Shown: piece by piece, positions 1 through 64,000 of the stretch
How positions within the stretch are numbered: position 1 is the stretch's first letter
Layout: every line of letters begins with the position of its first letter
Assembly (NCBI GenBank): GCA_032128875.1
Contig: JAVLKG010000002.1
Location: forward strand, 800,001 to 864,000
Length of the DNA: 64,000 nt
Direction of reading: 5' to 3'
Source of the DNA: Candidatus Melainabacteria bacterium 17Bon1m
Lineage (GTDB): Bacteria > Cyanobacteriota > Vampirovibrionia > Obscuribacterales > Obscuribacteraceae
Made by a program: the position numbers and the translations under genes
Notes under the pieces: model-generated
Seen by the model: only the letters and a program-made list of their open reading frames with translations
What the model was told of the DNA's origin: nothing
The model's database searches: none

Positions 1-334
1 CCTTTGGGCACATCGAGGAAGATGTAAAAGCGCACTTAAGGACGACACCGGCGGTTTGTCTGACTTCAATCGTGCAATTGGAATTGATCCGAATTACTCT
101 TGGGCTTATCAGTGTCGTGCTATTGCGAATGAGAACTTGAATGACAAGAAAGGCGCGTTATCCGATTACAATGAGTGTATTCGCTTGGATAAAAATGCAA
201 TGCACGCATACATTTATCGCGCCCATTTGCGGGCTGAACTGGGAGACCCTCATGGTGCTTGTGATGACTACTGTTCGGCGATTCAAACAGGTGCCCCAGC
301 AATCCCTTTGGTTATCCAGAGCCTTTTTCAATAG
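1..334 (+). CDS. TPR-repeat protein, 5' partial
   Basis: Frame is open from the window edge; TPR motifs (DFNRAIGIDPNYSWAYQCRA, DYNECIRLD..AYIYRA). Confidence 0.8.
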   Translation, partial: LWAHRGRCKSALKDDTGGLSDFNRAIGIDPNYSWAYQCRAIANENLNDKKGALSDYNECIRLDKNAMHAYIYRAHLRAELGDPHGACDDYCSAIQTGAPAIPLVIQSLFQ

Positions 335-343
335 GAACTCAGG

Positions 344-1213
344 ATGAGTTCAACAAATTTCAATTGTGCCGCGGCCGTGTGTCTTGCATTAATCGCTTGT
401 TGTTTGTTTGCCTCTGATGGGCGCGCAAATATGGGTCGAATTTCCGATGGAGGTTCCGCTCACCTTCTGGGAGACAGTTCTACGGTGACCATGGAAAACG
501 AGGTCATCAATATTTCTGTTGGTAAGGATCTTATTAAAGCCGACTGTCAATTCACGTTTGTAAATCACGGACCAAAATGCACTGTCCGAATGGGTTTTCC
601 TGATCAGGTTTTGAAATGGAATGACAAAGCGCAGAACGAACCAGTAGGTGGCTTTCTCTCCTACAAGACTTATATTGACGGAGTGGAGGCAAACACGGAG
701 TATGTTCGCGCTGAGCAACAAGACAAGCATGGTGAATATAACTCATGGCACGCAAATGTTGTCACCTTTGAGGAAAATGGTACACACCAGATTCGAAACG
801 TTTACTCTACGCGTCCTAGTGTGCGACCAGTCACTCACAAACTCGGCGCCAAACTAGTTAATTACACCCTACATACGGGATCGTCTTGGAACGGGCCGAT
901 AAAAAGTTCTGTTGTTGGCTTCACTTTTGACAAGGATGCTGCATCCGAGCCACTGAAACCTGTGGATATGAATTCTTTAGACGAGGAAGAAAATGGTCTG
1001 CTGGATTGGAAACATGCCTCTCGAGGCACACTTTTGTACGAAGCATCAAAGTCTCCAACTGTGAGAGGAGCCACCATTCGTTTTGCATTTAGAAATCTGA
1101 AGCCATCAGAAAAGGATGATATTTCTATTCTTTATGGACGAGTAAGCGAGCGCGAAGCTGAGGAATTCGACAATATGGTGCACAAGGAAACCCAGTTGCA
1201 ATACTCGAAGTGA
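344..1213 (+). CDS. Secreted protein, DUF4424-like
   Basis: Signal peptide followed by AN..GG, MENEVINI, F.F.NHG, MGFP and Y.LHTGSSW.GPI motifs typical of DUF4424. Confidence 0.65.
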   Translation: MSSTNFNCAAAVCLALIACCLFASDGRANMGRISDGGSAHLLGDSSTVTMENEVINISVGKDLIKADCQFTFVNHGPKCTVRMGFPDQVLKWNDKAQNEPVGGFLSYKTYIDGVEANTEYVRAEQQDKHGEYNSWHANVVTFEENGTHQIRNVYSTRPSVRPVTHKLGAKLVNYTLHTGSSWNGPIKSSVVGFTFDKDAASEPLKPVDMNSLDEEENGLLDWKHASRGTLLYEASKSPTVRGATIRFAFRNLKPSEKDDISILYGRVSEREAEEFDNMVHKETQLQYSK

Positions 1214-1633
1214 TCTCAGCACTTGTTCAGCCCATTTTTTGATTGTTTTCCATGTAGATTCAGTCCTGTTGCGTTTCACTACATCACCTGTAAATAAGGC
1301 GGGTTGCTCGTCTACGTGTTGTTGATGTTGTTTGATCTTCTTTGATAAGAAAGTCTCTTCATTTATGAATGTTGACCCGATGCCACCAAAAGCGGTGATT
1401 CATGAACATCATTTCTTTAGATTGTCGCGATCCGGTGATTTCGGCAGTTTCTTGAAACTTACCCGAAACCGGCATTCAACAATAATCAATCGTTGTGTAT
1501 GCGCAACCGTCCACCAATAGACGAATCGAAGGCTTCATGACCTTCTTCAGAGGTGATGAAAGTGATGGAAACCGCATAGCAGACCAAGCAAAATCGAATA
1601 TGATGGTTGTAATCATATGAGGGTAAGGTCCAC

Positions 1634-2539
1634 ATGGTCGGATTTAGACCAGCGAGAAGGAGAGACCGTAGAACTCTAGTCATTATTGCTAGTGTATTTC
1701 TTGCCTTTTTCGCCTATTACCTCGCTGCTCAGTATCAGGTCTTTTCTGAACGAGTGCGGCTTCTACATGCCTTAGCAGTCAAGCGAGATAAGCGTTCTAT
1801 TCAAAAGGGACTGGCACAGATTTACGAAGATGCCGGTCTCTTTGGAGATGCAATTTCCTGTTACAGAAAGTCCTTGCCGCGTGAGTGGAGCAAGGGAATT
1901 GCTGATCACGACCTGTTTCCAGCTTGGGAGAGTCTAGAGAGACAGGTGCCATTTGATCCAAACCTACACATTGGATTTGGCGAATTTTTTGAGAGTCAAG
2001 GTATGCGCAAACAGGCGGCACTCGAGTATTGGCAGGCAATGATGGTTTCGCCCGGGCATCAAAATGTTGAAGCTGAAAGAAAGCTTGTCTCCGTGGCACT
2101 GCTGAAAACTGGTCAAGCTCGACCCACAACATTTGACCTCACTAAATTAGATAATTATGACCGGTGGTTTGATCGAGACCTCGTTTCCAATTGGCGCCCA
2201 CCAGCACACAAAGGCTTTCTTCTAACACGTTGTAGTATTCAACCAAGCAACTGCAATGTGGTGGAGGTGACCGGACCAAGCGGTTCTATTTTGCATGATT
2301 ATTCAGCAGTGACATTTCTGCGCTCAAAAGCTTGTCGTGATAGGCTACAAACCAACGACTGTTGTTTTATTAGCTACAGTGTGGCATTGATGTCAGACGG
2401 GGACGCCAAATTTGTAAACTGCTATGTCTATGGATTCGAATGCAACATCGTAGAAACGAGCCAATGGGAAATCTGGGAGTGGCAAGCCAGAAAATTGCTC
2501 CGCACGATCAATAGACGTCTTGGAATTCACAGTATTTAA
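1634..2539 (+). CDS. Membrane-anchored TPR-like hypothetical protein
   Basis: 301-aa ORF with an N-terminal TM helix after a basic stretch; helical TPR-like segments (LAQIYEDAGLFGDAISCY). Confidence 0.6.
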   Translation: MVGFRPARRRDRRTLVIIASVFLAFFAYYLAAQYQVFSERVRLLHALAVKRDKRSIQKGLAQIYEDAGLFGDAISCYRKSLPREWSKGIADHDLFPAWESLERQVPFDPNLHIGFGEFFESQGMRKQAALEYWQAMMVSPGHQNVEAERKLVSVALLKTGQARPTTFDLTKLDNYDRWFDRDLVSNWRPPAHKGFLLTRCSIQPSNCNVVEVTGPSGSILHDYSAVTFLRSKACRDRLQTNDCCFISYSVALMSDGDAKFVNCYVYGFECNIVETSQWEIWEWQARKLLRTINRRLGIHSI

Positions 2540-2609
2540 ACCTAGTGTACAGCCAGACGAATCGAAAACTTCATAGCTATTCGAATCGGAAGTAAAACAC
2601 TTCCCTATC

Positions 2610-2888
2610 TCATTTTTCCGCGGCGTGTGACTTTGGATTCGTTATTAATGTCGTTGCGTCGACCCACAATTGATTATGAATTCCGATTCCACGAATGCGG
2701 TAGCCAATGAGAATTCCATTGTCCCCAGATCGAAGGTCGAGGTGGTAAATGTTTTCCTCCTCGCCGCAAAAACTTCGAGCATCGAACGTGTAGAACTCAT
2801 AGTCGGTCTTTTTATGAAGTCTGGGCTTTCCCCAGAAGGCCTTGGCGTCACTTAGCGTAAGTGGTGCCCAGCCCTGGTTTAGCTTCAC
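2610..2888 (-). pseudogene. Probable 5'-truncated hypothetical gene
   Basis: Protein-like 92-aa ORF with an in-frame stop four codons upstream of its GTG, abutting the GTTGGGA repeat cluster at 2931-2965. Confidence 0.35.
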
Positions 2889-3151
2889 AAATGTAATTTA
2901 CGTCTTGTGATTCTCAAAACTTGACCTGAAAAGTTGGGAATTCGTTGGGATATTGTTGGGACGAGAATTTGGCCGTTTTTATCCCCACTTTTGACAAAAC
3001 ACGAGGGGGTTAGTTGGAAGGCAAGCCTAGATTCACTGTTGAGGCTTTGACAAGGGTCAAATGTCGGAGTTGGTTAAAGTGGTTCCTTGTAAAGGACCAA
3101 AAAGTTCAGGGTCTGAAACTTCGTGCGATGCCGACGGGTTTTAATACATGG

Positions 3152-3745
3152 TCATTCTTTTGGTGGAAGTTCCGATTTTGTTCTTTTGCTCGTGCCTGCT
3201 ACGGCTGGCATATCAGAAGCTTTGTTTTCAGGTTTTGATTTTTCGATGTTGTACAACATTCCACCTGCAGGAGCGGAGGGATCAGAAACACCTTCCTTCA
3301 AAATGACTTTGAACTCCTTGCCGTTCAGTCTAGCTGGATTGTGCAATTCGCTTTCTTTTGTTTTTAAACACTCAATGATGATGGTCTGTGAATCTTTCCA
3401 CCGAATGTTTACACCGTATGAGTTGTCGTTGCGACTTGCTCCATAGAGATTTGCTATCTGCAAGTTTCCTTCAGGTTCCGGTGAATTTTGATTTGCTTCT
3501 GATCTTGCTGCGCAAAGATAAATCCAGTAGCCAAATGAAGTTGTAGCACCACCATTTCGTTCAAACACGACACATTCGTATTTTTTGTCAGGCGATAATG
3601 AACGTGCGACTTCATCATGGCTAACTATGTCTGCGCATCCGAACGCGAGAGTGTTAGCAAGAAGGCTGGCGAAGAAAAGTATCGATTTATCCAGAACCAC
3701 AGATCTCAGAATTTTACGATTCAGAATGATCATCGCTTGAATCAA
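3152..3745 (-). CDS. DUF5412-like exported protein
   Basis: SPDKKY..VFERNGGATT motif after a hydrophobic leader. Confidence 0.55.
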   Translation of the reverse strand: MIQAMIILNRKILRSVVLDKSILFFASLLANTLAFGCADIVSHDEVARSLSPDKKYECVVFERNGGATTSFGYWIYLCAARSEANQNSPEPEGNLQIANLYGASRNDNSYGVNIRWKDSQTIIIECLKTKESELHNPARLNGKEFKVILKEGVSDPSAPAGGMLYNIEKSKPENKASDMPAVAGTSKRTKSELPPKE

Positions 3746-3749
3746 CTAT

Positions 3750-4073
3750 TCAGAAGGCTCGTCCGCGTACGCAAATCGGTATGTCACGTTCGTTTAATAG
3801 CTCAATTGCTTGGACTTTATTGTCGTCAGAAGCGTCTAAAAGCTTAATCGAGTCATCGGTTAGATGAACTTCAACTGGGCCGCCTGGCGAGGTTATAACT
3901 GACTTGATTCTCTTTCGATTTGGAGACCAATTCACAATGTGTTTGAATTCGGCAAAAGTAAGAGTTGCATTGTTGTGTTGCGATCCCCAAATGAGGCCAA
4001 ATAATGCGGACAACAGCATGAATGTCGCAGTTATTGCCAAAATTGTCGATTTCCGCCTGGGGTCGTTGATCAT
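3750..4073 (-). CDS. Small membrane protein, FtsH-extracellular-domain-like
   Basis: TM helix then LTFAEFKHIV...RIKSV pattern; no AAA+ domain. Confidence 0.45.
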   Translation of the reverse strand: MINDPRRKSTILAITATFMLLSALFGLIWGSQHNNATLTFAEFKHIVNWSPNRKRIKSVITSPGGPVEVHLTDDSIKLLDASDDNKVQAIELLNERDIPICVRGRAF

Positions 4074-4480
4074 TGCGGTGCCAACTTCTCATCTTTTGCA
4101 TAACTGTTCAATCAGTCATCATTCAGTTTGACACAAAAGTAAGATTCTGGCTTGCCTGGTTCTTAAAACGCTAGGCGATTTAGAGAGAGTCTCGTCGCTA
4201 TGAGGCTTTCGAGTCATTTCTCTGGGGGTAGTTTTCGAGCCATTCATAGGACACCTTTTTGCTCTTTTCCATAAGGGCTTGGTATGTTTATCTTTGAGCG
4301 GTTCTTTTCTGTTTCCCATTTTCCAGGCTGCCGCCACCAGGTACATAATGCGACCTGTGGCATGAAGTCCTTTCAAGTTGAGTTTGACCAAGCGATCTTC
4401 CATCTTGTTTAGTTTTGCCATTATGTCTCGCTCGGCAGGATGCATGAAGGCTTGGTCCATGTGTTTCAAGTATGTCTCAA

Positions 4481-4825
4481 TCACTTCGCGACTATATGCG
4501 TGCGACGCAATTCCTGCCAAGACTCGTGATAAAAACCAGGAGGCACGACCATGAATCTCATGTGGCTTTCACTTCGCAGTTTTAGAGTCGCTATATCGCG
4601 TCCCCAAAGGTCGGTGAGTCCAAGTTGCAAATTAATGCGCTCAATCCTCTTCTGGCCTTCTGGAGAAGAAAGCATCACCCTATATTGCGCATAGGGCAAT
4701 TCGACTGCTGTCCGACCAGGATCAAAGAAGGCACGAACTGACAAAGGTATGAAGAGCAAGATCAGAAGCAGAGTAAACCTCTGCAAATTGCTGGTGGAGA
4801 CTGTTAGGAAAGCACTGTGTGGCAT
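4481..4825 (-). CDS. Small membrane protein, probable paralog of 3750-4073
   Basis: TM helix then LPYAQYRVML.SP..QKRIERI, aligning by eye with the 3750-4073 protein. Confidence 0.45.
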   Translation of the reverse strand: MPHSAFLTVSTSNLQRFTLLLILLFIPLSVRAFFDPGRTAVELPYAQYRVMLSSPEGQKRIERINLQLGLTDLWGRDIATLKLRSESHMRFMVVPPGFYHESWQELRRTHIVAK

Positions 4826-5423
4826 GGTCTAAAGTTCCCAGAACTAGTAGCAAGAGAATCCAACAAATGTCGGAATCCCCAACTTTTCGACTGCATCATA
4901 GATTTTTCGGCCTTGTCCTTCGGCGAATACTAATCGCCGTTGTTTACTCTCAATTTTCAACTGCACATAGACAACATTGCCGAGATATCGTCGAGAAATT
5001 GAACTTCCCCGATTTTGGCCTGGGCTTCTTCTTTTGAGACAAGCATGGATTGCAATTCACTGAAAGAGAGTCGAGGTGTCAATAAATCATTCACGAATCC
5101 TTGGTAGATGCAGATTCCTGCATAGAGATAGCAGGTGACGTTGTTCCTCGAAAGCGGTTAACCCATTCGCCCGGTATAAAGTAGGCACAAACTAGCACAA
5201 TGCAAATGATTGCAGTGGTAATGAATCTGCTCAGGCTCAGTGGCAAGATCATTTGAAAACTCCATTCTCTGGAGTTCACTATGACAGCGTGCCCGGCCAT
5301 GAACACTCGGCAACACGCACCAACTTTGGATTTGTGGTTTGCAGGCACGCTTATAGTGGGCATCTTACGGACACTCATGTGGTCCTGCTTTTGTCGCCAC
5401 CCGGAGAACCATGAGATGATGAA

Positions 5424-5753
5424 ATGAGGCATGCGCTAAGAGGCGTAACTTTGAGATTTTTTTGCTACCTAGCTGTAGTGTTTGTTCTAGGGTGTGTAAG
5501 ACCAGCGTTGGGAGAGCCCACCCTAAGCGAGCTACTGGCGGAAGACGGGCCACGTAATTGGTCGCATGTTTTGGCAGCCGTATCGTCTGTGGTTTCTCTG
5601 GCTCTCGCTGGTGTATTTGTTTGTCGTACCAAAAGGTCAGCCGGGCTCAAGGCCATGGTGGCTGTCTGTATTGTCATCGCGGGACCGATGATTTGCCATT
5701 TGGCTTACTTTTGGCTATGCCAGCTCTTGGGTAAACCAGATTGTTGTTTATGA
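5424..5753 (+). CDS. Hypothetical membrane protein
   Basis: 109 aa with a signal-like N-terminus and two hydrophobic helices. Confidence 0.45.
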   Translation: MRHALRGVTLRFFCYLAVVFVLGCVRPALGEPTLSELLAEDGPRNWSHVLAAVSSVVSLALAGVFVCRTKRSAGLKAMVAVCIVIAGPMICHLAYFWLCQLLGKPDCCL

Positions 5754-5900
5754 TCTGCTCCAAATTTTTTGGACGGGACTTTTACCTGGTTTATGGTTCT
5801 GCGGCAGTGTGGGAAGCACGCTGTTCAGGGTATTAGGAGGCTACCTTAGCATGCGGTGTAAAATAGAGAGAAACGGCGCCAGTGCCTGCGACATTACTAT

Positions 5901-6491
5901 TTGGAGTATGCCTTTCATTTGAGTAAATTTGGACAAGCTGAAGTTGCCTTATCCCAATTAGTTGGCCTTCCGTTTTTGTACGCTGGTGCGGCCGGCACTC
6001 TACTTTGGGTTCATTTCGGAGACGAAGTTGAGATTCCAGATATGCGTGGGGGGGCACGCACCGTCGGAGCCTGGGCCCTGCATATTGATTGTCCATGGCG
6101 CATTACAGGATTAGACGGCGTTTTAACTGGTTCTGGTGACTATTGGGAGCCTCCTGCACTTGGAGAGGACGGTCGTGACGAAAATTTTGATGCTTACAAC
6201 GATAGAACACGTTTTGATGTTCAAATTCGAAACTTCGTTTCCGAGTTTCGTGGTGCGTGCGTAAAAAACATTGCTGTTGATTCTGCCGGTGGATTTCGGC
6301 TCTCGATTGGGCGTTGGAACTCCCTTGAGGCGTTTCCGGTAAATTCACAAGATATAGAGTGCTGGAGGCTTTTTCAGCCTGGTAATTCAACAGACCATTT
6401 CGTGGTAACAGGCATCGGAACAAGTGGACCTTGCACTGCTAGGAGTGAGACACATAATCAGGTGTATGCCCAAGAAGATAAAGAGATTTGA
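5901..6491 (+). CDS. Conserved-looking hypothetical protein
   Basis: 196 aa; globular composition with FG...GAWALHIDCPWRI...E.WRLF..HFVV motif string. Confidence 0.6.
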   Translation: MEYAFHLSKFGQAEVALSQLVGLPFLYAGAAGTLLWVHFGDEVEIPDMRGGARTVGAWALHIDCPWRITGLDGVLTGSGDYWEPPALGEDGRDENFDAYNDRTRFDVQIRNFVSEFRGACVKNIAVDSAGGFRLSIGRWNSLEAFPVNSQDIECWRLFQPGNSTDHFVVTGIGTSGPCTARSETHNQVYAQEDKEI

Positions 6492-6924
6492 TTCTGATGA
6501 TGTGAAAGCGCTAAAGCCTTGGTTACGCTTTCGACCAGACACGCTCTTTGATACAGAGCACCTTCTGCTTGCAATCGTAACTGAGAGGCCAAATTGCTTT
6601 GCCACGAAATTTCTTATTGAATTTGGATTTGACGCTGAAAAAGCGCAGGAGTATCTGAATGACATTAAAAGACTGCACGGAGAGCGGGATTATTCCTATT
6701 GGTGCGCGTGGGAGATAAACGCATTCTTGATTTACCAGCATGCAAGGGTTTTGGCAGGCAGACTTCAGAGCCCATCAGTTGATACAGAGCATCTTTTGTT
6801 GATGATGCTGCATCGCCATAGATGCGGAGCGTATCGATTCTTGGGAATACTCGGTATTCATCGGCAAAGACTTCAGAACAAATTGGTTCAGCATCTGAAG
6901 GAGCAAGCTGTTCTAAAAACTTAG
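6466..6924 (+). CDS. Stand-alone Clp N-terminal (Clp repeat) domain protein
   Basis: Two DTEHLLL motifs (FDTEHLLLAI; A..L.SPSVDTEHLLLMML); no ATPase domain. Start moved to ATG 6466. Confidence 0.65.
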   Translation: MPKKIKRFDSDDVKALKPWLRFRPDTLFDTEHLLLAIVTERPNCFATKFLIEFGFDAEKAQEYLNDIKRLHGERDYSYWCAWEINAFLIYQHARVLAGRLQSPSVDTEHLLLMMLHRHRCGAYRFLGILGIHRQRLQNKLVQHLKEQAVLKT

Positions 6925-6959
6925 TAAGGTAGGATGGGAGTGTTTTCAGAGGCAGACAA

Positions 6960-8021
6960 GTGTCAACATCGGAACCTTCAAAGACTTCGCTAATTATGAG
7001 AGCGCATGAAGGCGGCAAGCTTAGCCGCAAGCAGGCGATTCTTCTCGAACAGAAGATCGCAGCCGATCCAGAGGACTTGGATTCACGCGTCAGTTTGCTT
7101 GGCTATTATCATCGGTCGACCATTCTTACGTGGTCTGGATTTCTATTCTCATCGCTCCATGGTAAATCAATTCACCAAGATAAGTACTTGCAGCTGATTA
7201 GGTGGTTTGTCGAGAATCATCCAACAGGGAGCGAAGCAGGTCTTCCTGAGATGTATCCGCCGTTTGGTTTTGAGGTCTCATTCGCCAACACGTTACGAGA
7301 ACTTTGGTTGAAGAATATTGATGAGTTTCCCGAAAATGCAAGAGTTCTAGGCAATGCGGCATCATTCTTTCATCATACAGATCAAGAACTCAGCGAGAAT
7401 TTGGTTCGCAAAGCAAAAGATCTTCAACCAGATAATCCCTATTGGGACGGTAGGCTCTCACAATTGGACAGTATTAGAGCGGTTGGTAGGCCGGAACTCG
7501 TTCATTCGGCACTCGCGGAAAAAGAAGCAGAGATTGATAAGAGCGAACGAGTCAATCCATATGATCTTGGCGCCCTAGCGCAGCTGGCTTTTGCAGCGGG
7601 CGATGATGATAAGGCTATATCTGCAGCGCAACGCTTGCTTTCTGTGGGGAAAGAACGGAATGATAAACGCAGCGATTATGGAAATGCAGTGCACGATGGC
7701 AATTGTATTCTAGGCCTAGTTGCCTTTAGGAGAGGTGATGTAATTTCTGCAAAGGAATTTCTGTTGAATGCGTCAAAGTCTCTGGGTTCGCCATCGCTCG
7801 ATACATTCGGACCAGAGATGGATCTTGCTCAAGATTTGCTTAACCATGGAGAGAGACGCGTGGTTGTTAAGTATCTTTGGGGCTGTCACAGATTCTGGAA
7901 CGGTATTCTATCGACACCGTTAGTTTTACTTTGGATAACCGCCATCACTTTTGGAATAAGACCGAGGCTGAATAATGTAGGAAATCTCCCTGAATCTATG
8001 AACAAATCAGTGACTCAATAG
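6960..8021 (+). CDS. TPR-like alpha-helical protein
   Basis: 353 aa; YGNAVHDGN.ILG..A..GD...A, GSP.L.TFGP.M.LA.DLL motifs; paralog of 8985-10253. Confidence 0.75.
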   Translation: MSTSEPSKTSLIMRAHEGGKLSRKQAILLEQKIAADPEDLDSRVSLLGYYHRSTILTWSGFLFSSLHGKSIHQDKYLQLIRWFVENHPTGSEAGLPEMYPPFGFEVSFANTLRELWLKNIDEFPENARVLGNAASFFHHTDQELSENLVRKAKDLQPDNPYWDGRLSQLDSIRAVGRPELVHSALAEKEAEIDKSERVNPYDLGALAQLAFAAGDDDKAISAAQRLLSVGKERNDKRSDYGNAVHDGNCILGLVAFRRGDVISAKEFLLNASKSLGSPSLDTFGPEMDLAQDLLNHGERRVVVKYLWGCHRFWNGILSTPLVLLWITAITFGIRPRLNNVGNLPESMNKSVTQ

Positions 8022-8032
8022 GTTTTTTCAAA

Positions 8033-8569
8033 ATGTATTCGATACAAAATGACGTAGCAGTTGAAATTGACGACGTGCCTTTGCCTGACTCCGGTGCACC
8101 ACTCCCACATTTGTATGCGACTGAAAGTGAAATTCAGATTGCATATTATGTGTCCGAAAGCGACTCTCGATGGAAGGTGCGACAAGTAAAGTTATGGTCA
8201 GACTCAGATGAACTTGTCGCAGAAGATTGCTTTGCTGTTGTGACCTGCAATGCGATTTACGCGCATTTTTTTGGTCCTCCGAACGATGAGGCTTTCTCAG
8301 GGCACCCGCTGTCTGAAAAAGGTCTTCATCCATATGGTGTTTTTGAAGTAAGAGAGTCTTCTTGGATTCAAGCGTTGGCGAAAATGAACTCTACACATCA
8401 GAGTCACAGCCCGGAAGTATTCAGTCAGTATCGACACTTTATTATCTCGTTTCACGACTCTACGTTTGAGTGTGTTGGACAGTCGTTGTCGTTCGAAATT
8501 TTCAATGGGGACGTCTCAGAAGTCTTTCTTGAAATATTGAGACGAGGATCTGACTTGAGAACGACATGA
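8033..8569 (+). CDS. Conserved hypothetical protein (GPPNDEA..GHPL family)
   Basis: FGPPNDEAFSGHPL..KGL..Y..FEV..SSWI and HFI..FHDSTFEC motifs. Confidence 0.7.
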   Translation: MYSIQNDVAVEIDDVPLPDSGAPLPHLYATESEIQIAYYVSESDSRWKVRQVKLWSDSDELVAEDCFAVVTCNAIYAHFFGPPNDEAFSGHPLSEKGLHPYGVFEVRESSWIQALAKMNSTHQSHSPEVFSQYRHFIISFHDSTFECVGQSLSFEIFNGDVSEVFLEILRRGSDLRTT

Positions 8570-8594
8570 TCTTGGATGATCAACAACTGTTTTT

Positions 8595-8885
8595 TTAGCT
8601 CGCTGGAACCGGCGACAGCAGTACTATATGTGGACCAAATAAGGTTCGATAAAGGATGATGAGGAATGCCGCAACGATGCAGCTTAGACCCAACCCGATT
8701 CTGTTAGGTCGCTTGCGCATGTTGCGTCCCAACAGACCAACAAGGACTAAACTGAGTCCACCGCCGAATGCGGCAAATTCAAAGAGCACCGTAGATAATC
8801 CCAGATGTTCTTCTTTCACTGCCAAAACCAGCGCGATGATAGGCAGTATTGCGCACCACTTGTTCAATTTCATGGTTGCGCTCAC
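8595..8885 (-). CDS. Small three-TM hypothetical protein
   Basis: 96 aa, three hydrophobic segments. Confidence 0.45.
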   Translation of the reverse strand: MSATMKLNKWCAILPIIALVLAVKEEHLGLSTVLFEFAAFGGGLSLVLVGLLGRNMRKRPNRIGLGLSCIVAAFLIILYRTLFGPHIVLLSPVPAS

Positions 8886-8984
8886 CCGTGAAGTGCAAAT
8901 AGAGACGAGTTTATCCTAAGGTAGAGAGCAAGTGAGCGGATGTTGTTACTCAGATTGCATGCTTTAACGCTACTCTTGGGAAGC

Positions 8985-10253
8985 TCACTCAAATTCTTGC
9001 GCAAGCTGTTGAAGTTTTTCCAAATGCTGCTTTTGTGCTTCGTGAGTCCGAATTGCATATGCAATGCTTTCTTCCTTATGATTGTCAGACCTCTCCTTGG
9101 CTCTTCTTTCCCATGTATCTACAGCTTGTATTGTACGCTTCAGTAAATTGGCGAGATGCTTGTCCCGTAGTTCTTTCGAATTTTTCAAAGCGTCAAGCTG
9201 ATGTTTTATCTTGCAGTCGTCGTAATGCTCTCTTGCCGCAATGCTGACTATGGGATCTTCAGCATCGCGTTCTAACCTATAGCGAATTTGAAAAGCCCAA
9301 TCATTGTCTACACCGCATAGACTCTCGTGCGCGTCGAGATACTCAATGACGGCATCTCTCTCTCTTGCAGTCGCAAGATCTTTGGCAAGATCGAGACTTG
9401 GTCCAAACGATCTTGTCTGTGGCGTTCCAATGTCGATGGATGATAGATGCAAATGACGTTTTGCTGCGTCTATGTCACCATTCTTAAATGCGATCCGTCC
9501 AAGAACTGTATGCGCTTCATTCCACGCGTTTCCATAATTCCAATTGTCGCGATATTTCTCGCAAAGCTCGATTAGTCTGTTGGCGTATTTAGTGGCCTTT
9601 TCGAATTCTTTAGCGTCAAAGGCTCTTGAAGGCAGATCCGACATCTCACAGAAGAGATCTTCAGAGTCAGGACCTTGACAGAGTTTTTCCAACTCATCGA
9701 AAGCCTCTGATTCATGACCGTCCCAAAGCGAATATAGGTGTGATAGCCGTGACCTAAATTCTTCATTGCTGGGCGATAATTTTATCGCTGCTTTTAGGCA
9801 CTGTTCTGCTAGTTCTTTGTCCTTGATAATGAAATAGCTTGCGGCATTTGCTTGCACCTTTGCATTACGTGAATATTTCCTCAATTGATAAATCCATAAC
9901 GACTTAATCTGCTGATAGTCATCGTCCCAGCCATGTATTTGACAATAAGGAGTGCCCGCAATTGCATGTGCAGGATCGTTTTCAACCAACCACCTAATGT
10001 GGCGAAGCCTCTGAGCTTTTGCTTCTGCCCCCGGACCCCCATAGCGTCCAAGAAGAAGAATTCGCTTGTTTAGATCATGTGGATTATCTTGCAGTTGCTT
10101 TTCTATCTCTTTTGTCTCTTGGGTGGTCAGTCGCTGACCCGCCATCGCGATCTCCAAGCACCGATTGAATTGCACCGCAGGAATGAAACCTCCGAGCAAG
10201 TCTGTCGCTGAGTTTTTCAATGTGCTTCGGAGTTTACGAAAGAGATCTGACAT
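8985..10253 (-). CDS. TPR-like alpha-helical protein with C-terminal coiled coil
   Basis: 422 aa; shares IRW.VEN.P, NAAS.F, YGNA, G.P...FGP..DLA.DL motifs with 6960-8021. Confidence 0.75.
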   Translation of the reverse strand: MSDLFRKLRSTLKNSATDLLGGFIPAVQFNRCLEIAMAGQRLTTQETKEIEKQLQDNPHDLNKRILLLGRYGGPGAEAKAQRLRHIRWLVENDPAHAIAGTPYCQIHGWDDDYQQIKSLWIYQLRKYSRNAKVQANAASYFIIKDKELAEQCLKAAIKLSPSNEEFRSRLSHLYSLWDGHESEAFDELEKLCQGPDSEDLFCEMSDLPSRAFDAKEFEKATKYANRLIELCEKYRDNWNYGNAWNEAHTVLGRIAFKNGDIDAAKRHLHLSSIDIGTPQTRSFGPSLDLAKDLATARERDAVIEYLDAHESLCGVDNDWAFQIRYRLERDAEDPIVSIAAREHYDDCKIKHQLDALKNSKELRDKHLANLLKRTIQAVDTWERRAKERSDNHKEESIAYAIRTHEAQKQHLEKLQQLAQEFE

Positions 10254-10450
10254 GAAAACTAGGTCCCAGCTTCTTGCAGCTTTGTGACCATTTTAACTTT
10301 TCCTGCCCGAGCCTGCTAACAAGTTCAAGACCATGGTTGTGTACCAGGTGACATTGCAACATGCATGTCGCTACATCGATGGACTTTCCCAAATATCCAC
10401 CGACAAAGTTGGGATTGTTGGGACGAACTTTTTGCGATCTTGAAAAGTAT

Positions 10451-10522
10451 TGGGCGGTAAGAGACTCGAACTCCTAACCCCCTCGGTGTAAACGAGGTGC
10501 TCCACCATTGAGCTAACCGCCC
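10451..10522 (-). tRNA. tRNA-Val(TAC)
   Basis: Reverse complement GGGCGGTTAGCTCAATGGTGGAGCACCTCGTTTACACCGAGGGGGTTAGGAGTTCGAGTCTCTTACCGCCCA folds as a cloverleaf; anticodon TAC; CCA not encoded. Confidence 0.97.
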
Positions 10523-10729
10523 TTGCGCTGGTAGTTTAGCACGACGGCTTTATCAAGAGCCCTGCTGGGCGCCCCTTGTTGCAACGAATGAAGAAAATTT
10601 GCCGATTTTGCCCGTTTTTCAGGCTCAGCATCGGTTTACAGTTCTTTCAAATGTTCCAGGGTTTTTCCTGTTTACAACCCTCCGTCAGATTCGGACAATT
10701 GGGTTTCTGATTTTGCCGGTCGTTAAAAC

Positions 10730-11206
10730 ATGAACAAATCCGCCCTATCGGTTCTGCTGTCGGTTGTCTATTTCCTTATTGCAACGATTGCTGTGCTTCA
10801 GTTCCATCCAGCGAACTGGATTGTGTGCATCTTCAAGCCGGTCCTCTTTCTTGCTTGCTTTGCAATAACGTTGTTCGGGCTTTGTGCTTTTATCCATCCC
10901 GAATCAAAGAATGTTAGTGGCTCGCCGTATCTCAGTCCTCGCACCTCCAAATCTGTCAGGTTAGTAGGTTATTTGCTGACTCTGCCGATGATTCTGTATG
11001 GAATCTGTGGGGAAGTATTCGCCGCCCCGGTGAGTACTTCCGCTGCCTGGTGCAACACCGTGTTTGCCTATGCAGATTTGAAAACAAAACTGGAAGGCAT
11101 GGGAGAGAACCAAAAGTATCTACGTCGAGTTTCTCGCGCGCTCGTTAAAGCGGGAGCAAAGTTTGGACCTGGAAGCAAATCTAAATGGGCAACTGAAGAC
11201 AACTAG
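10730..11206 (+). CDS. Membrane hypothetical protein, short paralog of the next gene
   Basis: Three TM helices; ATIAVLQFHP.N and LLTLP.I.Y...GE motifs shared with 11274-12665. Confidence 0.6.
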   Translation: MNKSALSVLLSVVYFLIATIAVLQFHPANWIVCIFKPVLFLACFAITLFGLCAFIHPESKNVSGSPYLSPRTSKSVRLVGYLLTLPMILYGICGEVFAAPVSTSAAWCNTVFAYADLKTKLEGMGENQKYLRRVSRALVKAGAKFGPGSKSKWATEDN

Positions 11207-11273
11207 TTAGGCGCACTATTTAGTCTAAGTCTTCTGTTCGCTCTTTCGTTTATAGCCTCGCTCATGGTGGCTG

Positions 11274-12665
11274 ATGATTGATATAAACTCAATTGCTAAG
11301 GGTGCGAAAATTCAACGCCGGATCATTTGGTTTGGCAGTACTGAATTTTTGCTGGCGACGCTGGCTCTGTTTCAAATCCATCCGCAAAATCCATTGCATG
11401 ATGGAATCCGCATTCTTGCGATGTTTATTTTTGGATTTACTTCGTCTTTTGGATATCGACTGCTTTTAACCAAAGGCGCCATCAACGAAAACTCAAACGT
11501 CCCTGTGCTGCAATCGCCTACGCGCGAACTCTTGCGAATTGGAGTTTCGCTAATTACGCTGCCGGCGATTATTTATGTAGGCTGGGGCGAATTTCTTGTC
11601 GCGATGGATTCGCAATTTTGCAAATCATACGTGAACAAAGTCATTGAGTACTCTGGATACAAACGTCAGTTTGAGGGTGAAAAAGCTGCTGATGCATTTG
11701 TGTTGCGAGCGGCGCAAGCAGAAGGTCGGCGCGCAGAACACTTTGAATTGACACATCAGCGTTCGATCCCGAATTACGAAACGTATGTAGAACTAATGAG
11801 GCGCTATACAAAGAATCCAAATTTTGGATTAGGTGTGATTGCCAGAATTTACGACAAATATGGTGACACACAGAAAGCTGAAAATCTCTATTCCGAGAAC
11901 CACTACCGGTATCACGTTTCAACACCGCAAACACCATCTGAATTTGCACTTCTTGAAGCACGCTTGCTCGATGTTTTGAGATACATACCTGAGAAAGAGG
12001 CGATGCAGAAGGTTTGGTGGATGCCGAAAGTAATCGTTGACAAAAATGCATCTGCGCTAAAACTCGGCCAAACGTGGCTGTCTTTCGACTTCCGCTCGAA
12101 CATCTATGATCTGAGGGGGGTGGATCGTCCGATTGGATTCGAAGAGAATCGTGATTTTCCAATTATGAGTAAAGAAGATGTGGAATGGTTGCTTGCCACC
12201 ATTGGAAAGGAGGGTGTAGCGAAGAATCTTCCGAGCCTTTTGCCATTGTGTCCCGAATGGAAAACGTCGGACTATGTGTTCGAATACGGTGTGATACCAC
12301 CGATTGCTTTTGACGCTCAACGACTTCCTGATGTTTTTTTGAACAGGAATAAGGAGAATAAGGCACCACTATCGTGGCGTGTTCCTCAATCGTTGGCTGC
12401 AAGTTTGCCGCATGAAGAAGTGATTATGCCGAGTAGTGAATGTAAAAGGCTTTTTGCGCTCGCTGGAGATCCTGATGGATTCCAGCAAAGAATCGATGAA
12501 GGTCATATCTACTTTCTTGACCGCCCGATTACATATGAAGAAGCGAAGTTATCCGAGCGTGCGTACTATAAAAAGGTAATTCGTTTGAGTTCGAATGACT
12601 CACTTGCGAATTCGAATGGAGCGCGTGCGATTTCAAAAGAGACTGGTGCGAATTCGACGAAGTGA
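11274..12665 (+). CDS. Membrane hypothetical protein with large soluble C-terminal domain
   Basis: 463-aa ORF; three N-terminal TMs and one TPR-like segment. Confidence 0.7.
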   Translation: MIDINSIAKGAKIQRRIIWFGSTEFLLATLALFQIHPQNPLHDGIRILAMFIFGFTSSFGYRLLLTKGAINENSNVPVLQSPTRELLRIGVSLITLPAIIYVGWGEFLVAMDSQFCKSYVNKVIEYSGYKRQFEGEKAADAFVLRAAQAEGRRAEHFELTHQRSIPNYETYVELMRRYTKNPNFGLGVIARIYDKYGDTQKAENLYSENHYRYHVSTPQTPSEFALLEARLLDVLRYIPEKEAMQKVWWMPKVIVDKNASALKLGQTWLSFDFRSNIYDLRGVDRPIGFEENRDFPIMSKEDVEWLLATIGKEGVAKNLPSLLPLCPEWKTSDYVFEYGVIPPIAFDAQRLPDVFLNRNKENKAPLSWRVPQSLAASLPHEEVIMPSSECKRLFALAGDPDGFQQRIDEGHIYFLDRPITYEEAKLSERAYYKKVIRLSSNDSLANSNGARAISKETGANSTK

Positions 12666-12918
12666 ATTGAATCTATGCGCGAATTCTGCTGCGCGTCATA
12701 CATATAAATAGATGCCTCTGTAGTGAATTCGTGTTGTCAAGCAGTGGTTTAATGCGGCTTCGGATAAAAACTCTTGTTTTCCGGGCACATTAGTAGGGCG
12801 GGACCTTATGTCCGGTTTCTAAAAACCCATCGTCATCGTGCTCGACGCGCGGGGATATGGTATCGGCTCACGCACATCTAGGGGGGCTTCTAGTTCGCTG
12901 GAAGCAAAGGTAAACAAT

Positions 12919-13929
12919 ATGGCTAACGAGACATTTGACTACGATGATTTCGAATTGAGCACGAACGGCGAAGCGAGTTCTGGAGGCACAGCCACTATGA
13001 CTGCCGATCCTGATCAAGATCTTGATTTGGAAACCAGCTCCGATGAAGTCGGAACTGCGCTTTCCATGCTAATTAGAGAATCAACGGAAGCCGCACAGCA
13101 AGCTCAAGCGCAAGCTGAAGCACAGGCTGCGGCAACATATGAAGAATCGGCCGACGCGAATTATGACGAGCCCGAGTTCGATACTCTGGGCACCGAAGCA
13201 ATTAATTATGGTACTTCTGCGGCAGAAGAAATGGAGCAGACTCCGGAAGTGACTCCTGGATATCCGCCAGCAGAAGGCATGTACATGTCTAATAACATCG
13301 CAGCGCTTATGACACCCGAACCGGTTGCACAAGCTCCTGTGGTTCCTCAAATAGCTCCAGCACCGGCTCTTGCACCAGTTGCAAGTGCTCCGGCACCGGC
13401 GCCTGTTCCGACCCCAACACCCACACCCACAGTTCAACCCGCTCCCTCTCCCGTTCTTGCACAAGCAGCTCCTACTCCCGCTGCAATCTCGCCCTCTCCT
13501 TCCCCTGCACCTGCACCGGCACCTACCCCAGCACCAGCTTTGGCGCCGGCTCCGACTCCAGCTCCAGCACCGGTTGCTGCAGCTCCAGCTCCAGCACCCA
13601 CGGTCACCCCAGCACCCACCCCAACACCGGTCAGGAATATGCAAACACTAGAACACATGCAGACAGCAGCCCAAGCTAATCACCTTTATAAAGCGAGTGA
13701 ATTCATTCGCAACTGGGTGTTGGCAAATCCCGATGATGACCAGGTGTTGCAAGCGGGCTTCAATTGGGTCCAAAAGCATGAAGGATCAGAGCACATAGGC
13801 TCAGCCATCAAAGGTTTGCTCGAGGTTGGATATAACCAACCAGTGTTCACACTCATTACCGTTCGTTGGTTGACAGACTACTCTGAGCACAATCTCGCTC
13901 CTCAAATTGTTCAGTTATTGAGTCTCTAA
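12919..13929 (+). CDS. Acidic, Pro/Ala-rich hypothetical protein
   Basis: ATG 12919 after AAGG; acidic N-terminus, ~100-aa PAPAP/PTP linker, helical C-terminal domain. Confidence 0.75.
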   Translation: MANETFDYDDFELSTNGEASSGGTATMTADPDQDLDLETSSDEVGTALSMLIRESTEAAQQAQAQAEAQAAATYEESADANYDEPEFDTLGTEAINYGTSAAEEMEQTPEVTPGYPPAEGMYMSNNIAALMTPEPVAQAPVVPQIAPAPALAPVASAPAPAPVPTPTPTPTVQPAPSPVLAQAAPTPAAISPSPSPAPAPAPTPAPALAPAPTPAPAPVAAAPAPAPTVTPAPTPTPVRNMQTLEHMQTAAQANHLYKASEFIRNWVLANPDDDQVLQAGFNWVQKHEGSEHIGSAIKGLLEVGYNQPVFTLITVRWLTDYSEHNLAPQIVQLLSL

Positions 13930-13949
13930 GCTCTCTTCTGATTAAACTT

Positions 13950-13987
13950 AAACGACGACGTCCCCTTACCTTGACGTCGTCGTTTTT
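13950..13987 (+). terminator. Intrinsic terminator
   Basis: AAACGACGACGTC...GACGTCGTCGTTT stem ending in a T run. Confidence 0.7.
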
Positions 13988-14007
13988 GCATGGCAAGATT
14001 TTAGTAG

Positions 14008-14022
14008 TGAAAACGGTTTTCA
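14008..14022. promoter_or_regulatory. Fur/Zur-type 7-1-7 operator
   Basis: Perfect TGAAAAC-G-GTTTTCA upstream of tonB-C and the Fur-family gene. Confidence 0.7.
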
Positions 14023-14172
14023 TTTGCCCACACGGGTGGCGAAAACTGTAATTTGTTGCCTGGCTTGGGTTTGCTGGCATTTTTTTGCTTGCTCACCCAC
14101 CCGATTTAGAAGGTTAATGGTTAACCATTTACCTTCCAGTCAAGGGGTTCGATTGAACGGGAGAGTTGCAAG

Positions 14173-14572
14173 TATGTCTTTTCGATATATAAAGGCTATC
14201 TCTTTGATGTCCGCGGTATGTCTTTTGGTGTTTGCTTCGCTTTCTACTGTTCGCCCTGTTTTGGCATCTCAACTTTTCAAGATCGGCACTTCTGAAGTTG
14301 CGATATACGCAGACGCGCTTGCAGTCGAGTGTCCGCAACCGGAAATTCCGCCCAGCCTCCATGAAGAGTGCTACAAATCCTGCTGCCTGGCTCGTTTTTG
14401 TATCAATCATGAAGGCAAACACGAAGTCTCACTCATCTCATCGTCAGGCTCTGACGAGGTCGACGAAATCGCGCTCTCAACTTTGCGCCGCTGGAAGTTC
14501 AAGCCTGCTATGCTAAATGGCAAGCCAGTTCAGTCGGTGAGAAAGATAAGAGTCGAGTTCGAGGTTGAATGA
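14173..14572 (+). CDS. TonB C-terminal domain protein
   Basis: N-terminal hydrophobic helix; SSG..EVD..AL..LRRWKFKPA..NGKPV motif. Start uncertain (ORF track starts at 14024). Confidence 0.8.
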
Positions 14573-15027
14573 ACGTTCAAAGTTCGCACGGGCATAGTCA
14601 TAACAAAGGTGCGCAAAGTCTGAGGCTAACAAAGGGAGCGAAGAAGGTTCTCGAGGTTCTAGAACGCACAGACGAATTAAGCAGTGCGCAAGATATCCAC
14701 AGCGCCTTGCGTAATGAAGAAGACAGCCCGCCTGGATTGACGACGGTTTATAGATCTCTTGAATCACTCGTACAACTGGGACTGGTTCAGTCTGTCGATT
14801 TTGGTGACGGCGAACGTCGATATGAGATGGTAAAACCAGGGGAGCATCATCATCACCTGGTTTGCGAGAAATGCCGCAACAGTGTGCACCTTGATCAGTG
14901 TCTTGTTCAGCAACTGGAAGAGTCTATTCAAGCCAAATACAAGTTCGAAGTTCGCGGTCATATCTTGGAGATCTTCGGACTTTGTGAACAGTGTCAGCAG
15001 GCGATGGCTCCTGCCGGCAAGAAATAG
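14569..15027 (+). CDS. Fur-family metalloregulator (Zur-like)
   Basis: GLTTVYRSL, HHHHLVCEKC and GLCEQC motifs; His-rich N-terminus. Confidence 0.92.
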   Translation: MNVQSSHGHSHNKGAQSLRLTKGAKKVLEVLERTDELSSAQDIHSALRNEEDSPPGLTTVYRSLESLVQLGLVQSVDFGDGERRYEMVKPGEHHHHLVCEKCRNSVHLDQCLVQQLEESIQAKYKFEVRGHILEIFGLCEQCQQAMAPAGKK

Positions 15028-15052
15028 AAGGGCTCTGAAATTTATAGAAGCT

Positions 15053-15079
15053 AAGCCTGCCAAGTTGGCAGGCTTTCTT
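15053..15079 (+). terminator. Intrinsic terminator
   Basis: AAGCCTGCCAA-G-TTGGCAGGCTT followed by TCTT. Confidence 0.7.
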
Positions 15080-15098
15080 ATAGCTGTCTAATCAAAAA

Positions 15099-15113
15099 TG
15101 AAAACGATTTCCA
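15099..15113. promoter_or_regulatory. Fur/Zur-type 7-1-7 operator
   Basis: TGAAAAC-G-ATTTCCA upstream of the TonB-dependent receptor. Confidence 0.65.
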
Positions 15114-15249
15114 TTTACAAAATCGGTCAGGTATCGTTCAATGTATTCAGTGCAAAAGCCGCCGGAAGTATTCGCTGCTTTTAGCTTTGCGCTGTCCACA
15201 ACCGCGGCACCCTCCGTTCTACTCCCGGTAACCCAGAAAGGATGCAGTC

Positions 15250-17991
15250 ATGTCTGCATTTCTCGTTTTTGCGCGCACCTCTGCCCTCACGCTCGTTGCG
15301 CTTAGCACGATAAGCTTTCCTGCTTACGCTCAGGCAGACGCGCCGGTATTGCGCGACACTCCGATTCCGCCTCCTGCGACCCAAGCGCCAGCTGCATCGC
15401 CGACGGTCACTCCAGCTGCATCGCGGGCTGACGCTCCGGCTGAGGCACCTGCGAAATCAACACAGTCTGCACCATCTTCTAAGTCTTCATCTATTGCTCC
15501 TGAAGTAATTGTCGAACCTCCGGCGAAAGGCAAGAGCACCATATACGGTGTGGTCAAAGATGACGCGACACGCAAGCCTCTTGGAAAAGTGCGCATTGTT
15601 TTGGCAGGCAAAGACGAAGAACACAAACGCCACCATTTAGAAACCGGCCCCGATGGCACCTATTCATTTAGAGACATAGATCCAGGCAGCTGGACTCTCA
15701 CCTTTTCGCACAATGAAATGTTGTCGCACACCGAAGAGATAACGATTGCGGCTGATCAATCTAAAGGCGTCAACATTGTTCTTGAAGATTTAGAGCCCGT
15801 TGACGTTATGCGTGTCACCGGCAAACGTACACTTATCCATCCGGAGAAAATCGGCAGTTCCACAACCATTCCCCGCCGAGTACTGGAAGAGTATCGCTCC
15901 GGCAATGATTTGCGCCAATTGGTCGAGAGCACACCAGGCGTCATTGCAGACACTTACGGCAATATAATCACGCGCGGTGAACACAATTCGATCAACTACG
16001 AATTAGATGGCGTTGTGCTTCCGGAAGCCGCTGGAGTTCTCCAGCAATCGCAACCCGCGACGCCACGCTCTCTGCAGTCCATGCAAGTTGACATTGGTGG
16101 CTACGAAGCACATGACGGCGGTGGACCGCTCGGCGCTATCGTCCGCATGAAGTCGAGAAATATCGAAGCAAAGCCGAAATTATTGGTTGGTGGTCAAATT
16201 GGCGGACCAATGGCCGGCAATGTCTACTACGACACTACAGGAGCATTCAGTGCCGATCCTCGCAGTAAGTTGCATCGTCTGCGCTGGGAATCGTCCGGTC
16301 AATTCATTGGCACGTCTTATCGTTTGGTTCCATATACAAAACAGTATTCGTTTAACCAGGGTATGGACATCAATACGCTCTCGAAGCTTGAGTACAAGCC
16401 AAACGAGCGAGATACCTTCCGTTTGACTGCGGGGATCAACCAGAGTTTTATGCGCGTTCCGCTGCCTCAAACTTCTGCTTCGCTCGGCGTGAAACAGAAG
16501 CAAACGGACATGCAAAACTTCATTATTGCTGCGTGGCGCCGCACTGGCCGTCGTTTTTACGATGAAGCCAATATTGCATTGACTAACGCTTTTTACAGAG
16601 AGACATTTGCAAGTCGCGGGCTCGCTTTCGATCCTCTGCCGGTTGTTAATGGTGAGGAGCCGGCAATCAACAGCGTTCAGCCTACCGCAAAGCGATTTAA
16701 CTATGTTTTCTCCGCGCAAGGAAATCTCAAAAAGGCGGTAAAAACTCATCATCTTGAAACCGGTTTTTACTCGGAAATTCGTCCTGTGCAAACAAGCTAC
16801 GGAGCGATTTATAGAAACGCTAATCTGCTCGCTTCAGCCCAATCGGATGGCGCTTTGCCTTATGGCGCGGTCATCAATCCATTTACTTTCGAGGTTGGCG
16901 GGCCCAATATTACCGGCGGTATCACGAAGTTTAACGGCTTTCGTTATCTTCAAAGCGGTTGGTTCCAAGATGCGTGGAAGCCGAAAGAAGGTTTTCTCAA
17001 GCGACTAACAGTCAACGCTGGCGTTCGTGCCGATGTTTATCATGGAGTTTTCGGCAACACAATGAAAGTTGCTGAGACCATGCTGACTGTCCCTGGTGTC
17101 GAACCGTTCGACTTAAACCCATTCAAAAGACAAACAGTGACTGATGCTCAGGCGAGTGGACGATTTGGCGCATCATTTGTAATAACACCAAATGCGGTGC
17201 TGAGAGGTTCATTCTCTAACATCTTCACGCCTCCTCCCGTAGATGTTTTCGTCACTGCTCCGATCATCGCTGATGGACAAACCAATGGCATCTACAACGG
17301 TACAATCCGCCCGCTGAGAGCGACGCGCGGAAATCTGGTCGACGTCAGTTTGGAAAACCAATTTGGACCAAGACTTGTCACCAGAACTAACCTGTATTAC
17401 AAGAAACTGAACAACTTCGGTGATTCAGGCGTCATTCAGAACACGCCGCTATACAACCGTCTTCAACTTTCTGCGCAAGAATCATACGGCGTGGAATCTA
17501 GGCTGGAACTCAAGCCCGCCCGTGACGGATATGGCTTCAACGGCTTTGTGTCGAGCACAGTTCAAGTCGCTTACTTGCGAGGAAGCGGCGCTGTGACGGG
17601 TGGAATTTATGAATTCGAGGAAGGTCCGCGCGCCAAATATCCCGACCATGACCGGCGTTATTCATTGACGGCAGCATATGGCTATCGCTCAAAGCGCGGC
17701 TGGTGGGTGCTTGCGGACGTGCAAACACTTTCGGGTCTGCCCAATCGCCTTGACCCTGAATTGTTCGGTCCGCAACCGAAACGCACACCTCGCATCACTC
17801 TTCTGGGTTTGAGCACGGGCTATAACACGCCAAAATCAGTGCGCGTTAATCGTTTAATCCCTTCTAGTTTTGACGTTAGAATCGACAACATCCTTAATGA
17901 ACGCAAGCCGACAAACCTCGGTAGTCCATTCCAGGGAACGCGCTTCCTGCTACCGTTTCGGCTACTTTGCGGTGCAAACTGGCAGGTCTGA
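15250..17991 (+). CDS. TonB-dependent receptor with N-terminal carboxypeptidase-regulatory-like domain
   Basis: Signal peptide; G.V.D..T.KPL...GTYSF...PG.W domain; plug (TPGV...RG...N..LDGV..GGY.A); beta-barrel motifs (VNAGVRAD, YGVE, DNILN). Confidence 0.85.
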   Translation: MSAFLVFARTSALTLVALSTISFPAYAQADAPVLRDTPIPPPATQAPAASPTVTPAASRADAPAEAPAKSTQSAPSSKSSSIAPEVIVEPPAKGKSTIYGVVKDDATRKPLGKVRIVLAGKDEEHKRHHLETGPDGTYSFRDIDPGSWTLTFSHNEMLSHTEEITIAADQSKGVNIVLEDLEPVDVMRVTGKRTLIHPEKIGSSTTIPRRVLEEYRSGNDLRQLVESTPGVIADTYGNIITRGEHNSINYELDGVVLPEAAGVLQQSQPATPRSLQSMQVDIGGYEAHDGGGPLGAIVRMKSRNIEAKPKLLVGGQIGGPMAGNVYYDTTGAFSADPRSKLHRLRWESSGQFIGTSYRLVPYTKQYSFNQGMDINTLSKLEYKPNERDTFRLTAGINQSFMRVPLPQTSASLGVKQKQTDMQNFIIAAWRRTGRRFYDEANIALTNAFYRETFASRGLAFDPLPVVNGEEPAINSVQPTAKRFNYVFSAQGNLKKAVKTHHLETGFYSEIRPVQTSYGAIYRNANLLASAQSDGALPYGAVINPFTFEVGGPNITGGITKFNGFRYLQSGWFQDAWKPKEGFLKRLTVNAGVRADVYHGVFGNTMKVAETMLTVPGVEPFDLNPFKRQTVTDAQASGRFGASFVITPNAVLRGSFSNIFTPPPVDVFVTAPIIADGQTNGIYNGTIRPLRATRGNLVDVSLENQFGPRLVTRTNLYYKKLNNFGDSGVIQNTPLYNRLQLSAQESYGVESRLELKPARDGYGFNGFVSSTVQVAYLRGSGAVTGGIYEFEEGPRAKYPDHDRRYSLTAAYGYRSKRGWWVLADVQTLSGLPNRLDPELFGPQPKRTPRITLLGLSTGYNTPKSVRVNRLIPSSFDVRIDNILNERKPTNLGSPFQGTRFLLPFRLLCGANWQV

Positions 17992-18019
17992 AAACCTGAT
18001 GATAAGATAGAAATACAAA

Positions 18020-18034
18020 TGAATATCGTTTTCA
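18020..18034. promoter_or_regulatory. Fur/Zur-type 7-1-7 operator
   Basis: TGAATAT-C-GTTTTCA (reverse complement TGAAAAC-G-ATATTCA) upstream of the MerC-like gene. Confidence 0.65.
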
Positions 18035-18132
18035 TCTGGCAGAATGCAGAAGTAACAGGTGTTTTGAGCTGCGGGTAATCTGAAATCTCTGATCCGGCAC
18101 AGCGCGAAAAGTCAGCCCTGGAGGGTAAAGAG

Positions 18133-18852
18133 TTGGTTGTGGAAGTCCACTCCAGCGCAGACTGCTGTGGTGGGCACACGCACGAGCAAAAGCGGGACTC
18201 GAAGAACGAAATTATGCAGGAGCCAAAGATGGAAGCTGTGAACCAAACCAAGTCATCCGGATGTTGCGGCGAGAAGGGGCAGAAGCACAGCCACGGGCAT
18301 AATCACAGTCAAGGTCTTAATCACAGTCATGGACACGGCCCTGAAAACGGACGCAACGGTGGCGAACGCAAAGCGCCTGCCGGCGGTACGAGCGTATTTT
18401 CTACAGTCTTGGGTGATGAAGTGGTCGTCACCGCCGAAGAGAGCAAGGCGCACCAGGAGCATCATAAGCGAGTACAGACCACGCTTCTTTTGGACAATCT
18501 TGGCATTTTTGCCTCGACTTTATGCCTCATCCACTGCATGGCGATGCCGTTCTTGATTGCCTTTCTTCCCTTCTTGGGACTGCAGTTTCTCGAAGGAGAG
18601 CTAGCTCACCGCATTATCGCGTTGTTCGTCTTCGGCTTTGCGATCTTTGCTATCGGTCCTGGATACATGCAGCATCGTCGCAAGCAAGTTTTGGTCGCTA
18701 CGATTTTTGGTTTGAGTTTAGTCGCCGGTGCGCTTCTTGTTGCGGGTCCAATCTTTGGTGAGCAATACGAGCTGCCTTTCATCACTACAGGTAACTTGAT
18801 TTTGGTCGTTACACACTTGCGCAACAGGAAGCTTTGCCAATGTGTTCACTAG
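18133..18852 (+). CDS. MerC-domain membrane protein with His/Cys-rich N-terminal extension
   Basis: LD.LGI.AS.LCLIHC.A.P motif, four TMs, H..N..LC end; CCGGHTH and HSHGHNHS tracts. Start uncertain. Confidence 0.8.
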   Translation: MVVEVHSSADCCGGHTHEQKRDSKNEIMQEPKMEAVNQTKSSGCCGEKGQKHSHGHNHSQGLNHSHGHGPENGRNGGERKAPAGGTSVFSTVLGDEVVVTAEESKAHQEHHKRVQTTLLLDNLGIFASTLCLIHCMAMPFLIAFLPFLGLQFLEGELAHRIIALFVFGFAIFAIGPGYMQHRRKQVLVATIFGLSLVAGALLVAGPIFGEQYELPFITTGNLILVVTHLRNRKLCQCVH

Positions 18853-19010
18853 AATATTTGCTGACCAACAGTCACAGCCGTCCGATTTCTGTTGGCTTGT
18901 ACATTAGCGTTCCGCTGCTTTTGCGCAGTCTGGCTATTCGCTATTTCAATTAACTGGAATTTTCAATCAATAGGATATTTTCGCCGCTCGCCTGTCACCA
19001 CCAGTGGTGG

Positions 19011-20147
19011 CTACTCTGCGTCTTTTTTGAGCGCGAGCTTTTTCTTGGTGCTCTGCAATCTATTGATTCCATCGCGATCTGTCATGATCAGTAGTCTATC
19101 GCCGACGGAAAGAATCTTTGAGGGAGGCGGGTTCCAATCGAGTTCGCCGCCTGCTTTCTCGTGCATGAGAACCGTGACTTCGTTTTTGTATCGTACGTCA
19201 TCAATCGTTTCTCCAACGAGTGTGCTGTTCGCTTCCACCGTGAGCTGGTAGGCGTTGATGGTAAGACCTCCGAATTCGAAGGAGTCGATGATGTTTTCAC
19301 TGATCGCCGCTTGAGCAAAGAGGCGTCCTGAGCGTGCGGATGAGCTGTAGACGCCGTGAATCCCGAGACTCTTTTGAACTTTCTTCGCCAGCTTCTGGTC
19401 GAACATCCGAATGATGATTTTGATATCCGGGTTATATTCGCGAGCGGTCAAGGCTGTTTCCAGATTGACCATGTCGTCATTTGTGACGCAGATGACTGCC
19501 TTTGCCTTCGCCAGATTGGCGTTTTCCAGTAAGCGCGTGTCTCGGGCGTCACCAAACAAAACAGGTATGTCACTGCCGGCGACTTCGTGTGCAAAGCGTG
19601 ATTCTTTGTCGGCTTCAATGACGACTATCATCTCGTCGAATTGCTTGAGGTGCTGGACGACCCGCACCCCGACGTTGCCCAAACCACAGATTACGATGTG
19701 GTTTTCGAAATTAGCAGCGAGCATTTTTTGCCACTCCGTTGAGTATCGTTTTCTTTGTATCAAGATGTTGCCGAGGTGCACGACACCCTCAGCGATAACC
19801 AGCAAACCGAGCAAAGGCAGGAAGAAGAAAAGCGGCGCCACTCTCCAGTCGTCCGAATAGTTGAGCGGTGTCTCGAAAAACATCATCAACCAGGTGCAGT
19901 ACGCGGTTTGCAGCCACGACATACTGTGGTGCGGCAGGTCTTCTTTTGGGTAATAAAGGAACAGGAGCGTATTGGAGATCGCGAATGTGGTCACCAAAAG
20001 GTAGAAAAAACCGTGAAACTCCTTCCACAAAACCCGAATGAAAAGTACGAAGCGTTTCGCCTTCTTATTGAGCTCGGAAGATGAAACCGTTGGCACAAAC
20101 ACCGTCGACACTGAAAAATGGGAACTTCTGGGCTTCCTGACCGTCAC
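19011..20147 (-). CDS. Potassium channel with TrkA-N/TrkA-C (RCK) domains
   Basis: TM region, HIVICGLGNVG Rossmann motif, GDAR, TNDD..N, C-terminal TrkA-C. Confidence 0.85.
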   Translation of the reverse strand: MTVRKPRSSHFSVSTVFVPTVSSSELNKKAKRFVLFIRVLWKEFHGFFYLLVTTFAISNTLLFLYYPKEDLPHHSMSWLQTAYCTWLMMFFETPLNYSDDWRVAPLFFFLPLLGLLVIAEGVVHLGNILIQRKRYSTEWQKMLAANFENHIVICGLGNVGVRVVQHLKQFDEMIVVIEADKESRFAHEVAGSDIPVLFGDARDTRLLENANLAKAKAVICVTNDDMVNLETALTAREYNPDIKIIIRMFDQKLAKKVQKSLGIHGVYSSSARSGRLFAQAAISENIIDSFEFGGLTINAYQLTVEANSTLVGETIDDVRYKNEVTVLMHEKAGGELDWNPPPSKILSVGDRLLIMTDRDGINRLQSTKKKLALKKDAE

Positions 20148-20279
20148 GTTTTTTTGTAAGTATAGCGGACGCCCATTTTAAATTAGCCCATTTTAATTGT
20201 TTCTCGGAATCCTTGAACAGTTTTCAAACTTTACACATGTAAAGTAGCTGGCGTGTTATTATTTTTCGGCTGTTAACTG

Positions 20280-21032
20280 GTGAATCACATGCAAGTCACC
20301 CCTGCCAGTTTATCGTTCAAGGTTAGAACCTTCTCTTTAGTGCTCGCGCTAATGGTGTTTGGTGCACCGCATGTGGTGCTCGCCGCAGATAAAGTTGGTG
20401 TGGCTACTGACGCGGTGAATGTCGCTGCTGATGCAGTTCATGTAGGTGCTGATGCGGTTCGTGTAGGTGCTGATGCAGTTCGGGTAGCACCGCCTGCTCC
20501 AGTTGTCCATGTGATGAACTTCGAGCAAGTCTCTCCCGCTTTGATGCGTGGCGGAGCTCCCTCGGCTCAAGCGTTGAAGGAACTCAAAGCTGCCGGCGTC
20601 AAAACAATCGTCAATTTGCGAGGCGAGGGCGGAGCGTCCAAAAAGGAAGAGCGCGCGGCCAAAGAAATCGGTCTCGATTACTACAACATTCCTATGGGTT
20701 ATACCGAACCCAACTTGGCGAAAGTCTCAAGTGTTCTCGACATTATGCGCGATCCTGCAAAGCAGCCGGTTTATCTGCACTGCATGCACGGCGCTGACAG
20801 AACAGGCATGATGGTCGGCATTAACAGAATACTTTCAGATGGATGGCGATTCGATAAAGTCTATTCGGAAATGCGCGGGCATCACTTCAAGCCGTTTCTC
20901 ATCCCGATGAGACGCACCGTGCAAGCCTTTGCCAACGGAAAATATACATACGTAGAACGGCAAGGTGTAAGCATTGCGGGTGTTTCGCCAAAATCTTCCA
21001 GCGCGAAGATGGCAGCCGAAAAGCCTTTGTAA
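20280..21032 (+). CDS. Exported cysteine-based protein tyrosine/dual-specificity phosphatase
   Basis: HCMHGADRTG (CX5R) P-loop; NF..V...L.RG..P; signal peptide ending VLA-A. Confidence 0.85.
   Translation: MNHMQVTPASLSFKVRTFSLVLALMVFGAPHVVLAADKVGVATDAVNVAADAVHVGADAVRVGADAVRVAPPAPVVHVMNFEQVSPALMRGGAPSAQALKELKAAGVKTIVNLRGEGGASKKEERAAKEIGLDYYNIPMGYTEPNLAKVSSVLDIMRDPAKQPVYLHCMHGADRTGMMVGINRILSDGWRFDKVYSEMRGHHFKPFLIPMRRTVQAFANGKYTYVERQGVSIAGVSPKSSSAKMAAEKPL
20394..20486 (+). repeat. 21-bp coding tandem repeat (~4.4 copies, VxVxxDA)
   Basis: gttggtgtggctactgacgcg / gtgaatgtcgctgctgatgca / gttcatgtaggtgctgatgcg / gttcgtgtaggtgctgatgca / gttcgggta. Confidence 0.85.
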
Positions 21033-21045
21033 TCTAGCTTTAGGT

Positions 21046-21564
21046 TCAGTTGTTGCCCTTAGCTTTTACGTCGTTCCAAAGTGCTTGTTCGTCGTAAGTG
21101 TCTGCGTTGGACACTTCGTTGGGCCCGAATTCTCGGATAACTGAATTGCGCCTGTTTTGCTCAAGCGACATCATGCCCGGATCTAGGTCATACAGCCTAT
21201 AGAGCGGATCCAGCGAAGTATGCATCTGCGCCAGAATGCTTTCCACTTCCGTGCCAATCAGCTGAAACGCCGCCTTGGCTTGCGGGGTGCTTGCATGTGT
21301 ATCTATATCGTCAGCCAGGCGAACTAAACGGTCGGTTTCCTTGACCAACTTCGTAAGCAGCTGCAGAACAGAAATATCTGTCGTGCGGTTATCTTCGATC
21401 ATCGGCACTTCCTCTTCTCCTATTAAATCACCTGTGGACAAAGGACAACAGCACTTAATTGAAGTACTGAGAACTTCTCTGAATATTTGACCGGTGCATT
21501 TAATTCTGCGATCATAGCCGCCAGTGAGGCATTTAAGCCGTAACAGGCGGCGTTTGCGCGCCAC
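21046..21564 (-). CDS. Hypothetical helical protein (true start probably downstream)
   Basis: Protein-like C-terminal ~120 aa. Confidence 0.5.
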   Translation of the reverse strand: MARKRRLLRLKCLTGGYDRRIKCTGQIFREVLSTSIKCCCPLSTGDLIGEEEVPMIEDNRTTDISVLQLLTKLVKETDRLVRLADDIDTHASTPQAKAAFQLIGTEVESILAQMHTSLDPLYRLYDLDPGMMSLEQNRRNSVIREFGPNEVSNADTYDEQALWNDVKAKGNN

Positions 21565-21605
21565 ACTCTATTTGAGCTTGCCCAAGAATTCTTCACGAAT
21601 AACGG

Positions 21606-22631
21606 ATGATTGAATCCACCCATACCGCGGTAAATACGCCCCTCCTTGAAATCCAGGGCTTGAAGACTGTCTTCCCGACTGAAAATGGGTTGGCGGTTGC
21701 TGTTGACGATCTTGGCTTTTCGGTGCAAAAGGGCTCTGTGCTTGGCATCGTCGGCGAGTCCGGCTGCGGCAAGTCAATTACATCGCTTTCTGTGCTTCGG
21801 CTTGTGCCGCCACCGGGACGGATTGTGTCCGGAAAAATACTTTTTGAAGGTCGTGACCTCTTGACCTTGAGTGAGGCGCAGATGCGCACGGTGCGCGGCA
21901 ATCAGATAGCGCTGATCCCGCAAGATCCGATGACATCGCTCAATCCCGTCTATACGGTGGGAGAGCAAATTATGGAGGCGATTGAGCTGCATCAGAAAGT
22001 CGGTAAAAAAGAAGCCAGGCAGCGTGCCATCGAAGTGCTCGATCAGGTTCGTATTCCGCAAGCTGCATCGCGTATTGATGACTATCCGCATCACTTTTCC
22101 GGTGGAATGCGTCAGCGCGTCATGATTGCTATGGCACTGTCCTGCAATCCAAAATTGCTGATTGCGGACGAACCAACTACGGCGCTGGATGTGACTGTGC
22201 AAGCGCAAATCTTGGAACTGCTGCGAACTATTCAGCGCGAACACGGTATGTCGATTCTTTTAATCACTCACGATCTTGGTGTGGTGGCTGAGATGTGCGA
22301 CAACGTTGCGGTGATGTACGCGGGCTCAGTTGTTGAAATGACCGGTGTGAACGAGCTTTTCAAAAACCCCCTTCATCCGTATACGATCGGATTGATGAAT
22401 TCCTTGCCGCGCCCCGGACACAAGCGACTGACACCTATTCAAGGCCAGCCGCCCAGCTTGGTGGATTTACCTAAGGGTTGTCGCTTTGCCGATCGCTGCC
22501 TTTTGGTCGAGCCGAAGAGCCGTGAGGCTGTTCCGCCGCTCGAAGAAAAAGCGCCAGGACATTTTGTCCGCTGCGCAGTTGTTACAGGACCCACTACTGA
22601 CGTTCGACTACTTCCACAAGAGGTGCATTGA
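21606..22631 (+). CDS. oppD: Oligopeptide/dipeptide ABC transporter ATP-binding subunit
   Basis: GESGCGKS Walker [21 protein letters not shown] and C-terminal GCRF..RC motif. Confidence 0.93.
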
Positions 22632-22632
22632 G

Positions 22633-24360
22633 ATGGCCAGCCAGAGCGCGACCAAAACGAAAAAGACAGCCCCGGCACCCGAGAGAAAGAAAGTTATGGC
22701 ACCAAAAGATATTTTCCGCATCCCAACAACCGCGCAAATTAGACGGCTCGAGTCCGACTGGATCGCTAAATGCGATCCCAACTGGGGACAGGTTCTTATG
22801 GAAGTCGCGGGACGCGGTGCGGCCGAAGCTGCCTTTGAAGTTTGGGAGCAACGTAACGAAACGCAGAAGGGCTCAGTCGCTATCTTTTGTGGGCGTGGAA
22901 ATAATGGCGGCGACGGTTTGGTAGTCGCCCGTTACCTGCATCTCTGGGGTGTCCCGGTTCACGTTTGGGTTGTGGGAAACACCAAAGGCCGCGGCGCTCA
23001 AGCAGACCAGGCGATGACAACTGTTGAGAGCAGCACAAATAGAGATATCTTGAAAAAGATGGGCGTCGAAGTGCGTTCGTTTTCTTCCGATCTTTCCTCG
23101 AATTTTTTCGACACGTCTGACGGCAAACAGTTGTCGTCGAGCGTCACGGTAATTGTCGACGCACTCTTAGGAACAGGAATCGATCGAGATGTAGATGCTG
23201 TCTTCATGCATGCCATCGAGATGATCAATGGCAGCGATGCCACTGTTATCGCGGTCGATCTTCCATCCGGCATTCATTCTGATACCGGGCAAGTTATGGG
23301 CGCTGCTGTAAGAGCGCACGCCACTATTACTTTTGGAAACGTAAAACCTGCATTGATCAATCACCCAGGCGCGGAGTATGCCGGCGAACTGCGTGTCATC
23401 GATATTGGATTGCCAGAAGCTGCGCTCGAGAAGCCGACTATTCATTTGACGTCGGTGGAATTGGTAAACGACTTGTTGCCGAAGCGTCCAGCTAATTCGC
23501 ACAAAGGCTCGTTCGGTTATCTTCTCACCATCGCAGGCAGTCTGGGGATGTCCGGCGCGACAATGCTTGCCACCGAGAGTTCTCTCAAGGTTGGAACAGG
23601 CCTATGCGTTTTGGCTACGCCATCATCTCTGGTGCCGCACCTGCCTCCCAAGGAAGTCATCTATCGTCCGATTGCGGAGACAGATGAAACTACAATCGCG
23701 CCGAAAGCACTTTGGGATCTGGAAAAGGACCTTGATAAAGCGACAGCAGTGGTGCTTGGACCAGGACTTTCTACCAATGAAGAAACCGTTTCCTTTGTTC
23801 AGAAGTTCATGTCAAAGGTAATGGATCGCTCCACTGAAGTTCCGTGCTTAATTGATGCCGACGGTCTGAATTGCATTGCTGAAAACACAAAGGTTTTCCC
23901 TGAAGATGCAAAACATATTGTCATAACGCCGCATCCAAAGGAGCTGGCGCGTTTGCTTGATGAATCAACCTCTGAGATTCAAAAGGATCGTATCGCTTCG
24001 GCTACTAAGGCTGCCGCCGAATTCGGCTGCATTGTCGTTCTCAAAGGAGCGCACTCAGTAATTGCAGATCCTGATGGAAACGTCTTTATCAATCCAACCG
24101 GCAACCCAGGAATGTCTACAGCCGGATGCGGTGATGTCCTTTCCGGCATTATCGGCGGACTTTTGGCTCAAGGCGTAGAACCCTTTGATGCTGCAGTTGC
24201 CGGTGTCTATTTGCACGGACGTGCAGGCGACATCGCCGCGCACTCCCTCGGCGAAGCCTCTGTGACCGCCGGAAATATCGTAGAAAGTATCCCCGATGCA
24301 TTGCTGAGCATCCACGACGAACTTGTCAGCGACCTGGAAGCGATGTTCGAGCCCATGTGA
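22633..24360 (+). CDS. nnr: Bifunctional NAD(P)H-hydrate epimerase/dehydratase (NnrE-NnrD)
   Basis: LME.AG, GRGNNGGDG, DALLGTG, VDLPSG; HKG..G, GPGL, IDADGL, TPHPKE, TAGCGDVLSG. Start moved to ATG 22633. Confidence 0.95.
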   Translation: MASQSATKTKKTAPAPERKKVMAPKDIFRIPTTAQIRRLESDWIAKCDPNWGQVLMEVAGRGAAEAAFEVWEQRNETQKGSVAIFCGRGNNGGDGLVVARYLHLWGVPVHVWVVGNTKGRGAQADQAMTTVESSTNRDILKKMGVEVRSFSSDLSSNFFDTSDGKQLSSSVTVIVDALLGTGIDRDVDAVFMHAIEMINGSDATVIAVDLPSGIHSDTGQVMGAAVRAHATITFGNVKPALINHPGAEYAGELRVIDIGLPEAALEKPTIHLTSVELVNDLLPKRPANSHKGSFGYLLTIAGSLGMSGATMLATESSLKVGTGLCVLATPSSLVPHLPPKEVIYRPIAETDETTIAPKALWDLEKDLDKATAVVLGPGLSTNEETVSFVQKFMSKVMDRSTEVPCLIDADGLNCIAENTKVFPEDAKHIVITPHPKELARLLDESTSEIQKDRIASATKAAAEFGCIVVLKGAHSVIADPDGNVFINPTGNPGMSTAGCGDVLSGIIGGLLAQGVEPFDAAVAGVYLHGRAGDIAAHSLGEASVTAGNIVESIPDALLSIHDELVSDLEAMFEPM

Positions 24361-24414
24361 GTCGGCAGCACTTTGCAGGGGGCAGAAACTTTTGACCAAG
24401 GCGACTTTCCATTA

Positions 24415-24517
24415 GAAGGTTAATCGTTATCGGTTTACCTTCCAAAAAAAAGAAGTTAAACCGATAACGGTTTTCCTTCCACTGAACCGGAAGTTTATTC
24501 GTTAACGATTAAACTTC
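24415..24517. repeat. Three tandem 28-bp palindromic elements
   Basis: 24415 GAAGGTTAATC-GTTATC-GGTTTACCTTC; 24452 GAAGTTAAACC-GATAAC-GGTTTTCCTTC; 24490 GAAGTTTATTC-GTTAAC-GATTAAACTTC. Confidence 0.9.
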
Positions 24518-24540
24518 TGCGAAATTGTCGAGCGCCTGGC

Positions 24541-25215
24541 TCAATTTTGGCGAAATTTATAGCCCACACCGTGGACGTTTTCGATATGGGAAGGTTGTCC
24601 TTCAGAGTCGATTTTTCTGCGTAGTCTGAGCACCGATGTTCTGACTGTTTCACCTGACGCACCAGCTTCCGACTTCCATACCAGATTGATGAGCGCGTCT
24701 GTCGAATGAACGACTCCGGGTTTGCGCATAAGCACTTCGAGCAAGGAGAATTCTTGCGGAAACAGTTTTACAAGCTCGCCATTTTTCCAAAGCTCATGTT
24801 TGGCAACATCCAGTTCCAAATCGCCACTGCTGAGAACCTCGCTAACCATTTGCGATGGGCGGCGCATCAATGCTCTTAGCCTTGCAGATAGTTCTCGAAT
24901 CTGGAAAGGTTTTGTCAGATAGTCATCGGCGCCGCCGTCTAGTCCTTGCTCTTTATCAGACATGTCTGATCTGCCTGTGAGCATCAGAATGGGGGTTGTG
25001 CCTCCGCCTTTGCGGAATTCCTTTATCAAATCGATACCGACGCCGTCCGGCAAGCCCCAGTCAAGAACGACAGCGTCATAGGTATAGCTTGAAAGCATGG
25101 CTTTTCCATCGGCATAGGTCGAAACCACGTCTACCTTGTGGTGTTCGTGAGTGAGCCATTTTTCGATAACGTCTGCCTGGTGGTCGTCGTCTTCAACGAC
25201 TAAGATTTTCGTCAT
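24541..25215 (-). CDS. OmpR-family response regulator
   Basis: KILVVEDD, LDWGLP, GADDYLTKPF, winged-helix ENVHGVGY; start at ATG (MTKIL). Confidence 0.95.
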   Translation of the reverse strand: MTKILVVEDDDHQADVIEKWLTHEHHKVDVVSTYADGKAMLSSYTYDAVVLDWGLPDGVGIDLIKEFRKGGGTTPILMLTGRSDMSDKEQGLDGGADDYLTKPFQIRELSARLRALMRRPSQMVSEVLSSGDLELDVAKHELWKNGELVKLFPQEFSLLEVLMRKPGVVHSTDALINLVWKSEAGASGETVRTSVLRLRRKIDSEGQPSHIENVHGVGYKFRQN

Positions 25216-25327
25216 AGCAAGATTGTCAGCATCCGGTATTGGTGACACCTGGCGCCATTTTAGCACTATAATTGGATGCAAAGAAAAGCTGCAAATGAGC
25301 GCCCCGTCTGGCGGCGAGGTTTAAAGA

Positions 25328-27217
25328 GTGAAGTGGAAGCTGACACTAAGGCAAAAGGGTCTGCTCGTCGTTGCATTTTTGCTTGGCTTCGAACTGGTTC
25401 TTCTTGGCGGCTTCAGTTATTTACTGCATGATGCCCAAATGCAAATTGACCGTTTGCAGCATGCTCAGCAAGTCATTTCCAGTTTGCAAAGGCTTTCGAC
25501 TCTGAGAGAAAAGTCTACAAATGGATTGATAGTTCAAATTCAGTTTTACAAAGATCCACCCGGAACACGTCGCTACTACGAGACTTTTCAAAAGCATGTA
25601 GATGGAGTGCCGGGAGAATTAGCGACCCTGCACGAGCTACTCAAAGATGATTCAGTGAATCGGTTCAAAGCGGAGGAACTCGAACGCGTTTGTCGCGCGG
25701 GCATGGATGCAATTCAGGAAGAGCGAAAGATCTACTCGATGAAGGAGTCCCTGCAGGAGAAAATCATCATCGCACGCTTGTCCAGCGTCATGTTTCATGC
25801 ATCACGACTGACAGACAATTTAGTCGACTACTACACGAAAATCGAAAAGGATATTTCGCCAATTGAAGAACAGTCACGCGCGCGCTTGGAGCAAGCGGTA
25901 TGGGCGATTATGGTTCTGAACATTGGACTCGCGATCGCAGTAGGGCAATTATTTGTGCGTGGTATCACAAGACGCCTGGCAGTCCTGACGGAGAACAGTC
26001 ACAAGCTGGCAGCCGGAATACCTCTTAATCCGGCAATGGTTGGATATGACGAAATCGCCGTTCTCGACAATGTTTTCCATCGAATGGCTGGAACTTTGGC
26101 AGAATCTGCAAGGAAAGAGCGCGCGATTATCGAGCATGCCGTTGACGTGATTTGTTCGATTGACTCAGACCTCAAATTTCTCGCTGTAAATCCTGCAGCA
26201 GAGACTGTTCTTGGCTATAAACCAGAAGAGATGATTGGAACGCGTTGCGTCGAATATGTGCTTGCTGAGGAGAAAGAAAAGACGACTGCGGCGCTGAAAA
26301 ATATTATTCGAGATCAAGCCGTTCATCAGCTTGAGACTCGTCTGGTCCAAAAAAATGGCTCTGTGATCGATGTACTTTGGTCTATGCAATGGTCGGCGGA
26401 AGAACATGCGCTGTTTTGTGTTGTCCACGATATTTCCGGAAGCAAGGAAATCGAGCGCATGAAACAAGAGTTCATTTCGATGGTCAGCCATGATCTGCGC
26501 ACGCCACTTTCTGCAATTCAGGGCTCTATTGAGCTTTTCAAAGAAGGCATGTACGACTCCAAGGATGAAGCGGGTAAGAGTGCCCTGCAAAAAATGTATC
26601 TGAGCACTAATCGCCTTTTGAGTCTGGTCAACGATCTTCTCGATATCGAAAAGTTGGAAGCGGGCAAAATGGTCAAAGATTTGAGACGTACTGACCTCAA
26701 TGAAGTGATCAAAAAATCGATTGGTTCAGTCGCAGGATTTGCGGAGGTGCATGAAGTCACTATCTCTTATCGCGAACAAGAGATTTTCGTCCTGGCGGAT
26801 GAAGATCGTCTCGTCCAAGCCGTAGTCAACCTGCTGTCCAATGCAATCAAGTTTTCACGAACTCCGTCAACGGTCTGCGTCGAAACAGAGATCATAAAGG
26901 ACGAAGATTCCGGTGATATTCAGCCTTGCTGTGAAGTGCGCATCGTCGACTTCGGGCGCGGAATCAGCGAAGACAAGGTGAAGTCCCTTTTTCAGCGCTA
27001 TAGCCAAGCAGAGAAAAGCGACAATAAGCGCGGCGTCGGAACAGGCTTGGGGTTAGCAATTTCCAAAGCGATTGTCGAATGTCACAACGGAACAATCGGT
27101 GTCAGTAGCAAAGTGGATGAAGGGTCCACCTTCTGGTTTCGAATTCCTTTGTTTGATGGTCCCGAAAGCCAGTCTGGCTCCAGACCTGTGGCTGTAAAGA
27201 TGCAGTCGGGCAATTAA
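25328..27217 (+). CDS. Sensor histidine kinase (periplasmic sensor, HAMP, PAS, HisKA, HATPase)
   Basis: Two TMs, DEI, NPAAE..LGY, SHDLRTPL, NLLSNAIKF, GTGLGL. Confidence 0.95.
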   Translation: MKWKLTLRQKGLLVVAFLLGFELVLLGGFSYLLHDAQMQIDRLQHAQQVISSLQRLSTLREKSTNGLIVQIQFYKDPPGTRRYYETFQKHVDGVPGELATLHELLKDDSVNRFKAEELERVCRAGMDAIQEERKIYSMKESLQEKIIIARLSSVMFHASRLTDNLVDYYTKIEKDISPIEEQSRARLEQAVWAIMVLNIGLAIAVGQLFVRGITRRLAVLTENSHKLAAGIPLNPAMVGYDEIAVLDNVFHRMAGTLAESARKERAIIEHAVDVICSIDSDLKFLAVNPAAETVLGYKPEEMIGTRCVEYVLAEEKEKTTAALKNIIRDQAVHQLETRLVQKNGSVIDVLWSMQWSAEEHALFCVVHDISGSKEIERMKQEFISMVSHDLRTPLSAIQGSIELFKEGMYDSKDEAGKSALQKMYLSTNRLLSLVNDLLDIEKLEAGKMVKDLRRTDLNEVIKKSIGSVAGFAEVHEVTISYREQEIFVLADEDRLVQAVVNLLSNAIKFSRTPSTVCVETEIIKDEDSGDIQPCCEVRIVDFGRGISEDKVKSLFQRYSQAEKSDNKRGVGTGLGLAISKAIVECHNGTIGVSSKVDEGSTFWFRIPLFDGPESQSGSRPVAVKMQSGN

Positions 27218-27223
27218 CCGATA

Positions 27224-27251
27224 GAAGGTTAACCGATAACGATTTACCTTC
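27224..27251. repeat. 28-bp palindromic element
   Basis: GAAGGTTAACC-GATAAC-GATTTACCTTC. Confidence 0.9.
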
Positions 27252-27378
27252 TATGGCATGGTTGTCATTAATTTGTCATTACCGTCGAGATAGATTCAGG
27301 GTACCCCCGGACACATAAAAGCGAGCTACTGGCGCCGGCTAGTGTCGGGCTTTCCCCTTCTAATCAGGCGAGAATGCC

Positions 27379-29514
27379 ATGGAATGCAACGACGGTTTTG
27401 AGATAAAGGTTGGCGAAACGTGTGTGCCGGCGCTTTTGTTTGACCCGCAGCTGATGTGCCGAGTAGAGGAGGCGGACAAACGCCCTTCGCCGTTTCTCCC
27501 AAGCTGTCAAATTGTGGAAACTTGCTCTCCTTCTACAGCTGCTAATCAGTGCACGCAGATAGTACCCGAGCGCAATAATGCAGAATGCACCGTAAAAGAA
27601 TCTTCGGATACTTGGGGCAGAAAGCGTGTTGATGAGACTAACTGCGGTCAATCTCAGCCGTACAAAATTACGATCACGCCGCCAGGCAGCAAGCCGATCG
27701 AGTTTAATTTTAACGGCGAGGAGTATCGTGCTCCGTATAAGAATGAGAAAGGCGAGAACATCGGATACATCGCATATTCCTTGCCTAAGGAATACATCTA
27801 CTACCATAACGATAAAGCGAAAACATCATTTCTCGACATGAAAGACGGTACGCATGTAGTAAAGAAAATTCGCTCTGACTCGGATTATGTCACTACATTT
27901 ACTCATGACGGAAAAACGTTTTTTACTCAAAAGGCGTCCTCTAAAGGCAGAACAGATATGGCGACTTATGCCGATGGAAGTGTTCGCGTTGCACAATACG
28001 ACGGTGACGAGAAACTGACGAAGCAGACGATTACGCACAAGGACGGAACAGTAACTTCACTTGTCAGAGCGAAAGATGGATCTCTTGAAGGCACGCGCAG
28101 AGATAAGCACAATAGAGTTATCGAGGATGTCGTGATGGTCTCCGACTATCCGATGCACAAGCCGGGAAGCGATGATCCAGATGCAGATTATCTGGTCTTT
28201 CGTAATCGCAAAGACGGAGAAATGAGAGCTGTCGCGATGCCGACTGATATCAAATACGACCGCAATGCGCAGTTTCAACCGCTTTCTTACGATTCTAACC
28301 TTGGCACCTTGTCGCTGGTAAACAAAGACGGCAATACGATAGTTGAGTCCAGTCAAGGACGGACCGAAGTGCGTGCAAAGAACGGCACTGTTATTGGTTC
28401 GACAGTCAGCGGCGAATTGTCCTTTTCTTGGCCGGATGGAGATGCCAGCGGAAAGAAAGCATTGGTCGTTCGACCGGATCTTTGTGGCGCGCAATTGAAT
28501 CAAGATGATACTGTTGATCGCTGGTGTCGTGAAATTGAAGATAAAGCGCTCAATGAAAAATTGGAGCCTACGGAAAAGGCGTTTCTGAAGGCGCATGCCG
28601 ACGTAGTCGACACTCGGGACTTCCTAGAAATTCACCGTCGTTTTCGTGGCGACGAAACTAAACTGCGCAATTTCTATTCCAAGTTGTCTGAAATAGATAC
28701 GGTTACAGGATTGAGTCAGAAAGAGAAGAATGCACTCTGCAAAAATCTGATGCATCATGTTGCTCACCCTGAGGAAGTAGTGCAAGGACGTTCTCCAACG
28801 TGCAACGTCGCTGTACTGCAGATCGAGATGGCAAAAGAGCGTCCGACTGAATATGCGGATTTTGTGATTGATGCACTTAAGGCAGATGGAAAACCTTATA
28901 AGGCGATTGGTGGCAAGACTGTTCGTTTTGACGAAGCCAATCTGAAGATGACCGACTTGAGTGGTAGAGACCTTGCCAGTCGTGTATTCCAAACTGCCGC
29001 ACTGCAACTAAATTTCTATCCAGGCGTATTCAAAAACACCGTTGATGGCACGGGCAAGCATGGGCGCGCACAAAAGGAATTTGATGGTCTCAACACCGCA
29101 AATATCGCTGAGCTTCGTTATCAGCTGACCGGCGAAGAAACCGGTGAATGCTGGATTTCATCAGCAGAGGATTTGGAAAAGGCATTGCAGGTAAATGGTG
29201 GCAAACCCGTTGTTATCCGAGTGAACGGAGACCAACCTCCGTTTACCAAAGAGGAAGACAAATCCGACAAAAAAGGTTCCGGCTCTCACGTCGTTATTTT
29301 GAATAGCGTTGAAAGTGGAACACCCAAGCAAGCAAAAATCAGCAATCCATGGGGACCAAAAGCCGGTCCGGACGGCAATGGCTTGACCATGTCGATTGAC
29401 GATCTCTTCAAAAATATGCAGTTTGATACTGAAACAGAATTTGGCATATTGCTCTTGCCAGGAAAGCGCGGAACAACCGGCACAATCGTCAATGGAAAAT
29501 ATGAGCCGCTTTAA
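27379..29514 (+). CDS. Large protein with C-terminal papain-like cysteine protease domain
   Basis: QGRSPTCNV (Q six residues before C), GSHVV, SNPWG; N-terminal beta-rich xxKDGT repeats. Confidence 0.7.
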   Translation: MECNDGFEIKVGETCVPALLFDPQLMCRVEEADKRPSPFLPSCQIVETCSPSTAANQCTQIVPERNNAECTVKESSDTWGRKRVDETNCGQSQPYKITITPPGSKPIEFNFNGEEYRAPYKNEKGENIGYIAYSLPKEYIYYHNDKAKTSFLDMKDGTHVVKKIRSDSDYVTTFTHDGKTFFTQKASSKGRTDMATYADGSVRVAQYDGDEKLTKQTITHKDGTVTSLVRAKDGSLEGTRRDKHNRVIEDVVMVSDYPMHKPGSDDPDADYLVFRNRKDGEMRAVAMPTDIKYDRNAQFQPLSYDSNLGTLSLVNKDGNTIVESSQGRTEVRAKNGTVIGSTVSGELSFSWPDGDASGKKALVVRPDLCGAQLNQDDTVDRWCREIEDKALNEKLEPTEKAFLKAHADVVDTRDFLEIHRRFRGDETKLRNFYSKLSEIDTVTGLSQKEKNALCKNLMHHVAHPEEVVQGRSPTCNVAVLQIEMAKERPTEYADFVIDALKADGKPYKAIGGKTVRFDEANLKMTDLSGRDLASRVFQTAALQLNFYPGVFKNTVDGTGKHGRAQKEFDGLNTANIAELRYQLTGEETGECWISSAEDLEKALQVNGGKPVVIRVNGDQPPFTKEEDKSDKKGSGSHVVILNSVESGTPKQAKISNPWGPKAGPDGNGLTMSIDDLFKNMQFDTETEFGILLLPGKRGTTGTIVNGKYEPL

Positions 29515-29725
29515 CTGAATTGTCATCAAATTGTAACTCTTAGGCTCATATACTCAATACATCAGAGGCGCATGCACTGCGGTGTTTGCTTCACTGATGA
29601 CGATGCGGTTCTCACCGCCCCTTTGAAGAAACGCCAATTCTCAAGGAATAAAACATTCGGCAGAGCGGTTTGCCTGCGAACACATCGCTTTGCCGAATTA
29701 CCAAATTTTTGTACGGGACAGCCGA

Positions 29726-29753
29726 GAAAGGAGGGTTTAACAACCCTCCTTTC
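29726..29753. terminator. Probable terminator hairpin between convergent genes
   Basis: GAAAGGAGGGTT-TAAC-AACCCTCCTTTC. Confidence 0.6.
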
Positions 29754-29796
29754 GCCATGGTGATGATAGTGGAAGCTCTGATTCCAATTTGGGCCG

Positions 29797-30978
29797 CTAC
29801 GATACGGCTGATTCCAAATAAGTCAGCGTACCCTTGCCAGCGTCCAGCCTGACTCGTACGCCAATTGGTGCTGTTAACGACCTGGCTGATTGACCAAGCG
29901 GCATTCCGAAACAACACGGCTTGTTCACAACTTTCATTCTGTCGCCGAAAAGATCTTCTATCGAGTACATGTTGAAGCATTCTTCCGTGCGGCAGTTCTC
30001 GAAGTCTCCCAGAGCGACCGCTGAGGCGTCGTTGAGTGCACCGGCAAGATATAGGTTGGTAAACCAGCGATCAAGTATGCCGTGATCTTCGTTTATGTCT
30101 TCCAAAAACAAAACCGCGTTCTTAAATGATGGCTGATATGGAGTGCCCATGAGAGAACCCAGAGCGGTCAAGTTTCCGCCCAGGAGAGGTCCTTCGGCTG
30201 CACCGTCTACTGCAGCGTACGAATATGCGATTTGAAATTTGTCGTCGGGAATGCGTGCCTTTGATTTTGAGGAACCATCGAACGCTGATTCTAAGGCCCA
30301 ATAGTTTGACTGCACTGCCGGCAAATTCTCTTTGGAGGTGACTGCCAGCTTCATTGCATCAAAGGATTGTTGGCTGGAAATTCGATCCATATTTGGCGCG
30401 TGAAACGTAACCACCCCTGTCATCGCATGAGCAGCGAGAAGAATATGGCAGTTGTCGTCGCTTCCGGCAATTACCTTGGGGTTTCTCTTCAGCAGTTCCC
30501 AATTGATTTTGTCAACCAAATGCAAGGCGCCATAACCGCCTGTAATGCAGAAAATACCGGCGATACTGTCGTCGCTGAGCGCATCACTAAAATCAGACAA
30601 GCGTTCGTCATCGGTGCCAGCCATTGCGCCATAAATCTTCAAAACGTTTTTGCCAACTACCGGTTTGAATCCCATTTTCTCAACGATTGCTCTAGCTCTG
30701 TTTACTGCAGCCGGATTGTGAGGGCGTCCACTAGGTGAAAGGAGAGCAACTTTGTCGCCTGTCTTCAACGCCTTGGGTTTGATTGCGCGTTGGGCTTGTG
30801 ATTTTGATGCAATGGTGGCATTTTCTTCTTTGCCCGCAGTTTTTCCTTGTGCCACCTTATTCATTCCTTGTGAAAAAATTGTCGCTGATATTAGTGCCTT
30901 AGTGCCGCTGTGAATCAGACTTCGCCTGGACAGCAGTTTATGAGTATTTGTGTTTTCGGGGCCGGCTCTGTGAGACAC
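29797..30978 (-). CDS. S66 (LD-carboxypeptidase) family protein with degenerate catalytic residues, Tat signal
   Basis: KPKALK.GD.V, AGTD.ER, GGNL, LFLED; GSDD in place of GYSD, LGQ in place of GH; SRRSLI Tat-like motif. Confidence 0.85.
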   Translation of the reverse strand: MSHRAGPENTNTHKLLSRRSLIHSGTKALISATIFSQGMNKVAQGKTAGKEENATIASKSQAQRAIKPKALKTGDKVALLSPSGRPHNPAAVNRARAIVEKMGFKPVVGKNVLKIYGAMAGTDDERLSDFSDALSDDSIAGIFCITGGYGALHLVDKINWELLKRNPKVIAGSDDNCHILLAAHAMTGVVTFHAPNMDRISSQQSFDAMKLAVTSKENLPAVQSNYWALESAFDGSSKSKARIPDDKFQIAYSYAAVDGAAEGPLLGGNLTALGSLMGTPYQPSFKNAVLFLEDINEDHGILDRWFTNLYLAGALNDASAVALGDFENCRTEECFNMYSIEDLFGDRMKVVNKPCCFGMPLGQSARSLTAPIGVRVRLDAGKGTLTYLESAVS

Positions 30979-30990
30979 TTCTCGTTACCC

Positions 30991-32268
30991 TTAAAGAGTT
31001 GCGCTCTCTTCGATTTTGAATCGAACACCATTATCCGTTGCCTCAAGGGATGCCATCACCCCTAGTGGTATGGTGAATTTTTCTTTGCTGTGACCAAAAC
31101 GCAGTCCATAGATAACAGGTATTCCTAGCCCGCTGAGACGCTGCTCGAGGATTCGATCTAGGCTGAAATTGAGCGGAAAACTGTTTCTTCCGCTGCCGCC
31201 GGGATTGCAATTGGTGCATTCTCCTACAACAATTCCGGCTGCCTTTTCCAGCTTTCCTGCCAGGTGAAGCTGATAAAGCATGCGATCGATTTCGTGAGGT
31301 TCTGCGTCCAGATCTTCAAGGAACAATATCTTTCCTTCCGTATCAATTTCATATGGCGTGCCCATCAACTGCCGAATAAGCGTCATGCAGCCGCCGGTCA
31401 ATCGCCCGCGCGCTTTTCCTTTAGCAATGACAAAGCGTGTGGGCGGACCTTCCGGATTCCAGAGTTCCTTTTCTTCCTTGTCCGTGACCACTCCGATCGG
31501 CTTGTTGTTCATCACCGCTTTTAGATAATTGTGATAGGTGTAAGAACCTTCAAAGAAGCCGCCCATCATTGGTCCGTGAAAAGTTACGAGTCCTGTCTTC
31601 TGATGAATTGCGATAAGAAAAGAAGTGATGTCTGAGTAGCCGACTATTATCTTCGGGTTTTTTGCTATCAAGTCATAATCGATCCCGTTGAGTAGTCTTG
31701 CGGCTCCATTTCCGCCGCGCATCGGCATCACAGCTTTGACTTCAGGATCAGCCCACATGGCGTTGAAGTCGGCGATTCGATTCTCGTCACTTCCTGCAAA
31801 GTCACTATAACTGTCGAACAGATGCTTGCCGACCTTATACTTGAGCCCTACTTTTTTCAGCCACTGGTAAGTGTATTCAATCTCTGATTCGTTTTCTAAG
31901 GGGCTGGCTGGCGCGACAATGCCTACAGTGTCGCCTTTTACCAAGTGTTTTGGTTTTATGATGTTGGCTGCACTGGATGTCGGCATTCCATTTTTTTGCT
32001 CATGTCTACTGTTTTTGCCTGAGCTATTCGCTCTTTCAGACTTGTTCTTGACTGTGTTTTGGATCTTGTCCTTGTCGTTCTCTTTTTCGTTCGATTTGGC
32101 GTCAGCCTTATTTCCTGTGATGCCGACCATAAGAGCAGTGGCAATTCCCGAGAGAAGGTCACGCCTCGGTAGGCGCTCACCGTTCATAACAGATGACGAA
32201 AACGGCAGGTTTTGAGAAAGCTCCATGCTACATACCCGACTAAAAGGGCGACAGCGAGATTTTAGCAT
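30991..32268 (-). CDS. S66 LD-carboxypeptidase, Tat signal
   Basis: RGG, GYSDIT, FHGP, LFLED, FGH triad motifs intact; RRDLL Tat-like motif; start probably at MELSQ or MNGE. Confidence 0.9.
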   Translation of the reverse strand: MLKSRCRPFSRVCSMELSQNLPFSSSVMNGERLPRRDLLSGIATALMVGITGNKADAKSNEKENDKDKIQNTVKNKSERANSSGKNSRHEQKNGMPTSSAANIIKPKHLVKGDTVGIVAPASPLENESEIEYTYQWLKKVGLKYKVGKHLFDSYSDFAGSDENRIADFNAMWADPEVKAVMPMRGGNGAARLLNGIDYDLIAKNPKIIVGYSDITSFLIAIHQKTGLVTFHGPMMGGFFEGSYTYHNYLKAVMNNKPIGVVTDKEEKELWNPEGPPTRFVIAKGKARGRLTGGCMTLIRQLMGTPYEIDTEGKILFLEDLDAEPHEIDRMLYQLHLAGKLEKAAGIVVGECTNCNPGGSGRNSFPLNFSLDRILEQRLSGLGIPVIYGLRFGHSKEKFTIPLGVMASLEATDNGVRFKIEESATL

Positions 32269-32357
32269 TGTATAAGTTTTGCCGGCATCCCCTGTAAGTC
32301 TTTGCTGGCGGACCTTTACGAGCAGAATTATTGGTTTTGACTGGCTTGTTCGCTCGA

Positions 32358-32381
32358 TAGCAAAGTGATATCATTTTGCTA
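32358..32381. promoter_or_regulatory. Palindromic operator upstream of the SPFH-Arc operon
   Basis: TAGCAAAGTGAT|ATCATTTTGCTA, 24 bp with one mismatch. Confidence 0.65.
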
Positions 32382-32418
32382 GCGGTTCGATATTAATTCC
32401 GCAGCGAGGACATCGAAA

Positions 32419-33309
32419 ATGACACAAGAAAAACTCCACTGGCACTTAAGTGGTATCGCCGCATGGCTAGGCTTATTTGTCTTGCTGGCAATTATAGTTT
32501 TCAGCATTGCATCGATCGCAAACATCATCTCCGGCTTTGCCACTCTGTCCATCAAGGATCCAAGCTTGTTGTATTTGCCGGTCGCGGTGCTTGTGGTGTC
32601 GTGTTGGCTTCTGGGCGGATTTACAGTCATTCAACCGAACGAAGCGCTGGTGCTGGTTTTTGTAGGTAATTACAATGGCACGGTGAAGAACAACGGCCTT
32701 GTACTGGTGAATCCTCTTTGTTCAAGAAAGCGCATCAGTCTCAAGTTGCAAAATTTGCATAGCGATATCCTTAAGGTCAATGACAAAAAGGGCAATCCCA
32801 TAGAAATCGGTGCGGTTATCGTTTGGCAGGTTGCCGAGCCTTCTAAAGCAATTTTCGATGTGGATAACTACGCTTTTTTCGTCAAAATTCAAAGCGAAGC
32901 AGCAGTGCGTCATCTAGCCAGCTCGTATGCGTACGACAGCGATGATGACCAGCACACTTTGCGCAGCAGTATTGACGAAGTTTCTCAGGCTCTGCGTGAT
33001 GAATTGAACCAACGTCTTGCCATCGCTGGTATCTCTATTCGCGAGGCTCGCATCGCACACCTTGCGTATGCCCCTGAAATTGCCAATGCCATGCTCAAAC
33101 GCCAGCAAGCCGAAGCTATAATTTCTGCAAGGCGTGCCATCGTCACTGGTGCAGTAAACATCGTGTCCGATGCATTGAAAGAACTGACTGCAGCGCAAGT
33201 CGTCAACCTTGATGACGAACGCAGGGCTGCCATGGTCAGTAACTTGCTTGTCGTTCTGTGCAGTGATACTCAGGCTCAGCCGATCGTGAATGCTGGTTCG
33301 CTGTATTAA
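32419..33309 (+). CDS. SPFH/band-7 domain membrane protein
   Basis: QPNEA.V, LKVND..GNPIEI, HLAYAPEIA.AML.RQQA, AAMVSNLLVVLC, VNAGSLY. Confidence 0.92.
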   Translation: MTQEKLHWHLSGIAAWLGLFVLLAIIVFSIASIANIISGFATLSIKDPSLLYLPVAVLVVSCWLLGGFTVIQPNEALVLVFVGNYNGTVKNNGLVLVNPLCSRKRISLKLQNLHSDILKVNDKKGNPIEIGAVIVWQVAEPSKAIFDVDNYAFFVKIQSEAAVRHLASSYAYDSDDDQHTLRSSIDEVSQALRDELNQRLAIAGISIREARIAHLAYAPEIANAMLKRQQAEAIISARRAIVTGAVNIVSDALKELTAAQVVNLDDERRAAMVSNLLVVLCSDTQAQPIVNAGSLY

Positions 33310-33416
33310 AAGAGATCTCTGAATTATCCGATTCTCCGTATAAAGCATAACCACTAAACGACTGGACGAGCGAGCAACCGAGCAGCCCGATAGCCAAAAG
33401 AAAATAGAGGATTCCC

Positions 33417-33614
33417 GTGTCTCGAAAATCATTTCTTCTGCGAATAGATCAAAAGCTCTACGACGAAATCGAATCGTGGGCACAGCAAGAAATGCGCAGT
33501 GTCAACGGGCAAATTGAGTACATACTTCGCCAGGCGACCCTTAAGTACAAGGGAAAGGGCGGCATCCTCGATTTGAGAACCGGGCAGAAAGAGATGAATG
33601 ACACCCTGGATTGA
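33417..33614 (+). CDS. Arc-like ribbon-helix-helix DNA-binding protein
   Basis: KSFLLRID..LY.....WA..E.RSVNGQIEY.L; GAGG RBS. Confidence 0.85.
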   Translation: MSRKSFLLRIDQKLYDEIESWAQQEMRSVNGQIEYILRQATLKYKGKGGILDLRTGQKEMNDTLD

Positions 33615-33860
33615 GTGGGTTTCCTGGGTGCCGCGGTATGCGTTAGTCTCGGAAATCTTGCCAAGCAGTCCTGTTTTTGCTGGCTTATCGACATTAAACG
33701 TCCGCGCAGGTGGCATCAGTACACCGCAAAAGCCTGTCGACTGTATATCTTGCATCTTTTTAGGCAGACGGATTTCACATCGTAAGTTATAGTTATCAGT
33801 TCTGACTCTAGATTTTGAGTCAAGAACTTCTCATAACGGTAGCTCTCAGTCAAAAGTGTC

Positions 33861-35045
33861 ATGACTTCAACAATGTCCAAAACAGACGGTCTTCCAGCAC
33901 ACCTTGCAAAGCACCTGTCGCTGTTTTCAAACGATCAAAAGAAGTGGCTTGCCAAGTCCGCTGCCTTTGCCGATTCGATTTCGATGGAGGAGACCAAGCG
34001 CTCGGACACTGAGAATACTTTCCGTCGCGATCTTTTCGAAGCCGCATGCAAAGACGGTCTGGGCGCGCTGCCCTTTCCTTCGACTTACGGCGGCTCAGGT
34101 GGTGACTACTTGAGTTTTGTTCTTGTTAATGAAGAGTTCGCGCGCCGTTGCGTTCCGGTGATGAGCTCTCTGGGCGTGCACGTACTCTGCCAGGAGCCTG
34201 TCTACAAGCACGGCACCGAAGAGCAGAAGCAAAAGTATTTGCCCAATTCTGCCAATGGAAAGTATTTGGCTGCATTCGGTTTGACCGAGCCTAATGCCGG
34301 TTCCGACACAGCTGCAATCGCCACCACTGCAAAACTTTCAGGTGACGAGTACATCTTGAATGGGACCAAAACGTTTATTACCAGTGGTGCTTCAGCCGAT
34401 TATTTCATCGTGATGTCCAGGCTTCTCAATGAAGATGGCAGTAAGGAAGGTTCGCCAGGTATTACCGCTTTCATCGTCGAGAAAGATTTCAAAGGATTTG
34501 AAATCGGTCAGAAGTTCGACATGCTGGGAATGCGTGGATATTCGACATGCGAGCTTGTTTTCAGTGATTGTCGCGTTCCTAAGGCAAATATTCTAGGAGC
34601 ACCTGGAGACGGACGGAAGGTGGCATTGGGCAGTCTCGCCAAAGGTCGAGTAACTATTGCTGCCCAGGCTACGGGTTGGGCGCAAGGTGCTCTGGATGCG
34701 GCGTTGAAGGTAGTGTCTGCATCAGGTGGAGCGGATAATGGACAGCTCGACTATTTGATAGGGAGCCTGGTTCTTCTTGTAGAGTCCGCTCGTGCGCTCA
34801 CTTATCAGGCGGCACGCAGCGTGGATTCCGGAGAGGCTGATGTAACGCTGGCAGCAATGGCCAAAATTCAAGCTACTGACGCTGCGATGAAAGTGGCAAC
34901 GGAAGCAATCTCTCTGGCTCAGCAGAGGGGTCTCGAGTCTGATCTATTGTTAGAGCGCATTTTCCGTGATGCTAAAGCTGGACAAATATACGAGGGCACT
35001 AATCAGATTCAGCGTATGCTGATTGCTAGAAGCTTGCTGAAGTAA
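33861..35045 (+). CDS. Acyl-CoA dehydrogenase family protein
   Basis: FGLTEPNAGSD, LNGTKTFITSG, LGMRG, RDAK..QIYEGTNQIQR. Confidence 0.92.
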   Translation: MTSTMSKTDGLPAHLAKHLSLFSNDQKKWLAKSAAFADSISMEETKRSDTENTFRRDLFEAACKDGLGALPFPSTYGGSGGDYLSFVLVNEEFARRCVPVMSSLGVHVLCQEPVYKHGTEEQKQKYLPNSANGKYLAAFGLTEPNAGSDTAAIATTAKLSGDEYILNGTKTFITSGASADYFIVMSRLLNEDGSKEGSPGITAFIVEKDFKGFEIGQKFDMLGMRGYSTCELVFSDCRVPKANILGAPGDGRKVALGSLAKGRVTIAAQATGWAQGALDAALKVVSASGGADNGQLDYLIGSLVLLVESARALTYQAARSVDSGEADVTLAAMAKIQATDAAMKVATEAISLAQQRGLESDLLLERIFRDAKAGQIYEGTNQIQRMLIARSLLK

Positions 35046-35074
35046 AAGCGAGCATTTTCTGAAGAACCAATGTG

Positions 35075-35665
35075 ATGGAAAAAACACCTGAAACACATGC
35101 AGCAGATATTCAACGCAGCGAAGCTGCTGCAGCTTATACTGCGGCATACAGCGGGCCTATTTCAGGAGAGTTGATTCCTGCCCAGTATAAAGTCGGCGCA
35201 GTTTTGGTTTTGATCGCGCTGGCGGTTCCTGTTTTTATGCAACCGAATTTGGTATCAGCGGCCAAAGTGCTGATGTTCTATTTCATGCTATCTGTCGGCT
35301 TAGTCTGCCTGGCTGTCTTCTTTTTCCAGGGCTGGATTCTGGATAAGCTTAGATTGGCTGAAGATATCGCCGACATGGTTCAAGATGAAGCGACTGTTCA
35401 ATTGACTATGGTGAATCACAAGCTGGCCGATTTGAATTATCGTTTTGTTGAAAAACATGATGCATCCACAAGTGAGATGTTGCCTGACTTTCTGAAGAAT
35501 CTCACGCCTTTTGCAATGCTGTTTTTGAATAAAGAAAAGAGCATGATGCGCTGGGCGACTTTGGGCATGAAATTTGCTAAGAGCGCGATGGATCTATATA
35601 AAGCCCGCGAGAATGACTCGAATAGGCATGTCTCACGTGACTATAGAACGCGTGATATTACATGA
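35075..35665 (+). CDS. Hypothetical membrane protein
   Basis: Two TMs; overlaps the crtE start by 4 bp. Confidence 0.7.
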   Translation: MEKTPETHAADIQRSEAAAAYTAAYSGPISGELIPAQYKVGAVLVLIALAVPVFMQPNLVSAAKVLMFYFMLSVGLVCLAVFFFQGWILDKLRLAEDIADMVQDEATVQLTMVNHKLADLNYRFVEKHDASTSEMLPDFLKNLTPFAMLFLNKEKSMMRWATLGMKFAKSAMDLYKARENDSNRHVSRDYRTRDIT

Positions 35666-36762
35666 CCTCAAATATTTCCCAGGGCGTTCAGTCCGAGCCA
35701 GCTTTTAATTTCGAAGCGTATGTCAGTGCGCGTAAATCTCTTATAGAAGAACGTCTGGATCGCTATCTCACATCCGATAAGGGTGGCGTTCTCTGGGAAT
35801 CTATGCGCTATTCCGTCCTTTCGGGTGGTAAGCGTCTGAGAGCTATTCTTTGCCTGGCGGTTGCAGAGGCAATGGCGTCCAGCCGACTTGATGTTCAACT
35901 GGGACCTCAAGGCAGTCTGGCAGCAAGCCATGAAATACAGAAATTGGACCTCGCCGATATTATTGAAATTGCCCTGCCTTGCGCGTGCGCAATTGAGATG
36001 GTGCACGCGATGAGCTTGATTCACGATGACCTGCCTGCGCTTGACAATGATGATTTGAGGCGTGGCAAACCTACAAATCACAAGGTTTACGGAGAAGCTG
36101 TCGCCTTGCTTGCAGGTGATGCGCTGTTAATGTTGGCAAATCAGATCCTTATAGAAGAAACTCCTCGCAGTGTGGATTCCGACACGCTGTTGTCAGTAGT
36201 CTCTGAATTGGCTCGTGCAACCGGTCCTGATGGCATGGTCGGCGGCCAGGTTGCCGACATGATTTATACCGGTGTGCCCGGAAGAGACGGTACTGGTGGC
36301 GGTAAAGATATGTTGCAAAGGGGCGAGATTGCAACAGAATTTCAAGATAGTGTCGATGGGCAGGCGGTTCTCACTGCCAATGTTATGGAAGAGATACATA
36401 GAGCTAAAACCGGTGCGCTTATTAGGTTTTCCGTCTGGTCCGGTGCGCGCCTGGTAGGGGCTCCGCTTGACAGGCTTGATAATTTGGCGCTGTACGGAGA
36501 GGTCCTGGGCCTTGCCTTCCAGATTGCCGACGACCTTTTAGACGTGACCGGCGATGCTGCTACTCTGGGTAAGACACCCGGGAAGGATGAAGCTGCCGAC
36601 AAAGCAACTTTCGTACGTCTCTTCGGCGTCGATGGAGCGCGCGAACGATTGAAAGGTTTGGAAGAAACAGGATTGCGGCTTGTTGAGGAGTGCTGTACTG
36701 ACAAGAGCGGTGTCCCGGCTCTTAAAGCGCTTCTCCAGTATGCTATTCACAGGTCGAATTAA
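35662..36762 (+). CDS. crtE: Geranylgeranyl/farnesyl diphosphate synthase
   Basis: GGKRLR, HDDLPALDNDDLRRGKPT, GQ..D, KTG, FQIADDLLD, GKT.GKD. Confidence 0.9.
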   Translation: MTSNISQGVQSEPAFNFEAYVSARKSLIEERLDRYLTSDKGGVLWESMRYSVLSGGKRLRAILCLAVAEAMASSRLDVQLGPQGSLAASHEIQKLDLADIIEIALPCACAIEMVHAMSLIHDDLPALDNDDLRRGKPTNHKVYGEAVALLAGDALLMLANQILIEETPRSVDSDTLLSVVSELARATGPDGMVGGQVADMIYTGVPGRDGTGGGKDMLQRGEIATEFQDSVDGQAVLTANVMEEIHRAKTGALIRFSVWSGARLVGAPLDRLDNLALYGEVLGLAFQIADDLLDVTGDAATLGKTPGKDEAADKATFVRLFGVDGARERLKGLEETGLRLVEECCTDKSGVPALKALLQYAIHRSN

Positions 36763-36780
36763 CGGAGTCTTTCACTGTCT

Positions 36781-37359
36781 ATGGATTTTTTGTCAGTACC
36801 GCTTTCTTGGCTCGCAGCACTTTATGCGCAAGCTTCTCCCGGTACACAAGCCGCCGTTCAAGGCGCAATGCAAGGAGCGGTGCAAAACCCGCCTCACGAT
36901 CAGCGTGGTTGGCAAGTGATAGTCGTCACTGTGGTGTGCAGTTGCATCGCGCAGTTGGCTAAGATTGTCACTAAGCTGGTGCGCACAGGCCATCTCGATT
37001 TGAGATTGATCGCCAAAACCGGTGGCATGCCGTCCAGTCACAGCTGCTGCACCGTTGGAATGGCAGTTTCGGTGGGACTTATCGAAGGTTTCAATTCAGT
37101 TTCATTCGCTATCGCTTTGGCCTTTGCGATGATCGTTATGTATGACGCGGCAGGCGTAAGACGCACAGTAGGACTGCAAGCGAAGGTTTTGAATCAGATC
37201 ATGACTGAGCTGTTTTCGGAGCATCCGAAGCTCTCATCCGAGCGCATTAAGGAATTTCTAGGACACACGCCGGTCGAGGTATTGGTCGGTGCAGCCCTCG
37301 GAGCGGTCATTGCAGTAGTATTCAATAGCTGGTCTCTGAGCGCGTTTCCACGAGTTTGA
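36781..37359 (+). CDS. Divergent PAP2 family protein (DUF212)
   Basis: TGGMPSSHS, VMYDAAGVRR, LGHTP.EV. Confidence 0.92.
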   Translation: MDFLSVPLSWLAALYAQASPGTQAAVQGAMQGAVQNPPHDQRGWQVIVVTVVCSCIAQLAKIVTKLVRTGHLDLRLIAKTGGMPSSHSCCTVGMAVSVGLIEGFNSVSFAIALAFAMIVMYDAAGVRRTVGLQAKVLNQIMTELFSEHPKLSSERIKEFLGHTPVEVLVGAALGAVIAVVFNSWSLSAFPRV

Positions 37360-37443
37360 TCAAAGCGCCGCTGTGTCTAAAACGCTGCGCTTTATTAAAA
37401 ACATGTGATACATGACTACTGCTCTATTCCGGTAAAGTTGCAC

Positions 37444-37449
37444 TATAAT
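37444..37449 (+). promoter_or_regulatory. Sigma70-type -10 box
   Basis: Perfect TATAAT 5 nt before the first helix of the structured region. Confidence 0.5.
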
Positions 37450-37454
37450 CAAGG

Positions 37455-37830
37455 TCTTGGAAAGGGTTGCCAGGAAAACTCTTAGAAAACCTCAAATGAG
37501 GAAAACGCTAAGAGGAGGGAGCTGGAGGTTATTTCCTCTAGTTTGTCATGCGCTCATTTTGAGTGTTGAACCTGGAAGAGTTTTCAAGAAGTCCGTTGAA
37601 CGCGTTCTCTAATATGCGCGGTAATCGACGGAGTGCGTTGGGAGGTAGCAAAAGCTACGGGTTACAGGCAGCAACGCTGTCGTAAAACAAAAAGCGAAGC
37701 TGCCGTTTAAAAGTAAAAGCAAGCTAGAACTTGCGATACCAGTCGGGTTCCGATTTTCTCAGAAAAGGAGGAAAGGCAGAACAATTAGTCGAAGCATAGT
37801 GCTCTCGTTATTGCTGCTGCCGAAAAGTCA
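37455..37830 (+). ncRNA. Putative large structured RNA or 5' leader, unassigned
   Basis: At least eight nested or serial helices found by eye, with G-U pairs favouring the + strand. Confidence 0.5.
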
Positions 37831-38421
37831 ATGAACACAACGGTGCAAACAAACACTTCTGTGAAGACAACGTCCCCTCGCCGTTCCCGTTTCCCCGGCA
37901 AGGAATCAGGGTCGGTTTCATTCAACTTGACCGCTCTTGGCCGTCAACTGTTGAAGGAACAAGCGGCGTCTGCAGGCGTGTCAAACGGCGATTACGTCGA
38001 AATGCTCATCCGTGAGCGCGCTGGCATGAACCCCCTCAGACTTCCTGCTTCCGCTAAGCAGACAGGTCCTAAAGGTGGCGCCAAATCGTTCTTCTTCGGA
38101 AAGAATAGAGGTACAACAACCGCAGTATGTGTCACACCTATGGCACACAGACTGCTCGATGAACAAGTAGCTGCTTCTCGCATGAGCCGCGGCGACTATA
38201 TCGAGTATCTGCTGCGCGAAAAAGCAGGCTTGCTCGATGAAAGCATCAAAGCCGCTGTAGCCGCTGCTCAAGCACAAGCAGCACAAGCTCCTGCAGCTCC
38301 GATCGCTCAACCGCAAACCTCTTTTGCCCCCCCGGTACAAGAGCCGGTCGCTGTAGAACCAACTCCATACGTTCAACCGTTCCAAACACCGGTTACGAAC
38401 GACTGGGGATTCAACAGCTAA
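37831..38421 (+). CDS. Tandem ribbon-helix-helix (CopG-like) protein with Pro/Gln-rich tail
   Basis: Two internal repeats: VSFNLT..GRQLLKEQA...GVSNGDYVE.LIRERAG and TAVCVT..AHRLLDEQV...RMSRGDYIEYLLREKAG. Confidence 0.75.
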   Translation: MNTTVQTNTSVKTTSPRRSRFPGKESGSVSFNLTALGRQLLKEQAASAGVSNGDYVEMLIRERAGMNPLRLPASAKQTGPKGGAKSFFFGKNRGTTTAVCVTPMAHRLLDEQVAASRMSRGDYIEYLLREKAGLLDESIKAAVAAAQAQAAQAPAAPIAQPQTSFAPPVQEPVAVEPTPYVQPFQTPVTNDWGFNS

Positions 38422-38462
38422 CCTTGTAAATCCAACAGTACGTTCCTCCTTTCGTTTCTTGG

Positions 38463-38498
38463 AAGGTCCCTGCTTTGACGCAGGGACCTTTCCTTTTT
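38463..38498 (+). terminator. Intrinsic terminator
   Basis: AAGGTCCCTGC-TTTGAC-GCAGGGACCTT then TCCTTTTT. Confidence 0.85.
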
Positions 38499-38539
38499 GA
38501 TATTTGGACTTGGTTGTCCAGAAGTTTGAAACTGCTAGG

Positions 38540-38678
38540 TCTCAGCAATCTGAGGAGACTGCAAAATCTCAGCAATCTGAGGAGACTGCAAAGTCTCGGC
38601 AATCTGAGGAGACTGCAAAGTCTCGGCAATCTGAGGAGACTGCAAAGTCTCCCCCATCTGAGGAGACTTCAAAGTCTT
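38540..38678. repeat. 27-bp tandem repeat, 5 copies
   Basis: Unit TCTC(A/G)GCAATCTGAGGAGACTGCAAAG at 38540, 38567, 38594, 38621 and 38648 (last degenerate). Confidence 0.95.
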
Positions 38679-38695
38679 CCCAGTTAAGGAACCTA

Positions 38696-39604
38696 TTAAT
38701 CTCCCGACGCTCCGATACTGCGGGTATTCGATTTGTCACCCGACTTGGTTTCGCATTGATCAAAACTGCGCGTCTCTACGGCTTGTACGCTAGAGTTTTC
38801 GGCGGATGCCGCGGTACTAGCATCGCCGCCCCTTAGTTTTGCATCATATATGCCACCATTCGATTTTGACATTTTTTCTGACCGCACCGCCTGTGGTTGC
38901 GTAAGTCTTTTGCCGTTGGTGGATGTGAAAACGCTCATCATCTGCCGATTTTGCGCTATCGGTCTAGCTGCCAATTTGATGTCGTCGGACCATTTGAACT
39001 CGTTCAGCTTAGAGAGATCCAAGTATTGATTGTGCTGCCCGACGAAGTCTTTCATCATCGAAAATCTCACGGCAAAAGGGATTTCTGCCTTACTCAGCCC
39101 TTCTGCCCTTCTAAGGCCTTCTGTCTTTTCTTTTGCGTGAACCGCCGTCTCGTCTTGTTTTTGCCAGACGCTTGATTCATTGTCTGCCAGTGCCACCACA
39201 TTTAGTGAAGCAATTAATCCCACAGCGGCCACTGCAGACAAAAAAAGATTGGAAAGCAAACGCCCATCCTTATGGAGCGTGAAAAACGGCTGAATGGGCG
39301 AAACGCGTTTTTCCGCCGGGTGCCCCCATCTCGAGCGGCGGTAGCTTGTCTGAATCTTTCCGTCAGCCGAATATTCTGCTTTGAGCTTTCCTACCCACCA
39401 AAGAACGAGTGGATCTGGTTGCTCTTTGCCGAGGCCGCGTCTAGTCTCATACGGCTGACCGGTGCTACCGCCGCTTTTGCCGAACTCTATATAAGGATTG
39501 TTTTGCCCTGAACTCATATCGCAACTCCTCTTCGCCAGTGGCTTTCGGAGCTCCGGCTGTAAATACAGACTATCGGAAATAAACATGCGCTTATATAGGC
39601 CCAT
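38696..39604 (-). CDS. Hypothetical, probably exported protein (start uncertain)
   Basis: 302-aa ORF with an internal signal-like segment (LFLSAVAAVGLIASLNVVALA-D). Confidence 0.55.
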   Translation of the reverse strand: MGLYKRMFISDSLYLQPELRKPLAKRSCDMSSGQNNPYIEFGKSGGSTGQPYETRRGLGKEQPDPLVLWWVGKLKAEYSADGKIQTSYRRSRWGHPAEKRVSPIQPFFTLHKDGRLLSNLFLSAVAAVGLIASLNVVALADNESSVWQKQDETAVHAKEKTEGLRRAEGLSKAEIPFAVRFSMMKDFVGQHNQYLDLSKLNEFKWSDDIKLAARPIAQNRQMMSVFTSTNGKRLTQPQAVRSEKMSKSNGGIYDAKLRGGDASTAASAENSSVQAVETRSFDQCETKSGDKSNTRSIGASGD

Positions 39605-39681
39605 ACCTGAGCCCGAAGCGCTTCGCCCCCTGAGTCCGTGCCAGGGTTATTACTGAGTTTTTTGGTCAGCTTGCGCTTGTG

Positions 39682-42168
39682 CTATTGCATTTTCACTGGA
39701 GTAGGCGCGGCGCCGGCAATCGGAGCAGGCATTTGCGACTTCACTTTGTGGGAGGCGTAAGAAAGAATCGCTTCCACCTGGCTCAAATAACTGGCTATGT
39801 ACTGAGCTCTGAAACCGCGTTGAATAAATGCCTCCAGGCGCAGCCAGTTCTTTATTGTCGAATGCAAGCTGGTGACGTCTTTCAGCACCGATTCGATCTC
39901 GTCAGACGAAGCTGTCGCATTCAATTGATGCAAAGAACGCTGGATACCGTCTATTTGAGTGAGTACGTCGTTGGTGCTGGCCTGGTCGGAAAGAATGTGC
40001 GTGCGAGGGTCTTGCAGATAGCGATTGACCATTGCTGCAAAATCATCGACGAGCAGGCGGCTGGCTTTGAGCGGTTCGGCTTGCGGCGTTAGCAGCGGCT
40101 GCTTTCTGTAAGGTCCGACTTTGAGCACGTTGAGCTTTTTGTCATCCAGGTGAGCGACCGCGAACATAGTCGTACCCAGGGTGCCCGTCTCTCTGGCTGA
40201 GTCCAGTTGCTCGATGAGACCGGCAGTATCCAACTGGCGAATGGAGAGTCCAGGATAGACAAGTGCTTTGTCGGCTGTAGATTCGCGAACGTAGGATGCC
40301 GCGGTCGTCAAATCTTTGGGGTCTTTGACATATGTCATCGGATTGAGCGTGTCGACCCAGCCGTTTGCCACCCAAGTCTCCCATTCTTGTTGAATGGCAG
40401 CAACTCTCAGGCGGCGCGGCATACCGTAGACGGCGGCGGAAATTTTGATATCCGGCTTGAACTTTCTGAGGGTGGTAGAAACGTCTTTGACGAAGTTGTT
40501 GATGTTCTGAACCTTCCAGGCGATCCAGATTTGACGGGTATTGTCGTCCAAATGGTCGAGAGACAGCCCCGTTTCTTGCTCGAAGCGCTGACGCCCTTGC
40601 CAGTCGTAGCCCATTTCCGTTCCTTTGTTGTTGAACGGGTAACGGATGTAATCGAGCTGAATACCGTCAACTTTATAGTTGGTGACGACTTCCATGATCA
40701 GGTCTTTTGGATACTGGCGAGCTTCTGGAACTGCCGGGTCAAGCCAGAATTCAGTTTGCCTGGGCGGCACAAACTGTCCATCTTTGTAAGCAAGAGCTTG
40801 ATTGAAATCACGAGTTGAAAGAACCGGACCTGGATATTCTGCGTCTTTGCCGATGATTGGATTGTGGCGGGTATTGCCGACAGCGAAGATCCAGAGCCAG
40901 GAATGCAATTCCATTCCGCGTTTGTGTGCTTCTTTCACTGCAACTGCCAGAGGATCCCAGCCGACCATGGCTGGATTTTGTGCGACCAATTTGCTGGGGA
41001 ACATGGCGAATCCAGCGTTGTTCGTCTCGAAATAAACGATGTTTATTCCGCAGGCTTTCAGCTTATCGAAGAGCTGAGCCAACGCTGCAGGAGAACGCAT
41101 CGATACGATGGTGCCGCGATCAAGCCATACTGAGCGAGCTTCGACTGGACGCACCGGCATGGCCTGAGCAAAGGACATGGAGAAGTCTTGTCGAGCTTGC
41201 GAAAGGTGCGAGTCTGCTTCGAAGAATTTGCGCTGAGAATACGCTTCTTTGAAGGCGTTGACGTGGGAAACACCGGAGTCGTAGAACTGCTGAATCAGTT
41301 TAAATGGTACGGCAAGTTCGGCTTGTTTGGCGGTTTTGATTGTTTCTTCAGTGCGCTTAGTCAGATATTCCAGTTCTTGGCTGATGCTTTGATAGTCGGC
41401 GTAGCTGATTTGCACTGCAGCTGTTTGCGTGATGCCAGGGACAAGTTCTTCAAGAGCCAAAGAGATCAAATTTGAGTTGGCCGTGATTTCACCTTGTAGT
41501 CCGGGTGCCCAGGTAAGAAATACACAACCGCCTTTGCGAACGATTGCAGGAGCCACTTCCTTTCCGGTGCTGTCCGTCCATTTAGCGAGTTGCTGAGCAC
41601 CTTCTGTAAGGGCAACATCGGACCTAACTGTGCCGATGGCAAATTCTTCTGATACCGCAAATGGTGTACGAGGCCATTCAACCTTTTGCTTGTCGCTCAA
41701 ATTGTTTTGCTTGCTGATGGTGACGCCAGCTAATCCGTCGATGGCGACGCCGTTAGGTTGCGGCATTCCATTGGCATCAGTGACGACAAGTTTGCCGCCG
41801 CCGCGGACAAATTCCGTGATAGCGTTAAGACCTTCGGGGGTAAGGTCTACCGAAAGCGGCATGATAATAAGCTTATAGCCACTCAGTTTTGCGCCGCCGG
41901 CCATGAGGTCTGCATCGCTCAATTCGTCAAAGCGAACATTGGCATTTTCGAGAGCGTGCCTGAACTGCAGATAGTCATCATCAAAGGTGCCCAAGTGCAT
42001 GTCCTGGTAGCTTTGAGAGTTGCGAGCGCTTTTCACTACGCCAATCGGCGAGGCTGCCAAAGCAGGTGGAGCCTGCAAGAGCAGAAACACACTCAAAGTA
42101 AGAACGCATCGAAAAATGGGATGCGCAATCAGTTTGAGAGCATGTTTTGCTACTTCATTTGCCGTCAC
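39682..42168 (-). CDS. GHL10/DUF187 glycoside hydrolase-like protein with N-terminal GATase-like domain
   Basis: Signal peptide; EARSVWLD, DPLA..V.EAHKRGMELHSW, WLDPA, DGIQLDYIRYP, QQEW..W, PMTY. Confidence 0.88.
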   Translation of the reverse strand: MTANEVAKHALKLIAHPIFRCVLTLSVFLLLQAPPALAASPIGVVKSARNSQSYQDMHLGTFDDDYLQFRHALENANVRFDELSDADLMAGGAKLSGYKLIIMPLSVDLTPEGLNAITEFVRGGGKLVVTDANGMPQPNGVAIDGLAGVTISKQNNLSDKQKVEWPRTPFAVSEEFAIGTVRSDVALTEGAQQLAKWTDSTGKEVAPAIVRKGGCVFLTWAPGLQGEITANSNLISLALEELVPGITQTAAVQISYADYQSISQELEYLTKRTEETIKTAKQAELAVPFKLIQQFYDSGVSHVNAFKEAYSQRKFFEADSHLSQARQDFSMSFAQAMPVRPVEARSVWLDRGTIVSMRSPAALAQLFDKLKACGINIVYFETNNAGFAMFPSKLVAQNPAMVGWDPLAVAVKEAHKRGMELHSWLWIFAVGNTRHNPIIGKDAEYPGPVLSTRDFNQALAYKDGQFVPPRQTEFWLDPAVPEARQYPKDLIMEVVTNYKVDGIQLDYIRYPFNNKGTEMGYDWQGRQRFEQETGLSLDHLDDNTRQIWIAWKVQNINNFVKDVSTTLRKFKPDIKISAAVYGMPRRLRVAAIQQEWETWVANGWVDTLNPMTYVKDPKDLTTAASYVRESTADKALVYPGLSIRQLDTAGLIEQLDSARETGTLGTTMFAVAHLDDKKLNVLKVGPYRKQPLLTPQAEPLKASRLLVDDFAAMVNRYLQDPRTHILSDQASTNDVLTQIDGIQRSLHQLNATASSDEIESVLKDVTSLHSTIKNWLRLEAFIQRGFRAQYIASYLSQVEAILSYASHKVKSQMPAPIAGAAPTPVKMQ

Positions 42169-42270
42169 TTCGTAACCTCCATCAACTGCTTTTCTAAATT
42201 GGCTTTCTGTATAAGCTTTTTGATTATGCGGAATTCTTTTGCCGAATTCTTTTCTTGATCCGAATTCGCT

Positions 42271-42765
42271 TTATTTGTTGCGCATTTCCTTCATGACCCT
42301 GTCGATCTGGCGCTTCGTATCGCGCTTTGTAATCGATTCGCGTTTGTCGTAGAGCTGCTTTCCTCTTACTACGGCAAGATCGACTTTTGCCCAGTTGCCT
42401 TTGAAAAACAATTTCAATGGAATCAGAGTCAATCCTTTTTCCTGCGTCTTCTGTTTTAGCTTGACTATTTGCATGCGATGCATGAGCAGTCTTCTTTTGC
42501 GCAGAGGCTCATGGTTGAACCGATTACCATGATCGTAAGGTGCAATGTGGCAATGATGCAGCCACACTTGTCCGTCTTCAATGCGAGCAAAAGCATCTGT
42601 GAGATTGGCTTTGCCATTCCTCATAGATTTGACTTCCGTGCCCTGCAATTCTATGCCTGCCTCAAAGACTTCGATGATTTCGTATTCGTGCCGCGCACGA
42701 CGATTGTCGGCAATTATTTTTACCGACTTTCCTTCGCGTTCAATTGGCGCGGCATTCTTTTTCAT
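42271..42765 (-). CDS. smpB: SsrA-binding protein
   Basis: NRRARHEY, EAGIEL.GTEVKS, HEPLR.RRLL, GKQLYDKR. Confidence 0.98.
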   Translation of the reverse strand: MKKNAAPIEREGKSVKIIADNRRARHEYEIIEVFEAGIELQGTEVKSMRNGKANLTDAFARIEDGQVWLHHCHIAPYDHGNRFNHEPLRKRRLLMHRMQIVKLKQKTQEKGLTLIPLKLFFKGNWAKVDLAVVRGKQLYDKRESITKRDTKRQIDRVMKEMRNK

Positions 42766-42975
42766 CAGTATCGAAGGGATATACGCGTGAGTCCGGTAAT
42801 TAACGAGTCAAACATTCAGTATAAAACGTTGACAGGCTGCGGATCCGCTCATTTTCAAAAGCTGTGCATTAAACGTGACAGAGTGAATAAACCCAGTATT
42901 TAGCCGGATAGCAGCGCCACTGAACGATTTCGAACCCGAGCGCTTTTCAACCTGCTGCAATCAGATATCTATCCA

Positions 42976-43003
42976 GAAGGTAAACCGTTATCTGTTTACC
43001 TTC
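42976..43003. repeat. 28-bp palindromic element
   Basis: GAAGGTAAACC-GTTATC-TGTTTACCTTC. Confidence 0.9.
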
Positions 43004-43106
43004 TAATTCATTACTAGTGAGGGGTGAGACAGGGGCTGTGCTTGACAATCGGATGTTATGATTTTAAGGATGATGCGGATACGCGTCGTATATATGACTG
43101 CTGCAG

Positions 43107-44258
43107 TTGCAGGCGCGAATACTAATGATCAAGATAGGACCACTCTTTGCCACTGATACCGCGCAGACGCGTGCCCTCTTGCGCCATCAGAACGAACCAA
43201 TGCCGTTCGAAAGCTTTTGTGCTGAAGATGCCCTCGCTCTCAGGGGTTTCACTTTCTTTCAGCACTGGATGCCATGCAATTTGCACATTGCTCCCATGGC
43301 TTATATAGCTAAAGAAGATGGCATAGTTCTAGCTCTTATTTCTATTAGTTCAGTCGGCAAATCCAGAGCCTGCTGGCGCATAGAGCATCTTGTGGTCCAT
43401 CCAAACCATCGTGGTCGGGGAATCGCTCAAGAACTTTTGCGCTATGCGTTTGCTACTTTTGCCAGTCAAGGAGCGGCTCATTTCGTTGCTGAAGTTTCAG
43501 ATCAAAATTCCGCAGCGCTGTCCTTGCTCGGAAATACCGGGTTTAGACGCTGCTACCGCGTCACCCATTATCAGGTTCCTGTTGATTTCGAAGTGCCAGG
43601 ATTGTCTTCAAAGCCAGACGCAGACGAGGCTTCGCCATTTCGTCTGGCAATTCCTCAAGATCGCCAGGGTCTATATCATCTTTTTCAAGAGTGCTTGCCG
43701 CCTGATTTGAGGCTTACTTACGAATATGTGCCGGATGACTTTTATGTGAGCGAAGTACCCACAGAGAGTTTTGACAAGCTTACGCGCAAGCTTATCAACC
43801 GCAAGATTTGGTATTGGGTTTCTCAAGATCCTGATCGCAAGAGTTTGACAGCGGCCGTGCGCGTACTTGCTCATAGAGAGGGCGACTTCCACCTGGAATT
43901 TGCTGTGCACCCGGGCTGGGCGCATACTGCCGAAGATACGATCAACTTTACTTTAGGCATCATGCGGCGTCTTAATATGCGCGGCGTCATATCTATAAAA
44001 GGTTTTGACTACCAACCGCATGTAGTAAAAGCGATCGAAAAACTTGGATTGGAGCGGACCGGCACCTTTTCTTTAATGGCTCGCGACCACTGGGTCCGCG
44101 CCAAGCAAAAGCGCGTCGTCCGCAAAGAGGCGCCGATTACTTTGCCGAGTCCAGGTATCAATCTGCCTTTGCCCGCTGAAAGAAGGTTGTTGCCAGCGGA
44201 TTTGCGTATCTTCTCCACCGACCCTCGTTTGTTCAAGGATAAGAACGATAGCTTATAA
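43107..44258 (+). CDS. Tandem GNAT-family acetyltransferase
   Basis: L.VHPNHRGRGIA, N.AAL.L....GF; second degenerate GNAT (FAVHPGW). Confidence 0.85.
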   Translation: MQARILMIKIGPLFATDTAQTRALLRHQNEPMPFESFCAEDALALRGFTFFQHWMPCNLHIAPMAYIAKEDGIVLALISISSVGKSRACWRIEHLVVHPNHRGRGIAQELLRYAFATFASQGAAHFVAEVSDQNSAALSLLGNTGFRRCYRVTHYQVPVDFEVPGLSSKPDADEASPFRLAIPQDRQGLYHLFQECLPPDLRLTYEYVPDDFYVSEVPTESFDKLTRKLINRKIWYWVSQDPDRKSLTAAVRVLAHREGDFHLEFAVHPGWAHTAEDTINFTLGIMRRLNMRGVISIKGFDYQPHVVKAIEKLGLERTGTFSLMARDHWVRAKQKRVVRKEAPITLPSPGINLPLPAERRLLPADLRIFSTDPRLFKDKNDSL

Positions 44259-44572
44259 TCCGCTCATCAAGCAGCTTTCAAAGGGCCAGTCTCGGGCATG
44301 TTTTGCAAAGAATTCGCTCCAGGCTCTTAAACTAAAGTAAAGGCCGAAGGCGAAGCAGTATTAGATCTGATACTCTGGCTAAATCGCTGTCTGTCTCGGC
44401 AGTTCGAACCTTTTTGCCCTGCAAATTGCAGTCTTGAAGAGTCGGAAGCCCAACAGGCTCGCGTTGACATCGCACGGGCGTTGCCTTTATTATTGCCAAC
44501 CGCCTAAGCGAACTGCCCCAGCATTACTGGGGGCAGACACTGTAATCAAGTTCTATTTTCAGGAGATTTGTG

Positions 44573-44974
44573 GTGCCTACCATCAATCAGCTCATCCGGA
44601 GAGAGCGGAAGAAAGTCACTTATAAGACGAAATCACCCGCGTTGAAATCATGCCCGCAACGTCGCGGCGTCTGCACGCAGGTGAAGACGACTACTCCTAA
44701 GAAGCCGAATTCGGCTCTTCGGAAGATCGCTCGTGTCCGCCTCACCAACAGTATGGAAATCACTGCATACATTCCAGGTATCGGTCATAACCTGCAAGAG
44801 CACTCTGTCGTCTTGGTAAGAGGCGGTCGGGTTAAAGATCTTCCGGGCGTTCGCTACCACATCGTCAGAGGCGCGCTGGACACCGCTGGTGTCAAAGACC
44901 GCATGCAAGGTCGTTCCAAGTACGGCGCTAAGCGCCCGAAAGCTGGAGCTGCCGCAGCCGCTAAGAAGAAATAG
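44573..44974 (+). CDS. rpsL: 30S ribosomal protein S12
   Basis: [37 protein letters not shown] start 7 nt after AGGAG. Confidence 0.99.
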
Positions 44975-45022
44975 TTTTTCAGTCGTTATAGACCAGGATA
45001 AGCAAGAACAGGACCCGAAAGT

Positions 45023-45493
45023 ATGTCACGCAGATCAGCAGCACAAAAGAGAATTCCTCCGGCCGATTCGGAATTCAACAGTCAGCTCGTTATGCGCTTC
45101 GTTCATCGCATGATGCAGCGCGGCAAAAAGAGCACCGCTCAAAAGGCTTTCTATTCTTCTTTGGAACTCATCAAAGAGCGTACCAAACTTGAGCCTCTCG
45201 ATGTTTTCAACAAAGCCGTCAAAAACGTGACGCCGCTTGTTGAAGTGAAGGCTCGCCGTGTTGGCGGTTCTACCTATCAGGTGCCGATCGAAGTCAAACA
45301 AGCTCGCGGTGTTGCACTGGCTACTCAGTGGATCATCACCAATTCCAGAAAGCGCGGCGGCAGAAGCTTTGCAGAGCGTTTGTCGGCGGAACTGATTGAC
45401 GCCTCCAACGGAGCCGGCAACTCAGTGAAGAAGAAAGACGAAACGCACAAGATGGCAGAAGCCAACAAGGCGTTCGCTCATTACCGCTATTAA
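45023..45493 (+). CDS. rpsG: 30S ribosomal protein S7
   Basis: GKKS.A, EVKARRVGGSTYQVP, HKMAEANKAFAHYRY. Confidence 0.99.
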   Translation: MSRRSAAQKRIPPADSEFNSQLVMRFVHRMMQRGKKSTAQKAFYSSLELIKERTKLEPLDVFNKAVKNVTPLVEVKARRVGGSTYQVPIEVKQARGVALATQWIITNSRKRGGRSFAERLSAELIDASNGAGNSVKKKDETHKMAEANKAFAHYRY

Positions 45494-46018
45494 TCGGTAA
45501 GTCTCCTTATATAGGTAGGCCCCAAGCCTCATTCATAAGATGGTCTTAACGATGGGCATCAACACTGATGCTTAAGCGGTAATTGTCCCCAAGAGCGTTT
45601 CGGTGTTCTTGGGGGCAAAGAACTATTGAGTCAATCGCCATTGAGACGTTGGGCAAAATAGTTTTTTTCGGGTTAGAGTTCGGGGTAGAAGATCTTTCCG
45701 CTGATCCGTCGGCAGGGAGAGCTTAAGATTCGACAGCCGATGCATTAAGTGCAGACGCTTTCGAATTGTCTGTTGGAAACCAGCTTTACATGCGGGTTTA
45801 GGCTGAATATCTCCAATATTCACCTTTTCAATTGTAAAGATCGGCAAGGAATTGAAAGAATCTTTGTTGAAGGTTTTTCTGGAAATATAAGAAGTCATGA
45901 TAAGGTGCAAAAGGTTTTCAGGGGAATATGACTCGGTCGAGCCGAGCCGTGTCCTCTGCAGCGCCAAAATAGACTTGGCAAAATCCAGGCAGAACATAAG
46001 AATACGGCGGAAGGAAAC

Positions 46019-48160
46019 ATGGAAGTCGCAACTCGTTCGGACGAAAGGAAACCCACTACCGTGATGACCAGGACAATCCCATTACGTGATATCCGTAATA
46101 TGGGTATCGCGGCTCACATCGATGCTGGTAAGACAACTACCACCGAGAGAATTCTCTTTTACTCCGGTCTTATCCACCGGGTTGGAGAAGTCCACGAAGG
46201 TACGACTGTTACCGATTGGATGGAGCAAGAAAAAGAGCGCGGCATCACAATTACCGCCGCTGCAATTAGTTCCAAGTGGAAAGGCAAACATATCAACTTG
46301 ATTGATACGCCTGGACACGTTGATTTCACCGTCGAAGTTGAGCGCTCCATGCGAGTTCTCGACGGAGTCGTTATTGTTCTTTGTGCCGTTGCCGGCGTTC
46401 AGCCGCAAACCGGTACCGTCTGGAAGCAAGCCAACCGTTACGAAGTACCGCGTATGGTCTTCGTCAACAAGATGGATCGCAACGGCGCCGACTACTTCCG
46501 CGTGGTTAAGCAAATTCAAGAGCAATTGCCTGGTTTGCACTCCACCTGGACGAACGGTCACCCGCTGCAAATTCCGATTGGTTCGGAAGTAGATTTCAAA
46601 GGCATCATCGATCTCATCGACCGCAAAGCATTCATGTATGCCGAGGACGATCCGATGGGCAAACTGGCTCGTGAAGATGCCATACCTGCCGACATGGCCG
46701 AAGAAGCCGAAGAATGGCGTACAAAACTCGTCGAAGCGATCGTCGAAACCGACGACAAATTGATGGAGAAGTACTTGGAAGGCGAACAGCCGACCGCCGA
46801 CGAACTTAAGGCTGCTTTGAGACAAGCCGTAATCAACAACAGAATCGTTCCGATTTTGGTTGGTTCTGCATTCAAGAACAAAGGCGTTCAGCCACTTCTC
46901 GATGCGATCGTCGACTACTTGCCGTCGCCTGAAGAAACTCCGCCTATCAAAGGCTGGACTCCAGATGGCGAAGAAGCAGAGCGCACTTGCAACGACGAAC
47001 CGTTTGCCGGTCTTGCTTTCAAAGTCATGACCGATCCTTTCGTGGGCAAACTGACTTTCGTCCGCGTATACAGTGGCACTCTGGCTGCAGGCTCTTACGT
47101 GCAAAACACGACCAAGGGCAAGAAAGAGCGCATCTCGCGTCTCATCCAGTTGCAAGCTGACCAACGTACTGACGTTCAATCGGCAAGCGCAGGTGACATC
47201 GTTGCTGTAGTCGGTCTCAAAGACACGACCACTGGCGATACTCTTGCGGTTGATACTCATCCGATCATTCTTGAATCGATGAAGTTCCCAGAGCCGGTAA
47301 TCTCGGTTGCTATCGAACCTAAGACCAAGCAAGACTCCGACAAGTTGGGCAATTCACTTGCTCGTCTTGCCGAAGAAGATCCGACTTTCAAGGTCAAAGT
47401 CGACCACGAAACCGGTCAAACAATCATCGCTGGTATGGGCGAATTGCACTTGGAAATCATCGTCGACAGATTGTTGCGTGAATTCAAAGTGGAAGCCAAC
47501 GTTGGTAAGCCGCAAGTTGCCTACCGCGAAACCATTCGCAATCATGTCAAGCAAGAAGGCAAATTCGTTCGTCAATCTGGCGGTCGTGGTCAATACGGTC
47601 ACGTCGTTATCGAGCTCGATCCATTGCCGGCTGGCACTGGTTTCGAATTCGTCAACAAGATTGTCGGTGGTGTCATTCCTAAGGAATACATTCCTGCGGT
47701 TGAAAACGGCATCAGAGAAGCTCTGGCAGGTGGTGTGTTGGCTGGCTACCCAGTCATCGACTTCAGAGCGACGCTCGTATTCGGTTCGTACCACGAAGTT
47801 GACTCGTCAGAAATGGCGTTCAAAATCGCCGGTTCGATGGCCTTCAAAGAGGGCTTCATGAAGGGTAAACCGGTTCTGCTGGAGCCTGTAATGAAAGTCG
47901 AAGTGGAAGTGCCGGAAGAGTACATGGGCGATGTCATCGGCGACATATCCGGTCGTCGCGGCAGAGTCGAAGGTATGGACACCCTCGATAAGCTCTCCAA
48001 AGTGAAAGCAGTTGTTCCGCTGTCCGAAATGTTCGGTTACGCAACCGACATCCGTAACAAGACACGCGGTCAAGGAACCTTCACTATGGAATTTGCTCAC
48101 TACGATGAAGTCCCGCATAGCATCTCGGACGGCATCGTAACGGCAAAATCAGCCAAGTAG
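46019..48160 (+). CDS. fusA: Elongation factor G
   Basis: [48 protein letters not shown]. Confidence 0.99.
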
Positions 48161-48170
48161 GATGACCCTA

Positions 48171-48198
48171 GAAGGTAAACCGTTAACGGTTTAACTTC
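48171..48198. repeat. 28-bp palindromic element
   Basis: GAAGGTAAACC-GTTAAC-GGTTTAACTTC, 10 bp after the fusA stop. Confidence 0.9.
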
Positions 48199-48210
48199 CA
48201 AGCAAGTATC

Positions 48211-48239
48211 AAGGCAGCCGGTAAAATCGGCTGCCTTTT
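48211..48239 (+). terminator. Intrinsic terminator after fusA
   Basis: AAGGCAGCCG-GTAAAAT-CGGCTGCCTT then TT. Confidence 0.85.
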
Positions 48240-48379
48240 GCTTTATAGGAATTGATCTTGATTTCTTGATGCCGGCTTGAACTGGCAGCGCTTTTCAATG
48301 GTATAAAATTTCCTCCAGGACCCAGCGAGATGGTCCACCTTGGCATCGCCAATAAGCCTTTGTTTCTCAGGAGTTTTCG

Positions 48380-48790
48380 ATGAAGTATCTGCACGGTGGT
48401 TACATCTTGTTCTGTGACCAGGCCGAACATGCAGACAATGGACGGGTGAACGCCCAGGGGCTCTTTGACGTCTTTGTCGGTGAGTTGCCGCTGAAAATGG
48501 ATTGCCAGATGGTAATCGGCTTTGGTACGCCGTTTGAAAGAAGGCAGTACAAAGGTCTGGTTGTTATCGAGAATCCCGAAGGCCATGAAATTTTCCGCAA
48601 AGAGTTTCAAGCCAACGATCCCAACGACATTTATAAAGGGCACTACATCGTCACGCCCGAAGTGACCATAGACAAAGAAGGAATGTGGACTGCCAAATGC
48701 GTTCTGCGCAATTACAAAGACGAAACTATGTGGGATGTTTCCAGGCAGTTCTGGTCAATGGTTGAAGGCTCCGCGCCTCCCGATCCATAA
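48380..48790 (+). CDS. Hypothetical beta-rich protein (DUF6941-like)
   Basis: AGGAG RBS; LFCD.A....G.VN..G.FD pattern. Confidence 0.7.
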   Translation: MKYLHGGYILFCDQAEHADNGRVNAQGLFDVFVGELPLKMDCQMVIGFGTPFERRQYKGLVVIENPEGHEIFRKEFQANDPNDIYKGHYIVTPEVTIDKEGMWTAKCVLRNYKDETMWDVSRQFWSMVEGSAPPDP

Positions 48791-48922
48791 ATTACAAATT
48801 CTCCACTGCGTTCAAGTGCGTTCAAGTTCTTGAGCAGGCTTAATAGCTTGCTCAGGCTTTAGTCATCGGTCTGGTCAGTCATAGCTGAAGTTTCAGTCAG
48901 GACCACAAGATTCGGTAATAGC

Positions 48923-50149
48923 TTAAGCTTGAACGACCGGCAAAGTTTCGAATCGCTTGCCCAATACATCAACGCTGTCTGCCCCCAACCAGCTTTCCAA
49001 AACGGTGGCGTATACGGTGCGGAAGTCTACTGTATGTTTGAGATCGCCTGCATCAAGACTAGTCAAACTGGGCGCTTCTCCGTAAATTCCGCCTTTGACC
49101 GATGAACCTACCAAGAAAAGCGGTTCTGCAGTGCCGTGATCAGTACCTTTGCCACTATTTTCCTGAACTCTTCTGCCGAATTCGGAAAATACCAGAGTCA
49201 AAACATTGTCCTCTAAACCATGTTCTTTCAGGTCGCTCTGAAATGCAAGAAGCGCATCGGACAGTTGTTTCAGCAGCCCAGCCTGTGCTCTTTGTTGATT
49301 AGCGTGCGTGTCGAATCCGTCCAAACTGACTGTAAAAACCGGAGCGCTGACTCCACCAGTAATCATCTGCGAGATGAATTTCAGTCCATCGCCTAACTTT
49401 CCATTCGGATACTTGATGTTGCTCTTGTAGTTTTTCACGATCTTGAACAGACTGTCTGAGGCTTGATCCGCTTCCAATCCCGCTTTTCTCAGCATCTCGG
49501 CATGCGGTCGTTTGCTCTCGAAACTCTCATAGATGTTTTTGAACGCTTCAATTTGTTGGTCTCGATCTTTTCTAAAGTGTGGATCGCTCTTGAAGCGAAA
49601 CTCGTAAATGTTATTTACTGAAGGTACAACTATCTTTTTTGCATATAGTGTTTTGGGAAGCATTGGATCGACATTTATTGCCGGCAGTGCAATGTTGCTT
49701 TGCCCTGCGTAAGCAAGATCAAGATAACGTCCTAACCAACCTGTATCTCCGATTTTTTCCGGCTCGGCCGTTTGCCAAATTTCAATAGAGCGAAAATGTG
49801 AACGATTGGGACTACCGTATCCAGCTCCTTCGATTATGGCCAGTTTTCCGTCGCTGAAAAGCTCACGCATTCCTGTCATTGAAGGATGCAAGCCAATTTG
49901 ATCATTGAGTTTCAAAACATCTTTCTGTGAAATTGCTATTTGAGGGCGGGCGTCGTAGTATGCACCCTGCCCGTACGGAACAACCGTGTTCAATCCGTCA
50001 TTACCACCGCTCAGCTGTATCAGTACGAGCTGCTTTTGACCTTTCCGGACCGAAGCTTGGGCTTGCAGTTGGAATATCTCCTCGGCTGAGAGCATCAAAC
50101 CAAGCATGCCCAGTCCACCTTGAATAAACTTTCTTCTTGATAAAGTCAT
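48923..50149 (-). CDS. DUF1501 family protein, Tat signal
   Basis: SRRKF, LSGGNDGLNT, RSHFRS, GFDTH, SEFGRR, GTDHG, DFR.VY. Confidence 0.93.
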   Translation of the reverse strand: MTLSRRKFIQGGLGMLGLMLSAEEIFQLQAQASVRKGQKQLVLIQLSGGNDGLNTVVPYGQGAYYDARPQIAISQKDVLKLNDQIGLHPSMTGMRELFSDGKLAIIEGAGYGSPNRSHFRSIEIWQTAEPEKIGDTGWLGRYLDLAYAGQSNIALPAINVDPMLPKTLYAKKIVVPSVNNIYEFRFKSDPHFRKDRDQQIEAFKNIYESFESKRPHAEMLRKAGLEADQASDSLFKIVKNYKSNIKYPNGKLGDGLKFISQMITGGVSAPVFTVSLDGFDTHANQQRAQAGLLKQLSDALLAFQSDLKEHGLEDNVLTLVFSEFGRRVQENSGKGTDHGTAEPLFLVGSSVKGGIYGEAPSLTSLDAGDLKHTVDFRTVYATVLESWLGADSVDVLGKRFETLPVVQA

Positions 50150-50158
50150 GGAATTACC

Positions 50159-51550
50159 TCAAGTCAGTTGATAGGTGGGCAGGGTCATAATTAAATGGAC
50201 TAACCCTCTCAGTTTGGCATCGAGTGTACGGTCGTCTTCAATCATACTCACCTTTTTGCCGTCGAGATCGCTGGAGACATATTCAACCAGTCTCTGGCGT
50301 GTCTGTTTTGGAACATCTCCGTCGACCAATAAGTCGACGAAGTAATTGACCATTTCAAGCGCATTAGTCAAACCGAATCTGTGCACCAACTCTGTGGGCG
50401 TGTATGTTTTTAGCAATTCGTCAAAACGGGATGTCGTTATACGTGCAGCGAAATTGAAGCGCTCCATCATGGTGTCACTAGAAATCCATGACTCTCCGCC
50501 ATCCCAGCCCTTAACCGATGGCGGGTGAAAGAGATCTTGCCCCATTGCACCCATTAGTTGTGGCAGATCGTTATCGAGGTTTTCTAGTTGCAGTGTTTTT
50601 ATCGAACCAACAACCAGTTCAGCCGGGCTCTTGATCTTGGCATGATAGGCTCTCTCACTTTGAAATGTTTTGTCCTCAAAAATGGATCGAAGCATTGCCG
50701 CCAGCGAAAAATTGTTTTCTCTAAATGATGATGCAACTCGCTCAACATAAGACTTGTCCGGGTTATCGTATGCAAAGAACGTGATTAACTTGCGCGCTAG
50801 AAATCTGCTCGTTTCAGGTCTTTTCACAAGGATTGATACGATGTCCTCTCCGTTCAAATTCCCGCTGACAGAAAGAACGGTTTTCTTGCTGAAATCGTGC
50901 TGACCTTTATTGAAATAGAATCCGTCCGGCCTTGTTTGCCAGCCAGTAAAGGCTCGTGCTGCTTCTTTGATGTCTGTCTCTGTATAGTTGCCTATGCCGA
51001 CAGTAAACAATTCCATTACTTCGCGAGCAAAATTCTCGTTTGGCTTGCCTTTGCGATTCTGCTGATTGTCCAGCCAAATTATCATAGCCGGATCTTTCGC
51101 CATTGCTATCAGCAAGTCATGGAAATTGCCGAGCGCATACTTACGCATCAACATGTTCTGTACATACATTGCATGCGGGTTTCGCACCTTTCTATCTGAT
51201 GTCGCGAAATGACCATGCAGAAAAAGAGTCATTTTTTCTTCGAGCGGTCGCCTTGAATAGATCATGCGATAGAGCCACCAGCGGCGCAAATCATTTGGAT
51301 TAGTAAAATCGAAAGATTGTTCTTTGATCGCCTTTTCCAAAAGTGTGTTGTCGACCTGCTTTGGATTGAGCAATTCGTTTAATGCGCCGTCATATCCAAG
51401 CGATTTGTAATACTGCAATTCCTTGGGCGTATAGCCGAAGCCCGCTCTGCGCAAAAGCTGGGCAATCCACATCGATTCTTTTTTAGATTGCGTTCTTATT
51501 GGCGCGCGAGTATTTGACACTAAAAATCTCGTTGCTAGATCGGAGCTCAA
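50159..51550 (-). CDS. DUF1800 family protein
   Basis: LLRRAGFG, EKMTLF.H.HFAT, PNENFAREVMELFT.G, YTE.D, PPSVKGW. Confidence 0.93.
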   Translation of the reverse strand: MSSDLATRFLVSNTRAPIRTQSKKESMWIAQLLRRAGFGYTPKELQYYKSLGYDGALNELLNPKQVDNTLLEKAIKEQSFDFTNPNDLRRWWLYRMIYSRRPLEEKMTLFLHGHFATSDRKVRNPHAMYVQNMLMRKYALGNFHDLLIAMAKDPAMIIWLDNQQNRKGKPNENFAREVMELFTVGIGNYTETDIKEAARAFTGWQTRPDGFYFNKGQHDFSKKTVLSVSGNLNGEDIVSILVKRPETSRFLARKLITFFAYDNPDKSYVERVASSFRENNFSLAAMLRSIFEDKTFQSERAYHAKIKSPAELVVGSIKTLQLENLDNDLPQLMGAMGQDLFHPPSVKGWDGGESWISSDTMMERFNFAARITTSRFDELLKTYTPTELVHRFGLTNALEMVNYFVDLLVDGDVPKQTRQRLVEYVSSDLDGKKVSMIEDDRTLDAKLRGLVHLIMTLPTYQLT

Positions 51551-51551
51551 C

Positions 51552-52166
51552 TTATTTTTTCTCGCTTCCTGTTTGTTGCATAAGGTCCTCAGGTAGTTCG
51601 CCGCTTTTGAGCTTATCCAGTTCTTCCAATTGAGCGGGACTGAGTTTTGCCTGAATTTCCTCCCAGATTGAAAGTCTTTTGCTCCTTAGTTTTTGCAACA
51701 TATTGCGCGCTTTCAGCAGCAACTCAAATTCGTCAGATTTAGTCATCATATCCATTTGAGGCTCTTCTTTGCTCAACATTCTTTCAATCAGTTTGGCGGA
51801 CATTTTTTTGCGCAGCTCATTAAACTCTTGATTCAAGGGCGTGAGTTCGGCACGCCCTTTTTCGTAAGCTTTGACGACTGCCTCGCGCTGTTTTCCGTTT
51901 AGCGAGCCGATCAGTCTTACCTGCTCTAAATCCGGCGTTCCGGCTTGAATAAATATGCGTATTTCGTCTGCCGGTCTGGAATTTATTTTGTACTTGGGCA
52001 ACACTTCGGCAATATTTGCAGGACCGGAGAAAATAGTTTCTTCGGCGTTTGGTGGACTGAATTTCTGGCTCGAATTCGCCGTTTTCTCAAGCGCAAAACA
52101 GTCGGTTTGTGCTGAGAAAAATAGACTGACAGTAATCAATGCGGCTTGCCCGATTTGTTTTGTCAT
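51552..52166 (-). CDS. Exported helical protein, Spy/CpxP-like
   Basis: Signal peptide; LNGKQR and LSPAQ motifs resembling LTxxQ repeats. Confidence 0.55.
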   Translation of the reverse strand: MTKQIGQAALITVSLFFSAQTDCFALEKTANSSQKFSPPNAEETIFSGPANIAEVLPKYKINSRPADEIRIFIQAGTPDLEQVRLIGSLNGKQREAVVKAYEKGRAELTPLNQEFNELRKKMSAKLIERMLSKEEPQMDMMTKSDEFELLLKARNMLQKLRSKRLSIWEEIQAKLSPAQLEELDKLKSGELPEDLMQQTGSEKK

Positions 52167-52171
52167 CGCTT

Positions 52172-54466
52172 CTAACCTTGCGGTCGGTTGCCTGACGATA
52201 CGGTTTCTCCGGAGTCGCTAAGCAGCTCACGACAGCGTTTTAGCATAATGCTGGTCGGCAGATCTGAAGGCACCATTTTCAATATGGTTGAGAATAACTG
52301 CTCCGCTTCTTTGATGTCTCCTTCGTCGAAACTTTGCCTTGCGTTTCGGTAGATTGCTATAGCTTCTTCCATAGCTGCAGGCAATGAGCCTCGAGTGGTC
52401 AGCAGCTCATAAAGCGATTGTTTATCGCCCGAACCACTTAGAATGATGCTGTCGATTTGTCTCACTTCAAGAGTATCTTCGACGAGGTGTGCTGTTCCTG
52501 AACCTAAGATAAAACTTGTTCCGTACGTGTTATTTAGTGCTTCTAGTGCCAGCGCCTGTTCAACCGGGTCGCCCATGACGCTGTATTGCGCGAACTGAGT
52601 ATCTCGAGAACCCGCATCGATGGTTCCACAAAAGGCTTCACCGGTTTCGATACCGCAAGATGAGCGCAAAGCAAGGGAGGCTAGATCGTCCGTTTGTGTT
52701 TCGCAGTAATTGTTTATTTTGTCTTTGATTGATAGCGCGCACTGCGCCGCTTGCCTGGCTTGCTCATTGCCAGCCAAAGGCAACGGTGCCCCCCAAAAGG
52801 CAATTACTCCGTAGGAGGCAATTCTGTCGACTATTCCGCGATGTTCAAAAACCTCATTCACCATAATGCCAAGGCAATCATTGAAGATTTGAAATATTCT
52901 GTCCGGTGGAAGTGGATCGACCTGATCCATGAAGTCGCGTACGCGGCAAACCATAACGGTTACCTGACAGCGCTTTCCATCGAGTCCAAGTTCGGCTAGC
53001 TGCGCTCGGTCTATCTGGTGAGCAATGTGTTTTGCAGTCATTGAGCGGAATAGTCGCGTGTGCCTTCGTCGCTCCCTAAAGAAATAAAAGTTTTGATCGG
53101 CCAGAACCAGCAGCCAACAGGGAATAACAACTGCTGTTATCGGCACTACAGTTGGTATCACTTGCCCGAAGTTGAGAAACAGGAAGAACGAAATTGCAAA
53201 CCAACCCAGAGAAATTCCGGCAATCGAAAGGAAGCTTCCCAACGGTCGACCAACAAGTATTCCAAGTACTTGTCCACATGCGAGCGCAGCTATAAGAACT
53301 GCGATGATTATTTTCCATCGTGAATTTGGAGGCAGGCATTTGCCGCTTACTAGATTTGAAATGATATTGGCCTGAATTTCAATAGCCGGCATGCGATTAT
53401 CAAATTCGGACACTGGTGTCGCAAAGCTTGATTCGTAAATCGGTGATTGTCGCGGTTGGTTACTGCCTGTGTCCATAAAGCTGCTTTCACCAAAGCCGAT
53501 TAAAACGACTTTGTGTAAAAACGGGCTGTTGGTTGTACCGCTGGAAGTATCATTTGTTTTTGCAATAGTGGCTGACGATTGAAAATGTTTTTGCCAATCA
53601 AGTGCTCGCCATAATGGAATTGTAGTAAAACTGCCTTTGCCGCCTGCATAGTTGATACGGAATTCTGCAGGAAAAATTTTGTCTTTGAGAAAGACACGGT
53701 CGTGCCCTTGATCGACCATCGATCTTGCACCCAGAAATTTTTCAGCCACTCTTAGCGCAAATGATTTGTAGAAAGCTGTTGAATGACCGAATTTTTCAAA
53801 AACCAAAAAGGCTTTTCGAACTAGACCATCTCGGTCTACAGGGATGTACGCGTTACCCAAGCAGGCTCCGTCAGCGCCCAATGCCACGACGAATTGTTCG
53901 TAAGGCGCGTGTACTCGCGGCTTTGATTTATTCCCTGTGCCACCCTCCAGCGTATCGACATTAGTGGAGACGACAATGTTTTTCACTCTCTTGAAGACGT
54001 CGCGCAGGATCTCATCTTCTTTTTCAATGGCTCGGCTTTCCGTTTGGTTTAAACGATTTGATTCGCCAGATGGTTCTTCCAAATCGACATCGAAACCAAT
54101 TACCTCAGCGCCACCTTTCGTAAGTTGATCTATGGCACGGGCAAATAAAGTTCGATTCCACGGCTGCTTGGAATTCAGTCCCAAGCGTCTTGCAGATTCA
54201 GGGTCAAGCGTAACTAGAACAACTGAGTTTGTTTCCTGTGCGCGCTTTTCTTTATAGGACTCAAGACCGTCTCTGAAGCGAATAAAGTGATCGGTTACTG
54301 AATTTTCGAGTGTTATTAACGAGTCTGAAAGAAAAGGAACGTTGAAGAATTCGATTGAAAGAACCGCAATTCCCACAAAAAAACAGACAGCCAGCGCGCG
54401 CCAAGAGAGGTCCTTCGACGAAACGCCGACAACTTTCGACACCTTTTTTGCCAAACCATCTTTCAT
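52172..54466 (-). CDS. CHASE2 plus class III cyclase-like protein with degenerate active site
   Basis: CHASE2 (PW.R..FA, GA.VIGFD, D.DGLVR, INY.G, E.QAN), three TMs, cyclase fold (AFWGAP, GI.TG, YGT), C-terminal TPR-like helix pair. Confidence 0.85.
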   Translation of the reverse strand: MKDGLAKKVSKVVGVSSKDLSWRALAVCFFVGIAVLSIEFFNVPFLSDSLITLENSVTDHFIRFRDGLESYKEKRAQETNSVVLVTLDPESARRLGLNSKQPWNRTLFARAIDQLTKGGAEVIGFDVDLEEPSGESNRLNQTESRAIEKEDEILRDVFKRVKNIVVSTNVDTLEGGTGNKSKPRVHAPYEQFVVALGADGACLGNAYIPVDRDGLVRKAFLVFEKFGHSTAFYKSFALRVAEKFLGARSMVDQGHDRVFLKDKIFPAEFRINYAGGKGSFTTIPLWRALDWQKHFQSSATIAKTNDTSSGTTNSPFLHKVVLIGFGESSFMDTGSNQPRQSPIYESSFATPVSEFDNRMPAIEIQANIISNLVSGKCLPPNSRWKIIIAVLIAALACGQVLGILVGRPLGSFLSIAGISLGWFAISFFLFLNFGQVIPTVVPITAVVIPCWLLVLADQNFYFFRERRRHTRLFRSMTAKHIAHQIDRAQLAELGLDGKRCQVTVMVCRVRDFMDQVDPLPPDRIFQIFNDCLGIMVNEVFEHRGIVDRIASYGVIAFWGAPLPLAGNEQARQAAQCALSIKDKINNYCETQTDDLASLALRSSCGIETGEAFCGTIDAGSRDTQFAQYSVMGDPVEQALALEALNNTYGTSFILGSGTAHLVEDTLEVRQIDSIILSGSGDKQSLYELLTTRGSLPAAMEEAIAIYRNARQSFDEGDIKEAEQLFSTILKMVPSDLPTSIMLKRCRELLSDSGETVSSGNRPQG

Positions 54467-54627
54467 CTGGAACCTTTGCCAGAAGATATCAGCGGGAGGC
54501 CTTTCCCGGGTAATTGGACATATTCCCTGTTTTGAAGCCTATTAAGTAGCCAAGCAATTAATAAGCTCTTCTGATAGCCGAGCCTGTCAAGTGAAAAATC
54601 GCCATTGAACGCTTGGACAAGGCTGTA

Positions 54628-54655
54628 GAAGTTAAAGGGTTAACGATTTAACTTC
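54628..54655. repeat. 28-bp palindromic element
   Basis: GAAGTTAAAGG-GTTAAC-GATTTAACTTC, extended by CTGTA/TACAG flanks. Confidence 0.85.
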
Positions 54656-54760
54656 TACAGCTCTGCGTCCTTGACAATTGAAAAGCGCCGCAAGGAAAGC
54701 CGGCAGACTTTTAGACGGCGTCCGATAACTGCTCGAAGGCTAGATTTAGGTAGTAAAAAA

Positions 54761-54833
54761 TGGACAGTACTGGATTCGAACCAGTGACCCCCACTATGTC
54801 AAAGTGGTGCGCTACCAACTGCGCCAACTGTCC
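54761..54833 (-). tRNA. tRNA-Val(GAC)
   Basis: Reverse complement GGACAGTTGGCGCAGTTGGTAGCGCACCACTTTGACATAGTGGGGGTCACTGGTTCGAATCCAGTACTGTCCA. Confidence 0.96.
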
Positions 54834-54960
54834 ACGGGAAAACCTTGGAAGAGACATTCTATCGTGCTCGGTGCCAGAGGTAAACCGCTGCCGTTACTCT
54901 TAGACACTTGAGATAAATTACAGCCAGACCGCTGCAATCCAGGGTTTTCTTGAATTAAAT

Positions 54961-55034
54961 TGGAGGCGGCACCCAGATTTGAACTGGGGGTGAAGGTTTT
55001 GCAGACCCTTGCCTTACCACTTGGCTATGCCGCC
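54961..55034 (-). tRNA. tRNA-Cys(GCA)
   Basis: Reverse complement GGCGGCATAGCCAAGTGGTAAGGCAAGGGTCTGCAAAACCTTCACCCCCAGTTCAAATCTGGGTGCCGCCTCCA; CCA encoded. Confidence 0.97.
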
Positions 55035-55194
55035 GCAACCAGTAAAAGCTTATCGTAGACGGTCTGTTTCCAGCTTGTCAAAAAAGGCCAAACTTTTCCA
55101 AAGTTTGTAAGCGGGAATGAAGCCTGTATCATACGACTTGGCTGAATGCTGTTTCGAACGGCAGCGGCTTCATTTGCGCTGAAGGAGAATCGGC

Positions 55195-56217
55195 TTGCTT
55201 GAACTGTTGCTCAGACGATGTCTGCAAGCAGTTCCGCTGCTGGCTATCTTATCAATTGTCACATTCGCTGCTGTCCTGAGCCTTCCGGGAGACCCGGTAG
55301 ATGTGCTTGTTGGCAATGCTCAGAAAGATATGGATCCCCAAGAAATACAAGTATTAAGGCAGGAATTCGGTCTCGATAAATCACCAGTTGAGCAATATTT
55401 ACTCTGGCTATCGAATGGTGTGTTCAAGGGGAATTTAGGCAGGTCGTATAAAGACGGTCGGCCTGTTGTGACGATCATTCAGGAGCGACTCCCTTCGACA
55501 ATACGATTAGTCGCAACGGCTCTTATTCTCGCTTTTGCAGTAGGGATGTTTTGGGGGCTGGCGATGGTAGCACTCAAGCAGTCGCAGCTTGGAAAGTGGG
55601 TCGAGGCGGTCCTTTTCGTTACCGCGCTAATTTTGTACTCGGCTCCGGGATTTTGGATTGGTTTTATTGCCCTGACGATGGCTGGACGAATCAGTGCATT
55701 TGGTGATGTTCCTCTATTGGCTGTTCATGCCGCTGGCTCTCCACCTCTGAATCCGATGGTCGCGTTTTCAGCGCTTAGTTATGTTTTGCTGCCGGCGTTC
55801 GTTTTGTCGCTTAGGCGAATGGCGAAAATCGCACTTTTCGTCCGAACGGCTACTCTGAATGAATTAGCCGAAGAGTATGTGACAACGGCACTAGGCAAAG
55901 GTCTTTCTCGAGTGCGCGTCTTGACCAGACATGTTCTGAGAAACAGTCTGGCTCCGATTATTAATCTGGCAGGACTTTCCCTTCCGTCATTGTTAGGCGG
56001 GTCGGTATTGATTGAAACAGTGTTTGCCTGGCCTGGCATGGGCAGACTGGCTGTCGAATCTACATTCGGAAGAGACTATCCGATGATTCTGGCTCTTGTG
56101 ATGATGTACGGTGCTCTAGTTATTTTTTCCAATATGGCTGCAGATGTTCTTGAGCTAATGACTGATCCTCGCAGGCGTGATGCCTATCTTTCAGAGATTG
56201 AAGGAGCCAGAGCCTGA
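55195..56217 (+). CDS. oppB: Peptide ABC transporter permease
   Basis: PGDP, GLDKS..QY, GNLGRS, EAA loop (EYV.TA..KGL), ETVFAWPGMG, RDYP. Confidence 0.92.
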   Translation: MLELLLRRCLQAVPLLAILSIVTFAAVLSLPGDPVDVLVGNAQKDMDPQEIQVLRQEFGLDKSPVEQYLLWLSNGVFKGNLGRSYKDGRPVVTIIQERLPSTIRLVATALILAFAVGMFWGLAMVALKQSQLGKWVEAVLFVTALILYSAPGFWIGFIALTMAGRISAFGDVPLLAVHAAGSPPLNPMVAFSALSYVLLPAFVLSLRRMAKIALFVRTATLNELAEEYVTTALGKGLSRVRVLTRHVLRNSLAPIINLAGLSLPSLLGGSVLIETVFAWPGMGRLAVESTFGRDYPMILALVMMYGALVIFSNMAADVLELMTDPRRRDAYLSEIEGARA

Positions 56218-57152
56218 TGTCGCAAGCCAGATTTGCTATCTCCGATCCGCGCCACAGCTCAATTCGTATGTGGGTTGGTGCACTTTTAATCGCTTTGGTG
56301 TTCTCATCTGCTCTTTTGGCTCCATTAATTGCACCGTCGAAGACATTACTCTGGCCTGTGCCTGTGAATTTGGAGGCGATCAACTTGCCGCCGTTCAGCC
56401 AAGGTCATGTGCTGGGCACGGACTTGCTGGGGCGGGATATTCTTGCCGAAGCGCTCTGGGGCGCTCGTATGTCTTTGGTAATAGGAATAGTGGCAGCTGT
56501 GACTGCCGTTACATTTGGTGGCGTATGGGGTGCTCTATCGGCTTTCCTTGGCGGGCCAATCGACACTCTAATGATGCGCTGCGTTGACGGTTTATTAGCG
56601 ATTCCAAATATAGTTTTGCTGCTGACAATAAACACCATTCTTTCGGCTGGTTCGTTTTGCTCCTTTCCTGATTGGTCTTTGCGTTTTCTGAAAGTAACTT
56701 CTTTCTCAAGTGGCTATTTGCCGCTATTCACTGTCATTGTTGTAATCAGTGCAACTACTTGGTTAGAAGCTGCGCGAATAAGCCGATCAAAGATACAGTC
56801 GATTCTTCTGGAAGAGTATATATACTCGGCAAAAGCGCTCGGAATCGGAGTTCTACGCATGCTCTTTCGGCATTTACTGCCAAATGCGGCGCCAGTTCTA
56901 CTTGTCGAGGCAACTCTTCTTGTTTCAGATGCAATTTTGATGGAAGCCGGATTAAGCTTCCTGGGGCTGGGATTGGGGCCGTCGACACCAAGCTGGGGCA
57001 GCATGTTAACGTCTGCTCAGTCGAGTTTGATTGAAGGGAACTGGTGGGCCGTTATGGTGCCGGGGGTGTTAATCACTACAACTGTAGTAGGAGTAAATCT
57101 TGTCGGAGAGGGCATCCTGGAAGGACAGGGCGGCAAAAGGCAGGCTGCGTGA
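56217..57152 (+). CDS. oppC: Peptide ABC transporter permease
   Basis: H.LGTD.LGRD, GAR.SL, HLLPN, EAGLSFLGLG, PSWG.ML. Confidence 0.92.
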   Translation: MSQARFAISDPRHSSIRMWVGALLIALVFSSALLAPLIAPSKTLLWPVPVNLEAINLPPFSQGHVLGTDLLGRDILAEALWGARMSLVIGIVAAVTAVTFGGVWGALSAFLGGPIDTLMMRCVDGLLAIPNIVLLLTINTILSAGSFCSFPDWSLRFLKVTSFSSGYLPLFTVIVVISATTWLEAARISRSKIQSILLEEYIYSAKALGIGVLRMLFRHLLPNAAPVLLVEATLLVSDAILMEAGLSFLGLGLGPSTPSWGSMLTSAQSSLIEGNWWAVMVPGVLITTTVVGVNLVGEGILEGQGGKRQAA

Positions 57153-57237
57153 GTGTTGTGAAAGGTTGATTCCATTCGGATACAATTACAGTCAGCCTAG
57201 AATTGAACGTTTAGTAGTAAGGAGCAAGTTTCTCGCG

Positions 57238-57762
57238 ATGAAAAAATGTCTTGCCGAAAAGGCGAAGGTTCGCAAGCTTGCCATTCTGGTTTTGCCACTG
57301 GCAGTTTTTTGCCTCACTGCTTGTGGAAACAGCAAAGATGTTACCTACAAATCCGGCGGAATGACACACACGATCGCCCAGGGCGAAGGGTCAATTCCCG
57401 ACGAATTCAAAGCTCTAATCTATCCAGATGCGCAGGCAACAGGCTCTGTGTCTGCAGATGGAAACGATCAAGAGCAGTCGAAATTCGTTATGTTGCAGGC
57501 AAAGGCTACAGCTGAAGACGTCAGCAAGTGGTACCAAGAACAGCTGCAAAACAATGGATGGACGGTTGGAAATGTTCAAAACAGCGCCGATGTAATTAGC
57601 ATCAGCGCTCAAAAGAAAGACATTGAAATGAACGTCATGATTGATGAAGACCAAGGTAAGACCACAATAAATCTCTCGCTGGCAAAAACAGTGGATCAGG
57701 TGCCTGACGAATCAGAAACTGAGAATTTTGTACCGAATAAAGCAGCGCCACCAACGGACTAA
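57238..57762 (+). CDS. Lipoprotein
   Basis: Basic N-terminus, hydrophobic core, LTAC lipobox; IYP.A and WY..QL..NGW motifs. Confidence 0.75.
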   Translation: MKKCLAEKAKVRKLAILVLPLAVFCLTACGNSKDVTYKSGGMTHTIAQGEGSIPDEFKALIYPDAQATGSVSADGNDQEQSKFVMLQAKATAEDVSKWYQEQLQNNGWTVGNVQNSADVISISAQKKDIEMNVMIDEDQGKTTINLSLAKTVDQVPDESETENFVPNKAAPPTD

Positions 57763-57776
57763 CTCAGCGAGGAAAA

Positions 57777-58406
57777 ATGCCTCACGATAATGCACCACTT
57801 GCCGAAGTGATCTCTTCGTCCATTACTGGTGTGGTGGCACAGTGTTTGATGTCTTCCGACAAGGACGGGATGCCCGATACGCCCAAGCCACGTTTTGGCA
57901 GTTTCTTGAAAATCCGTACTGTTAGTAATCTAGATGTTTTAACTGTTGTGCATAATGTCATAACAGGCTCTCCTGATGCTGTGCACCAACCCTGGGCACT
58001 AGGGCTTTCACGCGAACAGTTACGAGAAGAGCAACCGCATATTTTTTCTCTTTTGCGAACGGAAGTTCATGCAGTTGTTGTCGGTTACATCGAAGGCGGC
58101 CATGTATTTCAGCATTTGCCGCCTGTACCACCCGAGGTGCATGATTTTGTGTATTTAGCCAGCGATGAAGAAATTCGTCAGGTTACGGAAGGCTTTGATT
58201 TCCTGCGATTGATTGCGACAGTCACAACAGTTCCACAGGATGAGCTGGCTGCAGCGAGTATTCGCGAAGCACATAAGGCACATGGGAATGACTATTCATT
58301 TCTAGTTGAAGCGGGACAAGCGCTATCGCATGTTTTCAAAAACGATTTCGATCGACTCGTAACGATCTTACGCAAGATTCGCCCGGGAACACCTGCTCGC
58401 TCGTAG
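57777..58406 (+). CDS. HAS-barrel domain protein
   Basis: AEVI..S.T..VAQC, P.FGSF, LS..QL..EQP.IF.LL.T, Q.LPP.PP.VH. Confidence 0.75.
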   Translation: MPHDNAPLAEVISSSITGVVAQCLMSSDKDGMPDTPKPRFGSFLKIRTVSNLDVLTVVHNVITGSPDAVHQPWALGLSREQLREEQPHIFSLLRTEVHAVVVGYIEGGHVFQHLPPVPPEVHDFVYLASDEEIRQVTEGFDFLRLIATVTTVPQDELAAASIREAHKAHGNDYSFLVEAGQALSHVFKNDFDRLVTILRKIRPGTPARS

Positions 58407-58430
58407 CGCGAAATGGAGCATTGAGGTTTA

Positions 58431-58458
58431 GAAGGTTAACCGTTATCGGTTAACCTTC
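58431..58458. repeat. 28-bp palindromic element (perfect arms)
   Basis: GAAGGTTAACC-GTTATC-GGTTAACCTTC. Confidence 0.92.
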
Positions 58459-58565
58459 CAAACCTCTTCTTTTGGGGCCGAAAATTTTGTTGTCAGTATT
58501 AGATTTGTTTTGAACTTTTTGTCCGTAGGACTCGTATTCAAATGTATGAGTTCGAGGGAACGGAT

Positions 58566-59588
58566 ATGAGTGTTAAGCGTCCAGCCGATATTGCATATGA
58601 ACTTGCACAAGCAGCGTTACCTGCTCTAGTGGCTGAGTTTGGACCGGAAGCGAAAGCAAAATCCATAGTGCTTGGAAAGCTTGCGCAGAGAGAAGTTATT
58701 GTTTGTGCTCATTGCAGAGCCGAAAACAAAATTCCGTCGGAAGAAATCCGGATGTTTTTGTGCTGCGAATGCCGAAAGCAGATTTGGGTTACTGCAGACA
58801 CGAATTTCCGCAGAGTGCGCTTGTTCTTTGTACGTCTCGGCATTATGCGATTGCAGGAAATGGGAATCTGTATCAACGCCAATCAGGCGTCCAAATTGTT
58901 CGGTGTTTCTTACAACACGGTCAGCGGATTTTACAAGAAATTGGGAATCTCTGTAATTTCTTTGATGCCAGATCGCTCCGTGGAAGTCCCGACCAGCTTT
59001 AGCATCTCCGTTGTCTGCAGGCGTACAAGACAAACACAGGCAGAGAAAGCACCTTTTGAAGAAGAGTTTGAAATGCAAAAAAACGCTGCTGAATCCCCGG
59101 ATTCGCCATTTCAAATGAGTATTGATACTTTGAATTCCACACTCTCTGAATTGGAATTACAGATTCTGGAAATGCTAAAAGACAAGACAGTTTCGTTAGA
59201 AGAGTTAAATGCAGAAATAAAGGACAGTAGTGCTTCTATATCGAGCGCGCTGACAATGCTCGAGTTGAGTGGACATATTAAGGCAAGCTTTGGCAATAAA
59301 TTTTCGCTCGCCAATTCTCTATCCTTGAAAAATCTGGATTGTGGCGAAAAGGAAAAGGCGATCGCCGAAAGCTTCAATCAGTTCATAAAGGACTACTTTC
59401 AGGGAATCGGAAGAAAAAATCTCCAAGTTTATTCTTCGTTCAATTGGTTCGCATTTGATCGAAATTTCTGGTCAATCAACCGCCTGAGAGACTTTTTCAT
59501 TACGTTTCCATATATTCCACATGAGGAGATTCTTGATTTTGTAACTCCACTAAGCTTCAAGATCATTCCGCGGTTTGATAGTTCGTAA
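58566..59588 (+). CDS. IS1595-transposase-derived Zn-ribbon/HTH protein with winged-helix insert and no intact DDE core
   Basis: CAHC-x15-CCECRKQ.WVTADT.F; A.KLFGVSYNT HTH; VEVPTSF; DprA-like wHTH; ESF...IK...QGI.RKNLQ.Y. ORF track starts at 58542. Confidence 0.65.
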   Translation: MSVKRPADIAYELAQAALPALVAEFGPEAKAKSIVLGKLAQREVIVCAHCRAENKIPSEEIRMFLCCECRKQIWVTADTNFRRVRLFFVRLGIMRLQEMGICINANQASKLFGVSYNTVSGFYKKLGISVISLMPDRSVEVPTSFSISVVCRRTRQTQAEKAPFEEEFEMQKNAAESPDSPFQMSIDTLNSTLSELELQILEMLKDKTVSLEELNAEIKDSSASISSALTMLELSGHIKASFGNKFSLANSLSLKNLDCGEKEKAIAESFNQFIKDYFQGIGRKNLQVYSSFNWFAFDRNFWSINRLRDFFITFPYIPHEEILDFVTPLSFKIIPRFDSS

Positions 59589-59620
59589 AACAATGATTGG
59601 AAGTGCAGCAGAGGTAGAGG

Positions 59621-60457
59621 TTAAGCCTTCACCGTGTCAGTTTCGCCGTACTTCAAATAGATCCAGATTGCGGCAGCGACAATTATGATGAGCAGTGTTG
59701 AAACTGCGCATCCAAACGCCCAATCTCTGACTGCAAGAAATTGGTTCTGAATCAAATTGCCTATAAACATCGTTTTGCCACCTCCGAGTAAGTCAGGAGT
59801 GACATAGTCTCCTAATGCCGGAACGAAAACCATGATGCTACCTGCGATTAGTCCTCTTGAACTTAGAGGCACAGTGACCTTGAAAAAGGTTTGAAAAGGA
59901 GTTGCACCTAAATCAGATGCAGCTTCTATCAGCCTAACATCGAGTTTTTCCAATGCTGCATACACAGGAAGGACCATGTACGGCAGATAGTTGTAAACCA
60001 TCCCTAAAAGGACTGCGTATGGCGAGTAGAGAAGAAAGGGAGGATTTATCCAGCCGAATGCCGACAAAATATCAGACAAAATTCCAGTTGGGCGAAGAAT
60101 CGTTATCCATGCATAAATGCGCAGTAAGAATGAAGTCCAAAGCGGCAACACGAATAAAGTCATAAGCAGACTTTTGTATTTTGTCGGCACCGAAAATGCC
60201 ATCCATGTTGCCGTTAAAGTGCCTAAGACCAAACAAATGACAGTCGTCATTGCTGCCAGTGTCATCGACCTCATGAGCGTTTGTAGGTAAGGTCCGGAAA
60301 AAAAGCGCATGTAATTGTCAAAATTAAGGCCGGATAGTGCAACTCTTCCTAGATCATCACGGTGCCCGACACTAAAGACGAGAAGAATGACCAGCGGGAC
60401 GACCATAAAAACAGTCAGCCACAATCCGGCAGGCAAAAGTATCAGGCGCGCTTTCAA
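59621..60457 (-). CDS. potB: Spermidine/putrescine ABC transporter permease
   Basis: PLWTSFLLR.YAW, YLPYMVLP.Y, EAA.DLGA, P.LLGG, GNLI.NQF. Confidence 0.9.
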   Translation of the reverse strand: MKARLILLPAGLWLTVFMVVPLVILLVFSVGHRDDLGRVALSGLNFDNYMRFFSGPYLQTLMRSMTLAAMTTVICLVLGTLTATWMAFSVPTKYKSLLMTLFVLPLWTSFLLRIYAWITILRPTGILSDILSAFGWINPPFLLYSPYAVLLGMVYNYLPYMVLPVYAALEKLDVRLIEAASDLGATPFQTFFKVTVPLSSRGLIAGSIMVFVPALGDYVTPDLLGGGKTMFIGNLIQNQFLAVRDWAFGCAVSTLLIIIVAAAIWIYLKYGETDTVKA

Positions 60458-60581
60458 AAGTCCCTGCCAGCTTTACGTTTTGCCATTATTACCCCTGTCT
60501 TCCCCATCACCGGGGCAAGGCCTGATATCTTACCGTATATAGGCTTTAAGCCTTTAAGTCGACCTGGCGGAGGGTGTGGTT

Positions 60582-60782
60582 ATGTCGCAGGGAAAAGAGC
60601 GTCTGTTTCTCAGGCAGTGGATTGGTGAGAACGTTTCCGTTGTCACGCGTGAACAATGGAAATACTCAGGTCAATTGACCAATATAGTTTTTGACGGCAC
60701 CCGGCTTATGTATATTACGCTGGATGACAAGCAGTGCCTGAATTTCGACCATATTGTAGAGATTAGCCTTCAGGGCGAATAG
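60582..60782 (+). CDS. Small Sm/LSm-like beta-barrel protein
   Basis: GGAGG RBS; FL..WIG..V.V.T....YSG.L...HIV.I pattern. Confidence 0.55.
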   Translation: MSQGKERLFLRQWIGENVSVVTREQWKYSGQLTNIVFDGTRLMYITLDDKQCLNFDHIVEISLQGE

Positions 60783-60792
60783 GACGTGTCCC

Positions 60793-61740
60793 TTGAGAGT
60801 GCTTTTCTTAGGAACGCCCGAGTTTGCAGTTCCCACCTTAAACGAACTAATCGCCTTTCCAAAGACTGAGGTGGTTGGAGTTGTCTGCCAGCCGGACAGA
60901 CCGGCTGGGCGCGGCAATAAAGTTCATGTTCCGCCCGTCAAAGAAGTGGCCCTGAAGCATGGCATACCCGTTTTGCAGCCTATCAAATTGGCTAAAGAAC
61001 CTGAAGTCGTTCAGGCTATGCGCGATCTCGATCCCGACTTAATTGTCATGGTTGCATTCGGGCAAATTCTCAAGAAAGAAGTTCTCGAACTTCCCAAAAA
61101 AGGGGTTATGAATTTGCATGGCTCCTTGCTTCCCAAGCTGCGAGGCGCCGCGCCGATCAATTGGTCGATTATGAATGGTGATACTGTGGCCGGTATCACA
61201 ACCATGTTTACCGATGTCGGCGTTGATACGGGTCCAATGCTTTTGAAAGCCGAGGTGCCGCTTACCGACGAAATGACCTCTATTGATTTAGCTCATGAGT
61301 TGTCTACAGTTGGAGCCAAGCTAGTCATTACAACTATCGAGAAAATGTTGGATGGCAGCCTGGTTGCAGAACCACAAGACGACAGCCAACATACTTATGC
61401 ACCCATTCTTACCAAAGATATGGGCGTCATCGACTGGAAGTGGGACGCCAGAAAAATTCACAATAGAGTGCGCGGTCTTCAGCCGTGGCCAGGCACCGTT
61501 GCTACATTCAAAGGAACCCAACTGAAAGTCTGGAAAACTAGAGTCAAAGCTGGCTTACATGGTACAGCGCAACCAGGAACGCTTTTGATAGAAAATGGGC
61601 AACTATTGGTATGCTGCTCGGAAAACGGCTCAGAACGCCTCGAATTGATAGAAGTGCAACCGGCAAATAAAAACAAAATGTCTGCACAGTCATGGGCAAA
61701 CGGCATTCACATCAAGAGTGGCGAGGAGCGTTTCGACTAA
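60793..61740 (+). CDS. fmt: Methionyl-tRNA formyltransferase
   Basis: GTPEFA, QPDRPAGRG, NLHGSLLP.LRGAAPI, DTGP, RGL.PWP. Confidence 0.98.
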   Translation: MRVLFLGTPEFAVPTLNELIAFPKTEVVGVVCQPDRPAGRGNKVHVPPVKEVALKHGIPVLQPIKLAKEPEVVQAMRDLDPDLIVMVAFGQILKKEVLELPKKGVMNLHGSLLPKLRGAAPINWSIMNGDTVAGITTMFTDVGVDTGPMLLKAEVPLTDEMTSIDLAHELSTVGAKLVITTIEKMLDGSLVAEPQDDSQHTYAPILTKDMGVIDWKWDARKIHNRVRGLQPWPGTVATFKGTQLKVWKTRVKAGLHGTAQPGTLLIENGQLLVCCSENGSERLELIEVQPANKNKMSAQSWANGIHIKSGEERFD

Positions 61741-63404
61741 TGGCAGAAGATTCTGAAGATTCATCAAAGTCGCAAGATTCATCGAAGTCGCAGGATTCGT
61801 CAAAGTCGTCCCGTTCTCGCTCACGCATTGGTCCCAAAAAAGCAGCTCGAATTGCCGCAGGCGAAGACTTGAAAAAGGGTGGCAAGAAAGACGGACAAAT
61901 AAGCGGACAAAAAAACACCGAAAAGGGGTTTTCCAAGGTTGGAAGTGCACAAAAGCGCGGTCAAACAGGCAAGTCAGAAGCAAACGCTCAAGGCATGGCT
62001 TCGCGAAAACTTGCATTAGAAACTTTGATAAAAATCGAAAAAGACGGTGCCTATGCTAACTTGGCTCTGTCTGCAGGTTTTGAAAGGCAGCAATTGAGCG
62101 AGAAAGACCGCGCCTTTGTTACTGCTCTGGTTCAAGGTGTTCTTCGAAATCAGAATCTCCTCGATCAAAAAATTCAAACTGTCAGCAAAGAACCACTGGA
62201 GAAAATGCCACCACTGTTGCGCAATTTATTGCGAATGGCTATTTTTCAGCTGGAGAATCTTAGCGAAACCCCTCAGCATGCTGTTCTCGATACCTCGAAC
62301 AAATTGGCTCGCGCACTCGGTCACGAAGGACTTGTAAGGTATACGAACGGTGTCTTGCGTGGCTATCTGCGCAAGACCGTGGACAATACAGAAGAGACAA
62401 CGTCAAATGACGCTCAATCACTGAGCATTAAGTATTCTCTGCCTGTGTGGCTGATCCAAAAATGGATCGACTTCTATGGACCGCAGGAAGCTCAAGCTTT
62501 GCTCGATTGGTCCCAAAAGGAGCCCGGGCTAACTGTTCGAGTTTCTGACGTCAACGTTGAGCCTAAGACAATGCTCGACATCATGAATAAGAATGGTTTT
62601 GCCGCGAGGGAAGGGCACCTGGTTCCTTCTTGTCTGATTTTTGAGGGCAAAGAAGGTGGCAAATCTTTTAGTGGCTCACCGCAAAAGTTGCCGGGATACG
62701 ATGACGGATTATTTGTTGTCCAAGACGAAGCTGCAGCTTTTGTTTCTTTGGTTGTCGCTCCTCAAAAAGGCGAGACGATCGTTGATCTGTGCGCGGCTCC
62801 CGGCGGAAAAACAGTGCATTTGGCTGAGATGTTGGAAAACACAGGGCGCGTTGTTGCAGTCGACAAACACGAGTCAAGGTTGAAACTCGTCAAAGAGGCA
62901 CGGCTAAAACAAGGATTGAAAAATCTCGAAACTGTCGCAGCTGATGGAAGAGAATTCACTCTCAATAAGCTTGTCGACAGAGTTTTGCTCGATGCACCCT
63001 GTAGCGGCACCGGAGTTATTAATCGCCGCACTGATATCCGCACCAATCGAAAACAATCTGATATCGAGGAGCTCAATACATTACAGAAAGAATTGCTTGC
63101 TAATGCAGCGAAGATGGTAAAACCGGGTGGAGTGCTCGTTTACTCAACTTGCTCTCTAGAGCCAGAGGAGAATATTCAGGTTGTCGAATGGTTTCTCAAT
63201 GAACACTCGAACTTTCAAGGTTCTTCATTGCTGCCGTTCTTAAGTGCGGAAATTCAGGAAAAGTGGTTTGCAAAGGAAAACGAAGAATCACTCCCGCCTG
63301 TTTCAACAAAAGCGGCTGCTGAAAAGGGCTATATACAGCTGATTCCAACGCGTCATGGAGTAGCTGGATTTTTCGTATGTCGGCTGGAAAGAAAGCCCGA
63401 TTGA
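61740..63404 (+). CDS. rsmB: 16S rRNA m5C967 methyltransferase with charged N-terminal extension
   Basis: NusB-like domain, QDEA, DLCAAPGGKT, DAPCSGTG, YSTCS..EEN, GFF; ATG overlaps the fmt stop; 18-bp repeat (DSSKSQ x3). Confidence 0.96.
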   Translation: MAEDSEDSSKSQDSSKSQDSSKSSRSRSRIGPKKAARIAAGEDLKKGGKKDGQISGQKNTEKGFSKVGSAQKRGQTGKSEANAQGMASRKLALETLIKIEKDGAYANLALSAGFERQQLSEKDRAFVTALVQGVLRNQNLLDQKIQTVSKEPLEKMPPLLRNLLRMAIFQLENLSETPQHAVLDTSNKLARALGHEGLVRYTNGVLRGYLRKTVDNTEETTSNDAQSLSIKYSLPVWLIQKWIDFYGPQEAQALLDWSQKEPGLTVRVSDVNVEPKTMLDIMNKNGFAAREGHLVPSCLIFEGKEGGKSFSGSPQKLPGYDDGLFVVQDEAAAFVSLVVAPQKGETIVDLCAAPGGKTVHLAEMLENTGRVVAVDKHESRLKLVKEARLKQGLKNLETVAADGREFTLNKLVDRVLLDAPCSGTGVINRRTDIRTNRKQSDIEELNTLQKELLANAAKMVKPGGVLVYSTCSLEPEENIQVVEWFLNEHSNFQGSSLLPFLSAEIQEKWFAKENEESLPPVSTKAAAEKGYIQLIPTRHGVAGFFVCRLERKPD

Positions 63405-63586
63405 AGGCACTCATAACGCAATCGAGAAAGTCCAGATTCTTGAAATTCTTCACTCATTGCTCAGCGACGGTAACTAAGAGTGAGCGGGAAACGCACGAAC
63501 GCTCGTAGGTCCGAAAAATGTGATTCAACACCGATACGTGGTAGGAAATAAGGGGGCCTGTACTTCCTCATAAAAGGAGCAAGACT

Positions 63587-64000
63587 TTGGACTTTCTGGT
63601 TGATGCGGGCATCTTCTGTGCCGTCGCTTATGTTCTGGCCTCTATAAAAATAGTCAAAGAGTACGACCGGCTTGTAATCTTTAGGTTCGGTAAGGCCATC
63701 GGTACCAAAGGTCCGGGCATAACTATGGTTTGGCCGATTGCCGATAGTTACAAGAAGGCCGATCTGCGCATCATTACCATGTCTATTCCGATGCAAGAAA
63801 TCATCACCAAAGACAACGTTTCCGTTCGCACAGCTGCAGTCTGCTTCTTTCAGGTCGTTGATCCTTTTAAAGCGGTGACGAAAATCGAAGATCCCATTGA
63901 AGCCACACGTCAGATTGCGCAAACGACTTTGCGAAGCGTGTTGGGACAACATGAGCTTGACGAACTCCTCAGTGCCAGAGACTCAATCAACGCTCAACTC
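63587..64000 (+). CDS. Stomatin/slipin SPFH protein, 3' partial
   Basis: Not in the ORF track. TTG after AAGGAG; IKIVKEYDRLVIFRFGK..GPG...DLR....IP.QEIITKDNV...QIAQTTLRSVLG.HELDELL; open to the window end. Confidence 0.92.
   Translation, partial: MDFLVDAGIFCAVAYVLASIKIVKEYDRLVIFRFGKAIGTKGPGITMVWPIADSYKKADLRIITMSIPMQEIITKDNVSVRTAAVCFFQVVDPFKAVTKIEDPIEATRQIAQTTLRSVLGQHELDELLSARDSINAQL

Follow-up and report, generated by a model that had tools for sequence, protein, structure and literature searches.

The window analysed here, a 64-kb stretch of the 7.55-Mb genome of a non-photosynthetic member of the Melainabacteria (Obscuribacteraceae; G000 in the comparisons below), carries a series of 28-bp palindromes in its intergenic gaps, and raises the question of what these sites are and what reads them. 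We think it rather likely, from the sequence comparisons below, that they are the cognate dsDNA sites of a protein family derived from IS1595 transposases, one member of which is encoded in the window itself.

A local family of palindromes

The initial annotation listed eight palindromes, and all eight coordinates are confirmed (Table 1), as are the length of exactly 28 bp and the GAAG...CTTC termini in every copy, and the tally of centres, with GTTATC in three, GATAAC in two and GTTAAC in three. A search of the window for GAAG-N20-CTTC returns ten places: these eight, a ninth copy that had been overlooked, and a match at 59410 that is unrelated to the family. All nine copies fall outside accepted genes, in keeping with the intergenic placement first described, where acceptance rests on Pfam and a crude codon-usage gene caller on which the gene contexts given here depend. 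The consensus with up to three mismatches is present five times in the window against 0.00 expected (100 shuffles).

Table 1. Palindrome copies and associated features in the window
Feature	Position	Strand	Centre	Remarks
Ninth copy	14109..14136			GAAGGTTAATGGTTAACCATTTACCTTC; PWM 38.0 bits; TonB-like/Fur-family gene pair downstream
Tandem triplet	24415..24517			Period 37-38 bp; Nnr gene (ends 24360) convergent with response-regulator gene (ends 24541)
Triplet copy	24415..24442		GTTATC	
Triplet copy	24452..24479		GATAAC	
Triplet copy	24490..24517		GTTAAC	
Copy	27224..27251		GATAAC	6 bp past PAS histidine-kinase gene stop
Copy	42976..43003		GTTATC	Flanked by smpB (minus) and GNAT gene (plus)
fusA copy	48171..48198		GTTAAC	10 bp past fusA stop, 12 bp ahead of terminator-like hairpin
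Terminator-like hairpin	48211..48237			Canonical, GC-rich, with T tail; downstream of fusA copy
Copy	54628..54655		GTTAAC	CHASE2 gene start (54466, minus) on one side, two tRNA genes on the other
Two tRNA genes	54761..54833 and 54964..55034	minus		Adjoin the 54628 copy
Gene-proximal site	58423..58466		GTTATC	44-bp near-perfect palindrome: 28-mer 58431..58458 plus flanks
Promoter-like element	58510..58540	+		TTGAAC (58510..58515), 19-nt spacer, TATTCA (58535..58540)
P0001, candidate binding-protein gene	58542..59588	+		ORF of 348 aa; true start probably Met9 at 58566 (58566..59588, 340 aa); family-profile match in G000 begins at 858566

A PWM scan of the whole genome finds 20 copies, all of at least 35.8 bits, with the next match at 25.3 bits; the same PWM gives two matches at ≥10 bits in a shuffled genome. 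Nine of the 20 copies are inside the window (binomial p 3e-14) and twelve are within 195 kb (C2:814-1009 kb; p 9e-15), the other eight being off the home contig. The palindromes are a small local family and not a genome-wide element: the earlier estimate of about one locus per 10 kb across the genome is wrong, a genome-wide REP-like element is unsupported by 20 clustered copies, and enrichment is largely absent outside the window. Copies with AAAGC arms are present on C6 and C21 without a cognate paralogue in this genome, and a decayed copy lies at C2:~337.9 kb.

The 20 copies have an 11-6-11 layout with an invariant central TA, sometimes within an asymmetric centre, and an information content of 44.7 bits. 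The asymmetry is not a conserved feature, because the centres in other species are symmetric (GATATC or GTTAAC). Watson-Crick pairing holds in 195 of the 220 arm pairs; the rest are 24 mismatches and a single G-T, a pattern that favours a dsDNA protein-binding site over an RNA hairpin. This part of the earlier interpretation is supported; its XerCD/dif-like and genome-wide REP-like parts are not.

The adjoining transposase-derived gene and its paralogues

Copy 58431 is the sole perfect copy within the window (its 44-mer has an RNA fold energy of -28.5 kcal/mol), and the check for a co-distributed recombinase-like gene, suggested earlier, led to a partner beside it that is transposase-derived. 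Its product is most likely a previously undescribed DNA-binding protein, to judge from its predicted domains. From its N-terminus P0001 has a helical pair, a four-cysteine zinc ribbon (C55, C58, C74 and C77; all four invariant in the protein family) and an HTH, followed by an acidic linker, a winged helix (roughly residues 199-258) and, at the C-terminus, a helical tail. The Pfam match is to DprA_WH (E 5e-7), hhalign against the genome's own IS1595 transposase gives 97.9% probability (E 5e-13), the NCBIfam IS1595 matches are sub-threshold and cover just both ends of the model, and an Atlas structure match pairs it with an IS1595 transposase at TM 0.51 over 235 residues. The AF2 model has a pLDDT of 82.7, and the winged helix resembles those of ArsR/MarR/HlyU/MecI regulators (Z ~10, rmsd 1.5-2 Å, ~60 residues). 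The DDE triad is not kept, since there is no invariant Asp in 28 family sequences, and domain searches of P0001 found no recombinase domain. P0001 descends from an IS1595-family transposase but is catalytically dead: the zinc ribbon/HTH head and C-terminal tail are kept and an ArsR/MarR-like winged helix stands in place of the DDE core. It looks like a DNA binder.

The arrangement of site and gene is repeated in all ten group-1 orthologous loci that have upstream sequence. Among family genes with at least 280 bp upstream (two more loci had too little upstream DNA), 24 of 28 are preceded by a palindrome whose core is CCG-WTAW-CGG or close to it and whose arms reach at least 12 bp; most of these sites are 65-88 bp from the estimated start. 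Homologues across at least 10 genera nearly all have a long palindrome with the same core at the equivalent place. One example is G015 (contig C209), with a core site ~70 bp upstream of the family gene; others are G017, where the single strict GAAG-N7-GWTAWC-N7-CTTC match is ~80 bp upstream of the homologue, G024, where one of two such matches is ~80 bp upstream, and likewise G018 and G102. The promoter-like element, which starts 52 bp downstream of the 58431 28-mer, has columns that are invariant in an alignment of 10 orthologous upstream regions and is also found upstream of paralogues 2 and 3; a sigma-70 scan made no call at it. The presence of a palindrome ~50 bp upstream of its own gene's conserved promoter-like element suggests autoregulation, although we regard this as a guess, because the site is that far upstream of the -35-like hexamer and off the core promoter.

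In G000 each of the three paralogues lies inside a cluster, ~200 kb across, of the palindrome version that goes with it, and the arms are paralogue-specific. The group-1 gene is at C2 858.5 kb, within the twelve-copy cluster described above; paralogue 2 (C4:502.4-503.4 kb) has 14 copies of GAAAAAAGRYCGTTAACGRYCTTTTTTC, all but one on C4:419-629 kb, and paralogue 3 (C3:856.6 kb) has nine copies of AACCGAATCGWTAWCGATTCGGTT (≤3 mismatches), all on C3:741-953 kb. Group-2 clusters near the gene are also seen in G011 (12 of 13 copies) and G007 (7 of 11). In G102, a one-contig genome of another genus, one paralogue is surrounded by 18 core matches in a span of 72 kb and a second has at least 10 alongside it in 82 kb, and G018 has ~50 core sites within 130 kb around the gene, in arrays of 2-6. 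Specificity is not one-to-one everywhere, as two paralogues in G009 have an identical upstream 28-mer. Paralogues 1 and 2 have upstream flanks in common, as well as a GTTGTCAGTA box and the promoter-like element, but their 28-mer arms differ; the module was duplicated together with the gene, and the site diverged afterwards.

A simple model is that two protein subunits, with two DNA-reading modules apiece, would span 28-30 bp, one module reading the core CCG-WTAW-CGG that is common to all paralogues and the other the paralogue-dependent outer arms (GAAGKTWAA in the window). The gene-proximal site would then serve in autoregulation of the partner gene, and the remaining sites would be held at fixed intergenic positions within ~50-150 kb of it, their sequence tracking the drift of the protein.

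Position, sequence and phyletic distribution

Of 11 genus loci that include the 3' end of fusA, 10 have the fusA copy, and offsets from this copy of about -34, -21, -5.2, +6.4, +10.2 and +23 kb recur in G011, G007, G003 and G010. The ~-5.2 kb offset is that of the 42976 copy (retained in G011, G007 and G003) and the ~+6.4 kb offset that of the 54628 copy (G011, G007 and G010). The 27224 position is occupied in four of nine orthologous loci (G000, G011, G007 and G003), with species-specific arms, and no copy was found at the tandem-triplet position in the G007 and G003 loci. Comparison of G000 with G011 at 15 of 15 single-copy loci showed no insertion differences, and the tandem locus is common to both; sites differ at 36 of 420 positions and their 60-bp flanks at 365 of 1800, such that sites are about twice as conserved.

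The palindrome consensus is nonetheless species-specific, with arm changes that preserve pairing across species. The fusA copy is nearer to its own genome's gene-proximal copy (2.4 differences) than to those of other genomes (4.1; permutation p 0.0012, nine related genomes), and P0001 orthologues are merely 40-55% identical where fusA is 90-100%. Site positions are kept genus-wide while site sequences change along with a fast-evolving protein. New positions are also seen: five strict copies in G015 map to a region orthologous to G000 C11. The 14109 copy differs from its G011 orthologue by symmetric changes in both arms, which could reflect hairpin-templated repair instead of dimer selection.

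Protein and motif have the same distribution. The core motif AASCGWTAWCGSTT is present in 20 of 24 genomes of the bacterial family and 0 of 16 outside (controls 0-3 per genome), and a class-wide profile search detects the protein in 40 of 47 genomes of the family and in none of 153 from ten other families, although the compared genomes are kin and the counts overstate independence. Full-length protein is found in the same 10 genera as the core motif, three genera are without both, and neither was found outside the family; G001 (77% complete) has two distant paralogues and no core motif.

Rival readings, role and related systems

The reading closest to ours, which we consider unlikely, is that the palindromes are selfish micro-repeats (REP/REPIN or minimal-MITE), each made of two abutted transposon ends, locally copied and without host function, with the neighbouring gene as a domesticated partner, as RAYT is for REP. 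On binding it coincides with the cognate-site explanation; what differs is the reason for the sites' existence. The transposase descent of the partner is consistent with it, as are exclusively extragenic locations (10 convergent, 17 tandem and 11 divergent loci across the three families), the very high information content, a consensus that differs by species, tandem arrays, clusters centred on the gene-proximal copy, as expected from local hopping off a master copy, and both the new locations in other genera and the decayed C2 copy. However, the partner is without a DDE triad, the sole full IS1595 transposase (C13) has no matching ends, target-site duplications are not visible in the flanks, and no insertion differences were seen between G000 and G011; pure relics would not hold genus-wide positions while their sequences track the protein, and the sites are about twice as conserved as their flanks. 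Operators of an ordinary transcription-factor regulon, with the protein repressing or activating the genes adjoining each copy, seem improbable. The gene-proximal copy does precede a conserved promoter-like element, the protein has an ArsR/MarR-type winged helix and some copies are 60-130 bp upstream of gene starts, but 10 of 38 loci are between convergent genes (on crude gene calls), copies at six group-1 tandem loci are close to the upstream stop (6-47 bp) and not the next start, the fusA copy sits between stop codon and terminator, the neighbouring genes have no common theme, and G018 has arrays of up to six sites between convergent genes.

Hairpins in 3' UTRs, acting as stabilisers, processing sites or terminators and possibly targets of RNA-binding proteins, are very improbable. 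In their favour, a stop codon lies no more than 60 bp from the copy at nine of 18 group-1 loci, transcription of fusA would pass through its copy before the terminator, predicted hairpins have energies from -6.6 to -17.9 kcal/mol with z scores of -3.1 to -6.8, and pairing survives arm changes; yet the lone G-T is one of 25 non-Watson-Crick arm pairs, G-A, C-A and G-G mismatches occur in copies directly past stop codons, some copies are in divergent promoter regions, most are without a following U-tract, an Rfam search gave no match, and the clustering around a DNA-binding gene and the paralogue-specific arms are left unexplained. We give almost no credence to the palindromes being recombination cores at which a tyrosine (Xer/dif-like) or serine recombinase would invert or excise the DNA between copies. 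The 11-6-11 layout, central TA and occasional asymmetry would suit it, as would the centre flipped between the G000 and G011 orthologues at 58431. However, the housekeeping genes rpsL, rpsG, fusA and smpB lie between copies, four relatives (G011, G007, G003 and G010) have the copies in the same order and at the same spacing, none of the genome's eight PF00589 genes is in the window or adjoins a copy, and the conserved neighbour lacks a recombinase domain. Contigs from four public runs of one sample are likewise collinear across 42976, 48171 and 54628, although contigs drop rare variants; their only joint is a repeat match to the 871178 copy. We also note that public 'RNA' runs behave like genomic DNA. 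Xer/dif-like sites, REP/RAYT, RNA hairpins and an ordinary regulon are not supported.

As to what the proposed cognate sites do, a local chromosome-structuring or anchoring array is our tentative suggestion; sites left over from, or carried along by, a selfish copying process and retained by the protein are a somewhat weaker candidate, and transcriptional insulation or regulation is doubtful. The ~45 bits are far above a regulator's need (20 sites in this genome call for ~19 bits), an excess that common descent by copying fits as well as selection does. New site positions in different genera do require a copying mechanism, of which a DDE-less protein is not an obvious supplier.

The system has likenesses to several others. 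REP/REPIN elements and their RAYT transposases, reportedly described by Nunvar et al. in 2010 and by Bertels and Rainey in 2011, share short extragenic palindromes with invariant terminal tetranucleotides and lineage-specific consensus, and a vertically inherited, transposase-derived single-gene partner adjoining copies, with several such partner paralogues in a genome, each paired with a repeat family of its own. Here, in contrast, the partner is an IS1595 (DDE-type) derivative minus its catalytic core and not a Y1/HUH enzyme, there are 9-20 copies per family and not hundreds, copies are within ~100 kb of the gene and not genome-wide, and positions are stable across the genus; the suggested look for a RAYT gives a single weak Y1-transposase match, on a contig without any copy. 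RacA/ram of Bacillus subtilis, ParB/parS and MatP/matS are domain-restricted palindromic site sets bound by HTH/winged-helix proteins. With these the palindromes share ten to a few dozen sites within a few hundred kb, partly in local clusters, the binder there being a dimeric helix-turn-helix-type protein. For RacA, 25 regions at -412 to +200 kb are described, with clustered sites enhancing binding (PMC4914108). The P0001 family is unrelated and fast-evolving (no ParB_N domain was found in G000 or 39 of 41 relatives searched), its sites are 28 bp and not 13-16 bp, a genome holds several paralogous systems with a gene at the centre of each, and the palindromes have no demonstrated origin or terminus link. 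XerCD dif/pdif sites, compared by length and layout, are also 28 bp and writable as 11-6-11, but their copy number, location and partner enzyme are different, and so is the absence of rearrangement here. IS1 InsA and Tn5 Inh are shortened forms of transposases that act as inhibitors by binding transposon ends, and P0001 resembles them as a DNA-binding head without catalysis. Its zinc ribbon, HTH and C-terminal tail are homologous to those of IS1595 transposases, but it has a winged helix instead of the DDE domain, its gene is without flanking inverted repeats, its sites are stand-alone palindromes scattered among housekeeping genes, and the family is kept vertically in one bacterial family.

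Distribution of the 28-bp palindromes

The eight palindromes described in the initial annotation are all present at the coordinates it reported (see table), and each is 28 bp long with GAAG and CTTC ends and a centre of GTTATC, GATAAC or GTTAAC, as it had stated. A ninth copy was missing from that list. All nine lie between accepted ORFs and are thus extragenic, as judged by Pfam matches and our own, crude, codon-usage gene caller. Chance is no explanation for the palindromes, because the window has five consensus matches (≤3 mismatches) compared with 0.00 in 100 shuffles. Scanning of the 17Bon1m assembly (7.55 Mb in 35 contigs, 93% complete) with a position weight matrix built from copies gathered with a degenerate expression recovered 20 copies scoring 35.8–47.0 bits; the next match is at 25.3 bits, and a shuffled genome has two matches at ≥10 bits. 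Nine of the 20 are in the window (C2:800001-864000; p 3e-14) and 12 are in a 195 kb segment of the same contig (C2:814-1009 kb; p 9e-15). Few in number, well separated by score and clustered, the copies form a small, sharply bounded regional family and not a genome-wide repeat, and the density of about one copy per 10 kb that had been proposed for the whole genome does not hold.

Over the 20 copies the information content is 44.7 bits, and 195 of the 220 arm pairs are Watson-Crick, with 24 mismatches and one G-T pair. Across all three palindrome families in 17Bon1m (see below), the flanking genes, by our own gene calls, are convergent at 10 loci, tandem at 17 and divergent at 11, which is roughly the expectation for random intergenic placement; such placement is a misfit for both a promoter operator and a terminator. 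A decayed copy, which has lost 1 bp and carries several substitutions, is also present on C2 outside the window; its orthologue in the relative G011 is intact.

The host is uncultured and belongs to the Obscuribacteraceae (class Vampirovibrionia), and the nearest named relatives of its fusA are in Candidatus Obscuribacter and Melainabacteria assemblies at 76–80% identity, with two records at 80% labelled otherwise. A strict form of the palindrome (GAAG-N7-GWTAWC-N7-CTTC) is present in 11 of the 12 other genomes of the genus, with 6–26 matches in each and 0–1 in controls, and variant forms occur in other genera of the family. The consensus differs species by species, with arm changes mirrored across both arms. 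One example is the copy at 14109, where 17Bon1m and G011 differ symmetrically in the two arms, as could result either from selection by a dimer or from hairpin-templated repair. The same two genomes differ at 36 of 420 site positions and at 365 of 1800 positions in the 60-bp flanks, where unaligned ends are counted as differences.

Offsets of approximately -34, -21, -5.2, +6.4, +10.2 and +23 kb from the fusA copy are repeated in four relatives (G011, G007, G003 and G010) as far as the contigs extend, so that order and spacing are retained, and gene order between the copies is conserved. The copy positions are old, despite their species-specific sequence. The fusA copy is kept in 10 of the 11 genus loci that include the fusA 3' end, with the most distant species (G001) having a different hairpin there, and four of nine orthologous loci keep the copy that follows the histidine-kinase gene. 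A direct repeat, TTGTCAT-N4-TTGTCAT, between the histidine-kinase stop codon and the next gene is recognisable in all nine orthologous genus loci and resembles a box for an OmpR/PhoB-type response regulator of the adjacent two-component pair.

Palindromes, partner genes and other repeats. Coordinates are window positions unless a contig (C) or genome (G) is named; all contigs without a genome are from 17Bon1m.
Feature	Location	Site	Remarks
Palindrome, ninth copy	14109-14136	28 bp	Absent from initial annotation
Palindrome	24415 (start)	28 bp	
Palindrome	24452 (start)	28 bp	
Palindrome	24490 (start)	28 bp	
Palindrome	27224 (start)	28 bp	
Palindrome	42976 (start)	28 bp	
Palindrome	48171 (start)	28 bp	
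Palindrome	54628 (start)	28 bp	
Palindrome	58431 (start)	28 bp	Sole perfect copy in window
Terminator-like hairpin, canonical	48211-48237		Separate element; fusA copy sits between stop codon and hairpin
Paralogue 1	58542-59588	28 bp, GAAG...CTTC	
Paralogue 2	C4:502.4-503.4 kb	28 bp, GAAAAAAGRYCGTTAACGRYCTTTTTTC	14 copies, 13 on C4:419-629 kb, one upstream of gene
Paralogue 3	C3:856.6 kb	AACCGAATCGWTAWCGATTCGGTT	9 copies (≤3 mismatches), all on C3:741-953 kb
Decayed copy of window family	C2:~337.9 kb		Intact orthologue at G011:C1:377042
Copies upstream of fourth paralogue	G003:C134:10557; G010:C199:5823	AAAGC...GCTTT arms	
Similarly armed copies	C6:52796; C6:95977; C21:445	AAAGC...GCTTT arms	
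Direct repeat	27262-27279	TTGTCAT-N4-TTGTCAT	Next gene at 27379-29514
Third palindrome kind	C5:87-274 kb and elsewhere; L150 (C13 locus):2284-2309, 2417-2442	26-29 bp	
20-bp palindromes (examples)	C1:138/163; C3:4393/4417; C18:5219/5243/5299	20 bp	

A transposase-derived protein family and its proposed sites

The perfect copy at 58431 is upstream of, and adjacent to, a gene whose homologues have similar sites. In two relatives, G017 and G024, the strict pattern has only a single match and two matches respectively, with 20 matches in each to a shorter core motif, and in both a strict match is followed, after ~80 bp, by a gene for a protein of 327–362 residues that contains a DprA-type winged helix and is 35% identical between the two genomes; the window gene is a member of the same family. 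We surveyed 30 family genes from 13 genomes of the genus and seven other genera, 28 of which have enough upstream DNA, and in 24 of the 28 a long palindrome with the core CCG-WTAW-CGG or a near variant of it precedes the start. The arms are 12–32 bp long and have no more than one mismatch, and the majority of the palindromes lie 65–88 bp from the estimated start; a core site is also found where expected upstream of a 25th gene (G015:C209). In ten aligned orthologous upstream regions, invariant TTGAAC and CGTATTCAAA blocks lie between the palindrome and the start. The longest ORF of the window gene begins only 1 bp past the conserved -10-like block, and alignment of the orthologues together with the profile match indicates that the true start is probably Met9, at 58566, following a GAGGGA ribosome-binding-like motif. 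There are no terminal inverted repeats bounding the gene, with one palindrome upstream and none past the stop codon.

Four cysteines and no aspartate are invariant in an alignment of 28 family proteins. Pfam reports only a winged helix, with the IS1595-related model not reached at cut-off, and matches to the NCBIfam model for IS1595 transposases are sub-threshold and confined to its ends (positions 2–57 and 172–208 of 215). Comparison of the alignment by hhalign with the sole full IS1595 transposase of the genome (on C13) yields a probability of 97.9% (E 5e-13) across 268 columns. Within the genome, the DDE domain PF12762 is found in this C13 gene alone, and the family protein is not matched. 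The four invariant cysteines and the hhalign match place the zinc-ribbon/HTH N-terminus with IS1595, and the DDE catalytic domain of that group was not found. A search of a large protein collection returned 24 close members with unnamed or generic descriptions, followed at E 2.4e-6 by an IS1595 'transposase-like protein', and the ESM Atlas returned hypothetical-protein clusters of Melainabacteria and, by structure, an IS1595 transposase (TM 0.51 over 235 residues). The AlphaFold2 model is confident (pLDDT 82.7, pTM 0.71), and residues 190–266 match ArsR/SmtB, MarR, HlyU and MecI-type winged-helix regulators with Z about 10; in a Foldseek search of the PDB no match reached E ≤0.001, and the top ones, at 0.03, were winged-helix regulators. 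Our reading is that the protein derives from an IS1595 transposase and has a winged helix in place of the DDE core. The family is large (641 clusters at 50% identity, E up to 1e-30) and wholly unannotated, the few source names seen being generic.

Protein and core motif are co-distributed. The motif is present in 20 of 24 genomes of the Obscuribacteraceae and in none of 16 outside; of 13 genera, 10 have both the motif and a full-length protein and three have neither; and a profile search across the class detected the protein in 40 of the 47 genomes of this family and gave no match in 153 genomes from ten other families. These are counts from sampled, mutually related genomes, and absences mean not found in those searched. 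Orthologues of the window protein are 40–55% identical within the genus (89% for G011) and fusA is 90–100% identical. The fusA copy differs from the gene-proximal copy at 2.4 positions in the same genome compared with 4.1 in other genomes (permutation p 0.0012; nine related genomes).

Paralogues with separate site families

The 17Bon1m genome encodes three paralogues of the family protein, each with its own palindromes (see table). The second family clusters around the orthologous gene in relatives as well, with 12 of 13 copies in G011 and seven of 11 in G007. In G018, from another genus, about 50 intergenic core sites occupy 130 kb around the gene, in arrays of two to six with periods of 40–84 bp, and in the single-contig genome G102 one paralogue is surrounded by 18 core matches in 72 kb and a second has at least 10 next to it in 82 kb. 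The number of paralogues per genome varies from one to at least 10. Upstream of paralogues 1 and 2 the flanks, a GTTGTCAGTA box and promoter-like blocks are common to both and the arms of the 28-mers differ, which argues that the upstream module was duplicated as a unit and that the site then diverged together with the protein. No partner gene, such as one for a ParA-like ATPase, was found in common to the neighbourhoods of the three paralogues. In G003 and G010 a fourth paralogue is preceded by copies with AAAGC...GCTTT arms, and similarly armed copies are present in 17Bon1m, where the fourth paralogue was not found; these may be orphan sites, or the cognate gene may be unassembled.

Possible roles of the sites

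Of the readings considered, the one with most support takes the palindromes to be cognate sites for the transposase-derived protein. The protein would bind as a dimer, with one DNA-reading module for the universal core and another for the paralogue-specific arms, and the gene-proximal site would be autoregulatory. A literature search found no description of the palindrome or of the protein family. A protein that lacks a DDE domain does not obviously provide a way for new copies to arise.

Several known systems share features with these sites. The initial annotation likened their 11-6-11 layout to XerCD dif/pdif sites. A dif site is present once per replicon, at the replication terminus, and pdif sites are pairs flanking mobile modules; here there are 20 copies with housekeeping genes between them and retained order and spacing, and the eight PF00589 tyrosine-recombinase genes of the genome all lie outside the window with none next to a copy, all of which speaks against such sites. 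The GC skew does not change sign anywhere on C2, which leaves the window and its palindrome cluster away from any switch. Contigs from four public runs of one sample are collinear across three copies, which is weak evidence; the runs are labelled 'RNA-Seq', and since their contigs over the region are long (16–148 kb) and of even depth they act like genomic DNA and are uninformative on transcripts or 3' ends. The copies also do not behave as intrinsic terminators with a GC-rich stem and U tract: a T run (minus strand) is beside copy 24452 only, no terminator was called in 58300–58650, and the hairpin after fusA is separate. An Rfam search of the window found three tRNAs and nothing else. The main rival is a selfish history like that of REP/RAYT elements, which is partly compatible with the sites being cognate to the protein. 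The copies resemble REP/REPIN sequences in being short (28 bp), extragenic and bounded by invariant GAAG/CTTC ends. However, REP/REPIN sequences have tens to hundreds of dispersed copies, whereas 12 of the 20 here are in 195 kb, and RAYTs are Y1 (HUH) transposases (PF01797) flanked by the repeats, whereas the conserved neighbour here is an IS1595 derivative. The only Y1-transposase match in the genome (25.4 bits) is on C12, a contig without any copy, so that neither of the enzymes suggested initially, a tyrosine recombinase or a RAYT, is associated with the sites.

In numbering ten to a few dozen palindromic sites in one region, the three families are similar to parS-ParB, matS-MatP and ram-RacA, and such region-confined sets recur in G011, G007, G018 and G102. 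The partner protein here is of another family than ParB, and the ParB N-terminal domain (PF02195), found in two of 41 genomes of the class (17Bon1m and 40 relatives), was not found in 17Bon1m; a 16-base parS consensus has seven scattered matches there at ≤2 mismatches, none perfect. No consistent link to the origin or terminus emerges. The cumulative GC skew of C4 has its maximum at ~540 kb, inside the paralogue-2 cluster, and this may be a replication terminus, but the G102 clusters are 0.45 and 1.1 Mb from dnaA with no comparable link, and the 75 kb examined in G018 has no clear skew. By behaviour, the nearest analogy would be with region-restricted centromere-like site sets such as RacA/ram (PMC4914108). 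The fast evolution, variable paralogue number and lack of a consistent origin or terminus link argue against a core chromosomal role.

A more daring proposal, which we consider rather unlikely, is that in the Obscuribacteraceae dead-transposase paralogues each 'bar-code' 100–200 kb around their own gene through private arrays of 28-bp palindromes, building nucleoprotein domains particular to that paralogue. Such an organiser of chromosome domains would be of a new kind and derived from an IS1595 element, with protein and sites co-evolving fast enough to change within a genus. If binding is confirmed, a bacterial DDE transposase would have been domesticated into a sequence-specific DNA binder with targets scattered among core genes, for which REP/RAYT is, to our knowledge, the only well-known bacterial parallel, with a different enzyme class. 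We know of no described precedent for site families that each cluster around their own gene; the pattern could bear on chromosome organisation in this lineage, in which no ParB was found. The joint divergence of paralogue and site after duplication offers a natural series for the evolution of protein-DNA specificity.

Two further kinds of palindrome are present in the genome. One, (A)CTCCGAAAAA...TTTTTCGGAG(T), is 26–29 bp long with ~19 copies, many of them on C5, and two copies are 250–400 bp downstream of the sole full-length IS1595 transposase ORF on C13; the ends of that element showed no inverted repeats resembling the arms of the window palindromes. The other consists of perfect 20-bp palindromes, GGG-NNN-CGCATGCG-NNN-CCC, with ~100 copies genome-wide, often in tandem with a 25-bp period and with variable triplets that stay complementary, and this family looks REP/BIME-like.

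Follow-up and report, generated by a model that had tools for sequence, protein, structure and literature searches.

The question raised by this locus is what a gene of transposase descent does directly behind a long palindrome, and whether that palindrome is the DNA recognized by its product. Domesticated transposases are well documented in eukaryotes, and the bacterial ones are mainly RAYTs, with TnpB-derived regulators as further examples. In the portion of the literature consulted, no bacterial case of IS1595 domestication was found, and the on-topic cases there were ciliate/eukaryotic Merlin elements. The portion consulted on Obscuribacter and transposases contained nothing relevant, and the term IS1595 occurs 0 times in the accessible part of PMC5581495. 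Our preferred answer, held at a probability of roughly 0.6, is that the gene encodes a domesticated, catalytically dead IS1595 derivative, predicted to bind DNA with the long upstream palindrome as its cognate site.

Architecture of the IS1595-derived protein

The gene and the parts of its product occupy the following positions in the window (the whole stretch of DNA that was analysed, 64,000 nt).

58554..58559, + strand: Shine-Dalgarno-like GAGGGA, 6 nt before the ATG at 58566, read from the sequence
58566..59588, + strand: coding sequence of the IS1595-derived, DDE-less protein, 340 aa from M9
58695..58787, + strand: IS1595-type zinc ribbon, residues 52-82, with C55, C58, C74 and C77
58824..58958, + strand: helix-turn-helix (HTH) region, residues 95-139, containing GVSYNT (residues 120-125)
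58980..58994, + strand: remnant of the first catalytic strand, VEVPT for VE(V/A)DE, residues 147-151
59019..59078, + strand: conserved motif RRTxxTPAxKxPxEEE..Q, residues 160-179
59136..59330, + strand: DprA-type winged helix, residues 199-263, in place of the RNase-H core
59346..59564, + strand: C-terminal helical region homologous to the IS1595 C-terminus, residues 269-341, with GIGRKNLQVY...DR..W

The open frame permits an ATG at 58542, which gives 58542..59588 (+ strand, 348 aa). The likely start is 58566, because in all 16 relatives with less than 90% identity the residue aligned to M9 is the first residue, and because GAGGGA stands 6 nt upstream. GAGG-like words are found at the same place before the orthologous genes. 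The original prediction had described an intact and AT-rich ORF, and the 348-aa frame is both, with 42.7% G+C against 48.1% for the window. The position from which it had counted, 58431, is the first base of the palindrome; the ORF does not begin there.

By profile comparison, the protein is a full-length homologue of IS1595 transposases. In hhalign, an alignment of 19 family sequences matches nine true IS1595 transposases at 97.5% (E 4.9e-12), and an alignment of 98 sequences matches them at 99.6% (E 2.4e-24) over residues 22-334. The profile similarity on which the original prediction depended is therefore strong. Residues 53-137 also match the genome's own true IS1595 transposase (E 0.00135), and a structure search of the Atlas gave an IS1595 transposase cluster at TM 0.51 over 235 residues, which serves as a lead only. 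Both N-terminal landmarks that had been named, the zinc ribbon and the HTH with its GVSYNT, are recovered, and the region that holds them aligns to the ribbon and HTH of the nine true transposases. The four cysteines are invariant in 19/19 sequences, and Pfam Zn_ribbon_IS1595 (PF12760) gives a weak match in 6/19 members (best E 0.0065, below the cut-off). The modelled helices in the HTH region span residues 95-106, 113-120 and 124-139. The C-terminal region is aligned with high confidence to ...vs.khLq.YlnE..fR.N.R of IS1595, and the same region of paralog 3 shows a weak match to PF12762 (profile positions 101-146, E 0.039). Among the C-terminal landmarks that had been proposed, RKNLQ.Y stands as GIGRKNLQVY at residues 288-297; ESF is doubtful, the catalytic Glu of IS1595 aligning about 4 residues upstream.

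The catalytic residues are degraded at each of the three positions. Pro150 aligns to the first Asp, which is invariant in the true enzymes (D in 9/9). In the 98-sequence family alignment this position is P in 30, S in 23, A in 7 and D in only 5, in line with the earlier observation that VEVPT replaces the first catalytic motif. The stretch of the second Asp is occupied by the winged helix, and the third position is not conserved (E276 is E in 15/98), so that no acidic triad remains, as had been anticipated. The AF2 model (pLDDT 92, pTM 0.80) contains no five-stranded sheet and no RNase-H fold. DDE_Tnp_IS1595 (PF12762) is absent among the 25 of 41 families listed for 19 members. Taken at the level of alignment and model, the protein is a catalytically dead transposase descendant in which the RNase-H core is replaced by a winged helix.

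The nature of the inserted domain had also been read correctly. The segment LSELELQILEML...ALTMLELSGHI (residues 199-248) is the match to Pfam DprA_WH (PF17782), at E 5e-7 and above the cut-off, and the family is matched in 19/19 members. This winged helix shares 28% identity (E 2e-5) with the one at the C-terminus of DprA from the same genome. The DNA_processg_A Rossmann-like domain (PF02481), carried by the true DprA of the genome at E 5.7e-75, is absent from the protein and from the 19-member scan. Residues 201-263 superpose on IclR/TtgV and Z-alpha winged helices with Z 10-11 and an rmsd of 1.1-1.6 A over 57-63 residues. In a wide VIA-align search, the match is confined to residues 189-267. 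Foldseek against the PDB, with both models, returned only weak matches to winged-helix regulators (best E 0.016-0.024); the N- and C-terminal parts had no match, and no solved IS1595 transposase surfaced in it. The NCBIfam matches are to regulators only, all sub-threshold. A homodimer prediction with two copies and a 98-row alignment scored 0.00 and gave no answer.

Palindromes at the gene, in the window and across the family

The palindromes of the window are listed below.

58423..58466, no strand: long palindrome with 20-nt arms, 95% complementary; outer arms GAGGTTT/AAACCTC
24415..24517, no strand: three tandem palindrome copies, at 24415-24442, 24452-24479 and 24490-24517
27224..27251, no strand: palindrome copy, 7 nt after a gene end
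42976..43003, no strand: palindrome copy between divergent ORFs, with an orthologous site in genome G401
48171..48198, no strand: palindrome copy between convergent genes, with an orthologous site in G401

The inner part of the long palindrome is the 28-mer GAAGGTTAACCGTTATCGGTTAACCTTC at 58431-58458, with perfect 12-nt arms. Its core over 58431-58458 reads GAAGGTTAACCG-TTAT-CGGTTAACCTTC and its centre is CGTTATCG. From the end of the 28-mer, the distance is 84 nt to the first ATG and 108 nt to the likely start. As RNA, the palindrome folds at -36.1 kcal/mol (z -4.87). Each of the 8 orthologous loci of related genomes has a palindrome in the corresponding position, its symmetry kept by two-sided changes. 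Rfam gave no family at the palindrome or the leader, only chance miRNA-like matches at E >=0.25; elsewhere in the window it identifies three tRNAs. Three sequencing runs are labelled RNA, and they are unfit to show transcription because their contigs reach 80-148 kb at even depth. These contigs break inside the palindrome, as repeats do.

The palindrome family has seven copies in the window, starting at 24415, 24452, 24490, 27224, 42976, 48171 and 58431, against a chance expectation for 28-mer matches of zero in 100 shuffles. Of these, only the copy at the gene matches the 28-mer at every position; the earlier remark had described it as the only one with perfect arms. Its specificity for the gene does not survive, because the source genome (G000) holds 14 copies at <=5 mismatches, all of them intergenic and mostly just 3' of genes: 12/14 adjoin at least one gene end and 2/14 lie between divergent genes.

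The gene itself is not a lone domesticated copy but one member of a large lineage-specific family. A search at E<=1e-30 collected 490 cluster representatives. The family is present in 84/97 other genomes of the same bacterial family, with 1-22 copies each, and in 0/3 genomes of the sister family; among 301 sampled genomes of the phylum, only G000 gave a full-length match. Within the genomes searched, it is confined to one family of the Obscuribacterales, which are non-photosynthetic Cyanobacteriota. The paralogs are only 28-36% identical.

The paralogs are preceded by the same kind of palindrome. Of 39 family loci, drawn from 12 genomes, 30 have a CG-WWWW-CG-centred palindrome whose arm is >=10 in the 600 nt upstream; the other 9 have no such arm, and about 3 have no core at all. 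G000 contains only 20 CG-WWWW-CG-centred palindromes with arms >=10, and three of these precede the three paralogs. In G313, 10/10 paralogs carry the core and 9/10 have arms of 15-32 nt, some arms being perfect up to a length of 32 nt. Only 22 ACCGWTAWCGGT cores exist genome-wide in G313, against 8 in the control, and 10 of the 22 precede family genes. The association of repeat and gene, which was speculative in the original prediction, is now strong on statistical and evolutionary grounds.

The arm variants also follow the paralogs. In G000 they are paralog-specific, and 7/14, 3/4 and 2/2 copies of the variants lie near the matching paralog. In G316, 13/46 sites lie <=40 kb from one paralog, and at least 6 of the 14 cluster sites fetched bear that paralog's arms; the P values for this clustering come from windows picked once the data were known. 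The match of arms to paralogs has exceptions, as group-1 and group-2 genes of G405 share one palindrome. On a contig of G401, 4/5 sites are at positions orthologous to G000 sites. These four carry a G401-specific sequence, identical in three of them, and the variant recurs in at least 8 of the listed G401 sites. Across genomes, the number of palindrome copies is about 13-46. A fourth paralog group was sought in G000, where D-variant palindromes occur on contig C6; no family gene follows them and a protein search found none.

Such hairpins could have a different role. The protein may be a domesticated IS1595 derivative that binds other DNA or regulates elsewhere, with the palindrome a REP-like terminator or insulator hairpin that keeps read-through from a tightly controlled gene, a reading that we consider unlikely. 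In the window, the hairpin lies 25 nt beyond the upstream gene's stop codon and its long stem is followed by TTCTTTTG, a T-rich run; taken alone, it could act as an intrinsic terminator. In every locus read, the upstream gene has the same orientation. The 14 intergenic copies in G000, with 12 at a gene end, fit a REP-like or terminator role without any dedicated protein, and the tandem triplet at 24415-24517 resembles REP clusters. However, the orthologs have no T-run directly after the stem, and 2 of the 14 copies lie between divergent genes. In G313 the palindrome stands almost only before family genes (10 of 22 cores, with 8 in the control). Perfect arms of up to 32 nt, paralog-specific variants, clustering and concerted change are likewise unexpected of ordinary terminators. 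The palindrome is probably the protein's own binding site, a link that is associative and drawn from sequence comparison.

Promoter, leader and inheritance of the locus

Two further elements lie between the palindrome and the gene.

58482..58496, + strand: conserved motif AAATTTTGTTGTCAG, between palindrome and promoter
58510..58537, + strand: ECF-sigma-like promoter TTGAACTTTTT-N12-CGTAT, with -35-like GAACTT and -10-like CGTATT

The AAATTTTGTTGTCAG motif also occurs upstream of the orthologs and of paralog group 2. The combination of G[TA]TGTCAG with TTGAAC 8-25 nt later has just 4 occurrences genome-wide, and family genes account for 2. The promoter is a predicted one, assigned from its motif and from consensus sequences; its hexamers resemble RpoE (GAACTT) and RpoE2 (CGTATT) elements as given in the consulted part of PMC4336711. 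Genome-wide, 20 occurrences of the motif contrast with 2 in a control read backwards, and 38/39 family loci have a word similar to TTGAACTTTTT (<=2 mismatches) between palindrome and gene. A scan for sigma-70 promoters and terminators made no call at this motif or at the palindrome. The same motif precedes comM-like (Mg_chelatase/ChlI), recJ, radC and dnaB genes and an IS200-like (RAYT-like) gene. No such promoter is present in the 250 nt upstream of dprA.

In another reading, the protein acts mainly through protein contacts in DNA processing: the DprA winged helix and the RRT..TPA..EEE motif would dock it to recombination or replication proteins of the same regulon, and the palindromes would serve as hairpin substrates, not as operators. 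In favour, the winged helix is of DprA type and resembles that of the host DprA, the structural matches include protein-binding winged helices of the RPA32C type, and the promoter is common to genes with Mg_chelatase/ChlI (ComM-like), RecJ, RadC and DnaB domains. The motif at residues 160-179 is invariant; R161, T165 and E174 are invariant or nearly so in the 21- and 98-sequence sets, and the segment is modelled at pLDDT >90. We nevertheless find this role improbable. Winged helices of such shape mostly match DNA-binding regulators, the shared promoter motif is the one tie of the family to transformation, and dprA itself lacks that promoter in the 250 nt upstream.

The same flanking genes are found at 8/8 orthologous loci, and no terminal inverted repeats were found in the flanks of the gene, in agreement with the original prediction. 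Across these loci the neighbours are 69-98% identical, against 49-54% for the IS1595-derived gene (89% in the nearest genome). Its dN/dS is 0.18, against 0.04-0.07 for four neighbours (misaligned rsmB rows excluded from the table). The gene is thus not mobile and is inherited vertically at a fixed locus, and it evolves several times faster than its neighbours. The proposed domestication agrees with the fixed synteny and with a dN/dS of 0.18, which denotes purifying selection.

That gene and palindrome are a non-autonomous element, still mobile through an active IS1595 or other transposase acting in trans, their adjacency reflecting an insertion-site preference of the ancestor, is highly improbable: some insertion sequences do target REP-like hairpins, there are up to 22 copies per genome, and a true IS1595 transposase and an IS200-like gene (Y1_Tnp) exist elsewhere in G000, but synteny is fixed in all 8 genomes, upstream genes are common within other paralog groups too, the paralogs are as divergent as 28-36% identity, with no terminal inverted repeats and a dN/dS of 0.18, and the palindromes are intact rather than split by insertion. 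Among true IS1595 copies, 2/5 loci have clear terminal repeats of 33-36 nt, and their sequence is unrelated to the palindrome. An origin of the palindrome as a fused pair of IS ends has no support from this comparison, in which the repeats are those of true IS1595 copies and perhaps not those of the ancestor.

Proposed mechanism and related systems

This catalytically dead IS1595 derivative keeps the ancestral N-terminal zinc ribbon and HTH together with the C-terminal helices. Zinc ribbon and HTH form the module by which IS1595 transposases bind the ends of their element. In the preferred reading, the protein is a putative sequence-specific DNA binder, probably two-fold symmetric. Its putative cognate site is the long palindrome that has (A)ACCG-WTAW-CGGT(T) at its centre and lies just in front of the gene's promoter. 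The order of site, promoter and gene would mirror the ancestral IS layout of terminal repeat, promoter and transposase gene, where the transposase controls the promoter of its gene and binds beside it. The extra copies of each paralog's palindrome, within tens of kilobases around the gene, would be further putative binding sites. Protein and sites may diverge together, which would explain both the fast evolution of the protein and the concerted change at orthologous sites. Gene conversion, and not co-evolution with a reader, could also be the cause of the concerted change, and template-switch correction could maintain perfect arms. Transcription would start from the ECF-sigma-type promoter shared with the comM-like gene, recJ, radC, dnaB and the IS200-like gene, so that the protein would be co-expressed with a DNA-processing regulon.

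The protein shares its order of parts with IS1595-family (ISXO2-like) DDE transposases (PF12760 and PF12762): the N-terminal helix, the CxxC...CxxC ribbon, the HTH, the VEV.. strand and the C-terminal ..RK.LQ.Y...DR..W helices. Unlike those enzymes, the protein has neither DDE triad nor RNase-H fold, the winged helix standing there instead; unlike IS1595 elements, the gene has no terminal inverted repeats, sits at a fixed locus and is vertically inherited. With DprA it shares only the central domain, which belongs to the same Pfam family PF17782 and is 28% identical to that of the host; the Rossmann domain DNA_processg_A is missing and the winged helix is embedded in a transposase scaffold.

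A further parallel is RAYT/REP (REPIN), in which, according to the accessible parts of PMC5581495 and PMC3116915, domesticated IS200-like tyrosine transposases have cognate extragenic palindromes. In both systems, a transposase-derived gene no longer copies itself, is inherited vertically and adjoins intergenic palindromes, and different paralogs go with different palindrome variants. The adjacency of a single-copy, vertically inherited gene and its palindromes is present here as an association. The ancestry is unrelated, being DDE IS1595 and not HUH/Y1, and Y1_Tnp (PF01797) has no match in the protein. Without catalytic residues the protein could not itself cut and move repeats, in contrast to a RAYT. 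The palindromes, at ~13-46 per genome, are few and clustered round the gene whereas REPs are dispersed, and one palindrome lies on the promoter side only, not repeats on both flanks.

In ParB/parS, a DNA-binding protein has palindromic sites clustered around its own gene. The resemblance is in the small number of palindromic sites and their concentration within tens of kilobases of the presumed binder's gene. No relation in sequence or fold exists between the two, and no partner ATPase gene adjoins; here there are several paralogs per genome, the sites are strictly intergenic and the arms are far longer.

A more far-reaching proposal, which we find doubtful, takes the up to 22 fast-evolving paralogs as readers of repeats in a system derived from a dead DDE transposase. 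Each paralog would have a private long palindrome, seeded before its gene and through the surrounding tens of kilobases, with which it co-diversifies. The pairs would mark or organise chromosomal neighbourhoods, or hairpin-forming DNA in recombination or transformation, and would be controlled by an alternative sigma factor that they share with comM, recJ, radC and dnaB. If true, the system would be functionally analogous to RAYT/REP or ParB/parS, of unrelated origin and with a non-catalytic reader, and possibly a second, independent route to a REP/RAYT-like system.

The architecture is that of a clean domain swap, in which a host-type winged helix takes the place of the catalytic core in an otherwise intact transposase scaffold. 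The swap was followed by expansion into a lineage-specific family with long, often perfect palindromes and one type of predicted alternative-sigma promoter. Such a family may offer a tractable system for the co-divergence of DNA-binding specificity and sites among paralogs, and a first handle on a candidate DNA-processing regulon in these uncultured relatives of cyanobacteria.

Ancestry of the protein and replacement of the catalytic core

The gene under study lies between a gene with a HAS-barrel domain and a convergent ABC-transporter permease gene. The upstream features and the ORF are as follows.

57777..58406: upstream gene, 209 aa, HAS-barrel its only domain (E 6.6e-7)
58431-58458: palindrome GAAGGTTAACCGTTATCGGTTAACCTTC, with 20-nt arms at 58423-58466 when extended
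58542-59588, + strand: ORF of the gene under study, 348 aa

All 16 relatives less than 90% identical have their first residue aligned with M9, and GAGGGA is found 6 nt upstream of the M9 ATG; the coding sequence is therefore likely 58566..59588, 340 aa. The only Pfam domain above cut-off is DprA_WH (residues 199-248, E 5e-7), and an NCBIfam scan of the protein gives only sub-threshold regulator matches. A word-indexed search finds 18 relatives of 340-356 aa with 38-97% identity. Two have source names with an organism or function, 'Candidatus Melainabacteria bacterium' and 'DNA-binding transcriptional regulator YhcF (GntR family)', and a third is named 'hypothetical protein' only. DprA_WH is present in 19 of 19 family sequences scanned and Zn_ribbon_IS1595 in 6 of them (best E 0.0065), while DDE_Tnp_IS1595 is absent among the 25 of 41 Pfam families listed for this set. 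A protein search of the window's own genome (G000; 7.55 Mb, 35 contigs) returns four matches, the protein itself and the following.

Contig C4: paralog 2, 349-aa ORF, 36% identical to the protein under study
Contig C3: paralog 3, 349-aa ORF, 28% identical
Contig C13 (locus L008), 1114-2031: true IS1595 transposase, matched by residues 53-137 of the protein

The protein descends from an IS1595 transposase, and here the original prediction is borne out by profile comparison. Against nine full-length IS1595 transposases taken from the same phylum, hhalign scores the 19-sequence family alignment at 97.5% (E 4.9e-12) and the 98-sequence alignment at 99.6% (E 2.4e-24), the latter spanning residues 22-334 of the family and 15-313 of the transposase profile. 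The alignment takes in the leader helix (family consensus FPTE..C), the zinc ribbon with the helix-turn-helix, a strand reading VEVPT where the transposases have VE(A/V)DE, and the C-terminal helices (GISRKYLQ.YL...DR.RW against vs.khLq.YlnE..fR.N.R). The C13 transposase has both PF12760 and PF12762 above cut-off and is the only clear IS1595 transposase of G000. It may itself be decaying, because an Asn is aligned at its third catalytic residue and no terminal inverted repeats are found around it.

Catalysis is lost and the core is swapped for a winged helix. Both Asp residues are invariant in the IS1595 transposases (9 of 9 each). In the family (n = 98), the first-Asp position is occupied by Pro in 30, Ser in 23, Ala in 7, Leu in 6 and Asp in just 5 sequences, in agreement with the earlier reading of VEVPT in place of VEVDE, and the winged helix occupies the stretch where the second Asp is expected. 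The 'ESF' landmark first read is doubtful, as its Glu is present in 15 of 98 sequences and lies about 4 residues off the transposase Glu in the profile alignment. The AF2 model has a pLDDT of 62.9 with a shallow alignment and of 92.0 (pTM 0.80) with the 98-sequence alignment. The deeper model contains no RNase-H sheet. It has four short ribbon strands, helices at 95-139, one strand at 147-150, helices to residue 197, four helices at the C-terminus and, at 203-256, the winged helix. Winged helices of IclR/TtgV, MarR-type and Z-alpha proteins superpose on residues 201-263 with Z of 10-11 and rmsd of 1.1-1.6 Å over 57-63 residues; the best Foldseek match has E 0.016. The winged helix shares 28% identity (E 2e-5) with the C-terminal domain of G000's own DprA, which together with the Pfam matches upholds the DprA likeness first read by eye.

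Fixation and expansion of the family

The same HAS-barrel and permease genes flank the family gene in 8 of 8 orthologous loci of other Obscuribacterales genomes (two cut by contig ends), with opp-like genes before and fmt and rsmB after. The HAS-barrel gene is kept in all orthologous loci reaching that far. Neighbour proteins are 69-98% identical across these loci, and the protein under study only 49-54% (89% in the nearest genome). Against the nearest genome its dN/dS is 0.18 (dN 0.051, dS 0.28), and that of four neighbour genes is 0.04-0.07, with rsmB left out for misaligned rows. The constant neighbours, the dN/dS and the low identity show that the gene is fixed, functional and fast-evolving, as expected of the domesticated transposase originally proposed; no inverted repeats flank the ORF, again as first noted.

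The family has also expanded. Searching 1.84 billion cluster representatives with the family profile gives 490 proteins at E<=1e-30, or 719 at E<=1e-10, most of them 330-400 aa long and matched end-to-end. At E<=1e-15, matches are found in 85 of 101 genomes of the order, G000 included, and in none of three genomes of the sister family. In the same bacterial family, 84 of 97 other genomes have 1 to 22 matches each. Among 301 genomes sampled across the phylum, G000 alone has a full-length match, and the other 14 with a match show it over residues ~173-279 only, the winged-helix region, in DprA-size ORFs. In genome G316, two adjacent ORFs of 231 and 145 aa (C1:3965214-3966180) together form a split family gene, probably a frameshifted copy, and five more ORFs of 130-169 aa, two with identical scores, match the ribbon and helix-turn-helix part only (profile positions 41-133).

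The palindrome and its predicted binding

The palindrome lies 25 nt after the upstream stop codon and is present at the same upstream position in 8 of 8 orthologs; the arms vary by genome and symmetry is kept (GTTAGAGCGATATCGCTCTAAC, GTCTGACCGTTAACGGTCAGAC and GTTAAACCGTTAACGGTTTAAC, for example). Outer stems are copy-specific, with arms of up to 30 nt. Every paralog locus read shows, in order, a palindrome centred on CG-WWWW-CG, the AAATTTTnGGTTGTCAG motif (in G000's genus) and TTGAACTTTTT-N10-12-CGTA. An upstream survey of 39 family loci in 12 genomes, with one arm mismatch allowed, largely confirms a palindrome before each paralog: arms are >=10 at 30 loci, at ~6 others the palindrome is shorter or has two mismatches, and ~3 have none. 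A TTGAACTTTTT-like word lies between palindrome and gene at 38 of the 39. In genome G313 the core is found at 10 of 10 paralogs, with private arms (15-32 nt at 9 of 10) around a common AACCG-(ATAT/TTAA)-CGGTT, ending ~8-30 nt before TTGAAC. The 4.2-Mb G313 contains 22 ACCGWTAWCGGT cores including these 10, against 8 in the backwards control. G000 has 20 CG-WWWW-CG palindromes with arms >=10, three of which precede the three paralogs. The arm variants of the G000 palindromes agree with the nearest paralog.

Arm variants of the palindrome in G000
Variant A: gene under study, C2:858 kb; 15 copies, 8 within C2:824-871 kb
Variant B (GAAAAAAGRCCGTTAACGGYCTTTTTTC): paralog 2, C4:503 kb; 5 copies, 4 within C4:479-523 kb
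Variant C (AACCGAATCGTTATCGATTCGGTT): paralog 3, C3:856 kb; 3 copies, all in C3:795-890 kb

Binomial P for this clustering is 1e-12 to 1.6e-4, in windows picked after data inspection. The single contig of G316 carries 46 AACCGWTAWCGGTT sites against 2 in the control. Thirteen are no more than 40 kb from the 2.379-Mb paralog; at least 6 of 14 cluster sites read carry that paralog's arms (AAAATAAACCG...), and the arms of six distant sites differ from these. In each of five related genomes the pattern GAAG-N6-CG-N4-CG-N6-CTTC is found 13-26 times, against 0-1 in controls, and its dominant variant differs genome by genome. On the ortholog contig of G401, four of five sites are at the exact positions of G000 sites (offsets -15.5, -10.3, -0.1 and +13 kb) and yet have the variant of G401; three of the four share one identical sequence, which is found at 8 or more of the G401 sites listed. 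It follows that the sites are old and undergo concerted sequence change within each genome. A common reader co-evolving with its sites would explain this, as would gene conversion.

We predict, with a probability of about 0.6, that the protein binds the palindrome. The argument is one of association: the palindrome nearly always adjoins a family gene, private arm variants cluster around the matching gene, and orthologous sites change in concert while the protein evolves unusually fast. In insertion sequences the transposase binds a terminal repeat beside its own promoter, and the layout here resembles such an ancestral arrangement. The sharing of one palindrome by group-1 and group-2 genes in G405 counts against strict one-to-one specificity.

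The main rival, a REP-like terminator or insulator that has no reader of its own, is rather unlikely. All 14 G000 copies with <=5 mismatches are intergenic on a crude ORF map, 12 beside at least one gene end and two between divergent ORFs, and the RNA is predicted to fold at -36.1 kcal/mol (z -4.87). The T-run directly after the stem in the window is missing from most orthologs, so the hairpin is probably no canonical terminator of a conserved kind; an Rfam scan finds no family there. For comparison, RAYT/REPIN systems are described in PMC5581495. The inverted repeats of true IS1595 copies are unlike the palindrome in sequence and give no support for fused IS ends as its origin.

Several individual sites deserve description. 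Three tandem copies at window 24415-24517, spaced 37-38 nt between convergent genes, are like a REP cluster, and G348 has similar triplets (C1:853645-853726 and C1:3309903-3309998). At locus L026 of G404, ~500 extra bases and a small ORF (~5414-5900) separate the HAS-barrel gene from the palindrome, which keeps with the family gene's promoter and not with the HAS-barrel gene's stop. The conserved AAATTTTnGGTTGTCAG lies between palindrome and promoter at window 58482-58496 and in the same place in L002 and L020-L030; in G313 the palindrome comes so close to the promoter that no room is seen for this motif. Palindromes at G000 C6:52806, 95890 and 95987 are of the variant preceding group-4 paralogs in other genomes, and no group-4 gene is found in G000 (93% complete). 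Contigs of three public runs all end within the palindrome, at window 58433-58448, and the contig of a fourth run, perhaps the source of this DNA, spans it; the repeat breaks short-read assemblies. The runs labelled RNA consist of long assembled contigs and are uninformative on expression.

Promoter motif, candidate regulon and origin of the family

The motif TTGAACTTT-N10-14-HYGTAY occurs 20 times in G000 against 2 in the backwards control. Also written TTGAACTTTTT-N10-12-(A/T)CGTAT, it is found at C3:521538, C3:1076482, C10:89547, C2:386133 and C4:124251, among others. It precedes the three paralogs and ORFs with Mg_chelatase/ChlI (ComM-like), RecJ, DnaB, RadC and Y1_Tnp (IS200-like) domains, as well as a DUF1800 protein, an esterase and several ORFs with no Pfam match. 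ECF promoters generally show AAC and CGT. PMC4336711 cites GAACTT (-35) and CGTATT (-10) elements for ECF promoters of the RpoE and RpoE2 types. The genes preceded by the motif form a candidate alternative-sigma DNA-processing regulon. The motif is absent from the 250 nt upstream of dprA, and the palindrome is at none of the non-family promoters looked at.

No description of this IS1595-derived family is found in the literature searched, that outside subscription journals, including work on domesticated transposases in bacteria. The papers listed report no bacterial case of a domesticated IS1595 derivative, those on topic being ciliate or eukaryotic Merlin cases, and nothing relevant on Obscuribacter transposases. 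In the Atlas, a 271-aa Melainabacteria cluster has Zn_ribbon_IS1595 in 28% of members and gives a structural alignment of 214 residues. This cluster is possibly a relative lacking the winged helix and, if so, would help to show in which order the events took place.
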